A DNA stretch of 64,000 nt. Origin: Raillietiella orientalis (taxonomy: Eukaryota). A model generated the notes under the pieces. That model was not told the origin of the DNA. It saw nothing but the letters and a program-made list of their open reading frames with translations, and made no database searches. The position numbers and the translations under genes were made by a program. Of this stretch, positions 1 through 64,000 are shown one piece after another. The DNA lies in NCBI GenBank assembly GCA_036172245.1, contig JAYWIR010000019.1, positions 1,488,001 to 1,552,000 on the forward strand, written 5' to 3'. Every line of letters begins with the position of its first letter. Within the stretch, counting starts at the first letter, position 1.

Positions 1-199
1 TCCAGCAAGGGCCGGGTTGAAAGCTGAGCTCTCGGTTTCATGGCGACGGGAGGACGATCTACCAAGCGAAGGGGCAGTTCAAGAGAACTCGGCTACACCC
101 CTCCACTGTTATATCACCATGACAGGATTCCGCCGCCCCTCTACCACGATTCTATTGCCATCTTCTACCGCCATTCCACTACGATTCCCGCCCGCTCTG

Positions 200-780
200 G
201 CGGCCAAGTGAATGGTGACCTCCTCACGTTGTAAGAAGCGTTGTGGGTTCGAATCCTGCTAGGGGAAGGACCGATGCTAAGAATAGGTGGGCACGCCGTG
301 GGTTTCGGGTTTCCCTCCCCGCAGGATGAGGCTAATAGGCCTATTCGGGAGCGGCCTTTGAGGAAGCAGGATGCTTCCGTTGAGTGGCCTTCCGGGAATC
401 GAGTATCCCAATCGAGTATCTCCTCCAGTTGTGAAGATGGAAGCGTTCCGTGAAGCTGATCGATACCTTCCTCGGGGGAAGTTCCATTCCAGAGTGTCAG
501 GAAGCGCGCTGATCCCATCAGGGAGCTCCCTTCAGAGAAATCGGGAAGTGTTACTTCCCGGTTCTCTTTAGAAGAGTAAGAGGGAGCGGTTCCTTTGTGG
601 GTTCCCTTCGAATAAGAAACAAGTGTGCCCTCCCCTCCGGGGGGTCCCTCCAGGGAAAATAAAAAAGAGGTTACCTTCGGGGTTTCTCTACCAAGCTTGA
701 GAGGAACCGACTCCTTTCTCAGGAGTCTTCCTGCATCCATGGGGTAGTCCCTACAAGCTACAAGGTGGCTCCCTAAATTG
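200..780 (+). mobile_element. tRNA-headed SINE-like repeat (family A), copy 1
   Basis: B-box GGTTCGAATCC at 246-256, then the same body as the copies at 6.5, 39.2, 41.6 and 48.6 kb (ccccgcaggatga, cctccagttgtg, ccaagcttgagaggaac). Confidence 0.6.
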
Positions 781-1649
781 AAGAGCACTGCTACTATTCT
801 ATTACAATCTTCCTGCCGTTCTATCACCATCTTGCTTATGTTCAAGTGCCATTCCGTTACGATCCTGCTGGTGTTTTCTTTTAATTTGAATGCGTATCGA
901 CTGGGCGGATGTACTGCGTGTGCTGCTGACTTGGTGTTTGCTGGTGTGGAAGACCTGCTGCGAGTGCAGGAGACCTCAGAACCGGCCATGAGGAGGGGCG
1001 CGAAGGGGGACGTCAGCAGTCTCGACGCGATTCCTAAGCGTGGGACAGGAGCGCACGCTCGCTTGTGTGCGCGCGTCGGAGGAGCCAAGTGGCAGGGCGG
1101 CGAGGGAGGCGCAGATGTGGGGCGCGCGGCGACTGTAAGGAGGGAAGGCGCTCCAGGGGGTGTTCCCTCACGGAAGAAGGGAATCCTGCTGGAGGAGACG
1201 GGAGGGGTGGGCGTAGAACGCCCCACCCTCTCTCCGTTCGAGGAGGGGGACGATGACGACGAGACCGGAGGTCATGCTTCCGGGAAGCGCCGCTCAAGGC
1301 CGCGAAGGGGGTCACGCCCGCCCCCTCGCTGCAAGAAAACCGGACTGCGCCTCGCGGGGCGGCGCACGCACCCGGACGACCTCTGCTGCGGGAGGTTACC
1401 CGGCTGCCCAAAGGGCCGGGGAGCAGCGCCCGCTTCCCGCGTACCTTCAGGCGAAGCGGAGGTGGTCTCGATGCCCTTCCGCCTTAGATCTCGGGGGAGC
1501 CCTCGCATCGAACCCCGGGCGACCAGCACGGCGAGCACTCAAACGCTCTCAGCCGTGGCAGTGCGGTTGGCATTCCGTTGTTGGTGACCGCGGGTCACGC
1601 TCCGAGCTGACCGCGGCAAACGAGAGCGAGAGCTGGCACGAAGCTCCCA

Positions 1650-2270
1650 GTGGAGCCTGGAGGGCAGCTCCCAAAGAAACGCAGAGCTCACAAATGCGTG
1701 CGGCCTTCCTGAGAGGACCAATGGGAGAGGAGGAACAAACGCGAAGGGCCCATCACCGACATGGGGCCCCAAAGGCAGGAGGAGATGCGGGGAGGGTCTG
1801 GTTTCCCGGCTCGCACCGGCGCTGCACCACCCTATTCGAGCATTCCTCCCTTCCAGGCCGGGGTCGCAGCATCCTGGACGTCGGTCATCTCGCCCGGAGG
1901 TACGGTCGACCGGGCTGGACTTCCGGGACCTTTCGCTGGTTGGGATCCCCCAGGCAACCGCACGGAGGATGAGAACCTGTAGTCTCGGGACGGACTCACC
2001 TTCGATGCTGCGGGCAGTCATGACACAGCGGCTCCGCTGCTACTCCCTCTGTGAGAGAGAAGGCAACGAGGGTGAGGGCAGCAGGGCGCTGTCGCTGGGG
2101 TCCCCCCTGCCACAATTGGGAGAGAGAGTGGAGACGTTCCAAGGGGTGCGCAGAGGTTGTTTCGTTCCCATCGAGTCCCCCGAGCCCTCTTCCTGAGGAG
2201 CGCTCGAACCGCTGGTAGGAGAAGGGGAGGCCCGCGCCACGGCACCTCCCCTCAGGCTGCCCCTTCGTTC
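1650..2270 (+). mobile_element. Highly decayed L1/Tx1-type reverse transcriptase fragment
   Basis: Ordered motif remnants across frames: (R)PIT, GRSILD, TFD..SH, TRVR..G.LS, GVRRGC. Confidence 0.5.
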
Positions 2271-3099
2271 CAGGCCCTTCCTGGGGGAGAAGGGAGCGCC
2301 CTCGAATGCTCGCCTTCCCTCTCCCTCTATCCGGCGATTCCGATGGAGCGGGGGGTCCCATCCCCATGGCTGCGACCTTTCGGAACCCGTTGGGTTCTTC
2401 GATGGGGAGGTAGAGGGAAAGTGAGAGGGGCGAGGGAGCTCTCAGCACTCCTGGCCCGCGAGGGACCGGAGTGCCCTGGGAGAGCGCCCTCTGCCGGCGG
2501 GGACGAGGGCTCTCTCTCGTTGCGCCATGCCCCTCTTCCGGTGCGGAGCGCGTGTCCGGGAAGGACGTCCCCTAAGAAGCAGCGGGCGCAGGTGAGGACA
2601 ATGAACCCAGGAAAGGGGAAACGCGCGCAACTCTTCCAGACTGTCCCCTATGCCCCTAGGGCGCAGGGGAATCCGCGACGTGTCCACGGAGGCGCCAGTT
2701 CCGCAGGACGGACAGCCGAGATCGCGGAGGAGCCCCTAGGACGGCATCGAACGCCCAGGGATGGGTGGCGCTCCTGTCGCAGACACCGCGCTGGAACCCC
2801 ATTTCCACAGTGATGCCGTTCCGCTCCGAACCTGGCGCAGTTTTCCCGGCACGGCACTGAGAGCGGTCTCGGAGTCCAGGGCTGCGGTCCTCCTTCAGGT
2901 GAAATGGAAAGGCATCTCACGGGGAAGGAGACCCTCCCCCCTCGTCTTCCCCCTAAGGCTTCGCTGTCCCGGCCCCCTTAGAGGTATCCTTTGTCCCGTC
3001 ACCCCTGCGCGGGTTCACGGAGAACCGCCGCCCGCCCTGGCGCTGAGGCGTGAAGGTGGAGACAAGATAGCTGCCGCTTTCCGCTTCCTGCCGCCGTGA

Positions 3100-6000
3100 T
3101 CAGCCACCTTGGATAAGGGTTCGGAGACTGCCGGAAGAGGGGCGACAGGTATCGAGTCAGACGAGGCATCCCGGACCGCCCAGAGGTGGCATCAAGCGAT
3201 GTGCCCGGCCGAGAGTGCAGCAGTGCTGCGCCGGACACGACGGGAGGGACGGGACGTCCGCCGCTGCGCCCCAGAGGCGCCGGGCAGACCGTCTGACCCT
3301 CCGTAGGGCGCGGCGTCTCCTCCCTGAAGTAGGATGGGCGCCCGGGCGATGCCTGAGCCCTCGCGTTGAGCACTCGACTCGAGCCGGGAGTCGCCAGCCT
3401 TGACCTCCCAGCCCTTCCCTCCTCGGCCGGCAGAGGGTCCGCTGGTGATCCCGCACCCGCCTTCCGTCCACGTGGTGCCGTCGACTGACCCGCCACTCCT
3501 GCCCTCAGTCGACGGAGGTTCTGCGAGTTGCCCGTCAACCCCTCTGCGGGGGAGGGGCCTTCGCTCCTAGTGGCCGTGGTGCGCCGTGGGTGCCTGATGC
3601 CCCCAAGTAGCAGACACCTTCTAAAACGCCGGTACGCAAATCGACTTGATTCTCCTCGACAGCGGAGGGGAATGGGAGCCGGGCACAGGGGCGAGGAAGC
3701 GGGAAGGCGGTCCCGAGCACGTGGTCGCCGCCATAGACCTTCCCGTCCCTCCTCAGGTTCACGCAGTTGACCTAGATGTGATGCCCGGGTGGGATGTGCT
3801 CCGTCACACCCGCTCCTCCTGTAACCCGCTCGGGGCGCGCGGGTTCTGCACACGACGCCGCCCAGCCGCACGGCGGAGCAGGGAGAGCCCGGAGCGCCCA
3901 CCTGGGACCGTTCGAGAGTTGGGGAAGTCGAAGGCTGCTCCGCGCACGTGGAAGCCACGAGCCAACCGGACCAGCCCGATCGGGAAGCCGAGATCGTCTG
4001 ACGGGAGAGACCAGAAGGATTTACCATACCAGCGGGCGGTCCCCGTCTCCCATCCAAGCAGTCGAGGCGTCCGAGGAGGACACGCCACGCCCCGATGCGG
4101 CTTGAGGGAGGGCGCGTGCCGCAAGCCCCCTTAGGGTGTGAGAGAGAAGGGAAACGTTGCAGGGACGTCGCCTTTTTGAACGCACTTCCGCCAATGCAGC
4201 TGGCAGTGGGGAGGCGTGGGCAGATGCAGGGGGGCGGTCAGAAAGGTCCAAAGAAGGACTCGGCACGCACCGTGCACGCCGGCGTAGCAGAAGGGCAAGC
4301 GAAAGGGGATGAAGGTGACGCGCACCCGTTGGTCATGTGAAGCGGCGAGGTCAACAGGGCTCGCAGGGACGAAAACAAAGCGGCGCTGAGACCCGGATCT
4401 TCCCCCGTAGCGCCCTGGCCGAGTGCCACCGCAGATGCCGGTGCGAAGAACCTGCGGAGCGTTTGGCGGCCGGGTGGCGCCGCCGTCCCGACTCCTGGAA
4501 ACCCGCACGTCCGGAGCGGAAGACCATTGGCGGAAGTAAAGGCGGCGGCGGCAGCGGCAAGCGTCGCATCCATGGCAACGGAAACCTGAGCGGGCTACTC
4601 CAGGGCGAAACGATCGCCGGGAAGAGCGTCGCTCGGACGCGAGCGCTGGCCCGCTTCCTCTCTGTTTCCCCGGAAACTCTCCCCCGTGACCAGGGGTCCT
4701 GAGTCGGGAGCTAACTCCAGGCCACGCCGAGCTCGCGAACTCTGCAGCCGCCGTTCTGGAAGATCTTCGAAAGTTTCCTTTCGTCCGACACCGAGTTTTC
4801 GGGCCTCCCTGCTATCAACGTCCACAGTGCTCATGGCTTTGCTCAGCTACGTGTACACGGAAGGAGGGGGTGGGGGGAGAGAAGGACTTGCGACGAGAGA
4901 AAAAAAAAAAAAAAAATGGGAAAGATGCTGCTGCGCCGCATCGTGCCTCGCTGACATCACGTCCCAGGGCACGCAGCAGCGAGAGTCTTTTCCCTTCGTG
5001 TGAAAAAGAAGACGAAGGCAGTATGAATACCTGCGTTTTTTTTTTTTTTTCCCCAAATTTTTGTGCGTCCGCTCTCCTCGCACGCTTTCTGTGCTTCGAG
5101 CCGTTTCCTCGCAAATTTCTCGCAGTCACGTGACGGATCGGACCGTCACGTGATTCCGCCCCGTGAGCATTCCGCCGCCGCGAAAAGCGCGCGTGCACGC
5201 CGCCCCGCTCCAGCGCACCGGGCGCTCGGCGGCACGATGCTCCGACCGACGCCCGCGTTCCCGCGGGAGCTCCCCGCCCTGGGAACCTCCCCGCCGTCAC
5301 CACCACCAGTCACGGGATTCCCGCCCGACAGCGTCCTCCTCCGTCGGACTCTTCCCTCCGTCCGGGGAAACGGCGAGGAGTCGCTCTTTTTTTCGCATCG
5401 TTGCCACACCATGCCCGTAACCGTGGCGACGCCGAGGGAGACGCACATCCATGCGGCCTGAGACGCCTGCACCGTCGCGGGCGCCGCGGAGGTAAGCCCC
5501 GTGCAACTGGAAGTGAGGAGGTGGCGCCAGTTACCTGGATAGTCGTCCGTGTGGTTCAGCCACGTGGCCGCAGTGTGGTGCTGCTGCCGCCGGCGGTGCT
5601 TTCAGGACTCCTTGCAACGTGCTCCCCCGACTACCGTCCCAATCCGCCTCGAGCATTTTTCGTGCCTTCGAGCATCCCTTCTCTCCCCCCCGCAGCCACG
5701 TGATGCTCGACACGCGCGCGTGATCGAAGGCGGCGACGCCCCGCGGTACGCGGAGGAATCACGCGAAAGGGGGTGCAGGTACACTTTCGGAACAGGGAAG
5801 CGAAAACGAGGAGCCATTCGAAACGAGCGGGACTCCCGATAGATGGAGGCGAGGAGGAGGAAGAGGGGGGGAGAAAAAAGGCGAGCCGCATCGTCTTGGA
5901 AGGCGCCTCCGCTCGCTTCTTCTCGACCTCGGTCGCCGAAGCGATGGGTCTGCATGCAAATTGCGGTTTGCCACGATAAGGAGAGAGGAAGCGGAGCACG

Positions 6001-6460
6001 TGCGACCGAAGGGAAGAAGCACCTCCCTCCTCCCCTTTCACCCCGCCGCCCATGGGGTAGATGCGCCTGTGCCGCTGCTCTCCGGAGAATCCGTTGGAAC
6101 GTCGGCAGAGTCGCACCTCGGAACGCTGCCGGTGGCGTCCGCAAGACAGGACCGCGCTGGCTGAGATCTCAAAAGGCTTACCGTGCATCCGGCGAACCTC
6201 GCACGTCCTGGGATTCGGAGGGAGAGGGAAAGCCGGCATGGGGGTCGGTTCGCAAGATTCCCGGATGCCCACTCGGGAGTGACGGAGGGTGGACCGACCT
6301 GCCTAGGGATCGTTCCTCATCCACCCACGCTTGCCTGAGGTCCGTCGCTTTCGAGAGCTTCGGATCCGTGGAGCTGTCGGTCGCCCCGAAGTGCCCTTTC
6401 GCCTGACTGAACCCCCACCAAACTGACAAAGCGACTTCCTGGGGGGTCCAGGAAAGCATC
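3100..6460 (-). mobile_element. Highly decayed L1/Tx1-type ORF2 (APE to RT to thumb), interrupted by unrelated sequence at ~4860-5850
   Basis: Ordered remnants on the minus strand: DLRQAW (APE), QSSRAR (linker), WRKCVQKGDVPATF, LGFPIGLVRL, CYLG, TLCRPRREGLGG. Confidence 0.5.
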
Positions 6461-6479
6461 AACGTCCCCGGTTTCTCCG

Positions 6480-7140
6480 TCTCCGACGCCTCCGCGCGCG
6501 GTACGAAGCGGTGAGGGTTCGTATCCCACCAGGTGAAACATGGACGTCGAACAGTGGGTGCGTCATGGGTGTCGAGTTCCCCCCGCAGGATGACTCTGAC
6601 TGGCCCACGGGTTTCTGTGGGAGCCGGAAATCCCCGGTTGCCCCCGTTGACTGGCCGGGATTGGAAGGCGACCCTCCGGGGTCCTTCCAGGGACCAAGGA
6701 ACCCTTTGTGATTCCTCTCCAGTTGTGCAAATGAGGCAGTGCCATCACGTGCCATTGTGCTGGGGTTGATACCCCCCTTCAGGGGCCCAGAAGCCCACTA
6801 ATTTAGGGGATCCTTTCCCGGGTGTTTCCTCCAGAAAGAATAGGGAAGAAGAGGTTCCCTTCAGGGTTCCCTCCGGAAACAGCCAGGGCGAGCGTTCCCT
6901 TCCGAGCGCGAGAGGAGCAGACTCCTTCCTCCCGAGCCTTCCTGGATTCACAGGGTTGTTCCTCCAGGGTTGCTCCCCATAACTTGAAGACCTACGCCCA
7001 TCCTCAGGTAGCGTGGACAGCGTCAAAGAGCTTAGTGAGCTCCCTCGAAGGAGGCGAACGGTCCTTCGGGACTTGGTGACCCCAAAAGGGGGGGGGGGGA
7101 GGGAAGAAGATGGAAGGACAGCAGCGAAAGCAGAGAAGCG
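6480..7140 (+). mobile_element. SINE-like family A, copy 2
   Basis: Head tccgcgcgcggtacgaagcggtgagggttcgtatccc (B-box-like 6516-6526), shared body, purine-rich tail near 7085-7140. Confidence 0.65.
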
Positions 7141-7149
7141 ACCGGACGC

Positions 7150-7350
7150 CAGGACGACTCTTTGCTCAAGATGAACGCTGCAGGGCGTGTGAAGGCGAGG
7201 AAACCCAATTCCACTACGCGCTCATCTGCCCAACGCTGCTCCGAAACTGGGAAACGCTGGAGGCGGTGACGAGCTCCCAGAGCATCTCAGGGATCGAGGT
7301 CCCGGAAGGATTGCTTCCGAGGAATGGCGACGTTCCCAGGAAACGGAAAC
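7150..7350 (+). mobile_element. Non-LTR ORF2 zinc-finger fragment (not family B)
   Basis: RCRACEGEETQFHYALICPTLLRNW fits the CX2C-X-ET-H-C-W pattern. Confidence 0.55.
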
Positions 7351-7354
7351 CAGA

Positions 7355-7460
7355 TGCCGGTTGACCGGCCGGGATCGGGAGTCGACCCTCCGGGATCCCT
7401 CCAGGAACTGAGAGGCCCTTAAGGACCTCCCTCCGGTTGCGGAGAAGGGACCGATCCTGA
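7355..7460 (+). mobile_element. SINE-like family A, internal fragment
   Basis: ttgaccggccgggatcgggagtcgaccctccgggatccctccagg matches 6647-6695 and 39336-39380. Confidence 0.5.
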
Positions 7461-8034
7461 AAACGGTGGAGAGATGAGAGAAGACGTGCGAGCGATGGAG
7501 ATGGGCGAAAGGGCGCACGTATTCCTCCCTGGCTTGTTGCTCCCTTTCGGCTTCAGGTACCACGAAGCTGTGGGCGTCCCGTCACCCGTTTTGCTGGCTC
7601 AAACGGGTGGGAGGCATCCGGGCGACCTGTTCCGCAACCGAGGACGGCGGCGGTGGCAACCGGAAGAGGCGCCGCCGAAGAGTACCTTGAAAACCGTCGT
7701 GGCGACCTCTCCAGCCGTTTCGGTTGCCTCCGAAGACCACCTGAGGTTCCCGAAACGCGATCTTTCGCCCGAAGCGGGCGGCAGGGCGAGGCTTCCCCGC
7801 TGGCGCTTTCCGACAGGCGAGGCTTCCCGTTCTCTATCGGAGGAGCCCGAAGGTAACCCGAAAAGAACGGCGCCAGCGACCAGCAGATCTTCGTAGTAAG
7901 CGCAGCGGACCCTTTTCCTCGGGAGCTGTCGACACGTGATTCTGGAAGCGTAGAAACGACGGATGAGAAAAACAGGTGCGCAAGAACCACGTAGATTCCC
8001 TCGTCATCATTCCCTTCCCAGAGTAAGCCGTCAT

Positions 8035-8930
8035 GGCCGTTTCCTAAAAATTCAACATGGTGGCTGTCATTCCTAGAAAGAAAGAAAAAAACTTTTTCTT
8101 CTTAGGGGGATTACATTTCCCTTGCTGGCAACTCCATTCAGATGGGTAAGAAGTGGGCGCTGAGGAGCTGCCCTCCAGCGCGCGCCCGGAACCATTCGGC
8201 ACGGCGCTTCCGCGTGCCGTGTCGAGGAGCTTCGAGAAAAGCGCACCAACGGGTGCAAGTGGGACCTTTGGCAAACGGGAGGAGAATGGAGGTCATCTTC
8301 GGAAAGGCATCTCACGTAGCATCCGAGAGCGGATGGAACCGACGCGGCCATCTTGGAAACGGAAAACCGGGCTCTCGAGATTCGAGCAGCGGCAAACCGG
8401 TCGAGAGAGGGTTTTTTTTTTTTTCCGAGCTGCTCGTCCGCGAAAGACCCGAGCAGTGCGGGTGTCTGCGTGCAACCGAATTCCGCGATTCGGTGGAAAA
8501 ATGCAAAGGCGGGAGCGACACCGGGAATAATCGAAAGCAGCAACTGGAAGTAACCCACTGGAAGGCGATCACGTGGCCTTCGAGGTTCTGAGGTTGAGCT
8601 TGAGCCGGCTCAACGCGATTTCGAAGGACAGCCATAGAAGAAGCGTTTCGGTCGCTTCCTAAAAGTTTAGCATGGTGGCTGCCACTTCGGAAAAGAAAAA
8701 AACACAAAAAATTCTTCTCCTCCTTCGTAGGTGGATTGCATTTCCCTTGACGACACCTCCATTCAGATGGATAAATGGACGCTCAGGAGAATGTATCTCT
8801 CCGGAGTTAGTTACTTCCTCCAAACAATGAACTTGAGCTTAATAAACATTAAGTTTATTGACCTCTTGAAAAGCAAAGATTTGACACTTCGACAAGGTGC
8901 AACTTGCGGATACCTTGAAAAAACGCCAAC
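8035..8930 (+). repeat. Degenerate direct repeat, two units about 615-640 bp apart
   Basis: ttcctaaaa.tt.a.catggtggctg...catttccctt...ctccattcagatgg at ~8041-8145 and ~8656-8770; a further match at 8251 vs 8894. Confidence 0.7.
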
Positions 8931-9099
8931 AGCATAAATTTCACCCATTGGTGCAGCATAAAATTATATATAAAATTGAGTGCAAAAATTCTCGATTGCA
9001 AGAAAGATTTTTGCTTATTTCTGATTATAATGCTGCCACGTACATCCCCCCCCCCCCAACTTCCTCCAGCCCTCCCCTCCTCCGGAACCAGCCTGGATA

Positions 9100-9440
9100 T
9101 CGACTGAAAGATGGATGTGAGGCGTTCCATGAGCCACTGGTGGTGGTACCTTGAGCGTCCGGGAAACGGGCATGTCCATTCCAAGCACGCTTAGTTGAAG
9201 CCGGGTTTCCCCAGCTCCCTTGGCCAAGATTCGACAAGTGCACTGTTCTCGAAAACGTGAGCTTCTCCTTCTGGATTTGCTGGAACTGCACTCTTGATTC
9301 CTGAATCACAACAACAAATTCCGGTCAAAGAGTTTGCTGTTTCGAAAATTAGAAGCCCCTTCCCTGCAGCAGGACCCAGCTTTCTCCGAGGGAAGAGGGA
9401 AACCGAAAACGATTGGTAACATTGACACGGAACAACGAGG
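9100..9440 (-). mobile_element. Possible decayed APE endonuclease N-terminal fragment
   Basis: RVNV followed by PEFVVVIQES resembles the NV.G and DIV.IQET motifs; weak. Confidence 0.3.
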
Positions 9441-9693
9441 GATCAAGCATTGACCACCACGAGACGTGAAAACAATAAAAAATAAGAAGAAGTCCTTCCG
9501 GCGGATTTGATTTGCCAAATTAGCAGTCGGAGACCCCCCGAAGTGTGCACCAGAGCAATCCAAACGAAATTTATTGCTGCCGGCAACCCTTGCCCTCCCT
9601 GAGTACAAATTCCATCCACCAGCATGGGAAGTTTTCGAGTCCAGCCCTAGCGCGTGGTCGCCGGAACAAAAAACCGTAGGTCCGGATCCATTT

Positions 9694-9697
<4 letters not shown>

Positions 9698-9724
<27 letters not shown>
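9698..9724. repeat. (GT)n microsatellite
   Basis: Directly visible. Confidence 0.95.
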
Positions 9725-12700
9725 TGGGGGGGGAGGGGGAGGCAAAGATCTGGATAAATACCACATTACGCTATGGAAACCCGACGTGCATTTTCTTTCT
9801 TTTTTTTTTTTTTTTGTTCCCCTCCTTTCCACCGTACTTATATTGATTTAAGCAGCGGGATCGCTGTTTCCGGCCCTTATTCAGATGAATTCATTCTCCA
9901 TTTGCAACGTCATGTGAATGGAGAGCGCACGCGCATCCTACCTTATACCTGGTCTTTCAGGTAGATATGATTGCTGTATTATCTATCAGTTTTCCAAGGC
10001 GACAGCAAATGCGTGAAAGAGCTTTCTTTATGTATCTCAGATTTGAAACATCTGCATGTAAAGTTACATTATTATTCATCACTAAGGATAATTTATGAAT
10101 GGGCAATGCACGGCTTCATTGTCAAAAATTTGTTCAGGTGAGATATCCATTTTCTTGAGGGAGTGCAAATATATATGTGTATTTGTTGAACACCGTTTAT
10201 TTTTTGGTTTTTGTTTTTCCTTTAAGAGAGGGAGAGAGAAAGAGGGAGAGAGAGAGAGAAACTGATGTATCGGAGTGATGTGCCTGTTTCCTGGTGCAAA
10301 TGATGCAAATCTGTGTTATCACGGGGGGACGTTGATTTGAGTGATTCGAAGGTGTAATGTAGTACAGTGTAAACAGTGCGTACGGTCGTTGCAATACAAA
10401 CTCCCATTGGAGAAAATGGCCACATCGCAGTGGAAAATCCGAATTTCGAGACGATGGGCATGCCCGCATGGGAGCATTCTTTTTCGGACCTACTCCGCAT
10501 AGATTGGAACACGTTTTATTTGAAAAAAAAAAAATCGATACTTTTTTTTTTTTTTTAAAAAAAAGTTGTTTCAAGATGCCACGCATGTTTTTTTTTTTTT
10601 TTCCTCCTCGCCCCCCCCCCCCTCGCCCCCTTGTTCGGGATGCAGATCGTTTTCGAATTTTCGCAGCATTTTTCAAAGTCCCTTTTTATGCCCGAAATGC
10701 TTCTTTTCTGTTTTCCATGCAGTTTTTCCGATCACGCGAGATCATCAACGGGGCCGCCATTTTGGGTTCGAATCCGCCAGTGGCTTTTGATTGGGTTTCA
10801 CTTTCGTGGACTCCGGGGGTTGACGACGGTTTCTCGCCACCACCGCCAGACGTGGTCGCCCGGCGTGATCGAACGTCGCACCTCGCGGTCGGCGCGCGGC
10901 CCGCCGTGCACACATTCTCTCTGTGCACACCGAGTCGGCTGTACGGGGGTGGTATCCCCGGGGTCCTCTTGCCATCCCCTCGGCGACCGCTTGAACGGAG
11001 GGTTCGGCGCGCCCCGGGGAACGCTCGAAAAAGCTCCAGGGGAAACGCCGTACCTGCGTGTGTACATCCCGTACGCGCGCGCTCCTCCTCTGCCGAATGT
11101 ATTGACGAACCTGGCGTGGCATCGGCAGTCCGCGTGGACTGCAGCAGCGTTCCGAATGTAAGTCATCGGGCAGATGTGCCGAAGCCGAGGAGGCACTTCG
11201 CCATGATACCCGCATGACGTTTCTGTTTTTGTTTGTTTTTATTTTCTTTCCATCGGAAATCGATATCCACGGGACGAGATGGGGCGAAATTTGTTTACCC
11301 GGGTTCCCGAGTTTGCCAATCCGTTTTTGCCGAAAGGTGAATTCTTCCTTCCTTTCCCTTTTTTTTTTGTTTGATTCGTAGATGGCTAATAGCGTTGACG
11401 AGGCGGAGACGCAGCAATGGAAAAAAGCTCGGGATGTAGAAGAAAAAAAAAAACTCCTCTTGAAGTGGTTTAGATAATAAAATGGGTTCCCAGCATGCAA
11501 GCGCAGCTCGCTTCTCCTTATGTAAATAGTGTTCCTCGATAATAAATAAAGGAATTATTAATATTTTAGAATTTCGTAACGTGTTGTCAACAATGCTGAT
11601 GACGCAATGAATCGTTACGTCACCATGTTCGTTGCTGTGAGTAACCCTATGATTTATGCATGCGCATTTGAAAAAAAATACGTCGATATTGCGAATATAT
11701 ATACATACATAATAAAAAACTCGTCAGGTTCTTGAAAAATAATTTGCTCTGGTGTTTTGTATTTGTTACAAAATAGTGACATGTGAATATTATTCTCCCT
11801 CTCCCCCTCTCCCTCTCACCAAAGCAATTCGTGCAAAAGAAGGAATGCTACTTAAACGGCGCTCTTGAAGTTTTCCACCTGTTTTCCATCTACCTACCAC
11901 TCTTCTGCTGCAAGCAAAAGATCATTTCAAAGAAAAAAAAAAAAAAAAAAAAAAACCCTACCTGTGGGAACTTTGCGAAATTTTCTGGCGCTGTTTCGCT
12001 CTCTATCGCCACAAGGAAGGCGCTTTCGTTTCGGACCCAGGCCTTATATTCCCTCTTGGAACCTGAAAGACTCTCTCAAGTACGGCGAGATAGGATAAGA
12101 CACGTACTGCCTTTTTGCTTTGGCACCCTTGAAATTCTCCTTGGACTGAGACTATTTCTTGTTGAGAAAACAAGCGACTTTCCGGCGTGTTCCTTTTTCC
12201 CGAGGTCTCGTCCCCTGGACCCATGAGAGGGACAAGGCGGATACCGGAAGGGGGAGGGGGGGGGGAGCATTTATTCCACGTCGCTGCCACCCCTGCCGCC
12301 AGTGTGGCTCAGGCTGAATCGAGCCTCGCCCTCCGCGATGCAGCGCGCGGTTTTATGCCACGCATGGAAATACCAATTACTAAATCGCCTATCAAAACAG
12401 TTTTTACTATCAGATGTTATCGGCGTAGTAGGAAGGAAGTGATTTCCTTCCCTGTTGTTATGATATCAGCAGGCATTTGTCTTGCAATTCGAAACGCTGA
12501 TTGGAACGATATTTGGCCACAAAAATGGATCTCATTACCGGTAATTAGAACCGCGCGCAGTACTTGGCGATCGATCGGCGCGTCCATGAATAATGCAGAA
12601 TGTTTTGGAGGATGGCTCCAGAGCCGATTGGGAAACTTTCTGAATCAGAGGAATATCATATTTGAGAATCAGCGGCTTACCTTGAAAAAGCGATCGTGGT

Positions 12701-13363
12701 GTTCCGTGCAGCCCTCCCGCCTTCCGTGTTCACTGCACACCGAGACGCGCGCACAGAACATCCAAATCACTTATTCAGCTGTGAGCCGTGCTCTTCATTA
12801 ATAATTGTTCTTCCTTCCCTCAAAGGAACGGCATCGTTTACCGTTATACTCCATCCCTGAGAAAGAGAGCTCATTGACGAAACCAGAATATTCTACTCTG
12901 GCACACGCTGAGGTTCTTTCCTGGCGTGCTGAAAGAGCAGCCCCCCCTCTCTCCCTCCTCCTCCCTTCCTCCCTCCCTCCCTCCCTCCCTGCCTGCCTCC
13001 CTCGCTCCCTTGTTTTCAGCGTCCATCTTGTAACGAGCATTGCACCATCATTCCGAGGAATAAGTTCCTAGAGATTCTCGGCTCTCGAATTAATCATGCT
13101 TTTCTTTCCAAGTTTCCGCAAGAACGGATGGAAGCAGAGTTCCATCTCAAGAAACGATGTGATAAGTATGCATACGTACAAGTGTTTCGAAAGAACTCAG
13201 ACACATGTTTGAACGAACCGATAAAAGAGGAAAAAAAATAAAAGACAAAAAACAGAGTACTTAAGAAACAGCTTCAAGTTGTAAAAGAAAGAAAGAAAGG
13301 AAGAAAAAGAAAAAAAACAAAACAAAACCTTCCTACAGTTATGAAAATAATCATTTCTTGAAA

Positions 13364-13401
13364 ATCCAAAGCTCCTATATATATATATATAGGAGCTTTG
13401 G

Positions 13402-13435
<34 letters not shown>

Positions 13436-13437
13436 CT

Positions 13438-13468
<31 letters not shown>
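13364..13468. repeat. Compound (TA)n/(GA)n microsatellite including a perfect 40-bp palindrome
   Basis: atccaaagctcc-(TA)8-ggagctttggat at 13364-13403, then further TA and GA runs. Confidence 0.95.
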
Positions 13469-13471
<3 letters not shown>

Positions 13472-13719
13472 TAACTTTGAAACAGAATGGGTTTGGAGGA
13501 ACAGTAATTCAAGGAGAGAGCATCCTACTTTGCGAATCAACTTTTTTCAGCAGCATCTCTGTTGCTGCGGAGAGATGACCGCAGACACGGACGTCATCCT
13601 TTGCGGATGCTGCCGCCGCGTAGCAGCATCATTCCCGGATTCGCACAGGGACCGCGAGTCCTCGAATAGGGAACAAGAGGAAGCAGTGCAGCCAGTCGTC
13701 TGATTCGATCATGAAAGTT

Positions 13720-14300
13720 GATACTTCGCAGTGGTGCCGGATGCTATTGGCGACAGTTTTCCTCTAACCGCCCATTTGTTTCTTTGCTATCTCAGCTCCG
13801 CTGCTGTCGAAACGAAGAGGCGCACTCTTGCTTGTGGTGTGGTATTTTGCTTACTTCCATGCAACTATTCGCTCCTGTTACCATAGAAACACACCGAATC
13901 GATAGGAAATCGGACCTTTCGAAATACCACATGCTGAACTGGCTAAAGGATCTTGGGATTTCCAAAGATGCCGCGGGCAGATCGTTTGTTTATCCTTCTC
14001 CGAGAATCCGAATCAAGATCGCAATTCGAAAAATCGCTTTCTTCATGCAGCCACAACACACATTTCGAGAGCATGGAACGGTGTGGCTTGAGCGAAGGAA
14101 CAGCACACATCCTCTTCGCGTCTTGCTGCCGGGCGTTGATTTGGATAACTGTAACTGAAATTGGAAAAAAAAAAATAAAAGTAAAAATCATCTTCGAAAA
14201 TGACCAAGTCATCTTCCGAACAGCGTGTGTCGTGAATTCGCTGATGGGAAGCAGAACCATATTCCATTTCGACAGTTTGAAAGGTCATCTCCCAGTTTCG
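13720..14300 (+). mobile_element. Decayed L1/Tx1 ORF2 C-terminal (zinc-finger) fragment
   Basis: NWLKDLGI followed by ERCGLSEGTAHILFASC...W. Confidence 0.45.
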
Positions 14301-15522
14301 GGATTCTCTTCGTCTCTGTGATCGACGTGATTTGATTCATTTTCTGATCCGCACAAATGAAGAAAGAAGAAAAGGAGAAAAAAAAATTTTTTCTTTTTTT
14401 TTCTTTCCTTTCCGTGGCTGTGCTGCCTTCTTTGCTTTCTTCGACTCACTAATTCTTGGACTGCCATTGGAAACCGTCTAAAGCAGTGTGGATGATGCTG
14501 CAACAGATTGGTGATGGTGAAGCAGATTGGACTGCCTCAGATGTGGACAGTTCGTTGAAGTTTCCGGGAAAGAAGTAACAGGAACCGAAGTGAGGAACGA
14601 GGATTTCGGCTTGTCCTCCGTTAGCAGGAGACGAAAGGTTGACGAAAGGAATCAGGAAAATTCAAATTCGTGCACTTTGCCGAAATCGAGAGCCGGAAAT
14701 AGGTTGCCGGATCGCTGCGAATTCTTCAAATCGTTCGATCGAGCATGGGAAAAATATTTTTCTTCTTCTCGAAAGTGCAACATTTCCTTTCATTGGGCTT
14801 TTAAATTCCTGCGAGCCGCGCTTCCGTGTAAATCAGCTGAAATTTGTGTATGCGTGCGCTTTTTCCCTTTGGAACCGTCGCGACATTACAGATCCCTTCG
14901 TTGCGCTTTACTTGGTCCATGCTGGGACTTTATCTAAACGTGATGCTTCTTTGGACTGCATGGGACCGATCTGGTGGATTCGGGGGCCCGGGTGCATGCG
15001 GCTTTTCCCGTGCGGGGTGAAATGCGTGTGCGCTCCAGACATTGCACACGGGCAGTAAAGTTCTTTTCTCAAAAGGTGCCCGAGAAGTCCGGAGCTCCCG
15101 AAGTTCCGACCAATTTCGCTTACCAGAACGGGAGATGAGAGGGAATTTCCCGGTACCTCGCAGTTATTGGCTGCTCCGCGTGTTCCTTGACCACTGTGCT
15201 CCCACTGGTTCGATATTCTCCAGGAAGAAGGAGCAGTTGGGAACCCAATCATTTCGATTTACCCTCCGCGGTACTCCGGGACTTCCCAGCAGGCGTGGTT
15301 TCCCTTCTGCAAACTCTTGGCTTTCGGGACCGCTTCTTTCCCACTAGAGAACTTGCTTATCGCGCGCTGGAAATTTTCCCAGGTCGAACCTCCCTGCAAT
15401 TATTTCTGTTGATGCATTTTTCGAAAAAAGCAGATAAATCATGATTATTCTAAGACGGGCATCTCTTCAAGGGAAAAAAAATTCCCGAAAAAAAAAAAAA
15501 ATTTCATTTTTGTTTTTGTTTA

Positions 15523-15530
15523 TATGTATG

Positions 15531-15575
<45 letters not shown>

Positions 15576-15592
15576 TAAAAAAAAAAAAAAAA
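15523..15592. repeat. (TA)n(TG)n microsatellite with A-run
   Basis: Directly visible. Confidence 0.95.
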
Positions 15593-15979
15593 AGGCCACC
15601 GTGGATTTCTGACCGTAAACAGTTGTAATAAGAATTAAATATTCCAGCACTGCTGATTGCGGGATTGCTTTCTGCACACGAAAGCACTGCTGCAATCATT
15701 ACCAGAAACCATAGAATTAGTGAAGCGTGTCCGTTACATCCGGAGCTTCAGCATGTGTCACTAACTGCACAGAAGACCCTGGAGCGATTGGAGTTTGGTT
15801 TGCATCATGAGAAGTCGCATAGTGGCGTGTTATGCTAGTTTGTGGCTAGTGACTCCGTTTAGCATTCCAGTGGTTCATGCGCTTCAGGTGAACTGCCGAT
15901 GAGTCAAGTGTAGTGCTCCTACATGCATGGAATTTTCCTTAAAATCCAGCTTGATGACATCATTTCTTGTGTCTGCCTG

Positions 15980-16008
15980 AGCGTGCGTGCGTGCGTGCGT
16001 GTGTATGT

Positions 16009-16063
<55 letters not shown>
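15980..16063. repeat. (GCGT)n(GT)n compound microsatellite
   Basis: Directly visible. Confidence 0.95.
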
Positions 16064-16067
<4 letters not shown>

Positions 16068-16619
16068 ATCTTTTATGCATCTTGAATACGATTGTTCGCT
16101 CTCAATGGCACTGTAGAATTCACGGGTCGTTGTCTTCCTTCGTGAATTTTCGGTGCTATGGAGAGAAGCAGTCCGCTCGTCACTCTCATCAACTTGTGCA
16201 CTGAGTGTTGCGTAAATGTGAGTGCTCCTCAATCATGATATGTTTTTTGCAATGCAATCTTTCCATATATCAGCATGGTGCCTGTGCTCATTCAGCCTTC
16301 TGTTTTTTGTTTTTACTCGCTTTTATTGTTTTCGAATTTTGAATATATATATATACATGTGTGTGTGTGTGTATATGTATATATACATATATGCATATAT
16401 TTTCCCCTGTTGCTGATTTTCTTACCTCGACCGATGCTACGAGCCAGCGTACTCACAGGAAGCGGTGAATCGAAATGCCGAAAAATGTGGATGTAGATCA
16501 TGAAAGAAGCAAAAAAGGACGTTTCGGGATGAAAGCTGCGGTTATTTTGCACGTTTCAGATATGGATGCACGTAAAGGTCATGCATGTAACACATGGCAC
16601 AGTATATGAATTGGTCGGT

Positions 16620-17250
16620 GCATTCATCTCGTCGAGGGCATCGCAGTGAGAGATCTAGCAGTGGCGTAAAAGAAGCAGAGCGGTCGTTGAAATGTTGGTT
16701 CTCTTGCTGGAAGGTCTCTCTGAAGAAGAGGACGCGTCGGGTGCGCAGGGAACGTGAATTTCCGCAACGGCGTATTCCTCCCTCATCGATTACCGATTCT
16801 CTCGCGGTTTCGAAAAGCCTGCAGGAGTGATTTGCATCCAGCGGTGCGAAACCTGGCTCGGGTCAGTCTCGGAACAGGCGGCCCTCCGGAAGAAAGGAAG
16901 CGTTTGGGAACGACGGATTATCTTGCAGATCCAGGGCGTCGAAAGCACTGCTGTTCCGCGGACTCCTCCGCGAGCACCCCTCAAGGGGTGGACAACTTTG
17001 CAAGAGAAGCCTTTCCAAGCCGCCGTGTTTGGTCCTTTGGCAGGCGACTGGCGAGCAGCAGCAGCGCAGGAAAACACTTCACCCGCGGTGCTTGCTTGCT
17101 GAAGGGTGAGGACAAGCACTTGGTGAACGGAATTCCTGTCACGTGACCATTCTCCCGAATCGGATCAGTAACAGTAATGAAGTGTTTTCCCGAAACTCGA
17201 GGGGGCGTGCTGGCGGAAACAAAACCATGGAGCCAAAATCGCCTCAAGAA
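16620..17250 (-). mobile_element. Decayed non-LTR reverse transcriptase fragment
   Basis: KCF...LASRL, QQCFRRPGS, QVSHRWM...AGF in the expected order. Confidence 0.4.
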
Positions 17251-17999
17251 ATGATTTCGCCCTTGAAGCCAGCTCTGCAGGCAGAAATAGGTTTCGTCCT
17301 GTGCCTATTAGCTCCGCATCGGATCTTGGATTCTCTCTCAAGAGATTCTCACTACGAACGCATATGTTGCTTTCCATCATCCATTTATGCGCGATAAGCA
17401 GGCGATCGGACCCGCGTTAAGGATACGTCGAGAACAACTTTTTTATCCCTTGCATTTTCGGGGTCAGGACAGTCCGAAATTCACCTTAGCCACGCGGTTC
17501 CCACTTGGAAACGGAACCGCGTCGGTAGAACCGAGTGATCGGAAATTCCTGGAAGTGCAAGCGGAAATGAGCTGCGTTCCTGCAGGGATATCGCCGTTCT
17601 TCGTGGAATGCTGTGTGGAGCAGAACTCCTCCTCTCTTCCGCTGTTGGCAGAGAAAGATCAGCGAGCCGGCGAGAAGAGAACCGAAAAGATCTTCCGAAG
17701 CGATTTCAGAAACACTCCCCCTGCGTGTTCCGACTTATCGAAGGAAGCGTCCACCCTCGTTTCGTCGAGGGGCGTTCTGCGAAGCCACCCCGCGTGCTCC
17801 TGAAAGCTTTTGGCGGTTCCTGGCACCCGGCGCGCACACACCCAAACACCACTTTCCACAGAGCTGATCCACTTCTTTGCGGCGGCGAAAAGGACTTTCA
17901 CATCAGTGCGACACCAACACGTTGGGGTCATTCCTGAGGCGAAAAATGCTCTGACGAGAGTTCATTGAGTGCATTTTCGATAAGGGGGGAGGGGGGGGA

Positions 18000-18250
18000 C
18001 GCAAAGCCCCGCTCGGGTTGATCTTTCCGTGACAAATCTGTATTTTCGAACGGAGATCACGGGTGAAAAGTCGGCGACGACGGCCAAAAAGAAAAGACAG
18101 ATTCCAGGGTGGATGCGAACCAGAGGAGTAATGTGGTCGTATTTAGACCTACGGGGGATGCTGCAGAACGCCTCGCTGGCGTTGCTGCAACAGACAAGCT
18201 CTGCAGCGATCTTTTCACCGTGGCCTCTCCTACGTCGAACACCCACCTTC
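18000..18250 (-). mobile_element. L2/CR1-group LINE ORF2 C-terminal fragment
   Basis: SNASEAFCSIPRRSKYDHITPL matches the NAAAR...KYDHITP.L motif typical of L2/Crack-type elements. Confidence 0.55.
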
Positions 18251-21200
18251 CTCGTATTTTACTCGCCTTAAGCAGCTCGGTAGGGCCTGGTTGTCCCCCC
18301 CCCCCCTCTTTCTCTCACTCTCTCTCTCTCCAGTCTCAATCTCTCCTCCAGCAAACACTACGGAAGAAAAAAAAGAATCTCAGCAAAGTCTGCAAGAAAA
18401 CTCCGGGAGGCCCACGGATGCTTTTGCCCAAATGATTCGTTTGTAGCGTTTTTGTGCGAATCTGCTTGGGAGTCCGTTGGTTTCGCTGGCGAGCTTCGTG
18501 GATCTTTCTAGAAAGTACATGTTCGAGGGATGGAGGTGCACACCTCGGGTCATTGATTTTTTTGTTTTCAGTTTTGCAAAGCAGGACCCCCATAAAAAAT
18601 CTATCCTGATCGCAAATCTTAGGGACGAAACATCGAAGTGTGGACCATGGCATGTTTATTTTAAAAATAAGCCGCGAAGATCATTAGAGCGTTTCGTTCA
18701 TGCTTGATAAAAAGAGGAGAACAAGGAAAATGCAGTCATGCTTGGAACTGCAGGGAAAAAATCTCGAATGATGCTAGCGAGCGTTCCTGGTTTTTACGAA
18801 TTTCACACCCATGGGAAACGTGTAGTTTCCTTTCTTTCTTCCTCTCTCTCTTTTTTTTTTTTTCATGAAGAACAAAGAAAGACATTTGGTTTCTTTCGGA
18901 GGAATTTCTCGAACCGCCACGAAACCTGGTTCTAGCACCTGTGTATCATTTCCGTACAAGGACCTGGAAACCTTTATCGTACACATATTTGCCCTTTGTA
19001 TTGCTTCCCTCCCAGCTAACCCCATATACAAAGAACAGGAGTTATTTCGCAAGGTTTTTAGGGACCGGATTTCCTTTCCTCTCCGCTATCTCACAGATTC
19101 GTTTACAGGAAGGAAGTCGGCTAAATTATTATTTTCTAATAAATCGAAATGGACTCCTATTCTTTTGGATTGACGGTGCATTTTCGAGTCCGGGTTTCTG
19201 GATGAACAGTCAGAAATAAAGTTGCGGAAGATGCGCTTTATCGGTTTTGGTTCCTTCGCGTACACAAACGAATGTTTCATCTCCGTGTGACTTTAGTGTG
19301 CTCTTGAACGAAACAAGGCAGTGATGCTTGCTTATCGTCCGTCCATTATCAATGAAATCAGGAGGTGCAGTGATGGGATGGAAAAGATGGATAAATATTT
19401 GTCACGTGACGATTATCAATTATGTAATATTTGCTTCGTCGGATTTCGCGCGTGGTGTTATGTATAGATTATGGCACACTGATGTGCTGATGATTTAGCA
19501 GGCAGCAGATCTCTATAAAGTCCACAAAGTAACCGATGGCGTTAGTTTCTCAGGACCTTTGGTCTGTCTTATAGGGTGTTGTTAAATTTTTGATGTAACC
19601 CACGGAAACGCTTAGACACCACTCATCTGCAGTCTTCTGATGCACAGGGGTTGGATTCCATAGGATTGCAGCAGCTACACAACAAAACCACGTAAAAGAT
19701 AATTAAATTGAAGGAGTGAACACCTGACGTAACGGCGAATTGTTTTCGTTACGTGATTGCCATATTGACACAACGTTGGTCCCAAAGAATTAACGTCCTC
19801 TTCGAACGAACGTGTTATGGGGCGAAGTGATGGGATATCCAGTGGTACGATGTGATGTGGGAAGTTAGCAGACAAGCAAAAGGGCATCTGCATTTCCCCC
19901 GTGGAAGGTGCACTCTCCAGTTCATGCGGAAGGGACTCCTCCTTTGATATTCCTCCGCCAGATATTGCACCAGGGTTGTACAGACCGCAGCAGACTGATC
20001 GACAGACACCCCTGTACACCTCGACTGCTCATGAAAGACCTATACATAAGGCTGAGAATGAAAGCAAATATTCAATATGCGGTAACAGTAGTTGGGAGTT
20101 GGAAAACAGCCGGGCATCCTGCTGTTCGAGAATGGGAAAAGAGAAGCGAAATATCCGTAATGGGTTAAAAGGCCATAATGGAACCAAAGATCGAGCATTC
20201 TCGGGCGCACTTTAGCGGTGTTGGATTCAAGATTTCATTCCGCTCGGAGGCTGCTTTGCCGACGCTGCGGCTGAAAACGTTCCACCAGAGAGTCTGCGGA
20301 ACGCCTCGGGTACGACATCTGTCTGACCTGCCAGAAAGCTCTCCGGGGGCACGGACTTTTCGTTTGCGAGTTCGTCCACACGCCAAGCCGTTGCCTCCGT
20401 GCGCAAAATTTCGAGGCGGCGCTTCGGCAAAAGTGGGAATTTTCCTTCGGGTCCTCCTGCATTGCTTCTGGAGAGAAAAATTTCGGTTCCGAGTGCGACC
20501 CGGGAGCGTCCATCCCGAAATGAACCTCGCCGGTGGAGAAGACATTCCAAACTCGTGTGTGTAGGCTCGGCTTATTACGCCCCATCCGGTATCGGCCGCT
20601 GCAACGTCTGTTCCTCGAGTGGTCGCACTATGGTGAGGCGTTGGGGAGACGGGGAAGGAAAAAAAAAAAAAAAAAATGGATTTTCAGCAGCACGGCCATG
20701 AAACTCGTCCTCCGCGTCCACCTAGGACAGCAAGGAGAATCGGATGCAGACGGAACACAGTGGCGAAAACACGCGCGCATGCCTTCCTTGGACACGTCGG
20801 CCTGAACGAAATGCACAGAGAGAGACAGCATGGAAGAGCAGTCCAGATCAATTATTCAGGCCATCCCTCTTCGTCAAATATTACTCATTGGAAACTGGAA
20901 AGGCGAACTGCGACACTCGCGAAATTCCGTGGGGCGACATCGGGAGCACCTACTCGCCTTCGTTACAAAAGGATTCGTATTTGCAAACAAACTCCCTTGC
21001 ATGAATAATTGCTGACAAGTCTTCCCGGCTGTAAATAGGTTTGCGAACGCGAGGATGAATGCATATCGGCCTCTCGCATGCCATCCTCCCTCTTGGATCG
21101 GAAACGCGCATCGAGACCTAATTAGTGATGATGGCAGCACTGAAATTTTCGAGGCTGGAAATTTGAGGAAATGGGACGTGGGCTCCTCGGTGCAAAGAAA

Positions 21201-22089
21201 CGCTGCGTGAAAAACGTGTCTCGGCGTCTCCCTCCCCACCCCTAGCCGTTCTAGCAGCCATGATCAGACTCGGAGGCGGATGAAAGCAGAGTGATCCGAA
21301 TTGCGCGAGTCTGTGAATGAAATCACGAATCGGTGGCTGTTCGACCTTCCCTATGGTTTGCTTGGTGACCGCTTTCTCGGAATCGGTTTTCCCTTCGACA
21401 GATCGTTGGCTGCTTGGCGCAATGTAAAAACGGGGGTGTCGGCGGAGGTGAATCGCTTTCCTCGTGCTCCCGGGAGCCCGACTCTTGATTTCGAAACGGA
21501 AACGGGAAGCGGATGTTTCCCTGTTGCTGTCCTCGTCTGTCGCCGAAGAACTGGAAGCTGCCGTTGCAGAGATCGAAGAACTAGATGCCTTTTCCCATCG
21601 GCGTCTCACTTTTCCTCTTTCCGGCTAGGAAACACCGTGCGGGAAACAGAAACGAACAGCAGGAAGCATATCGGTGCAACTGCATCTCTGACTTCTGGAA
21701 AGTAGAAAAATGAAAGCGAAAACAAAAGAGGGGGAGGGAGAGGAAGAACTTGCCCGTGAGTTATAAAAAAAGGTCACTGATAATCGTTCGCATCGAAAAA
21801 ATCAAACCTGATAATCACAAGAAGGATGGAAAACGCTGTCCAAGTTTAATTGAAAGAAAGAGTGAGATAACTGATAAAAAAGAACTTCCACGGACACGTA
21901 GGAAACCGGGAATCTCGATAAATGGGAGGACCAAGGGTAAAGTAAATTGGAAGGAGAACTTTCGAGATAAGAGAGCATTGGCTCGACACAAAATTGCGCG
22001 CCGCTCTGCTGGACGGAAGCTTCGAACAGAAAACAAATAACATGCGATATGAATATTCCCGATAAAAATTGGTAGGCACGGTACTAATT

Positions 22090-22410
22090 GCTCGTTGCCG
22101 GTGAATCACTGATTTTCTTCGGCTCGTAAACAGCAGAGGTCAGCTGCGAGGTGAGAGAGTCTGTGCCAACGATACAGCAGCAGCGGGAGCAGGCCGAGCC
22201 CACGGTCGAAACTTGGGAATTTTCCGAACAGCGCGAATCCTCCGTAAACTTGGTCGTCATCACCAGAGGTCAAGGGGAGATCCACGAAATGGGTCTCGGA
22301 AAGGAGGAGCAGGGCTCACTGGACCGTGCAGATGTAGCAGCGCGTTTGAGACGCTTGCATCTGAGCCAAACCTTTTGCCAAACCTTTATTACGAAGCAGC
22401 ATCTTTGCAG
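22090..22410 (-). mobile_element. Decayed APE endonuclease fragment of a non-LTR element
   Basis: NKGL...LLLLSETHF...GFALFGK...RGLGLL, with one in-frame stop. Confidence 0.5.
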
Positions 22411-24199
22411 TCAGCCCTTGCCTATTTGCACCACCCTGAATTCCGTTCCAGGTCATTTTAGTTTCGTTTGCTTTTTAATTTCGCAAGCCTTCCGTGTGTC
22501 CATCCATTCTTCTACCATCTCATGGCACATTATTTCCCTCCGTCGATAGAACGATAGCACGTCTTCCGTCGAACCGGCTTAAGGGCGCTTGTCGAACGTT
22601 CGGGGAAAGGGCGAAAGGAACAAGAATCCTCCTAAACAAAAAAAAAAAAAGTTCTTCCAACAACGCCAACTTCGGTCAAGAGTTTTGGCATTCAGTTCCG
22701 AGTCCAAACGTGCTCGACTTGGTTCGCTTGGCGTCGTTCTTGCAGCTCGTCCGCGAAGGTTCCGAGTTTGCTGCGCGCTCGGACGGCGATTTGGGACCCT
22801 CGCTGCTTTGAAGCGAGACCCACGATAGGGAGTGAGTTGCAGGAGGATGCACTGCCGAGACTCAGCAGTGGCTTCCCCATCGCTAATTATTCGGTTATCT
22901 CTCACTGTTTAAATCCGTGCCATCACACAGCACAAAAGAGTACTCACGTAGGTTTCGACAGATAGTTTGAATCAAAAGTCAAGAGTTGGGCTGTTGTCCT
23001 TCGTCCGTGGTTCGGAACGACGAATCGATAGGTGCATCGTGTTTGGAGGTTTCTTGAAAGAACGGACTTCGTGGATGCAGGGATCGAAGGCGTAATATGA
23101 TCTTTCCAACACGCGTTTTTGCGATGGCGCATCCTTGGCCTGAGAGGGGCAGATTTCCGAAATGGGATTTTAAGGGTCAAGGAATTTCAGAACTGAACTC
23201 GATCACAGGCGCTTAACAGCTCGAAGAATTCGAGTCAGTATGTAGATTCGAGAGAAATGAAAACTGAACGGTAGGGGCAAAGAAAGTTTGAAATTTGGTA
23301 TCTTTTCAGGAGAACTATGCAAAGCAAGCGATGTTACCTTTCCATCTGCACCAAAACTGTTGGTCGTTCTTGACTAAGAGAAAACTTTTTCCGACAGCTC
23401 TTCCGATAAAGACAGTGGGGCACCAGAGGCATCGGAATCTGTCCCTTCTTTACTAACTTGACATTAACGATTCTTCCAAGGGTGAAGGTCTCTCTATGGC
23501 TAGCTACTTGTGTCCGCCGCCGCCTTCGCGTCATAGAATCTCAAGTACTGCAACGGACTCGGGTCATCTTTCCTCTTAGAAAGACGACCCGAGTACTGTC
23601 TTCTCCTGCCTTTCTTCGGAAAAACATCTCCGCGATGTTATGCTCTGAACTCCTTGTGTTCACACAGGATGGGCAAACCACTTCCCATCTATCATCTCTA
23701 TAGCATGCATCCATATCATTGCATCCATTAGTTGCTGTAGATCTGCTGTATCCAGAACAGTAGAGGTGTTCTCCCTGCATAAAAAGGAAAATCATGATCT
23801 CTGAAATCAGTCCTCATATATTAGGTAGGTCTTACTCCGTTGTTCACAAGTGCAAATCCTTGCCTGACTTTCGCATTCACTGAATCTTTGAGGTGTACCC
23901 CTGAGAGACAGGAACTCCATTTCTAAACTGGTTCTTAAGCTGACGCTTTGAGAGACTGAGGAAACACCTTGCTGGTGTACTTAAATTCCCTCTTGGAAGC
24001 ATGGAAATGTTAAGACTCGATATTTAATGAGGATCGATGGCGTTTGATCAAAAAATGAATAAATAAATAATTGCATGACTGATATTCCCAGACAAGATCG
24101 AAGTTTTAACCACGATCTGGGCACAGTTCTGTCAAGCCCGGAAGTCCGAGAACGAGAAAACCGGAACTGCGGCCATCCGACACTCTAAGGCGAAAAAGT

Positions 24200-24650
24200 C
24201 GCAGCAAGAGAGACTACGATGGACAACCTACGATGCAATTTACGTAGACCGATCGGAATCACAAAGCAGCAAGTTCTTCCAGAAAGCTCGCTTGGAAACT
24301 GACGGAAGTGGTTCCAAGACGAAAGCGTGGAAGTCACCATCAGGATCGTTCCCGTCGGAGCGTCCTGAACTCAGCCTCTACCAGACGGCTGTCAGCTGCA
24401 CCTTGCGAACAGAAACGTGGGTTTTCGCGAGACGGGAGATTTCCACAACCCACGGTGGCAGCATCTCGGTCGAAGACGGAATGTCGAAAGGGATGAGCTT
24501 GCGAAAGTGCGGAAGCATAACTGGTTCGGTTCACGTGGACACGCACAGGAAAACCCATCATTTTCGGAAGCGTGCCCGCTCTTCCCGGAGGAAAGCAAAC
24601 GAGGTCGTCGTTTCCTTTTTTCCCCCACCGCATCGAGAGAGTGCACGGAG
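24200..24650 (-). mobile_element. Decayed reverse transcriptase fragment
   Basis: LPKMMGFPVRV...SYASALSQ resembles the L..MGFP...Y..A.S block of L1/Tx1 RT. Confidence 0.35.
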
Positions 24651-27279
24651 CCAAACCCATTCGTTCCCTACACCAACTCTCATCGACTGGTGCATTAATA
24701 AACCTTCAAATAAAAATTTTTTGCTTGCAGTTTCATTTCCAAACACGTGGAGATCATGAACTCGGCTTTTGCCTCGACCTGAATTTCACTGAACGAACCC
24801 CACGTGGCGAGCCAAGAAGAGTGTTTCGAATGGAAGGAGCTACGATGGAACTTCTACGCGACTCCCACGCGGAAGAAATCACAGGCGGCACTTTCAGGAC
24901 GCAAAGATCTCCTCTGGAAGAGGTGGCCTAGAATAAAGAGGAAAGCATCCGGAAGCATCTTCAGTGTCAGGATGTTTTCCTTTTTCAGGCGATGTCTGCT
25001 TGTTTGCCTGAATCCGTGATAGGAAGATCATAGTGGAGTGACTGTCTACCGTTAGCGCCTTTCGCGGGACCTGCTGTGTCACGCTAGATGCACGCTGCTT
25101 ACTTTCTTGTTCCTCTGAGGTTCGGATCGGCCGGATCTGACGTCAGGGTGCTTTACAAGCGACAGGCAGATCCTTAAAGCCATCAGCTGATGCTATCAGT
25201 ACGAGATTCAGTAAGGGAGGGGGACCTTCTCAAGGGGAAAGAAAATGGAACGAGGAGGCGGGGAGTGGATGCCGCGACGTGAACAAGACAGGTTCGCAAG
25301 AAGTCATCGAGACCTGTCGCGGGTGGGGCGGATGGGGATTTCCGCTACTCGCTCGCACCGAGAGGTGGTGGAAGTTTCTGGGCGGCAGCTTCCCTCCCCC
25401 ACCGTCTCGTCAGTGCGAATGATCCGCACGTTCAGAGTGGTCCGCTGAACCGTTTGCATCCTCGCTCTTTGGGGAAGGAAGTTGCGGAGTCGCTGCATCC
25501 GAACATCGAATCTGGAGTGCGTGTTTCGGAACAAAGGGCAAGCAGGCGTCTCTGGGGCCATCTCATCGGGAGCAGTTTCCCCGCTGCGCGTTCCACCACG
25601 GAAGGAACTGCCTGAAGCTAGAGGTGGCGTCGAAGCTCAAGAGGCGAAGCGACCACGGGTACGACGGGTCGCTTTCCGGACCACGGCCGTCTTCCGCCCT
25701 CCTCTCTCGTCCGGTCCGGCCCCTAGGAGATGAAACTCCGAAAGCCTCGCGGCGCTTTTCGATGCAAATGCGTTTTGGTCTGCGCGGTGAACCTGGCCTC
25801 AGAACGGACGCTTCGGTGTGACTTTCGCTATAGCAGCAGCGCCATCGTGAAGGTGTGCAAGAGGCGCTCGTTTGGGAAACCTTAGTCACTTGTTTACACG
25901 CTACGTAGCAACAGAGAGGAGAAGACACGACCGGTCTGTCTCCACGAAAGGCCATGCCATGCCAACGGGCACCGTGCGTGCCTGACGTGATGCGTCCCGG
26001 GGAAGAAGCATTCTCCGCGCCTTTATTTTTTTATTTTCGAATCCATAATTATCCTTTGGGATGATCGCCCTGCAGAGGTGATGTTTCCGGTCGGCACATG
26101 AGCTACCGAGATGATCCATTTCCTTCTTCATTCCTTGTGCAAGGAAAGTAGGGAAATTTGGGGGAAATCGAACTCGTAGAATGCAATGGACAAAAATGAC
26201 CCCAAGATGACCATTTCGTTCCATTGCTCCTCATCAGCTTCTCAGCTCCTCTCAGCATGTTGATAAAAGACCGAAAAAGTTCGCCGATCGTATTGACTGG
26301 CTGTTCATGATCTCGAAATTTAGTTCCTTGTTTGCTTCCTTGTCTGCATCGCGATGTTTGCAGCGGTACTCTTCGAAGGTGCGTTGCGTCTTCGGGGTGC
26401 TTTCTCGGATCGAGGCGTGGTTTCTCCTGCCCGCATGGTTCACTCCTGATCTGCCCCTCCCCGTTCGAGTTTTGATCCCCACATCACGCTCGGAACCGAG
26501 GAAGAGTGGGCCACTACCTGCGCTGCGAGGGCGGCTTGTTTCCGGCTGCCAAAAAAGGCTCTGCGCATCCCCCCTCCCCTCCCCCTAACTGGCATCGTCA
26601 TCTTCCTAGGTTAAACTGGAACGAGGTCCGCCTTTGTGGAAGCGGGAAAAAAAAAAAAAAGAAAACCCGAGACCCTCTTGAAGCTCTGCTTCGGACGTGT
26701 CCGCGGTTGGCCCCGCATTAGGGACTCGACAAGCAAGCGGAACGTTTCCGGTCGCCAGAGGTGCTCAGGAGAAACGGCCTCTCAGTTGCCTGGAACGGTC
26801 GGTTTAGCAGGTTTTCCTCGTGTCTTCGTGCTTCATCCAACGGTCTGTGTCAGCAGCCCTCTGTCTTGTACAAGAACCAAAACCTCGAGGCGGAAATACG
26901 TCACGTTGTCCACTCGAACGCTGGTTCTCTTACACGAATCCTTTACGAGCGACCTTTACGATCTTGCGTTCCCCCCTCCCCTTTCGTGCGCTCGCAAATG
27001 TCCACCAGTACCGCTGGACCTCCGCATCCCGAGCGAACGTTGGGTCTGATCGGTTCGGTGAAGTCGCTGTGACAAGAGATGGATCGTCTTCCACGTGGAC
27101 TCTTCGCTCGTTGGTGAATCTGACGAAGAAGGGAGTGCACTCCCATCCTGTACCCCACACGCCTGGGACTCCCAAAGGAGGAAAGAGGAGCGTCCCGTTC
27201 GGTCGTCTTCCCACGGGGGTGTGCATCGATCACGTTTCGCCTGAGGATCTTCGCATCCATCGCGCCCACTCATCATCAT

Positions 27280-28380
27280 CCCGAAAAGTTAAATCAATCA
27301 CAGATTCCGACTTTGAGGCGAGCGCGTGTGGACATCGACACCCGGGTGTATGGAGTGATACTCGCCGAGGGGAGTCATGGATGGGGGAGAGGAAGCGACG
27401 ATCAGAGGGACAGCAGGTGCGCGGGAGAGAGTGGCAGCAACATGAACGCGTCCCTTCGCGATCCGCAAAGGAGTCCGTTCGATCGAGAGATGGAGTCCAA
27501 AACAGCGGCGTTGCCGACCGAAGCGCCGACCCGCCGAAGCAGGTAGGGTGGGGTTCCTCGCGCCAAGCTGCTGCATCAAAAGTCCGAAAAGCAGGGCACC
27601 GAGCACTCAAGGGTCGCTCAGTTCAAGGACCATCCTTGAATCGTTGGAAGCATTGCTTCGCAAGCCTTTAGGACACAAGACCAAAAGGACGAGGGGGGGA
27701 GGAGAAGGAGGGAATCCACTGCCCCTTCCTGCCATCCTGGTTTCCTACTATCCGGTGCATCTTCTTGAGGACGAACCTTTGTTCGCCAGTATTTGTTTGT
27801 GCGTTCTTCCTCACGGAGCCTCATCTTCTTCGGAGACTCTTCCTCGCGGGAAGAAGTGAGGAAGAAGAAGTCGGGAATGATCTCTCGTTTCCTTTTGCGT
27901 GACTCCGACGTGCCGCACATCCAAGCTGGACTGGATGCAGCCGAGGAAGCACCGTGTCTGCCGGCAGATCCGTGCCTCTTCTCCTCTCGAGGATCGCCTT
28001 AGAACTTCTTCCTTCCCTGCGGACGGTAGAAGAGAGTTTCGTGCAGAACCCTTCGCCACGAAACGGAGATTCGTCTTCAAGAGGATGCACCGGGTAGGGG
28101 GGAACCAGGATGGCAGGAAGGCAGTGGACCCTCCCCCCTTCCCCACTCGTTCTTTGGGTCTCGTGTCCTAAAGGCTCGTGCACCATTGCCTTCAGCAATT
28201 CAAGGATGGCCCTTGAACTGCGCGACCCTCGAGTGCACCGGCTTGCAGGGTTCGCCGACGGAGCGAAAGAAAGTGCGCCTCCGCATCCGCTGCTGGCGCG
28301 CAAGGCACGCGCGCTCCCTCCCGGCGTTTCTTCTCCGATCGAAGCACTCCTGGAGGTGGCCCTCATCCATAGAACGGAAT
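27280..28380. mobile_element. Cluster of decayed L1/Tx1 ORF2 pieces in both orientations (two copies of one C-terminal segment flanking an APE piece)
   Basis: 27603-27780 and 28067-28236 are reverse-complement homologues (SFWSCVLKACEAMLPTIQGWSLN vs SFFGSRVLKARAPLPSAIQGWPLN); 27861-27960 repeats at 29599-29695. Confidence 0.5.
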
Positions 28381-29399
28381 CGCGCCGCGCCAGCCTCGGT
28401 TCGCGAGCTGCGCGGACCGGGTCGGTGCGGGCGCAGTCTCTCTCCCTCCCTGATTCCACGGTCAATTAAATCGAGATTTTCTTTTTTTTCTTCTCTTCCC
28501 GTGTTATCCTTGCCGTAATCTTGGACAGGGGGCTGTTTAGGTTTCAGACTTTTTTCGTCGCGGTTCTCGACCGGAAGCAATCGGTTCCCTTTCTCGGCGA
28601 CGTTTTTCTCGCTACGCAGCGTCCAGCAGACGCCGGAACCGAATCTCGAAGTTGAAGTCGAGCGGCGCCCAGTGCTGGCAGGCGGTGCTCTCCGTTTCAA
28701 AGCTGGCGATGTGCGCCGAGAGCAGTATGGCGCGACTCGCCGCCAGCGACCGCTGCAGTTCCGGCGGGGACGTCCTCGCACGCACGCACAGGAGCGCTGC
28801 AAGATCCATCGACATTCCCCTCGACGCGAGTCCGTGCTAATGCCCAAAAGATGCTCCGGCCGAATCCATTGGGAGCCATCCGTAAACGGAGGGAGCGTAG
28901 GTCTTTACTCGGAGACGATGACGTGTGCGCCCCTTTTTTTTTGCAGGTCAGGTCCCGTTACCGTGGCAGCAAACCGCAGGCGACGTGGAGCATACAAAGA
29001 AAGCGTGGCGCCGCGCAGCATGTTCTGCAGCTTTCCGATTGCCCAGAGCGCGTTCCAGCCTTGCCGCATCCTTTCTGGTGCGGAAAGCACACGGGTCGAG
29101 CATCCTCTAAAGCGGGCATTCCGAAGAAATCGCGCCGGTGCTTCGCGGGGAGCACTTCAGCAGGGGGAAACCGGATGACTTTTGTTCGATGGGTCGCGAA
29201 CGGTTTCGGGTCGTGACAGCCACCTATCCGTGGAACAGCAAAGCAAAGGGAAGAGAAAAAACACACATCTCCGTATGGTTTCAAGGGGAAGCAGCGGGAA
29301 GTTGTTTCCTACGACGGTAAATGCCAGATGACCGGTTCTCCTACGAAAAATCAGCCGGCACGGCCTACGACGGTCTCAGCAGTAGCAGAAGCAGCAGCA

Positions 29400-30050
29400 T
29401 GCTGTGTCCGTTTCGTGATGCTGACGCGTCAGTTCCGATCGGTCCGATCGGAAAAATGATGTGAAGTTGGCGGTGTCGTTTTCAACCTGTGCACGCTGGA
29501 AGTTCCCTCGCCAGGAAACCCCTTTTTGCCTTTTTGCACGGGAAGCATCCGCCTGCAAGGGTGATCAAGGAGTCTCCGGAGAAAATGGGGATCCGCGAGG
29601 AAGAAGTCGGGAGAGATCTCTCGTTTCCTGCCTGCGTCCTCCGACGTGCCACACATCCGTGAGGGACTGAATGCAGCCGGGGAAGCCCCGCGTCTTCAGG
29701 TAGACCTGTGTGCCACTCTTCTCAGGAGCATTGCCCCCGGGCATTTGGAATTATGAAACGTTTCCTGCTTTCTTGAATGCATTTCGGCTCTTCGGGACGA
29801 TAAGATCAGCGACCGAACTGGCAACGGTTCCAAATTCACTTCGGAGATCACTTGTGGCTGATCCGCGTCTGCTCTGGAGATCTCCTCAACGAAATCAAGA
29901 TTCGGCATTCCCTCGACTGATGGTGCATTTTCTTTGGCTAACATTCTCACCCCTCGAGTTCTTCCGTAGTAGCCGTCGCTGTTGTGATTTTTTTTTTTTT
30001 TTTCTTGATCCAGAAATTCCTCGGTATGCGCACGTTTGGGAAGATTGAAT
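29400..30050 (-). mobile_element. Decayed APE endonuclease domain (L1/Tx1 type)
   Basis: GRTRGVRML, GFPGCIQSLTD (GDFNC-like) and LQADASR...VSWRGNFQRAQVE in order. Confidence 0.45.
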
Positions 30051-33000
30051 TGGCATGCGCCACCATCGACAGGAAAAGGGAAAAGACCACCACCATGGGA
30101 AAATACGTACCAGAGAGTTCCCTGACCTGACATACAAAGTGTGAATTCTCATCCGAAGGGAACAGTAGCCGAAAAAGAGCAGTTCCGAAAGCAGTGTGCC
30201 CAGTGAACTTTCGTAGTAACAATTTCCTGTCATTCTTGGCACTGAAGAATTCACAGATATCATAACGAAAAGATCGTGGGTTCCTTAGTGCCAGATATGA
30301 AAGGATTTATGCCGGAAGCACGAGGTGTCCATTTGGCGATGTTCGAGTCCCATGTTTCCCTTTTGCTCGCTTTCGTTCTCTCAAGATGGATGGGGAAGGC
30401 GAGACGTGGCACGCTTACGTGTGGGTGATCGGAAGGCATCAAGACATGGCTTTGGCTCCAAACTGCGGTCCTGGTCCACGCTCGGACAGCCGAGAAGTTC
30501 CTGAAAGAGGCCCGCCTCTTGAGGCGTGAGGCGCTCCAGGGTTTCAAGTCGCCAAAGCATTTCCACGAAGGCGAGGGGGAAAAGCAAAAAGGGAAAACCG
30601 AGGAATCAGAAGGAAGAGCAGAGAGGATCCTCAAACCGCGTGCTTTCCATCTCGACGGAGGCGCGAGGGTCGCTCTACAAAGGACAAAGGAAGCCAAGAT
30701 CGAGCGTTCCAGTTTATCGAACTTGGCTGTGCACTAATGTTTCACATTCTTCCTCATTCTGGAAGTCTCCGTGACAACACATCCGCTAGGCTGCTAATGC
30801 AAAATTGTCATATCCAGTATTTCGTATCTCCTAATTTTTTTTTTTTTTTTTCTCGTAGCCCTATCTTAGCGATGCGTGGCTTGTGTCCTTAATTACAGGA
30901 TTCCATGAATGCCTATGTTTGAGTGCACGCAGTATCACGCAAACACTAATAGCGTGATTTTATCTCGCAACTAGGAAAAGATTCATGCGAAGAGATTTTC
31001 TTTTCTTTTTTTTTTTAAATTCGCTGGGTTTCCGGTCACCTTTTGGCTGCGCCTTGCCAAGGGAGGAACGGATGGGTGAGCTTAGCTCGGAACGTACTGC
31101 CGGGCCGCTTCGTTGGTGGTGGGCGCAGTCGGTCTGACTGCGTGAAATGCAGTTTGCATCCTGTCCGAGAGATTGGTCCATCAGGAGCCGAACGAAGAAG
31201 GTTTCTCCCGTGGCGTGTCTGCTTCCTCGGCGTGAAAAGGGCTCTCGTGGTGGGGAGATCTTTTGGTCCGATTTTGAGTCCCCTGCGAGGACAGCACTCT
31301 CAGCGGATCGAGGACCAACACATTCTGGAACGAAGCAAGGATTCCCTGACCTGGTCTGTCGTAAGGTTCAGATGGTTGCAGATGAGCGAAGAAAAAAAAA
31401 AAAAGAAGGAAGACCGAGCGATGCTTTCTCCATATCGCCTGTTTCCAAAGACTTCCGTAGACTTCGGTCCTTGCAGAAATGCCAGCCTGAGACCACGGGA
31501 TTAGAATCTGCGCTCGCATTCCTGCGAGACAGAGAGCTTTGTTCATGACGATACAACGATTCCGTCTGGGAAAAAAAAAAAACATGCATTGGGATGGAAG
31601 AGGTGAAAAAGAGCTCCTTTTGTCCAGATTTGATTCTGCATGAGGATGGTAACATTGATTCAATAATGTTGCGACTGTACCTAACTGAATGATCCCCGGA
31701 TAGCAAACCTGTATACGTTGGAGTTTATATATTTCCCGTGCATACCCACACACATACATGCCTGTGCATCCGCATTTATGTGTATACGTACACATGTGTG
31801 TCCATGAGTCCTCGTATGCACCTGCGTGTGTATGAGTGCATGTATACGTACAAATGCACGTACGCGTGGATCCGAATCCGTTTTAAATCTACTCCAGAAA
31901 CCCGTGTATCCTGAAACAGCCACCCAGTTCCCATTTTATAAAGGCACCCGCTCTTTGAGCTGTACAAACGTGCTCTTTACAAACGTGCTGGTCACCTGCA
32001 TCCCCATAATTTGCCAGAAATGTTGGGGGGATTGGCAGGAGAATTTCACCTCAGTGGTGGGCTGGTAGGCAAGGGGGGAGGGGGGAAGGTCTACCATTCA
32101 CTCACTAACTTTGAAATCCGTCGAGGATTCACGCCTGCCTTTTGAATGGGCCCCGGCCTTCCTGCCAGACTGCAAGTGTTCTGAGGTGTCTCAGCACCAC
32201 CAGAAAGTCACAAGAGATTCCAGGAAATTTCCTTTCCTCCGAAAGGAAGCCTCTCGACAGTCCCACGCGTTTCCGTGCTAAGCCGAGAAACTTGGGACGG
32301 GAATCCGGGAAACTCCTCCGGATCGGTTTCGGATGCAGAGCGCCGCGAAAACGTGGGGTGTTCGAGTGACGTCGGCTCACGAAGTGTCAGGATGAAACGA
32401 AGAATTCGCTGTCGCATTTCCTGACGTGTAGAGTGTGGAATGTTCTTTCGTGGAAACGGAAACTCCCAAGAATTCCGTCCCGAAGTGGTCAGCTGGAACA
32501 CCAGGAAGGAAACGCATGGAGCGGGTGAGTGGAAGAACCGGAAATCTCGCACAGTGGAAAGGCAGATGGTCCGTTCCCCCTCTTGTGCCGACGTGAAGAC
32601 ACCCTCTCTCGGTCAACGGAAGAGAAGTCGGTGGTGTCGGGTTCAGGTGCTCCGCGTGGCTGGTCTTCCTTTCAGCCATCCGTTTGTCCCTTTTCGCGTA
32701 AGGGGAAGCAGCAGAAGCCCCCCTGGATCGCTGGAACAGCGTGTCTTCGGAATTGCACCATCGAAGTGTAGGTGTTGCAGGCCGCAAAGGACATCCAAAT
32801 TGGGTCGAGAAAAAACTTTGGAGAATGAGAGGGCAAAGTGAGTCTTGCCCTCGCTTTAGATGTCTTAGCAAGCTCAAGCATCAGTCGCCTTCCATGAAGA
32901 AAACACGGGAAAAGATGGTAGAGCCGGCAACCACCGTCGCCGTCGTTTAAATTCATGTCTGAAACGACTCGATCTTCAAGGGAGTGATCACTGAATCTGC

Positions 33001-33699
33001 ATTTTGTGACTTTCTTTCTTTTCTTTTCCTTTTTTGAAAAAAAGAAGAAGAGGAGGAGGAAAGCTCATTCTTAAGATTTCAAATTGCTATTTCCTTAGTG
33101 TGCAGCAAAGATCGCCTCGCAGAAAAAAAGCCCTACGGATACGAATCGATTACTCCGGAAAGTGAATCGCAATGATGGCTAAATAATGCAGGTTTTCGAT
33201 AGATTTTGCAACTGCTCATCGGGTTTCTGAATATCAGTAATCGCAGATCTGGAGCTCGTCCTTATCTAGCAATTAATTAATGCCAGTGTGGCATGTTGCT
33301 TAATCCTTTTCCTTCACGTTCTGCTGTTCAGATGTTGGCGGTCAGCTCACGCAATCCATCGCCAATAAAAAAAAGTACGTTATCTACGAGCACATCATCC
33401 CATATTAATAATTGAGGACTCTTTCCCGTAATCTATGCAGGGACCGTTCACGTTAAAGGTACATTCCAACACATTTGAAATGTATAGATCTCAGGTTGCC
33501 TAGGGACAGCCACAAAATTCGATAAGTGGCCGCAATGATTGGAAGATTGCTAAACAGTGAATATTCTCCTCTAGCCCTAAGGCTTTGATGATGTCCACCA
33601 ACGTCTGCTGCGTCCGAAGTCTTTGTTGACATTCTTCTGCGATGACAACAACACGCGCCAACCACTTCGGCCGAAGGTGTTACGCAGATGGACCCTTGC

Positions 33700-35880
33700 A
33701 TGCGGCTCTGCAGCTCGAGGTGTCACTTCGCTTTTCACCCGGCCAGCCGCGTTGTCCTTAGAAACGCCGACCAAGCGTCGCCTCCCGTAATGGCTCGAAA
33801 GCCACCTTTCCAAGCCATTCCACTTGACACCCGGTCGCCTGCACCCACCCAGGGGTAGCGCCGGGCGCGTGGACCAAATCGGCGGATCCGGCGAAGGTCC
33901 TCCTCACCCGGAAGGGAAGAGAATCCGATCGCTCCGGAATCGCACGGTCCTGCTCTAAAGGGCGCCTTCCGTTTCCGCTCCTCGATTGGCTGCTGCCGCT
34001 CGCCCGCTTCTTTCGGCGGCGGGTGAGTCCCTACGGAGCAGCAGCGCACGGCGCCACCGGAAATGGAAGCAGAGCCCGGGAGAGTTTAGCCGAGAGGAGG
34101 GAAGCCGGCACGCCCCCCTCGAGCTTTTGAAAAAGACCGCCAGCGCCAACCACGGCGACTGCGCTGACACCTCGGCTGCCTCCTCGACGCCGCGGCTCTC
34201 GGTGTGGCTCGAGTCGTCCCGGGAAGTCTCGCGGAGCGGAACCCAAGACGTCCGCGCTCCTCCTCCCCAATCGGGCGACTTCGCAGCTCCTCCCCGTGCT
34301 GCCGCTTCCAGGCAGCTGCTGCCTTCCGGGTAAACTGAGCAGCACTCTCCTATCCTCCTTCCGCTCGGGGGGAGGGACCTCTTTCCCGTTCGGTATCCTG
34401 AGAAACACCACCGCCCCTCCACGGGCTCGCGAATCGTCGAGTGGGCGCAAATTACGCGCATGCTCGCGGATATTCGGTCGTAAGGAGTGGCGGAAACACT
34501 GGGATCAGCTCTTTGCGCAGGTGGAGGGCTGGCAGGAACGCGTTCTGTGCTGGCGTTTGTGGGTTGCAACGGTCTCGTCGAGTGCCACCTCGGAGCTTTC
34601 CAACTTGTTAACCCACGTCGGCGTCACGAGAAGGAACTCCACAGTCGACGAGTTTTACTCCTTTGCTTTGTGCTAATCGCCATGTTCTCACAGAGCCATC
34701 TGTGGGAGAAAATCTGAACTGAATCTCATGACGAGTTCGCTGAGACTCCGCGAGCTTCGCAGCAGCGGTCTCTCCCTGGAGTCCAGCTCTCTCTCCCAGG
34801 CGGATTCGGGCGCCCATGTGGAAATTTTTCGGCTCTTTTCTCCGCTCCCCTTTCGTTTCTGTTTCCGTTTCGAAGGTCTGCTGCTTATTCCCGCGCACTC
34901 ATGGCTTACCTTTGTCTCTCTCTGGGCAGAGCACAACACGACCGCCGGGGATCAGTGTACGGTGATGCTACCCATCACAGTCAAGCAGACTTCACGTCTT
35001 TCTTCACGAGCGGCGCAGGGGCTCGGTGTTCGTCCAACCCCGAGTCCGGAACATGCATGGGCCAACCACTACCTCCCACTACTCTTGGTCACGTTTAGCT
35101 CTTTAGCGCCTAGATGTCGATGAGGTTCACGCCTCCATACTGGCAGTGTCCGGCAAAAAGGTACCTCTCGTAGGTACTCTCCTGTGGCGTGGTGGCGTAG
35201 CGCACCTTGGAAAATTCAGAGACGGCACCTGCCCTCTGTTGGAGTTGGGCGCCTTCGGCAGGTGCGATGTGCAGCAAGTACAAGCACGTGAGTGTACGGT
35301 GATGCTACTACCCATCATAGTCGCAGCCTGTCCGTCTTCAACTGGTGCTTGTCTTCTAGACAACCGTATGAAAAACCACCCGCGGAAGACTGTCATGGGA
35401 AAACTTCTTGGAATCCGCGAGCGCTCGGAGTTCCAGAAAAGGGCACACGTTACTGCGTGCTTGATGTTCGTGGTTCGTCCTCTTGTCCGAGAGCCGGGGA
35501 AAAAGAGCGCAGCTGACCCAGTGCCACCCGAAGGAGACTCAGAGGGAAGTCGCTTCCCTAGGCCTCCAGCAACCTCAGCAACAGTGCTCAACCATTTGCA
35601 CGAAACCTCGCTCAAGGACTTCTCGGAGTGAAGTCTGCTCCACATACGGCGCGACCATTTCGCCCAGTGGTACTCTTTTGATCTTCCTGCGTGCGGTGCT
35701 AAAAGATGATAAAACCGCCTCTCATGGCTTGAAAACAGCAGGAATATTCCTGGAGTTAGCCTTTCTTTCCTCCTCACGCACATCCCACCTGTCACGGCGG
35801 ATGTGACGCCAAGAACTTCAGAGTGGCCGCCACATCAGTGGACGTTGACATTGACGTTCTCAAACCGACCTGAAGTTCGC
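33700..35880 (-). mobile_element. Highly decayed L1/Tx1 ORF2 (APE to start of RT)
   Basis: NVNV, SAGGFS, VPF..DH-like, SGR*WLAH, LLRSSRSLSE, AKSPD and LFQKLEGGVPASLL in the expected order; weak DNA similarity to 4350-4840. Confidence 0.4.
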
Positions 35881-36634
35881 GCGCAACAGGTTGCTTCTGA
35901 CGTTAACCACTTTGGAGAGAGCGGTTTCACGCAGTCCGGGAGCACTTGATGGCAATACCGGAAGTCCCGGAGCATTGCGGAAGTGGCACGTGCCGTCCTC
36001 GAGGGACTGAAATCGACGCCTTCTCTCCATCGCTTGCTCCCTACCCTCCCTTGCTGGGCTGTTCTGGCAAAGCATCGCCATAGCGATTCTGCGACGTTGT
36101 TCGAAGCCAGAGCCAGCGTGCCGGCGCCCGAGACTTCGGGCGGGCCCACCGACTTGCGTCACGACGCGAAAAGTTCAGCTTGAGGAATGCAACTTGCGGC
36201 ATCGACGACGCTTCGGGCACGCGACGAGAGTCCGAAGCGCGTGGCAGTGTCTCCAGGAGGCTGCCGGCGTTTTCAGGAAGCAGCAGTGGTAACAACAGCG
36301 GCAGCGACAGGTAACGGCAACCGAAGAATGACGCCGGTTGTCATCGTGGAGACAGGCGCTGCTTAACACTTATATCCTTGCTGTGGCCGCAGACTTTCAC
36401 GCGGTGACCCCAGTTTCCCGAGCATCTCCTCCTTCCCAGCGTCGAGTTGCCGCGTTTGCATCTGCACGGGGAGGTGGTGGTTTAAGGGGACCTTGGCGAT
36501 TACACTCGCCGGAAAAGCGACCAGTCATCGAACGTATCCAAACCCATTCCTTTTCTAGTTGTGCTGGTGTCAAAGGGCGCACGCATGAAAACTATGAGCC
36601 AGCTCTCCCTTAGTCTTTGGTAGCTTGCGTGAAA

Positions 36635-37240
36635 TACGACGCGCATCTCAAAAGTAACGGCGCATCGTATAGAAAGGAAGAACAACAAACATAAGGAACA
36701 AAAATGTTTTCCTGGTTCGAAACACATCCATCCCCATGCCATTCTTCCACGTAATCGCCATTTTTTTTTTCCAAACACTTTTGACACCGTGGCAGAAGCT
36801 TTTTGGAACTGTCCGCATGAAATTCCGCCGCCTGGGAGTTCAGTCGGTTCAGCAGCACTGCAGTTTTCCACTCCTCGCCTTCCCCCTCGAACCGTCGAGC
36901 CACCCCTTGAGGCGCAGGAAGACGTGGTGGTCACTGGGCAGCACTGCGGGGTGGGTGATGTTGAAAAGTTCGCGTTTGAATTTCCGAAGTGCCTGGAATG
37001 TGCGGACAGCAGTGTGTGGGGGACCGAAAGGGTGCGCTTTTGGTGGTCTTCATGGAGCCTGGAGCAACCACCACTTCGCGAGTCCACAGTGGAACACTTT
37101 CAAAAGTGCGGCGTGCCATTCAGCAGGACCGACGACGTGGAATGCTGAGATCAGGAATTGCTGTTCTCCTTCACGACAACCCACGCCCACACACTGCTGT
37201 CTGGCTCAAGTAAAAATTTTCAGGCAGGCTTGCTGGGTAC
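36635..37240 (-). mobile_element. Mariner (Tc1/mariner) transposase relic, 3' portion with terminal-repeat-like end and internal inversion
   Basis: Minus strand: PSDHHVFLRLKGWL, RLNSQAAEFH...KKLLPRCQKCLEK.NGDYVE. Plus strand 36995-37200: DRKGALLVVFMEPG...VRRAIQQDRRRGMLRSGI..LLHDNPRPHTA. End tacgacgcgcatctcaaaagtaa at 36635 resembles mariner TIRs. Confidence 0.85.
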
Positions 37241-38100
37241 CGCCAGGGTCCACCGAGAGGTTATCGAGGCAGCAAAGCTACCGCTGCACGACCTCGACCA
37301 GAGCCAAATCGTATTCACTCTGCTCGTGCGCCGGCCATTTCAACGCGTGCTATTCCGTCAAGACATTGCGAAGCTGACCTGGACCTATGCGCCCGTGGTG
37401 CTGATTCTCTCTCCGGGAGGCAGGAAATCTTGAGGAGACACGCTCATGAAAACGAAAGAGTGCCCCGTTCCCGAATTCGTCTCTGTGGAGCACTCCCCGA
37501 TGGTTGCAGATTTTCGAGGGGTCTTCGATGTGGGAAGCCTTCGATTTCTTTTCCCTCGACGGGAGGACTTCCCCGCCCGAGAAGACACACAAGAGGGAAT
37601 TTGTGCTCCTTCGAGCCACAGGATGCGACTCCTTGGACGATTCTCTTCCGCCCGTGCGAACCCTCTCTGCCCCAAAGAGTCTCGGCCGCCGCCGGCGAAC
37701 TGCTTTCCTGCTGGTCGGGTTCTGGTCACCTCTGCAAGGACGCCTGCTCCTCCTTCCGGTGATTGGGTTCGTGGTACGAACCCAATCACCGGAATTGGAA
37801 GGGTCGGAGCTGCTCTCTGTGGGCTCCAGAGTGATCCCGGATGCCCGCTCTCGCAACGTGCGCGCGCCCTCAGACCAATGCGCTGGGATCGCTCTTTACC
37901 GGCAGCTCGTCTTTGGCGCAACCCGCAACTCGGTGTTGCGGAGGTGCCTCCGGGGACGGACAGCCGCACATGGAACAGCGGAAACGATGAAGAAGAGCTC
38001 CAAGAGTGGAACTGCTGTGCCAGCCGCGACCCCGTCTCTCCCAGGGAATCTCTTGAGCGGATCGTCGTCGGTGACCCTTCCGGGATCATCGGCGGAACAC
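37240..38100 (+). mobile_element. Probable decayed L1/Tx1 ORF2 post-RT region
   Basis: Hydrophobic thumb-like stretch followed by LPAARLWRNPQL (cf. PLW.NP.); weak. Confidence 0.3.
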
Positions 38101-38339
38101 CAGGCTGCTCACGAGGCAAAAAAAAAAAAAAAAAGGCAGCAGATGCGGAGTCCTCCGCATTGCAAGAGACGCTGCAGATGGTTGGCCCGGGAGGAGTGGC
38201 TCGGCCCTCGATTTCGGAGTCAGCAAGACCAGCGCTCCCTCGACCTGGATGCTTCCAGCATTGACCCTACTGAAGCCGCGCCTCCCGATGACGGAGGCGC
38301 TCCGTTACTGACGGCATCCCGGGGCTCTTAGAAATCGCA

Positions 38340-38480
38340 GGAAAATAAGGAAGAAGAGGTTTCCTCTTCCGGGGTTCCTTTCAGATTGCCCTTCCAAGCG
38401 TGAGAGGAACGGACTCCTCCCTCCGGAGCTTCCTGGATTCATGGTGGGTGCTCCCTTCCTGGGTATCTCCTAACTGGAAG
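38340..38480 (+). mobile_element. SINE-like family A, 3' body fragment
   Basis: gaagaagaggtttcc...ccaagcgtgagaggaacggactcc...ttcctggattcat matches 6845-6950 and 39696-39770. Confidence 0.55.
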
Positions 38481-39159
38481 AAGTCAGGAGATCCCTGGTC
38501 CTTCTGAGAAAGGGGCGCAGCTGCGAGGCAGGGCCCACTTCAGCGTTCGCACCCAAGCAGAGGCCGAACCGCCTCCGCGATAGAACTCGCGCACGCGGAG
38601 AGATGCGGCGATCCCTTCCACCTCTCAGGCACACACAGCCTTCAGCCCTTCCCCCTTCGGGTATCCTGAGGGACCGGTTCCCCTTTTCCTTTGCGATCTC
38701 CTGAGTCCCGAACTCACTCGCACATCCCGCTCAGTAGGGAAAGATGGGGTCCCCTTCTTCGCGGAGGCGCATCCTTAATCGCTCAGGGGGTCCTCTTCCT
38801 TCATTCGTTGCAATTCAAATGATGAACCGCATCCGAAGTCACGTTCGCCCTCCCTTCGCTGAGGTCCTCGGATACCGGAAATTTCTTGCGAGGAGGCAAG
38901 CGGGCTGCCTGTCGCTGCCCTGCCGGAATTCTACTCCTCCCCTGCCTTCCGTGGATCACGATCTGTCGACCGCGACGTCTCGACCCCACCCATGCGGTAT
39001 GAGGAGCCCCCATCGAGGTTCCGATGTGCGGAAGCGAAGTGCCGCCCACCACCTCTTCTCTGAAATCAACCAGGGGTGCTTCGGAGAGGGGAGGGCTCTC
39101 TGAGGAATTCCGCTGAATTGCCCCTTCCCGCAGACCGCATTTCCGGGCCCACATTGGAG

Positions 39160-39945
39160 ACCGCGTGGCTGCAGTCTCTTCCGCGCGTTGCACGAAGCAT
39201 TGCGGGTTCGAATCTCGCCCGGGAAGGATCGACTCCAGAGAAAATGGGGGTGTCCAGTCTCCCCCGCAAGATGACACCGGTCGGACCGTTCGATCGTGTC
39301 AGTGGAGGGAGTTGGAAACCCCCCGATGACCCCACTGACTGGCCGGGATTGGAAGTTGACCCTCTGGGATCCTTCCAGAAACCAAGAAGTCGTCCTCCTC
39401 CAGTCGTGAAAAAATGGGGCTGCCCTTCCCATCGGAAGGGGACCCTCCATCGCGCATCATGGAGCTGGTGGATTGATACGTGTCCAGAGTGTGAGGAAGC
39501 GTGCTGCTCCCTTCGGAGAGCGCTTTTCAGGGAAATCCGGAAGCGTCCCTTCGGGGTTCTCTTCATAAGGGGGAACAGTTTCCTCGCAGTTTCCTCTCTC
39601 CGAAGAAGAAATTCCAGCTGAGGATCCTTTCCTTGTTCCTTTCGGAGTTGAAATGAGGAGTAGTCCCCTTCGTGGAACCCCTTTGGAGAGAACAAAGAAG
39701 AGGTTTCCTTCGGGGTTCCCTCCCAAAGCTCAAGAGGAACGGATCTCCGCAGGAGCCTTTGTGGATGCATAGGGTGGTCGCTTCCCGGGTATCCCCTAAC
39801 CCGAAGAGCCCACACGCACTCCAGGGTGGCGCTGAAGAGCGCTGAGTAGCTTCATGGACCTGCAGGCAGACGGTTCTTTAGCGCTCTGCGAACCTCCCCC
39901 CCCCCTTCCTCCAAAAAAAAAAGCCGAGGAAAGTTTTGTTTAAGC
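39160..39945 (+). mobile_element. SINE-like family A, near full-length copy
   Basis: Head ccgcgcgttgcacgaagcattgcgggttcgaatctc (B-box 39205-39215), full shared body, A-rich tail at ~39913-39922. Confidence 0.7.
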
Positions 39946-41619
39946 AGCTCCTCCGGGCGGATGACCTGGGGAATGTGGCTCTCGTCTGGGTGCCGGGGCT
40001 GTCCGTGGTGGCGGTGGGCAACTCCCCCGATAGCAACAGTTCCTGCTGTATTCCACAGGAACTGCACGGATATCGAAAGGAACCCGGGTTTGAATCCAGA
40101 AAGTTCTTTTCCTGGAGATCGCTCCGCCGAGTGACGAAAAAAAAAAATCCAGGTATCTTGGACTTTCGCATCGCAACCCTCAGGGCATTCTCGTTTCGTT
40201 GAGGCTTTTCCTTCAACAAAACACGCTCCCGCGCATGCGCACACTCCACTCCAGATGACCAGTCAACGGAAGCCCCGTCGCACCTCACTCGAACATCACA
40301 AAAACTCCGTCAGGAAGGAGCGACGGTGATGCTCAGCGCTAGGTGGTTTCGAAACTCTACAGCAGATGGAACCAACATCACTTCTGGACCTGACCGCGGG
40401 GTCATCTCCTTTTGAAGCTAAATATAGACTGCCACGAGAGATCTCATCCTTTGATCTCATTCTCATTTTTTTTGGTTTCTTCTGAAATGTTGGTGACAAC
40501 CCATGGTGCAAACAGACTGTGAAGCTGGGGGGAGAGAACAATTGGGAAGCGTAGCGATAGTAGCAAGAACTCGAAGGAAGGTCCTACGTTTCGAGCCTTT
40601 GCTCGCAAAGCCGCTGCCGACTTCCGATGAGACGTCTCCTAGGAGACGCCATCCAGCTAATCAAAGGGGTCCGGTCCTCTCCTTCGCCGGAAGGAACGCC
40701 TCCTGCGAGACGCTTACGGAGCGTTGCAAGAGGACGCCATCTCTGAATAGCCTCAGCACTCGCGGAATTCGTACCTGAAGACACCAATCTCCAGCAAGCG
40801 AGGCGCTGCGAGCCGCCCCAGCATCCGAGGGCATCCGGCTCCCCGAAGCGGTCTACCTGGTGAAATCCAAGCCCGTCTCTCCTCCCTTCGTGCATCTCCG
40901 TCCGAAGCGAATAGGGGAATCGGGGATACACCCCGAATACCCCCTGCCGCCCCTGCTCCGTTTCCTCCTCCCCTCATGCCGAAGAGCAGGTCAGCAGAGC
41001 TGCGAAGAGGAACAGACAGGGGCAACTCAACTCAAACCCGAGAGCGGGGAGAGGACAACTCTGTCAAGAGTGCGCATGCTGCACCAAGCACCCCGGAAGG
41101 ATGGGCTCCCTGCCATCGGCGCGACTCGCCGGGAAGCCTCCCTGCCGTCCTCTAATGAAGAGGATCGAAATCGCCTATCGGAGGCCACACTGGAGGAGGT
41201 GGTCGCTTTGAACGACCTCCTGTCTTCATTGGGATTCGTCCCGCTTCTTTTGGCATTTTCTTTTGCGCTCTTTTAAAGGACCGGATGTCGGCACACGCTC
41301 GACCGCTCGTACTCTCTTCACCCTGCTTGGCCGTTGGCGGCACGGCTCCCATCATGGTTGGTTCTTCGATTCGTTCTTAAATCTGGGGATGCACGCGTCT
41401 CGCGTGACCATTCATCCCTTCAGGCCAGGCTCAGCGTCAGGCGTTTCGGAGAAAAGAGCGAAAACAAAAAGCCAGAAGGGTGACTTGGGAATCTCTCTAC
41501 AGGTGCGGCGAGGAGACCTGAGCGTGTTGCTTGCTACGAGTGCTGTGGCTGCTCGTGACCTCACGAAACTTCGATTTCCACATTCGCAGGAACTCATCCG
41601 GCTGACCGTCAGCCAGAGA

Positions 41620-42572
41620 GGGCTGTGAGGTTGCGGTCTCCGCGCGTTGCACGAAGCGTTGAGAGTTCGAATCCCGCCCGGAGAAGGAATGACACCAGAG
41701 AAATGGATGCGTCGTGGGTTCCAGTTCTTCCCACAAGATGACGCAGGTTGGACCGTTCGAGTGCGGCACTGGTCGACACCCGGTCATGCCGGGCCGTTTA
41801 TTTATAAAAAATAAACGTCTGTGGCAGGACGTCTGATCCCGCCACTTCACTTGTACATATGAGAAGAAACCTTCCGGGAACTGACAAGCAGGCCAGTGGG
41901 GTTCCCCAAGGCAGCACAAGGGAGACAAATGAAGAGAAAAAAAATAAAAAAAAAAAGCATACACTCAAAAAAAATGAAGGAAAGGGGGGAGTTCGGGAAG
42001 AGATCACTGTGTGCTGGAGGGTGTCCTCTGCATCCTTGTAAGGATGCTCGCAAGTTTCTGTTTCAAGACTCCCAGATGGGGCCATCTTGACGCCATCCTT
42101 AAAAATATGACAGCAAAGTAAATAGAGTCCCTGTCGTCCTGGCATCCTCTGGCGTTGTTCCATGCAGCCACGATCTCACCACGTGGGCAGCAAAGTGCTG
42201 CTGGGGGTATGGCCGTCGTGAGGGAGTCGTGCAGGAAGAGGCGCTTTCAAATGTCTCTGGCGTTGCCAAAGCGTCCCTAAGGGGGTCGGAGAGCAACACA
42301 GCTCACTAGGAGGTTAGGGAGGGATTCCCGCTCCTTGCACAGTTTGGGTCCACACATCCCCGTGTCCAGTGATGTCGGCAAGCGTTGCACGGGAGGCCCC
42401 AGCCGAGTGCGGCACTGGTGGAAGTCGGAGACTCCGGATGACTCCGTTGACTGGCCGCCGGGACTGGGAGTTGTGCCTCCTGGGTTCTTCCAGGAGTCAA
42501 GGAGCCGTTCCCCCAAAGAAGAAGGAATTTCAGGAGCGCACATCCTTTCCGGGTTCCCTTAGGAGACAGCCA
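41620..42572 (+). mobile_element. SINE-like family A copy split by a LINE insertion (pieces 41620-41773 and 42404-42572)
   Basis: Head with AGTTCGAATCC at 41664-41674; the body resumes after the duplicated 16-mer cgagtgcggcactggt. Confidence 0.7.
41774..42403 (-). mobile_element. 5'-truncated Tx1/L1-like LINE (family B) with a 16-bp target-site duplication
   Basis: Minus strand encodes WGLPCNACRHHWTRGCVDPNCARCKERESLPNLL (zinc finger, with frameshift), then 3'UTR and AATAAA (41797-41802). Flanked by identical cgagtgcggcactggt at 41758-41773 and 42404-42419. Confidence 0.85.
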
Positions 42573-42666
42573 CACGGTTCTGACGCGCTTTTTCAGTGCT
42601 TCGTCTTGCCTAAATTAGGGACCTTTTTCCTTGTTGTTCGTGTAGTGGTGCATCGACGGTGTCCAC

Positions 42667-43795
42667 ATGGCAGCAATGCCTGGGAACATTGCGATGGATG
42701 TTGGGGGGGGGGAGAAGAAAGCCAATTCCTCTTCCGAAGCAATGGAAGTGGGGACGTCCGTTCCCACAGGATCGTCCTCTCCGGAAGCGAGGAAATGGAG
42801 CGCCGTGGCTGCAGCGTCATCAGCAGCGCCATCACCGAATCGAATGCTCACCGGGCCCTCACTCATCTACAAGGTAGATGGCTTGTCTGTGGACAGCACT
42901 GCTCACTCCTTCGCGAGGGAGCTGCACAATTTAAGTTTCCAGGAGGAAGACCTCGAAGGCTTTTCCATATGAAGCGTGGGCCAGCACGTTGAACTGACCT
43001 GTAAGATGGCAGAGCTGGAGCAACGCTTGCTGAAGACCCCAATCACGGTGGAAAGCCACAGGATCTTCCCTGCGAAAAAGGACCGTTCCGTAGTAGTTCA
43101 CCTCACAGGCATCATGCTCCGCATCCCCAAGGACGCAGTGCATCTGGAGCTCAGAAGACATGGCACCGTGCACGCGCTGTAGGCCTGGCCCCTTCGAGGG
43201 CGTTGGGAAGCTCTTCAGCGAACTAGCCGCAGAGCGCGTGACACGGCAGCAGCGGGGCTCTCCTGCAAGCTGAAGATCAGCAGTGAGCTGGTCGATCCTT
43301 GGTACGTGAGTAATCCCAAGTGCTGTGGTCACTGTGATGTCACGGGGCATCTAAAAAAGAGGTGCACAAACATCCAGTGCCACCTTTGAGGAAAAAAGGA
43401 AGACACATTAGATAAGTGTGCCCGAAAAGTGTGTCCCCGGTCCTCAATGGCGCGGAAGTTGGGAAAGGAAAGCGCGCAGACAAACCGAGAAAGGAAAAGC
43501 AAAGGAAGGACGGACGAATTCCCAGCACGAGCAGCAGAAGCCGAAAGCTCAAATTTCCGAAGTAGCCGACACGGAAGAGGGCTGGCAGCTGGTGGAATCC
43601 AAAAGAAAGGGGAAAAAAGGCAGGGAAAAACGGAGAACTTCGCCACCCTCGAAGAAACAAGAAACCTCGCGGTGCGAAAAAATCCGGAAATGCAAGGTGG
43701 TCATGGAGCGCGTCCTGGCAATCGAAGCCGCCACCGCAGGAGAAACTGCTCCCGCCGCCGGAACTCACGAACGCGAGCGCTCCCTGCAAGCAGAG
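42667..43795 (+). pseudogene. Degenerate ORF1 (gag-like, CCHC zinc knuckles) of a Tx1/L1-clade LINE
   Basis: One frame from ATG 42667 with stops at 42970 and 43180. Contains VVVHLTGIMLRIPKDAVHLELRRHGTV, a CX2CX4HX4C knuckle CGHCDVTGHLKKRC (43324-43365), a decayed second knuckle, and EEGWQLVESKRK after a frameshift. Confidence 0.8.
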
Positions 43796-43796
43796 T

Positions 43797-44830
43797 TGTC
43801 ACTCGGGTACGCCCGGACGTTTATTTGATACAAAAATAAACATCCACAATTTTTGTGGTAGGACCGATGGGTCTAACCACGTCCACTTACAAAGATAGCC
43901 TGCCGGGTAGCCGGGACGCAGACCGGAGAGGTTCGCCCCAGCAGCAGAGGGGAGGAGGCAAAAAGAAAAATAAATAAAAATACAAAAGTAAATAAAAGTG
44001 AACTCAGAGGGAGGAATAGAGTGCGGGAAGGGATCACGTCCTGCTGGGGGCGGTCCTTTGCATCCTTTGAAGGATGCCGGCAAGCTCTTGCTGCATGCAC
44101 TTCAGATCGGGCCATCTCGTTGCCAACCTCACGAATCGGACGGCGAAGCCCGCAGGCATCACTGGACACGGGGTGAATCCGAACTGTACCAGGTGCAAGG
44201 AAAGGGAATCCTTCCCACACCTGCTTGTGGATTCTGTTGCCCTTCGGTCCCTCTGAGAACGCTTCGCCGCGAATCTAGGAACCCCCGGAGGCAATTCCAG
44301 GGACGCTGTGAAACCCCTCCTCGCCCGCCCCTGTGGCATACCTGTCGCTGTGCCCTGCTCTTGCCTTCAGTCCGGGCCACTGCAGTTCCGTGTAGTTAGC
44401 AGAGGGTTGCAAAGGAGGCTGCCGGATGAGGTGCGTCGCGGACGAGGAGGGGTTTCGGACCGTTTCTGGCGTCGCCGCCAGAGGCTCCTGGGGTAGCGGC
44501 AAAAAGTTCCCGGAGGGACTGAAAGGCAGCTCAATCCACAATCAGATTGGGGAGGGATTCCCATTCCTTGCACCTGGCACAGTTAGGGTTCACACACCCC
44601 CGTGTCTAGTAATGCCTGCGGACGTTGCACGGGAGACACCATCGCAGAAGCATCAATGCTGACTCCTGCCACTTCAAGGGAAGGGTGTGGGTGTCCTAGA
44701 GTACGACAAGAGCATTTGGGGTCACTGCGGGTCTTCCTCCGGAACATGCAGCTCGCCCCAGCGCAGAAGCTCTCAGTGTGGGGCACTCGGGTCGCAGCGT
44801 CTTTAAACTGACCCGTGTTCACTCATGCAG
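43797..44830 (-). mobile_element. 5'-truncated family B LINE copy, interrupted by an opposite-strand family B fragment (~44140-44335)
   Basis: Minus strand: LPLKWQESALMLLRWCLPCNVRRH, NCARCKEWESLPNL, then RFVRLATRWPDLKCMQQELAGILQRM-stop, 3'UTR, AATAAA at 43820-43825. Confidence 0.8.
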
Positions 44831-45199
44831 TTCTTTTCTCTTGCCAGAGATCTCTATAGATACCTTATATCTTGCTGAAATGCTGCTGCCCATCTGTTCC
44901 CTCAGGGAGGGAAGTGCTGCGTGAAGTATAAGAGAAGAACCTCCTTACAAGGGAGGTTCTTCCTGCCCACGCACTCTTCCCAGGATGTTGAAGGATCTCC
45001 CGGAGCGAGCACCTCTTGTAAGGTCCTTGCAGGAATCGCTGGGTCTGTTCCGGACATTACTCTGGTTCCTCTACCACGTGAGAACGGTTTCCTGCAGCCA
45101 GGCCCTACCGTTCGCGGGGAAATAGGAGATGCAGTTGTCGTTCGTCCTGGTCAGCGAAGTCACCTGCCGGAGCTGCAGGCCGAAGTGGGAGAGCCTGCG

Positions 45200-46965
45200 T
45201 CGACGGCGAGCAAGGAAGGACGCGAGGTCCACGCTGGCAGTGGGCTTAATGAAAGAAGAGGCGTGCTGGTGGTGCTTCACGGCTATGCCACGAGGGCGAG
45301 TCTTCGGATCTGGAGCTGAATCTCCATCCACTCCAGCGTCAGAAGACCCAGTCCACCATCCCTGTGCGGAGTACACGAGTCCTTCAGTAGGACCCGGTAC
45401 CTCCCTGTGTCTTAAAGGCGATGAGGAGGAGGTCCTTCACCCGTTATCTGATGATCTCTGGTGGGAGGCAAACAAAAAGCAGGGGGTTAAGGAAGGGGCC
45501 ACGTTCGCTGCTCCCGTCCTCCATCTTCTACATTTTGTGTATCCCCTCTTCTGAGAAGGGAAAAAGCAGACGAAGAACCTCTTGCGAATCGCCTTGTTGG
45601 GGGACGGGAAGTCCCGGGTCCAGCTGAAGGAGTCGTGTGCTCCGCGTAGACGGCAGCCTCAGCCTGCTGACGCTGATGGAGTTTCAGCTCCGATGGCGAA
45701 CGATGGCCATTGCCGCGAAGTACTGAAGCACCCCCTGGTGCATTCCTGTACGCCTCCTCGCCAGTCGTGTGTCCCGTACGGAAGGACTGGCCTCCTACCT
45801 TTTGTGCCCGTCCAGAGGATGAGAAGATGCGGTCTCCTCCTCGAACGCATGGCCGGCTTGGCGAAGGAAAACGTCTCGATGGCCTGCTGCCCCGCCAACT
45901 CTGGCACCTGGCTAGAAGAATCTGTTGGCACGTGCGTGAAGATGAATGAACCCAGCTCAGTGATATGGAACTGCATGCGGCTCGACATCCACGCCCGCTG
46001 CTCATTGCGGAAGATCCTGGAGTGTCCCAGCATGAGTACGGGGGTGCAGCGGATCACTCTCGCGGCAACGATGCCCCTCCTGAGGAGGGCACGTGGCAGC
46101 AGCCAACCGTCGAGTTGTGAATTCTCCTGTGAGATCGCAGGCAGGCGGAAACTGATGAGTGGTTGGACCATGGGACAGCTGGAGGATTCTTCAATTCCGA
46201 TTGCCCTTTCACGAGGACTCCAGCGCTGGGGAGAGCTGCTCGGCATTCCTAGAGAAGACCTGGAGTGGTCCCCAGTGCTCAATGACAGCAGCGTCCTCCC
46301 CCTGAAGTGGCAGCAGTCGGCACTTCCGCTGCTGCCATGGAGTCTTCCCTGCAACTCACGTCGACACCACTAGGCGCAGGGAGTGGCGAGCCCGAACTGT
46401 CGCAGGTTTGGGGAGCGGAAATCCCTCCCCCACCTGCTTGTGGACTGTACTGCCCTATGGAAACGCTTTTCTGCGACCCTATGAACTTCCGGCGACAGTT
46501 CCAGGGACGTTTTATGACTCCTCTTTGTGCGGGATGCCCCGTAGCCAGCTGCGGCCCAGCAGCTCTTTGCTGCATTCTCGGGATTGTGACGGCATGGAGC
46601 GACTCTGAAGCAGGAGCGAACGAAAGGGACGCCATCGAGGATGCACTTCGTTTTCTGCGGATGGCAGCCGGATGACCCCACTCAGGGTATGATCAGGACC
46701 AACCTAAGCGTCATCCTGGAAAGGATGCAGAGGACTCCCTCCAGCGGACTGTAATCCCTTCCCGGCCCTCCAGTGTTCATTTATTTTTGGTTTTACTTTT
46801 CTTTTGTTTCCCCTCTCCCTTCGGCTGCTGAGGGGAATCTCATCGTTCTGCGGACCGGCAACCCGGCGGGTCCATGGACAAATTGAGCGTGGTAGGACCA
46901 CGCTCCTTACTACAATTTGTGAGCTCGTTTTGAATTTTAATAAACACCCCGGCGTGTCCGGTGGA
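45200..46965 (+). mobile_element. Family B LINE, decayed ORF2 C-terminal half plus 3'UTR
   Basis: RWGELLGIPREDLEW...LPLKWQQSAL...LPCNSRRHH and KSLPHLLVDC are homologous to ORF 47478-48167; 3'UTR with AATAAA at 46939-46944. Confidence 0.8.
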
Positions 46966-46971
46966 AATTAC

Positions 46972-47200
46972 TCCATACCAAGCGTGAGAGGAACGGTCTT
47001 CTGGAGCCCTTCCTGGATCCATAGAATGGTCCTTCGAGAGTTGTCTCCCAGCTTGAAGAGTGACACGCACCCTCAGGTGGCGTGGACCATGTCAAAGGGC
47101 TTCGTGGGCCCCTTCATGGAGGCGAACGGTTCTTCAGCATTCCTTGAAAACCAAAAAAAAAAAAAAAGCTATAAGGAAAGCAGCGAAAACAGAAGTCCAA
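46972..47200 (+). mobile_element. SINE-like family A, 3' half with A-rich tail
   Basis: ccaagcgtgagaggaacgg...cctcaggtggcgtggac...ggaggcgaacggttctt followed by an A-run; colinear with 6900-7140. Confidence 0.65.
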
Positions 47201-47479
47201 AGAATTTCCTTCATCTTGCATTTGTTTTTTTCCCAATCGAATAAATCCCCATCCAGGGCAACCCTTTGAGAAAAGAGGGTATCCCGCATAGCCCCTCAAA
47301 ACCTCCAAGTTCCCCGGAAACTGCAAAAGTTTTCCACTGTTCTCTTCACTCGCAAAATGGCGGAGACTCCTGGTCGTGCGGCTACAATTGGAGATACGAA
47401 ATCGGGATTGCTACTTCCTTGCAGTACTTTCTGGTCCTCATGTCCGAGTGCGCCCTCCCACTTAGTGGGGCTTAGTCAT

Positions 47480-48380
47480 GAGGGGTAACGAGGTTCTGAG
47501 CTGGACAATCCCAGCTCGCATGGACCTCCCTACGTGCTCTGTTTTGACCTCGCTTCCAGCTCGCCGGTGGACCATGAGGGAACTGGCAGACGCCGCAACC
47601 CCAAGCGTTCACCCGCATGGAATACGGAGATGGGGCGAGCTGCTTGGCATCCCGGCGGATGACCTAGAGTGGCCCCCGTTGTTCATAGACTCATCCACCC
47701 TCCCCCTCAAGTGGCACGAAACGGCGCTGCTGTTGTTGCACTGGGGTCTTCCCTGCAACGCGCGCCGCCACCACTGGACGTTGGGGAACGTGGGACAGAA
47801 CTGTGCAGTGTGCGGGGAGAAGGAATCCCTCCCCCATCTGTTAGTGGACTGCGCTGCCCTCCAGCCCTTGTGGGAACGTTATGCTACGACCCTCCCTATG
47901 CCGGGAGGCAGTACCCCCAGAGACGTTCTGAGACTCCTCTTCGTGCGAGACGCCCTGCCACCAGCCTCAACCCTGGCAGCGCTTTGCTGCCTCCGAGGGA
48001 TTGTGGCCGCCTGGAGCGCAGCCAACAGAGGAAGCAGAGATAGGGACCCCATCGTACACGCGGGTCGCTACCTGCGAATCGCGATCGGCTGGTCCCATCT
48101 GGGAGCTATGACGAGGGACCTCGAGGGCATCCTGGAAAGGATGGTCTCCTCCTCCAGCGGGTTGTGATCCCTTCCCGGCCCCCCAAATAGTTTCTTTTTG
48201 TTATTTCATTTATTTTTCTTTTTGTTTTACCCCCTACCCCCCCTCTGCCGAGGAGAGTCAAGTCGGTCTGAGAACCGGCTTCCTGGCAGGTCCCAGGAAC
48301 TATTGGCCGTAGCGGGGCCTAGTACCGCAGATGTACTGTGTGTTTTTTTTTTTTAATAAACGCCCCGGCGTGACCGGGTG
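47480..48380 (+). mobile_element. 5'-truncated family B LINE; best-preserved ORF2 C-terminus (open to stop at 48167)
   Basis: CAVCGEKESLPHLLVDC is the CX2C-X-E-H-C zinc-binding motif C-terminal to RT in L1/Tx1 ORF2; T-rich 3'UTR, AATAAA at 48355-48360. Confidence 0.85.
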
Positions 48381-48587
48381 AAAACTTCCAGCTCGCCGAT
48401 TCGATGACCCCCATTCCTGAATTCGCCATTCGCTAAATTGTGGTCGTGTCTGAATCCCATCCTGAGAGGGGTGCACCCAAACATCGTCGAGGGAACTCTA
48501 CCTGTCATCGCTGCGACTGGGTGTGGCGACGTCTGGGGATGGGAATCGTACGGGAACGAATGGCATAAAGACAGAGATTAATAAAAA

Positions 48588-49259
48588 GCGTCGGAGGCTT
48601 TGTGGTTAAGACTTCCGTGCGTGGCACTATGCGTCACGGGTTCGAATACTCCGGCAGAAACTGACGCCACTGCGTCGTTGGGTTCCCAGTTTCTCCTGCA
48701 ATGGCACTGGTTGGTCGAAACATTCGGGCGTGGCACCGGTGGTCTTTTAAACCGGAGGCCCCCGATGAAGGCCGGAACAATGAAGGTCGAACTTCGGGTC
48801 CTTCCAGGAATCAAGGAGTGGGGAGTTCCCCCTCCGGTTGTACAACGGAGAGCGGACCCCCTCACTGGGGGACCCCTCCGGTTTCAAGATGGAGCAGGAG
48901 CCTTCACAGGCACCTCTCCAGCTATTCAAAGAAGCGGACCCTACCTCTTTCGGGGGGGGACCCTCCAAGTCGTCGCCTCTTCACAGAGTGCAAGGAAGCA
49001 AGCGAAAGAGATCCCCCTGCGGGAAGCTGCAGCGCCCCTTCTGAATTTCGGAAGCATCCCTTCGGGGTTCTCTTTAGAGGAGTGAACAGGAGCGGTTTCC
49101 TTGCAGGTTCCCTCGGGAGAAGAAATTCCTACTAGCGGATCCTTTCCGGGTCCCCTTCGGAGAAGATGAAATGGAGAGGACCACCCTCTTTCCTGGGAGG
49201 TCCCTTCGGAGAGAAGGAGGAAGGAGATTCCCTTCTGGGTTCCCCTTCGGAGACAACCA
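48588..49259 (+). mobile_element. SINE-like family A copy, 3'-truncated
   Basis: A-box-like aggctttgtggttaag and B-box GGTTCGAATAC (48639-48649), shared body with internal ccttcggggttc sub-repeats; breaks after ggagacaacca. Confidence 0.65.
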
Positions 49260-49261
49260 GG

Positions 49262-49550
49262 ATGGGAGTTGCGATCCCCCCCTCCCCAAACGTCTTGGAG
49301 AGTTCGCAGGTTGAAAGCAATAGGAGTCGCAGCCTTTGTCAACTGTCCGACGGTCCATCCACTCATCAGCTTCCGCTTGACTGCGATCTCTCAAGAGAAT
49401 TGCCACCTCGGAGGCTGGCTGCTGCCACATGCCTCCCTCAAGAAAGGCATCGTTGTCGCGAGAGGGGTCCGCTCCTCCCACGTGCTCATCCTGGGGCACT
49501 CCAGGATCTTCCGCAGTGAGCAGCGGGCGTGGATGCCGAGTCGCGGTCAT
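49262..49550 (-). mobile_element. Internal family B ORF2 fragment
   Basis: The reverse complement is colinear with 45980-46230 (e.g. MSGWTVGQL vs MSGWTMGQL). Confidence 0.75.
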
Positions 49551-50398
49551 CCGAAAAGTCCATTCCTCCCTCGTGTCTGGTGGTCCGACGAATCCTTACG
49601 CCTGCAGGATGCGGAAAACAACTGCTGAAAACCTAAGGGGAAGAAACAAGAGAGGAGGCATTTTTTTTTCTTCTTCCTCAATTTTTTCCCTCTGCAGAAA
49701 GGAAAACGTTTTCATTCTCCGGTCCTGCGTAAGCGCACGCAGAAAATTCACTTCCCATCTGCAGCTTTGCCCGATTCCGAAAAATCTTTCACTCCCGAAC
49801 TGAGATGCCAATCTTTATTTCCAGTTGGTTCATGCTCTCGTGTTCAGCAGCGCTGCGTCCATCTGCCGCGCATGTCCGCTCCTGCTTTCTACATTATGGA
49901 ACGAAACTGAGGAAGCCGTTAGGGAGGGTTTCTCTTTTTCAGGGGATGAACTAGCTGACGGGCTCCTCATTTGCTCCTCATCGGGAACGTGGGGCAAGAA
50001 CCAAGGAAGAAGAACCTGCAGCGAATCCCAGCCACCAAGGCATGGAACTCCCGAGAATTCTTGTGAAACCCACCGGCTTCATCTTCAAGAAGTGCTCCGT
50101 TCTTCCAGTCTCGGAAGACCCCAGTTACCTCGCAATGCCTTAAAAGATTGGCGCTGTGAGGGAATATCAACTTGGGGAGAAGGGGGGAAGGAGAGGAATG
50201 AATCCAGGATTTTTGAATGAAACCGAGCCGCAGACTTTCCTCAGATGAAAGTGCACAGGTAGAAGAAGTCTTCAGATGCATGTAGGTGAAGAGAACAAAA
50301 CAAGAAGCTCTCTCCTTCGAGGCCAGAGTTCTCACGCTATTAAAACTTCAGTGGAAGCCTATAATAAGCATCGGAACCTATTAAAAGGTACAGTGGCG

Positions 50399-50481
50399 AA
50401 GAAATAAAGGCAAGTCAATCGGAAGCTTAGAAGAAATAAAGGCAAGTCAATCGGAAGCTTACAAGAAATAAAGGCAAGTCA
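50399..50481 (+). repeat. 32-bp tandem repeat, 2.6 copies
   Basis: aagaaataaaggcaagtcaatcggaagctta(g/c) at 50399, 50431 and a partial copy at 50463. Confidence 0.95.
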
Positions 50482-51479
50482 GCCTATAATAAGCTCGTCA
50501 TGCTATCGTCTGTTGGCCGATTCGTAGAGCGATGTTATTTTAATTGTGTTTATTTCTTTTTAATGTCTTCGTCGCGCTCCACAGTGGTGCAACGGTATGC
50601 CATGACGGCTGTTGGCAGCTGAGGGGGCCGAACCGGGAAATACCCCCCTCCCCCTTTCGTAGATGTCCTTCGCTTCAAGTCTCCTTGCGCTCCGCAAGCG
50701 TCTCGACAGGCCTTCTTGGAGAACGTGGGGGAGCACTCCAAGATCCAGTTCCTATTCAGAAAGGGAACCCATCGGGTTGCATCCCAAAGCCAAAATTGCG
50801 CGCGAAGCGACCCACTCTGGGGAAACCACCACACACTCTACAGCGCAGTTTGGGGCTACGAGCGCTACAACGCCATGGTAGTTGTGAAAATTAACACTTA
50901 CAGGCGTTTACAGCCGTCCACCGCCCTCCCCGGTGGTCGTGTCGGTTTCGCAGTGCGTCCTTGTGGATCTCGTCAGGTTAGCAAAGCTGAACAAGCGTGG
51001 TTTGGGCCTGTTGTAAAGTGCAATCTTTCTTGGGATTATCTATGGGAAACTCCTCCTGGATCGGACTCACACATCCTCGGATGGAGGCATTCCGAAAGTG
51101 GCATTTTACCACATCGGTCGGAACGAACGCTCCATCCGTTGCTACCGAAACCCACCCAAAATTCACTCCCTTGGGATGGAGTTTAGCAAAACACCCTCAC
51201 CTCGTAGTTGGAGGCATTTCTTCTGGCAATAATAATTTTCCACTGTTATATCCCTCACTCCATGCGTTTTATGTATTTCTTTAGCTTGCGGTATTTGTCA
51301 GGTCGGAGCTATTAAATAAAGTGCAATACATAAGGAAACTAATTTACTGCCTAGATGGCTGAATTCTGGCACATGAAAAGTGTATTTAAGCACGAATGCG
51401 ACACTTATGATGATTCGCGAGAATTTTGTAAAGGACGCAAATATCTCTAACCGCTATCAATCGAGTGTGTGGAACCCTT

Positions 51480-52200
51480 TTTTGTTCCACACTCCCGGTT
51501 GTGGCAGCCGATTGTGGTCAGACCAAGGCATGACCCGAGGGTGCTGACCAAGCAACGAACGATAGCGAATCACCCAGTCACGGAGAACGCAGCAAGGGAC
51601 TCCATCCAAAACATCTGCAGCAATCTGATTTTGACAATAAAAATAACCACTGCATCCAGAAATGCAAGCAAAGAGCTCTAGAACTCTATTTCGGGAACTT
51701 GGGGTGCAGATGGAGAGCCGACTCACCCTCCCCTCTTTTGCGTGGTGCCATTTTATGCTCCTGCATGAACGTCGATTTTATTTATTTTTTTTTTAACTCG
51801 AAACCTTGGCCAGTGATGCAGAAATTGCCACGAGGAGGTCAATAAAATCTCTTTAATGCACAAAAGATTTCGGGGTCAAGGAGAAGCAAGGAATGTTTTC
51901 CCGTCCGGATCATTTCCTGTTCACATGCTCCCGTTCTTGATTGGCGATTCGGGAAACCAGATGTTCCCAAACGTGGCTGTTGTCTTCGCCAGATGAGCGA
52001 GCGACAAAGTTGGCGAATTCGGGAAGAAGAAAAAAAAACACACACACACACCTTTTTGCTTGTAAGAGAAATGTCTCCTCGGGAAGATTTCTAAACGTCG
52101 GCAAGCCCTCTTCCTGAATAGGGCAGCAGTGCAAATTTTCGCGTGGATCTTTGATATTTCCATTTTGTTCACTCTTCTGCGTGCCTTGCGTCCACAACCT
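51480..52200 (-). mobile_element. Decayed APE endonuclease domain
   Basis: IQEE, KQKGVCVCF and MPWSDHNRL remnants in order. Confidence 0.4.
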
Positions 52201-53889
52201 CCTTATCATGCGTGCGGCGTTTGGGATTTCCGAGAAATCACACAAGAAGATGGCTGCATCCTCAGCCCCACAGACGGATCCACGTGGATTTACAGCGCCC
52301 GCTCCTATCGGCAGTGGATGCTGCTGCCGATGCATCGCTTCGTGCATCCATCATCCCTGAGTGGAGCGAGGGGGAGGAAGAGGGGATCCAACGGCTTAAA
52401 GTTACTTTTCCGAAAAGAAGATCGTTGAAAAGGAAGGCGACTGACAGACAAACATGGGAGCGCGGAACTATTTCCAGCCTCATCTGCAGCGGATCCACAA
52501 GAGGTGGGGAGCTTTCGCATCTGTTAAAAAGGAAAGATTTAAGAAAGATTCCAGCTTCCTTTCCCTCTCCCGTGATGCCGATATCAAAAGCAAAGCATCC
52601 GTACAGGGAAACGGGAGAGTCCCAAACTGAACCTCCAAAAGGAGTCCTCTATGCGCGGAACGGAAGCAAGAAAAAATACGGTGGTATCAGAGATTCGTCC
52701 TTTCCGAAGATGCAAGGGAGGATTTTGCCCCAAGACAAATTAGCACGCTAAATGATAAAGTCAGCGTGAAAGATGTGAATAAAGAGATGCAAGCTAAAGA
52801 TGTTCGTGAAGATGACCCTAGACGAAGACCAGCACGATTCCAGTGTTACCTTAACTGTGTGAGATTATGAATGAGGCTACAAATGAACACACGATAAACC
52901 GCGCGCTCGATCTCTTTTTACATGTTCTGAACTTTCTTGTATGCTTCTTGTAAAGTTGATGCTGCTTTTATTGCTATGGCGTAAGGAGCACATCATTATC
53001 AGGTATAACCTAACAGTCTTAAGCTTCCTAGCATAGCTGTTGGTTGGTTCTTCCGTTTATTAGCCATTACGATATTGGAACTCACTGAGAAGATCATGTT
53101 CTTTATTGAACTCACCTTTTGTCGCTTCTCCTTTTTCATGGTCATTTCCATATAGCGATTCCTATTTGCCATTCTTTTTTGGATTCTTATGATTCTTTTC
53201 TTTCCTTTTCACTCTGCCATGGTTCAGTCTTTTTGTTTTTTTTTCCTTCGCATCTTAGCAAGTGGGAACGAACAGCAGCCAGCTCGAACCCATCTCAGCT
53301 CCCATTGCTTGCTGGGACTGCATTTTCGACACTGTGCCTTGATAAATCTGAACTCTCGGCTTTGTTAATGACTTTCACTAGCAGCTCTTCCTCTTCTGCC
53401 TCAGACCACGGCCTGCTTTTAATGGAGTAATAAAATCGAGAGTTGAACGGTTACTCAGAGGAAAGCTGAAGGAAATTTGGGTGGGAGGAAACAAGAAAGA
53501 AAATTGGACTCTCGCGGGCGAACGTTCTTTTGTCCTTCAGCCTGCTGTGCAGGAGCTTCCTCACCTCCAGCTTCTAGTCGCTTAGGGGTGTTTCCAGAAC
53601 TTTGGATTCAACTGAAAATGAAGAGTTTGTTAAAACGGTTCAAGGAGGCATTTTTTATGCCACCAAGTTCACCACACAGGGTCTCCTTCATTCCTTGCTT
53701 AAGTTCCTTCCTAGAAATTGTCAAAAAACTTACAACTCAACAAGAATGACTCTCGTTGGAAAAAATTATGAAACAGTAATTTTCTTAGTTACAAATGAAA
53801 TTCGGATTTGGGAGGAGGAGTACTTTATGAAAAGAAAAGACATCGGAGTTTTGTCTTTTGACAGAGCTTTTCACACATACATCAGATCT

Positions 53890-55341
53890 CTGAATATGCC
53901 TTTGTAAAACAGATCTTCGAACAGGAGCATCACATCAGCATCACAAGCAGTGCAGTAGGTCTTCTGTTCGAATTTTCACCAGCGACAAACTCACTGGTGA
54001 AATTCACAGCTATCTGTTCATAAAAGTCGAAGAAGATGAAAGGGCTGAAGCATAAACAGAAAGCATGAAACAGTTCTAAAATACTCCCGAGAAAAGAATA
54101 CTTCTTTTTCTGGTCTGCTCTAGCAGAAGACGGAAAGGTCCCAGAGCGAATGGCAGTGAAAAGGGCTCTGCGTTGATCACGTCAAGCTGAAGCGTACGAT
54201 TTCATTTCGATGCTGTTTACCTTGTGTACAAATAAATTCCGAAAATCATTTCCTTTCTGACGATAAAATTACACTCCGTCTCCCCTGGAGATACTCAGAT
54301 TGTTTCCCAGCTGCTTGTAATGACGCACATTTCAATTAAGGACACCTACCATTTGCCGTGGGTGTGTGCCACCACATTCCTTACCGCCTTCCACCAGTGC
54401 ATTCTGGAGTCCTCTTTTGTCTATCATCGTACCGACTCAAAAAGTCGTCCAATTGCAAAGTTTTCAGATGCGACTGAAAGGGAAAACGAAAAAGAGATGG
54501 GGGGGGGGGGGGATGGAACTCTCGGTTTATGTCTGCGTCAAACAATTTACAATCGGAGTTCACTTGATCTTACTTACGAACGGCACATTTGATGATGTTT
54601 GGACTGGATCTCTACGAAACCTGATCTTCCCACTTGGGATAGAATTGGAGTGTAGGTACAGATAGGTCAGGACCCTATTCGAAACGTCTAAATACGAACG
54701 AATGAAACCATGGAAACGGAAATCTTTGCGAATAAAAGGAAAGTGACGACTGTCTGGGGATTTCCAATACACGAGTTTCCCGTCAGTTTGTTGGAACGAA
54801 GCGTGAAATGAAGGGTGGCATCGGATTCACATGACAAATGGTTCGGCATAAAGGGTGTTGCTGGAGGTGCACTAGTTCATGCTAGCGTCATCTATGCCAT
54901 CAGAACTAATCTTGTTGCCATGATGCAACCATGAATCAAGGGAGGAAAATGGTCCGTTCGTCGGAGCCACTTGGAAAGTTGTTTCATCAACAACAAAATC
55001 ATCGGTTTCCGAATAATCAGCATCCGAATCGGACCCTTCTCTAAAATCAGTATCGTCTTTCTCTTCTTTGAGTTTGTCATCTTCTTCTCCTGAGCCAGCA
55101 TCATGATAGCCTCAGCATCATGATGGCGAGGCTGTTGTAACTGTATATTGACCGAAGTTATTGGGAAAGTCAACTGTACCTTTTTGAGATGCATGAAGTT
55201 CGAGTTTTTGCTTTGTTTTTAACCCTTTCATCGAGGGGATGCACCGAGATTCCGTTCGAAAATCTCGAGTTGCAGCGGCATGGCAACTTCGTCAGCGGAT
55301 CCGGGAGTAGCAGCGACCACTCTTGCACTCTGAAGGGTTAG
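53890..55341 (-). mobile_element. Probable internally deleted, decayed piggyBac-like transposon
   Basis: Minus strand begins ctaaCCCTTCAGAGTGC at 55341; acidic N-terminal tract (EEDDKLKEEKDDTDFREGSDSDADYSETDD); LDDFLSRY...HWWK; KTYCTACD..V-CSCSKICF (Cys-rich-like). Multiple stops and frameshifts. Confidence 0.4.
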
Positions 55342-56324
55342 GAAACTGCTGCTCGGATTAGAATTAAGAAACCGTATCCGAAAAATCGTCGCTGCCTTTT
55401 CCAAGGTCCCGTACAGAAAGGAGGAAAAAGAGTATGGTACGGAAAGGCGGTGGCCAACGATACGGATCGTCGTCTGCATCCATCGTTTGGGGAAGTCGGT
55501 CGCGGAACCTGAAGAGTGGCTTAATTTCTCCCCAGGGCCTCAGCCTGACAGTGGTTCAAACGCGCGGTTATTTTATTTTTATTTTTATTTTTTTCCTCTT
55601 CCACACTGCCCCAGCCGTCATCAAGTTGTCCAGTTGTCAGTTTCCTCGGAGGTTCTCGGAGGAAAAATTTGCTGCAGATGACCACCCATCAGCTGATTTA
55701 CGGAAAGCGATGGGTGATTATCGGAAGCACAATTTGAACGGAGGCCTTCCGAGTCCCGTGGTACTTGTGTACATGTGTACTGTGTACTTTGCTCCGGTGA
55801 CCGAAACGGATCACTTCGTGGTATAATTCTGGAGTTGTCGATTATGGAGCATTAAAGTCAGCTTTCGCAATCACGTGCAATATTTTCATGGTTTGTGCAG
55901 TCGAATGTGCAAATACTGAGTGAGTGCCCGTTCCCAAGTTGGAACATGCATCAAAATATTTGTTAATAGGTAAAATTCGATTGCGATGGTTGTGACTTCA
56001 TGGGATTTTGCCTAATGTGCTTGGATTTTTTTTTTTTTTTTTTTTTTTTGTATTTGTGTGTATGTGTGTGTGTGTCTCACTGTTTGCCATTAACTCAACT
56101 ATTTAACTGCAATTTTTTTTTTTTCATTCAGGGAAAGTACAATGCTGCCCAAAAGATAATTCCATCCGCATGTGAATTGATTTAAAGTTTTATTGCGATG
56201 TAAAAGTTATTGCACGCATTCCGTCATCTATTCACATCAATATACTTAAGATGTGTTTAAAAAATATATCTTTGCAGTCATGACCTTTCAAGATTTCAAA
56301 TAATGAATATGCTTGCAACGAAAA

Positions 56325-56466
56325 ATGGGAGCTCAGCAAGGGAAAGGGAGAAATAATATTATCACCAACAAGATAACAGGATCATGTAATTCTGGAAAGA
56401 ACAATAAGAGCAAAGGAAAACTCAAAGAAAGTAAAAATTCTCCAAATGTCTATATAGAACATAATG
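56325..56466 (+). CDS. Abl: Abl coding exon 1 (myristoylation-type N-terminus MGAQQGK...NVYIEHN)
   Basis: ATG at 56325, Gly2, ends NVYIEHN (cf. NIFTEHN in Abl proteins); donor GTATGC at 56467, phase 1. Confidence 0.88.
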
Positions 56467-59400
56467 GTATGCTTATGGTTAAAACGGATTTGTTTTTTGA
56501 TTAAAACTCAAAGCTCCTTCTGCAAAGAAGCCAGTTGTGAAGATTGAACTGAAAGATGCATATGAAGAATGAGTGTAGACTGTTTCATGACTTTTCATTC
56601 TGAATTTACAAGACATACCTTTCTTGTGCTATTTAATTTCTCTTAGAAACTTTTCATTATGTGCATGCTGCAAACATACACAATGGTTGCAGTCAAAACA
56701 AGGCATGTGAACTGTGTTGACATTAGAACTTGCAAAGTAAAGCTTCTATTGTATGCTTTTTCATACAGTTTCCCTGTAATTAGAGTACGATTTTTGTTCT
56801 TGGAATGCTTGAATGTGCTTACAGTGGTAATTCATGTGTTGTTGAGGGTAGTTTGTATTTTTCTTTATTGTGAAGCAGTTTTACTTTTTCTGGTTCAATG
56901 TGTGTGCATACCTTCCTTTTTTTCAAATAGTTTATTTTTGGTTTCCATAATTATGAGATGAATAGTGCCAGTGAAGTATCCAGTAACTAGGGTGTGGTAG
57001 CATATTTTCCAGTGACACTTAGTTCTAGTAATAATTCCAGATTTTGAAACCGTCACTATGGTTTTTAGTTGCTTTCTGTTGTTTCAGTTACGTAATTTTA
57101 AATTTTAAATCGAATTTCATGTAACACTGTTGACATTATCTTGCATGATTATTAAGAAGACAGATTTCAAATAGTGATGGTTAACCTTGTTTCCAATCCC
57201 AAATTCATTCAAGTGAAATTTCCACCACTTGGCATGCCCAGTATCAGCTGCATATAAAACATTTTTCTTCATGCAACAATTACAATAATAATTCATGTAG
57301 TAATCAATTCTTTGAATCCCATTGAATTTTTCTGATGTAACATTGACCTTATTTTTGCAGTGAATTTTCTACAGAAAGCCAATACAAATGGTGTAAACAT
57401 TCTATATCGAAAGTATCAAAAATGAATGCTATCCATACTTTATTTTATTCCATCATACCAACTGTTGTAGCTGGTACATTTTTATGTCTTGTAAGAATGT
57501 ATCTTACAAACCTTACAAGATGTAAACTTTCTATAAAATCTCAGAACTGATGTTTGTTTTGAAACCATTTTGAAATTAGATGCAATTTATTTTTTATTGT
57601 TCAGTGTACAGTTATGCTGCATCCTGAGCAATGTGATTTCTTGTGAAACATATAAAGATGCATTTACTGTGTTGATGTGTTTAGATGTTGGTTGTTGGTT
57701 TTCCTTTCTATGACATAAATCAGAAAGTTTTGAATAGTAGTCCTTTCTCTTCTCCCACCAGCATCTTTGGTATGATTAAAGAATCTGTTACTAATTAAAG
57801 AATCTTTGGTATGATTAAGCTCAAATGAAAATGTCAAAAACTTTTATCTGTGAAGAACAATGACTCAAGTATGTTAGAGAGTCTTATAGTAGCTCTGTAT
57901 CCAGGTTTTAAGAATTTTCACTTATTTTATCTCAGACCAGTAGTCTTATGAAATTGATATTGAATCCATCTTTCTTCTTAGACATGCATTTTGTGATTCA
58001 TTTTCATAAATTATCAGTATTTGACAATGTTTGAAATTGAGATGGAACAAAACTTCAAAATAATCAGTTTCAAAATATTTGAAGAATTAAGCTATTCATT
58101 TCATATTTCTACTAATTCAGAACTTGCTCTTTAAAAATGAGTTCACATTTTTAAGATTATCTTGTGTGTTTAATTATATTGACAGTGTGTCTAGTATGTC
58201 TTCCTGTAGTAATGGATGGATTTTTTCACACGATAAAATCAGTTCCTATTTTTCACTGAAGTTTTTTCAGTGACATAGGAACTTGTTACGAATATTGAAT
58301 CTCTTCTTGCTGTCTCATGTTTCACAAGTTCCATTTCTATTATTTTTGTTGTTGAAATACAAAATGTTAGCAATTTGTGATTTCCTGTACTTTTATTACT
58401 ACAGTCATTCAGAATATGCAATTTTTCTGTTATATAAACGTGAGAGTTTACTAATCACAGCTGCTAACCACATAGTGTGTTTGTGTTCTTTGTAAGAGAA
58501 AGAGCACAAGCTGAGACTGCTTGAAGTTCATATTAATGATCATGTCTATTGATAAATTGCTTGCAAATGGTCATAACTGCAGTTCTGTGTTTCACAATGT
58601 ATTGTACACATCTGTGCGAAGTCTCTAACTTACAAAGTTTGCAGGGATTTATTCCATAAAATCAAGCAGACATCTTATCTTCACAATCCTATAAGGATCC
58701 GAGCTGTCTATTTTTTTTATAGCATGTAATTGTTGGTTTTATTTTTGGCTACTTTGAAGGGAGGTTGCAGTAGAAGTTTTATGATTAGGCTTTTGATTCA
58801 GTTCGTTCTTTATCTTGCCCTAATTCTTCTGATTAAGGGCTAAGAACTACTTATTAAAACAGCTTGAATGTGTATATGGTAGCACTGATTATTTTGCAAG
58901 TCAACTTTTAGTACTCCATTATTGGTGAGAATTTGACTGCATGGTGTGTTATGAGACAATTTTGTCATACTTTCTTCAATTCTAAAGTAATAAATCTTTT
59001 AAACGTAAGAGTAGTCCAGAATAAGTGAAAAGCATCCTTAATTGTTTGAAAATGTTGTTTGGTGCACAAATTTTTCCAAGTTATTTTCTTTAACTAAACA
59101 TGCTAAGTGTATTCCATGTACTGTAATGCTGTTTGATAAAAACTTGAAGTTAGCATATTGGTATGTAATTGGTGAAATGCGAAAACATTTCAGAGGTGTT
59201 ATTACAATCCAGAACTCTTCCCGTGTTTCCCATTTTATCTTTGGAGAAAGATATTTCGGTAGATGTTTGTAGTAAATGGTCATCTAGAGAAAATCTTCTA
59301 AGATGTGAAGATGAAAGTGATCCTCAGCTTTATGTAGCTCTTTATGATTTTCTTGCTACAAGTGAAAATCAGCTAAATCTCAAGAAAGGTAAGTGCAATG

Positions 59401-62400
59401 TTTTGAAAAAATAAAAACGAAAAATTCTCTGCTCAAATATTTTACAGGGCAACAAGTGAAGGTATTGAGCTATAATCAAACAGGTGAATGGTGTGAAGTT
59501 CAGTCCCTTCTAGAAGAAGTTGGTTGGGTTCCTTATACATATATTACTCCAGTCAATTCCTTAGAAAAACATTCCTGGTACCATGGTGCTATTTCGAGAA
59601 ACACAGCCGAATTCCTCCTCAATTCTGGTATAAATGGAAGTTTCCTTGTTCGTGATAGTGAAAGCAGCCCTGGACAAAGAAGCATCTCCCTCCGTTACGA
59701 GGGAAAAGTTTTTCATTATCGAATCAATGAAGATGAAGATCGAAAAGTGTTCGTGATCACAAATAGCAAATTCCGCACCCTAGCAGAATTGGTGCATCAC
59801 CACTCACTTCATGCAGATGGCCTTATCACAATGCTCCTTTATCCTGCTCCTAAACGCACCAAGCCTACTGTTTTTGCATTGAGCCCTGAATCTGATCGAT
59901 GGGAGATTGAGCGTACAGATATTATTATGAATCATCGACTAGGTGGGGGACAGTATGGTGATGTATATGAAGCAGTCTGGAAAAAATATAACATGACTGT
60001 TGCTGTAAAAACATTGAAAGTAAGTTCCTAGTTGTCTTTTCATCTCAGTAATTGGACCTTACAGGAAGAGACCATGGATTTGCGAGATTTTCTAGATGAA
60101 GCAGCTGTGTTGAAAGAAATGAGGCATCATAATTTGGTGCGACTTTTAGGTAACACGGCTATTTGTGAGTTTCTGACATCTCATTGGGAAAATTTGTTTT
60201 AGGAGTATGCACACGGGAGCCTCCTTTTTATATCATTACAGAATTTATGTCTAGAGGAAATTTACTAGATTATTTGCGCAATGGAAATAAGGAAGAATTG
60301 ACAGCCATTGTGTTGCTTTATATGGCCACTCAAGTAGCAGATGCTATGAAATATTTGGAAAGCCGAAACTACATTCACAGAGATTTAGCTGCACGCAATT
60401 GTTTGGTGGGCGAAAACTACTTAATCAAAGTAGCTGATTTCGGATTGGCGCGATTAATCCGTGATGACACGTATACAGCCCATGCTGGAGCCAAATTCCC
60501 TATTAAGTGGACAGCTCCAGAAGGTCTGGCTTTCAATAAGTTTTCCACCAAATCAGACGTGTGGGCCTTTGGGATTCTCCTCTGGGAAATTGCTACTTAT
60601 GGAATGCCTCCCTATCCTGGTGTTGAGCTCAATGAAGTGTATCACAAATTAGAAAAAGGAATGCGTATGGAGCGGCCCGCTGGATGTCCTCTCAAGATTT
60701 ATGAATTAATGCGTAGTTGCTGGCAGTGGAACCCTTCTGACCGCCCTAGCTTTGCATATGTACATGATCAATTAAATCGTATGTTTGATGACTCCAGCAT
60801 AACTGAAGAAGTGGAAAAACAGTTAGCCATCACTGTGAGTGGGACCAGTGCTTCTTTTGATGGGGAACCTGGAATGTTGAATCCTAAAAATAATCTGATG
60901 CCCATGCAACGGACTCATGTCAAGCATAAAAAAACACCTGCCCCTGTTCCTCCACAGCGTACCAGTTCGTTTCGAGATAGCTGCCTAGGTGACAATTATA
61001 ATGGTGAAGAATTGAATGATGACATTAGTGGTGATTCAGAGAGTTCTGAATCGACTTTTGCGATCAAAGTGAAAAACAATCAGATTATACAACCGGATAC
61101 TTTTGATCAGAATTCCAAATCAATTGTTTCTAACCTTACTAACAACAAGGATTGCAAAAGAATGCATGGTAAGATGGCTATTGGAACTCTGGAAGTGCAT
61201 AATGTAAAGAGAGCTATCAATAGGTAAATTAATTCATACATATAGGTAAAATTGTAATTGCCATTCACAGATATGGAACTTTGCCCAAAGGAGAACGCAT
61301 TTGCGCATATTTGGAGTCTCTTAAAGAGTGTGGATTGCATTCTGGTTTAGTGCAAAACCATCTTGGGGAAGTTCCTGCATCAGATACAAATATTAAATCC
61401 AACAAAAAGTCATTAGCCTTTAATGTGCAAAAGTATGTTTTCAATAACCATAGAGGAACACATTCTGTCACAGATGAAAGAGTCAACTATCCAAGATCTT
61501 CTTTGCGCAGCACTGCATCCACATCAGGAATCCCTGCAAAACTGAATCCTCATCTTGAGTCAGTCTCCTACAAAACTAGAAAACAAAACTTCGAAACTTT
61601 TTTCGATAAAAGTTCGACTTTACAACTAGAACTGAATGCTTCTGATGTTAAGAAGCAGACAGAATGCTCATCTTTATCCAGTTGCAAATCTCCATGTGAA
61701 AGAAAATCTTTGAATCCTAACAGTGGACTGCCCTCTACAAATTCATCAAACAGTGTGATATCTTCCACCAAAGATCCTTGCAGCATGAAATCAGTTAATA
61801 ATAATAATAGAATTTCCTCTTTTTTGAAACCTCCCATCAGTGCTTTAGCTCGATCCTCATCCAGTCCCAGTCCTAGTCCCACACTAAGCAGCAAATCTTT
61901 AGCTGCATCCAAAGTGAAAGAACCAGAATGTAGCTTTGATACATTTCACAGTATTGCCACTCCAATGTCGAAAGAAACTTCACACATCTTGAAAGGCAGT
62001 ACCTTGGAAGATGTGGCAGAACAACAATCTCAGAATAGCACAGTTCATCCTAAGTGTTCTTCTGGCATTAATTCCCCTGTTGCTCAATTAGTCACCGAGT
62101 TGGCTGAAAACCTTAGATTGAAAGGAGTCAAGAAAACTCATCCAGACTCTCAAGATATGCAGTTGAAAACTCCCCATAAGAAAGTGCATGTTCCTGAAAA
62201 GCTTAGCAAGGACTTGGAGACACAGGCTATTTGTTTCAAGAATCACTTGCGAAAAACAGAAACGAGGAGCAAAACTGGAAAGTTTCCAGAGATGATTGTT
62301 TCAGATAATAAACAAGAAAAGAGACACTCAGGGAGTATTGTCAGCCTACGGAAGATCTGGGAAGATAATGTGAATGCAAGTGTTTGTAAGGAAAACAAGG

Positions 62401-62957
62401 AGAGCAACCACATAAATGTCATTCAGGAAGTGCAAATTAAAAACGAAACGGAAGGTTTAAACAAAAAATTATGCACTTTGCATGGGAAGGATACGTACGA
62501 GAAACCAGTAATTCCTCTGAAACCAAATATTAGCTCCTGCAAATCACAGTCCTTTCAAAATGAAGAAAGTGCATGTGATAAGTACCTTCCTTGTTTATGC
62601 GGTTCAACCACCCATGAGATGCAGGAAAAACCCAATGATGTTCAAAGCAAATTAGACTGTGATTATATATTGAGGGAATGTAACGCACTTGAGAAGTATC
62701 TGCGAGATTGGTTAACAAACTATTCCAATACTTCCTGCAGTCAGCCAATTGAAAGGATAAACACTTTTTGCACTTCATGTTTACAGTGTATGGACAATAT
62801 TCCGGCAAATTTAAAGTTTCATATCCGAGAATATGTAACAAAACTAGAAACCTGTGGTCAAAACATCCAGTTTTCCGGTAGGAACAAAGACTCCCCCATG
62901 AGCATTCAAGAGATTCAAAATATCCTCAAAGATCTCAGTAACTACATTCAAAGATGA
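56325..62957 (+). CDS. Abl: Abl-family (Abelson) non-receptor tyrosine kinase, spliced CDS join(56325..56466,59194..59388,59448..60019,60065..60149,60203..61223,61271..62957), 3702 nt, 1233 aa
   Basis: All five introns are GT..AG and preserve frame. The N-terminus MGAQQGK matches arthropod Abl. Domains: SH3 (ALYDF...GEWCEV...GWVP), SH2 (WYHGAISR...FLVRDS), kinase ([33 protein letters not shown]), the conserved [12 protein letters not shown] motif across exons 5/6, and a C-terminal F-actin-binding-like helical domain ending in IQR-stop. Confidence 0.96.
59194..59388 (+). CDS. Abl: Abl coding exon 2 (cap and start of SH3)
   Basis: Acceptor tttcag at 59193; G+AG gives E of [16 protein letters not shown] and ALYDF present; donor GTAAGT at 59389. 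Confidence 0.94.
59448..60019 (+). CDS. Abl: Abl coding exon 3 (SH3, SH2, linker, start of kinase N-lobe)
   Basis: Acceptor ttacag at 59447; SH3/SH2 motifs, P-loop GGGQYG, VAVKTLK; donor GTAAGT at 60020. Confidence 0.96.
60065..60149 (+). CDS. Abl: Abl coding exon 4 (kinase alphaC helix; not in the ORF track)
   Basis: Translates [29 protein letters not shown]; acceptor ttacag at 60064, donor GTAACA at 60150. Confidence 0.95.
60203..61223 (+). CDS. Abl: Abl coding exon 5 (kinase C-lobe and proline-rich region)
   Basis: [16 protein letters not shown] (gatekeeper Thr), [11 protein letters not shown], activation-loop Tyr, [12 protein letters not shown]; acceptor ttttag at 60202, donor GTAAAT at 61224. 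Confidence 0.96.
61271..62957 (+). CDS. Abl: Abl coding exon 6 (C-terminal region and F-actin-binding domain)
   Basis: Acceptor tcacag at 61270; AG+A gives R of [42 protein letters not shown] motifs; TGA at 62955-62957. Confidence 0.92.
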
Positions 62958-63337
62958 TTCAAGTGTAAAGTTGTATTGGATATCTTGTAGTTGTGTAGTC
63001 AATTACAAAGGTTTGTGTATTACCATTCCCCTAACTTCGAAACAGCCCCCACGATTAAGAAAATCTACATTCCTAGTCTGCAAATTATTGTTTGTTATTT
63101 CCATGATCGCATCCGATGCAAGTACATGGTATGAGGACGTGTACGTTGAAAGGAATACATAAATTATCTCACTTCGATTCGGTGTTGTGTTTTGGATGTA
63201 AGGCCGACAGTTCACCCAGCGGGGGGGGGGGGGAGGTTTGCACCCAAGGGGTCACGTGGAGTGCTGTCCGGCCGAGAATGCACACGAACACGCCACGCCC
63301 CGACCTTTCCCACGGAAGTTAACGAATCTGTTGGATG

Positions 63338-63343
63338 AATAAA
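63338..63343 (+). terminator. Candidate polyadenylation signal for Abl
   Basis: First canonical AATAAA I find downstream of the Abl stop; usage unverified. Confidence 0.3.
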
Positions 63344-63699
63344 TTACTTTCGGTCGCAGTCTTTGTGCAAGCCGTGCTTTTGAGAGGAAACGGCCACCAC
63401 AAACACAGGTGTACGGTACACGTGCATGTGTGTGTGTGTGTGTGTGGACGACAGCATTTAAAATTATGCAAGCCGTCTAACGGAATACCTATGCGTGGGA
63501 TCCTATGTTCTCCACGTGATGCAAACGTGACGTAAGCAATACATAATTCCAGTTGTATAATAGGGATACCTTAGGAGGACAGCTCGGGTATGCCTTCATT
63601 CAGGATGTTCACAGCACGCAGCAGCGCCAATATGACCATGTGATCGAAATGTATTTCACAATCACACAAAGATCGAATCGAGGAAAGGATCGCCGCATT

Positions 63700-64000
63700 T
63701 CGCGTGGTTGCTAAATGCCGTGGTCCCTCCCTGCCTTCCAGCTCCGGTTCCTCCTCCTCTTGGAGACGGCTCCCACTTCGTCCTCGTGGGATGCACGAAG
63801 CAGCCGACGGACGGTCGGATGCTCGTCAAAAGCTCCCCACCACCACTCGTACCTCCTTCAGAGTGTACTTCTATGGCTCCATTCAGACTGTGGAGTGCTC
63901 AGATGTACATCAGGGTCTTTTCGCGTCATCGTCGTCCCTATTTACTCCGCCTGGGGGATCCGCCGCTGACCAACGTACCGTCCTGAGGGTAACACGGGAC
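63700..64000 (+). mobile_element. Possible decayed APE fragment running off the window end
   Basis: GC/CpG-rich sequence resumes; TDGRMLV, SYLLQSV and LGD remnants. Confidence 0.3.

What the first reader, a model, noticed from the sequence alone, without database searches (positions are those of the whole stretch)
200..49259. Unusually long (~0.7-0.8 kb) tRNA-headed SINE-like family, about 8 copies, all on the + strand
Seen: five copies (B-boxes at 246, 6516, 39205, 41664, 48639) start with a related head (approx. GGAGGCnnnGTGGTT..GTCTCCGCGCGTTGCACGAAGCGTTGCGGGTTCGAATCC) and continue into a shared body; three more are headless fragments. The body has recurring ccttc(g)gggttc(c)cttcggag sub-repeats (e.g. 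49056, 49138, 49190, 49227) and ends in an A/purine-rich tail. Known: A/B boxes are the internal Pol III promoter of tRNA-derived SINEs, most of which are shorter than this. Inference: a possibly unnamed lineage-specific SINE enlarged by internal sub-repeats. All eight pieces share one orientation while the LINE relics are mixed, which is unexpected. I cannot assign the parent tRNA.
Basis: partly seen in the sequence, partly recalled or inferred. Interest (0 to 1): 0.7.

Follow-up and report, generated by a model that had tools for sequence, protein, structure and literature searches.

The report
Long SINE hit by site-specific LINEs
This is a real, unusually long (about 1 kb) non-coding jumping element with a tRNA-like start and a body of repeated small hairpins; its shared orientation here is probably chance, but another jumping gene has landed many times at one exact base inside it.

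Summary
The family is real and behaves as a tRNA-headed, poly(A)-tailed retroposon (SINE type) in a 210-Mb arthropod-like genome. Young full-length copies are longer than reported: 796-1092 nt, median 1053, 17 of 21 over 1 kb. They have a sharp 5' end, a head closest to tRNA-Arg, 11-12 bulged GC hairpins about 40 nt apart, a terminal hairpin, a T run and poly(A). Target-site duplications occur in 9 of 21 against 1 of 420 controls. At least 1,174 copies exist. The strand bias does not generalise: 267 forward/263 reverse genome-wide, 52 of 97 pairs within 64 kb alike; the window holds about seven insertions, not eight. An L1/Tx1-type LINE sits antisense at one base of the element: 83 exact junctions, inserts of 53-929 nt, so independent insertions rather than one amplified hybrid. 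The window has one such case (41774). Pol III transcription, the mobilising LINE and Dfam/Repbase status are untested. This scan noted both the hairpin SINE and LINE targeting before on other DNA of this genome; the genome-wide counts were made here.

The parts
191..786 (+). Old-subfamily copy, head to about old-model position 686; 3' part missing
   Evidence: 79% to old, 69% to young majority
6481..7136 (+). Old-subfamily copy, head eroded, internal deletion
7116..7337 (+). Decayed LINE ORF2 C-terminal fragment between two SINE pieces
   Evidence: tblastn E 2e-7, 34%
7344..7455 (+). Headless SINE fragment (old model 169-288)
38341..38484 (+). Headless SINE fragment (old model 562-687)
39147..39925 (+). 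Old-subfamily copy, head to the internal A tract
41621..41774 (+). 5' part of a split copy (old model 12-163), ending at LINE site A
41774..42403 (-). 5'-truncated L1/Tx1-type LINE 3' end (about 630 nt) inserted antisense at site A, flanked by a duplicated target of about 16 bp
   Evidence: same junction class
42405..42566 (+). Middle part of the split copy (old model 148-252 and 479-523)
42570..46970 (+). Decayed sense LINE (ORF1 remnant with Cys/His knuckle-like motifs near 43300-43420; ORF2 end and 3' UTR at 45500-46970) with nested antisense LINE pieces; probably inserted near SINE site B
   Evidence: that it is one element is inferred
46972..47215 (+). 3' SINE piece (old model 591-842), probably the end of the copy starting at 41621
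   Evidence: inferred from collinearity
47563..48390 (+). Younger 5'-truncated LINE with a weak zf-RVT match; not inside a SINE
   Evidence: E 1.3e-4, below the curated cut-off
48588..49293 (+). Young-subfamily copy, head and hairpin array to about young position 725; 3' part replaced by an antisense LINE piece
   Evidence: 90% to young majority
48638..48649 (+). B-box-like motif of the young copy
   Evidence: sequence; exact 15-mer of this region 530 times in the genome, control 0

Best explanation
A selfish non-autonomous retroposon of the SINE type. A head derived probably from tRNA-Arg (4-nt insertion after position 8, anticodon arm replaced) supplies an internal Pol III promoter (inferred). 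The polymerase reads about 1.05 kb of body lacking T4 runs and stops at the T run after a terminal hairpin (inferred from sequence). The RNA gains an A tail and is copied by target-primed reverse transcription by an L1/Tx1-group LINE protein that needs mainly an A tract (shown: poly(A), duplications starting mostly with an A run, 5' truncations, copies ending at internal A tracts with a duplication; inferred: the enzyme). The body grew by duplication and decay of one roughly 40-nt palindromic unit. Being abundant and dispensable, the element became a landing site: one L1/Tx1-type LINE subfamily inserts antisense at one base (site A; shown), others probably at further sites. The all-plus orientation in this window is most likely chance.
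For: Common 5' start in most of 29 other loci. 9 of 21 full-length copies with a strict duplication against 1 of 420 mismatched pairs; 9 of 28 against 3 of 784 in a partly overlapping set. 6 of 9 shorter tail-bearing copies show a duplication under a looser, uncontrolled search. 17 of 21 have no T4 before the end. Head 48 of 78 columns (62%) identical to the genome's tRNA-Arg(CCT), the best of 49 tRNA genes; an Arg tRNA is best for 11 of 18 old heads. Copies: 530 and 1,174 exact motif matches, controls 0 and 8. Site A: 83 exact junctions, control 0; 19 of 20 sampled have the SINE head upstream and 16 of 20 the continuation after 53-929 nt; 16 of 20 further LINE ends without the exact junction are also at this site; 2 of 5 copies in two blind 60-kb blocks break there. 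Orientation.
Against: No mobilising LINE was identified: none of the LINE 3' ends inspected has poly(A) or the SINE's terminal hairpin; only a 15-18-nt likeness to the 3' UTR of one LINE variant was seen. About 10 of 29 young copies stop just before the terminal hairpin, nine with no duplication found, which simple poly(A) priming does not explain. 12 of 21 full-length copies failed the strict duplication test. The tRNA assignment is soft: Arg(CCT) is best for only 6 of 14 young heads, and the old majority ties Asp(GTC) with Arg(TCT); 13 of 62 tRNA hits were not in the set and no Leu, Ile or Tyr tRNA was. Length exceeds the SINEBase limits.
Confidence: 0.85

Rival explanations
1. The hairpin array is a functional RNA scaffold kept by selection among source copies (protein binding, stability or ribosome association that aids retroposition), not just a decayed palindromic minisatellite.
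For: Both subfamilies keep 11-12 modules at about 70-78% mutual identity. In one hairpin tested, 94.2% of cells pair, 3 of 9 pairs change on both sides, with a G-C / G-U / A-U series (1 of 500 shuffles for cells). Local folding z = -4.5, -3.3, -2.0 in three copies.
Against: The reverse complement folds as well or better (-261 vs -265, -259 vs -259, -260 vs -237 kcal/mol), so DNA-level palindrome repair fits too. The two-sided changes amount to about three inherited events in one hairpin, chosen by me; the pair-count measure was reached by 23 of 500 shuffles. Copies lacking modules still moved (796-990 nt).
Confidence: 0.3
2. The shared + orientation is a real local effect, for example retention or insertion in sense within a long transcription unit (both mir-263 hairpins and the Abl gene are on +).
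For: Seven insertions all on +: two-sided P = 0.016. mir-263 matches at 16093 and 30224 score best on +.
Against: The test is post hoc among roughly 3,300 windows of this size. 52 of 97 pairs within 64 kb and 8 of 16 within 10 kb agree; 7 of 10 neighbours within 3.5 kb (P = 0.34); a blind block had 2 plus and 2 minus. No transcript across the region was shown.
Confidence: 0.15
3. It is a Pol II-transcribed non-autonomous LINE derivative or composite (SVA-like) whose tRNA-like head is vestigial.
For: Length over 1 kb; repeat-built body; head only 62% tRNA-like.
Against: 5' end coincides with tRNA position 1; T4 runs confined to the end in 17 of 21; no match to LINE 5' ends or ORFs fetched; no AATAAA before the tail in the copy read in full.
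Confidence: 0.07
4. The SINE-LINE junctions at site A come from one chimeric element that amplified.
For: The LINE tail ends in a few bases that match the target, and all junctions share base and orientation. Three pairs of insert lengths are near-identical (555/556, 708/709, and 657/669 loosely).
Against: Insert lengths range 53-929 nt among 16 loci, each followed by a second copy of the target; five further inserts of about 210-820 nt; 4 of 20 such LINE ends lie outside the SINE.
Confidence: 0.05

Closest known systems
tRNA-derived SINEs as defined in SINEBase (Vassetzky and Kramerov, PMC3531059; abstract, introduction, definitions and database sections read)
   Same: Head-body-tail layout, at least 100 copies, at least 60% identity to a tRNA over 60 nt, non-coding, interspersed.
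   Different: Young subfamily exceeds both stated limits (<700 bp; <1 kb operational). No LINE-derived tail identified. Terminal hairpin plus T run before poly(A).
CHRS quasi-oligomeric SINE (passage in PMC3531059)
   Same: Body built from a degenerate motif repeated more than ten times, with variants differing in repeat number.
   Different: Unit here is about 40 nt and palindromic, against about 20 nt; no sequence comparison was possible; different animal group.
Tx1-Mar, Tx1-9_AMi and Xenopus Tx1 (Kojima 2015, PMC4494074; passages read)
   Same: L1/Tx1-group LINEs that insert preferentially at fixed positions of another transposon, with one antisense and one sense hotspot in Mariner-N4_AMi.
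   Different: Targets named in the passages are DNA transposons, LTR elements, U2 genes or microsatellites; here the target is a SINE-type retroposon. The SINE here does not share the LINE's target. Tx1 versus L1 clade was not resolved by a tree.
Alu and SVA (recalled, not from a call)
   Same: Poly(A)-dependent mobilisation by an L1-type enzyme, internal A-tract priming, repeat-enlarged body (SVA).
   Different: tRNA head rather than 7SL; SVA is Pol II-transcribed.

Membership tests
SINE (SINEBase definition) | Short: <700 bp, operationally <1 kb | tested here: not met
   17 of 21 young full-length copies exceed 1,000 nt; four motif-bounded old copies are 814-873 nt and meet the 1-kb limit only. 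It works like a SINE but the young subfamily falls outside the formal cut-off.
SINE (SINEBase definition) | Interspersed, at least 100 copies | tested here: met
   530 and 1,174 exact motif matches on many contigs.
SINE (SINEBase definition) | At least 60% identity to a tRNA over at least 60 nt | tested here: met
   Young majority 48 of 78 (62%) to tRNA-Arg(CCT); old majority 62-63% to Arg(TCT) and Asp(GTC). Marginal.
SINE (SINEBase definition) | [quoted passage not shown] | not testable with these tools
   Only sequence hints (B box, terminal T run).
SINE (SINEBase definition) | Non-autonomous retroposition by a partner LINE | tested here: inconclusive
   Retroposition hallmarks met and non-coding; partner not identified.
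Named SINE family (Dfam/Repbase/SINEBase) | Sequence match to a catalogued consensus or central domain | not testable with these tools
   No such library is held; Rfam gave no match at gathering level; SINEBase supplements unreadable.
LTR or LINE 5' UTR | Adjoins retroelement ORFs at a fixed end; LTR-type termini | tested here: not met
   Flanks unrelated between loci; poly(A) end; profile hits in RT loci are interrupted or adjacent copies.
Target-specific Tx1-type LINE (site-A element) | More than 20% of flanks in one target type (criterion in PMC4494074) | tested here: met
   16 of 20 LINE ends lacking the exact junction, and 19 of 20 with it, lie at SINE site A. The search motif may include 2-3 target bases, which raises the share slightly.
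Target-specific Tx1-type LINE (site-A element) | RT phylogeny within the Tx1 clade | not tested
   No intact ORF2 of this subfamily was fetched. Its 3' ends are 59-63% like a family with a weak zf-RVT match; the dominant family is endonuclease-RT with L1-type relatives at about 30%.

The most novel reading that the evidence does not exclude
A roughly 1.05-kb Pol III retroposon whose hairpin array is a selected RNA scaffold and which has become a multi-site landing platform for several L1/Tx1 lineages (site A antisense, site B sense, site C antisense), with the young subfamily having changed the site-A sequence and so escaped that LINE: a parasite-of-a-parasite arms race readable from one genome. 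Site A targeting is well supported; selection on the array and escape are not shown (the young copies examined were chosen as unbroken matches, and the LINE may have died before the young burst).
Probability: 0.15. Interest if true: 0.7.

Novelty: new variant of a known kind. Interest (0 to 1): 0.42.

Why it matters
It pushes the working length limit of tRNA-headed SINEs past 1 kb and shows one route there (duplication of a T-poor palindromic unit that avoids Pol III stops). It also gives a countable case of a LINE homing to one base of a SINE, with at least 83 filled sites, many empty ones and related LINE subfamilies with other targets, which is good material for asking how L1/Tx1 endonucleases change target. 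Both strategies are known in kind (quasi-oligomeric SINEs; Tx1 elements in other transposons), and no host function is indicated.

Tried and rejected
Hammerhead ribozyme near 48770: suggested by one window copy, dropped because the other copies lack the core and Rfam shows none. tRNA-His as parent: ranked low against the genome's own gene. ARAGORN finds no tRNA in the window. Tandem Repeats Finder does not see the array. The within-locus orientation count (49 same, 4 opposite) was an artefact of single copies counted as two; one search replaces it (7 of 10). Pairs 50-200 kb apart were alike in 78 of 192, below half; the pairs are not independent and I draw nothing from it. The first duplication count ignored minus-strand loci and was redone. 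Partner search: the 30 best RT loci were all one family; 16 further stretches showed other families, none with the SINE tail; only 30 of 40 tail hits and 30 of 150 RT hits were fetched. Expression: no RNA holder listed; the contigs laid cannot show starts, ends or strand. Host group: Abl kinase is about 82% identical to insect proteins with no close relative, and its C-terminus found nothing, so 'arthropod-like' only. Orientation was sampled in 120 kb of blind blocks plus 40 kb of flank rather than the 600 kb planned. Literature searches listed no paper on this family or on a LINE targeting a SINE; the library lacks most subscription journals, Repbase Reports and Dfam. PMC4994717 (one passage) was irrelevant; PMC4758252 (passages) gave a typical length of 80-500 bp.
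Full report
Setting. The window is G000:C19:1488001-1552000 of a 210-Mb assembly. It holds two mir-263 hairpins and an Abl kinase gene about 82% identical to insect proteins with no close relative listed, so the host is an arthropod-like animal; I did not place it further.

Observation. The five stated B-box positions are right within 1-2 nt. Profiles built from copies elsewhere in the genome find nine pieces in the window, all on +. One (48588-49293) belongs to a young subfamily (90% to its majority sequence); the others are closer to an old subfamily (78-89%).

Anatomy. A search with the young window copy returned 40 scored matches at 86-89% identity, of which 30 were fetched. They share a sharp 5' end with unrelated flanks and run about 380 nt beyond the window copy. 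A search with the tail gave 40 matches, 30 fetched; 21 were full length, 796-1092 nt, median 1053, 17 over 1 kb. The order is tRNA-like head, hairpin array, internal A-rich stretch, terminal hairpin, T run, poly(A). These copies are 93-97% identical to their majority sequence, and 308 of 338 indels are not multiples of three, so the element is non-coding. Seventeen of 21 have no run of four T before the end; this fits Pol III read-through but is weak alone, as T is scarce. Exact motifs give lower bounds of 530 (head, control 0) and 1,174 copies (body, control 8).

Retroposition. Strict target-site duplications were found in 9 of 21 full-length copies against 1 of 420 mismatched pairs, and in 9 of 28 against 3 of 784 in a partly overlapping set. 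Most begin with an A run. Six of nine shorter tail-bearing copies show a duplication under a looser search without a control, and some copies end at internal A tracts or short homologies with a duplication (L005, L007, L010, L012). This is the pattern of target-primed reverse transcription with A-tract priming (established knowledge of L1-type enzymes, recalled). Against a tidy picture: about 10 of 29 young copies stop just before the terminal hairpin and nine of these show no duplication, and no LINE with poly(A) or the SINE tail was found among those inspected.

Head. Against 49 of the genome's tRNA genes (30 anticodon types; no Leu, Ile or Tyr), the young majority is closest to tRNA-Arg(CCT), 48 of 78 columns, with a 4-nt insertion after position 8. 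An Arg tRNA is best for 11 of 18 old heads, Arg(CCT) for 6 of 14 young heads, and the old majority ties Asp(GTC) with Arg(TCT). Arg is probable, not certain.

Body. A pattern finds 11 modules in the young and 12 in the old majority sequence, about 40 nt apart, each a bulged GC hairpin. Local folding beats shuffles (z -4.5, -3.3, -2.0) but the opposite strand folds as well. One hairpin across 38 copies is 94.2% paired with three pairs changed on both sides, about three inherited events. This does not separate selection on RNA from palindrome repair in DNA. Rfam gives nothing at gathering level.

Orientation. Genome-wide counts are even (267/263 and 573/601). Among 185 listed copies on six contigs, 52 of 97 pairs within 64 kb and 8 of 16 within 10 kb agree. 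Neighbours within 3.5 kb agree in 7 of 10; a blind 60-kb block had two plus and two minus copies. In the window, 41621-41774 and 42405-42566 are one copy, and 46972-47215 is probably its end: a decayed ORF1 starts right after 42566 and the LINE 3' end abuts 46972. Seven insertions on one strand give P = 0.016, unremarkable after the fact among some 3,300 windows, though a local effect is not excluded.

LINE targeting. Earlier notes of this scan proposed it from two or three copies per window; I tested it. The window insert at 41774-42403 is an antisense LINE 3' end with a duplicated target, and four loci fetched for SINE likeness show the same junction with inserts of about 210-820 nt (5 split against 76 unbroken). 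The exact 18-nt junction occurs 83 times, control 0. In the first 20, the SINE head lies upstream in 19 and the SINE resumes in 16 after 53-929 nt. The LINE end motif occurs 215 times; of 20 lacking the exact junction, 16 are at the same site, one of them about 10 nt further on, and 4 are outside the SINE. Two of five copies in the blind blocks break there. Independent, site-specific insertion is therefore well supported and one amplified hybrid is unlikely. A sense site near old position 587 is seen in four loci and probably at window 46970, and an antisense insertion of the dominant LINE family in one; these were not counted genome-wide. The junction motif uses the old-type site, so it cannot show whether young copies are hit.

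Comparison. By the SINEBase criteria (PMC3531059, first fifth of the text read; supplements unreadable, and they hold the family table that bears on novelty), copy number and tRNA identity are met, and the length limit is not met by the young subfamily. It works like a SINE but sits just outside the formal definition. The repeat-built body recalls CHRS (same text). LINEs homing to fixed sites in other transposons are described for Tx1, Tx1-Mar and Tx1-9_AMi (PMC4494074, passages). Seven searches listed no paper on this family or on a SINE as target, in a library that lacks Repbase, Dfam and most subscription journals. The scan has described a matching hairpin SINE many times elsewhere in this genome; I could match those notes by description only, as the sequence look-up returned nothing.

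Verdict. Real family, interpretation mostly right, length understated, strand bias probably chance. New variant of a known kind; interest 0.42, owed mainly to the length over 1 kb and the now counted LINE targeting.

Noticed in passing
window 16093-16171 and 30224-30306 (+): Two mir-263 family hairpins 14 kb apart on the same strand; the second passes the Rfam gathering score, the first does not.
   Followed up: no
window 59393-62957 (+): Abl tyrosine kinase gene in long AT-rich exons (GC 0.32-0.40) beside GC-rich repeat DNA (0.55-0.67); its C-terminal region found no homologue.
   Followed up: partly
L192-L220, after about position 1975; also window 44687/45500 region: Most young copies of the LINE family at window 47563-48390 are followed directly by an antisense piece of LINE ORF2 zinc-finger DNA, suggesting a LINE that inserts into LINEs at a site sharing a short motif with SINE site A.
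   Followed up: partly
L121-L123, L126, L135 (for example C71:66000-96000): The dominant L1/Tx1-type family forms head-to-tail arrays of about 5.5-kb units with very short UTRs, many with long open frames.
   Followed up: no
L128 near 3600, L130 near 3150: RT-encoding elements whose 3' ends abut what looks like 28S rDNA in antisense at the same point (rDNA identity recalled, not searched).
   Followed up: no
L008, L013, L020, L022, L025, L029, L030, L004, L015: Young SINE copies that stop at young position 1024-1040, just before the terminal hairpin, with no A tail and no duplication found. Unexplained.
   Followed up: partly
L006 1401-2261; L021 5' flank: Inverted copies of the SINE head joined to the 5' end of a copy (about 80 nt and 18 nt), suggesting fold-back during second-strand synthesis.
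   Followed up: no
L124 (C2:7158000-7167999): A 2.7-kb 5'-truncated copy of the dominant LINE family inserted antisense in a SINE copy at old position about 650 with a duplication of about 20 bp.
   Followed up: partly
window 27603-27778 / 28067-28236, 27861-27974 / 29597-29710, 8035-8167 / 8650-8789: Other repeats in the window, the first an 82% inverted pair of 176 bp, possibly a MITE.
   Followed up: no
L177 and L178; L179 and L181: Pairs of near-identical SINE loci in opposite orientation 5-14 kb apart on C10 and C31, suggesting local inverted duplications.
   Followed up: no
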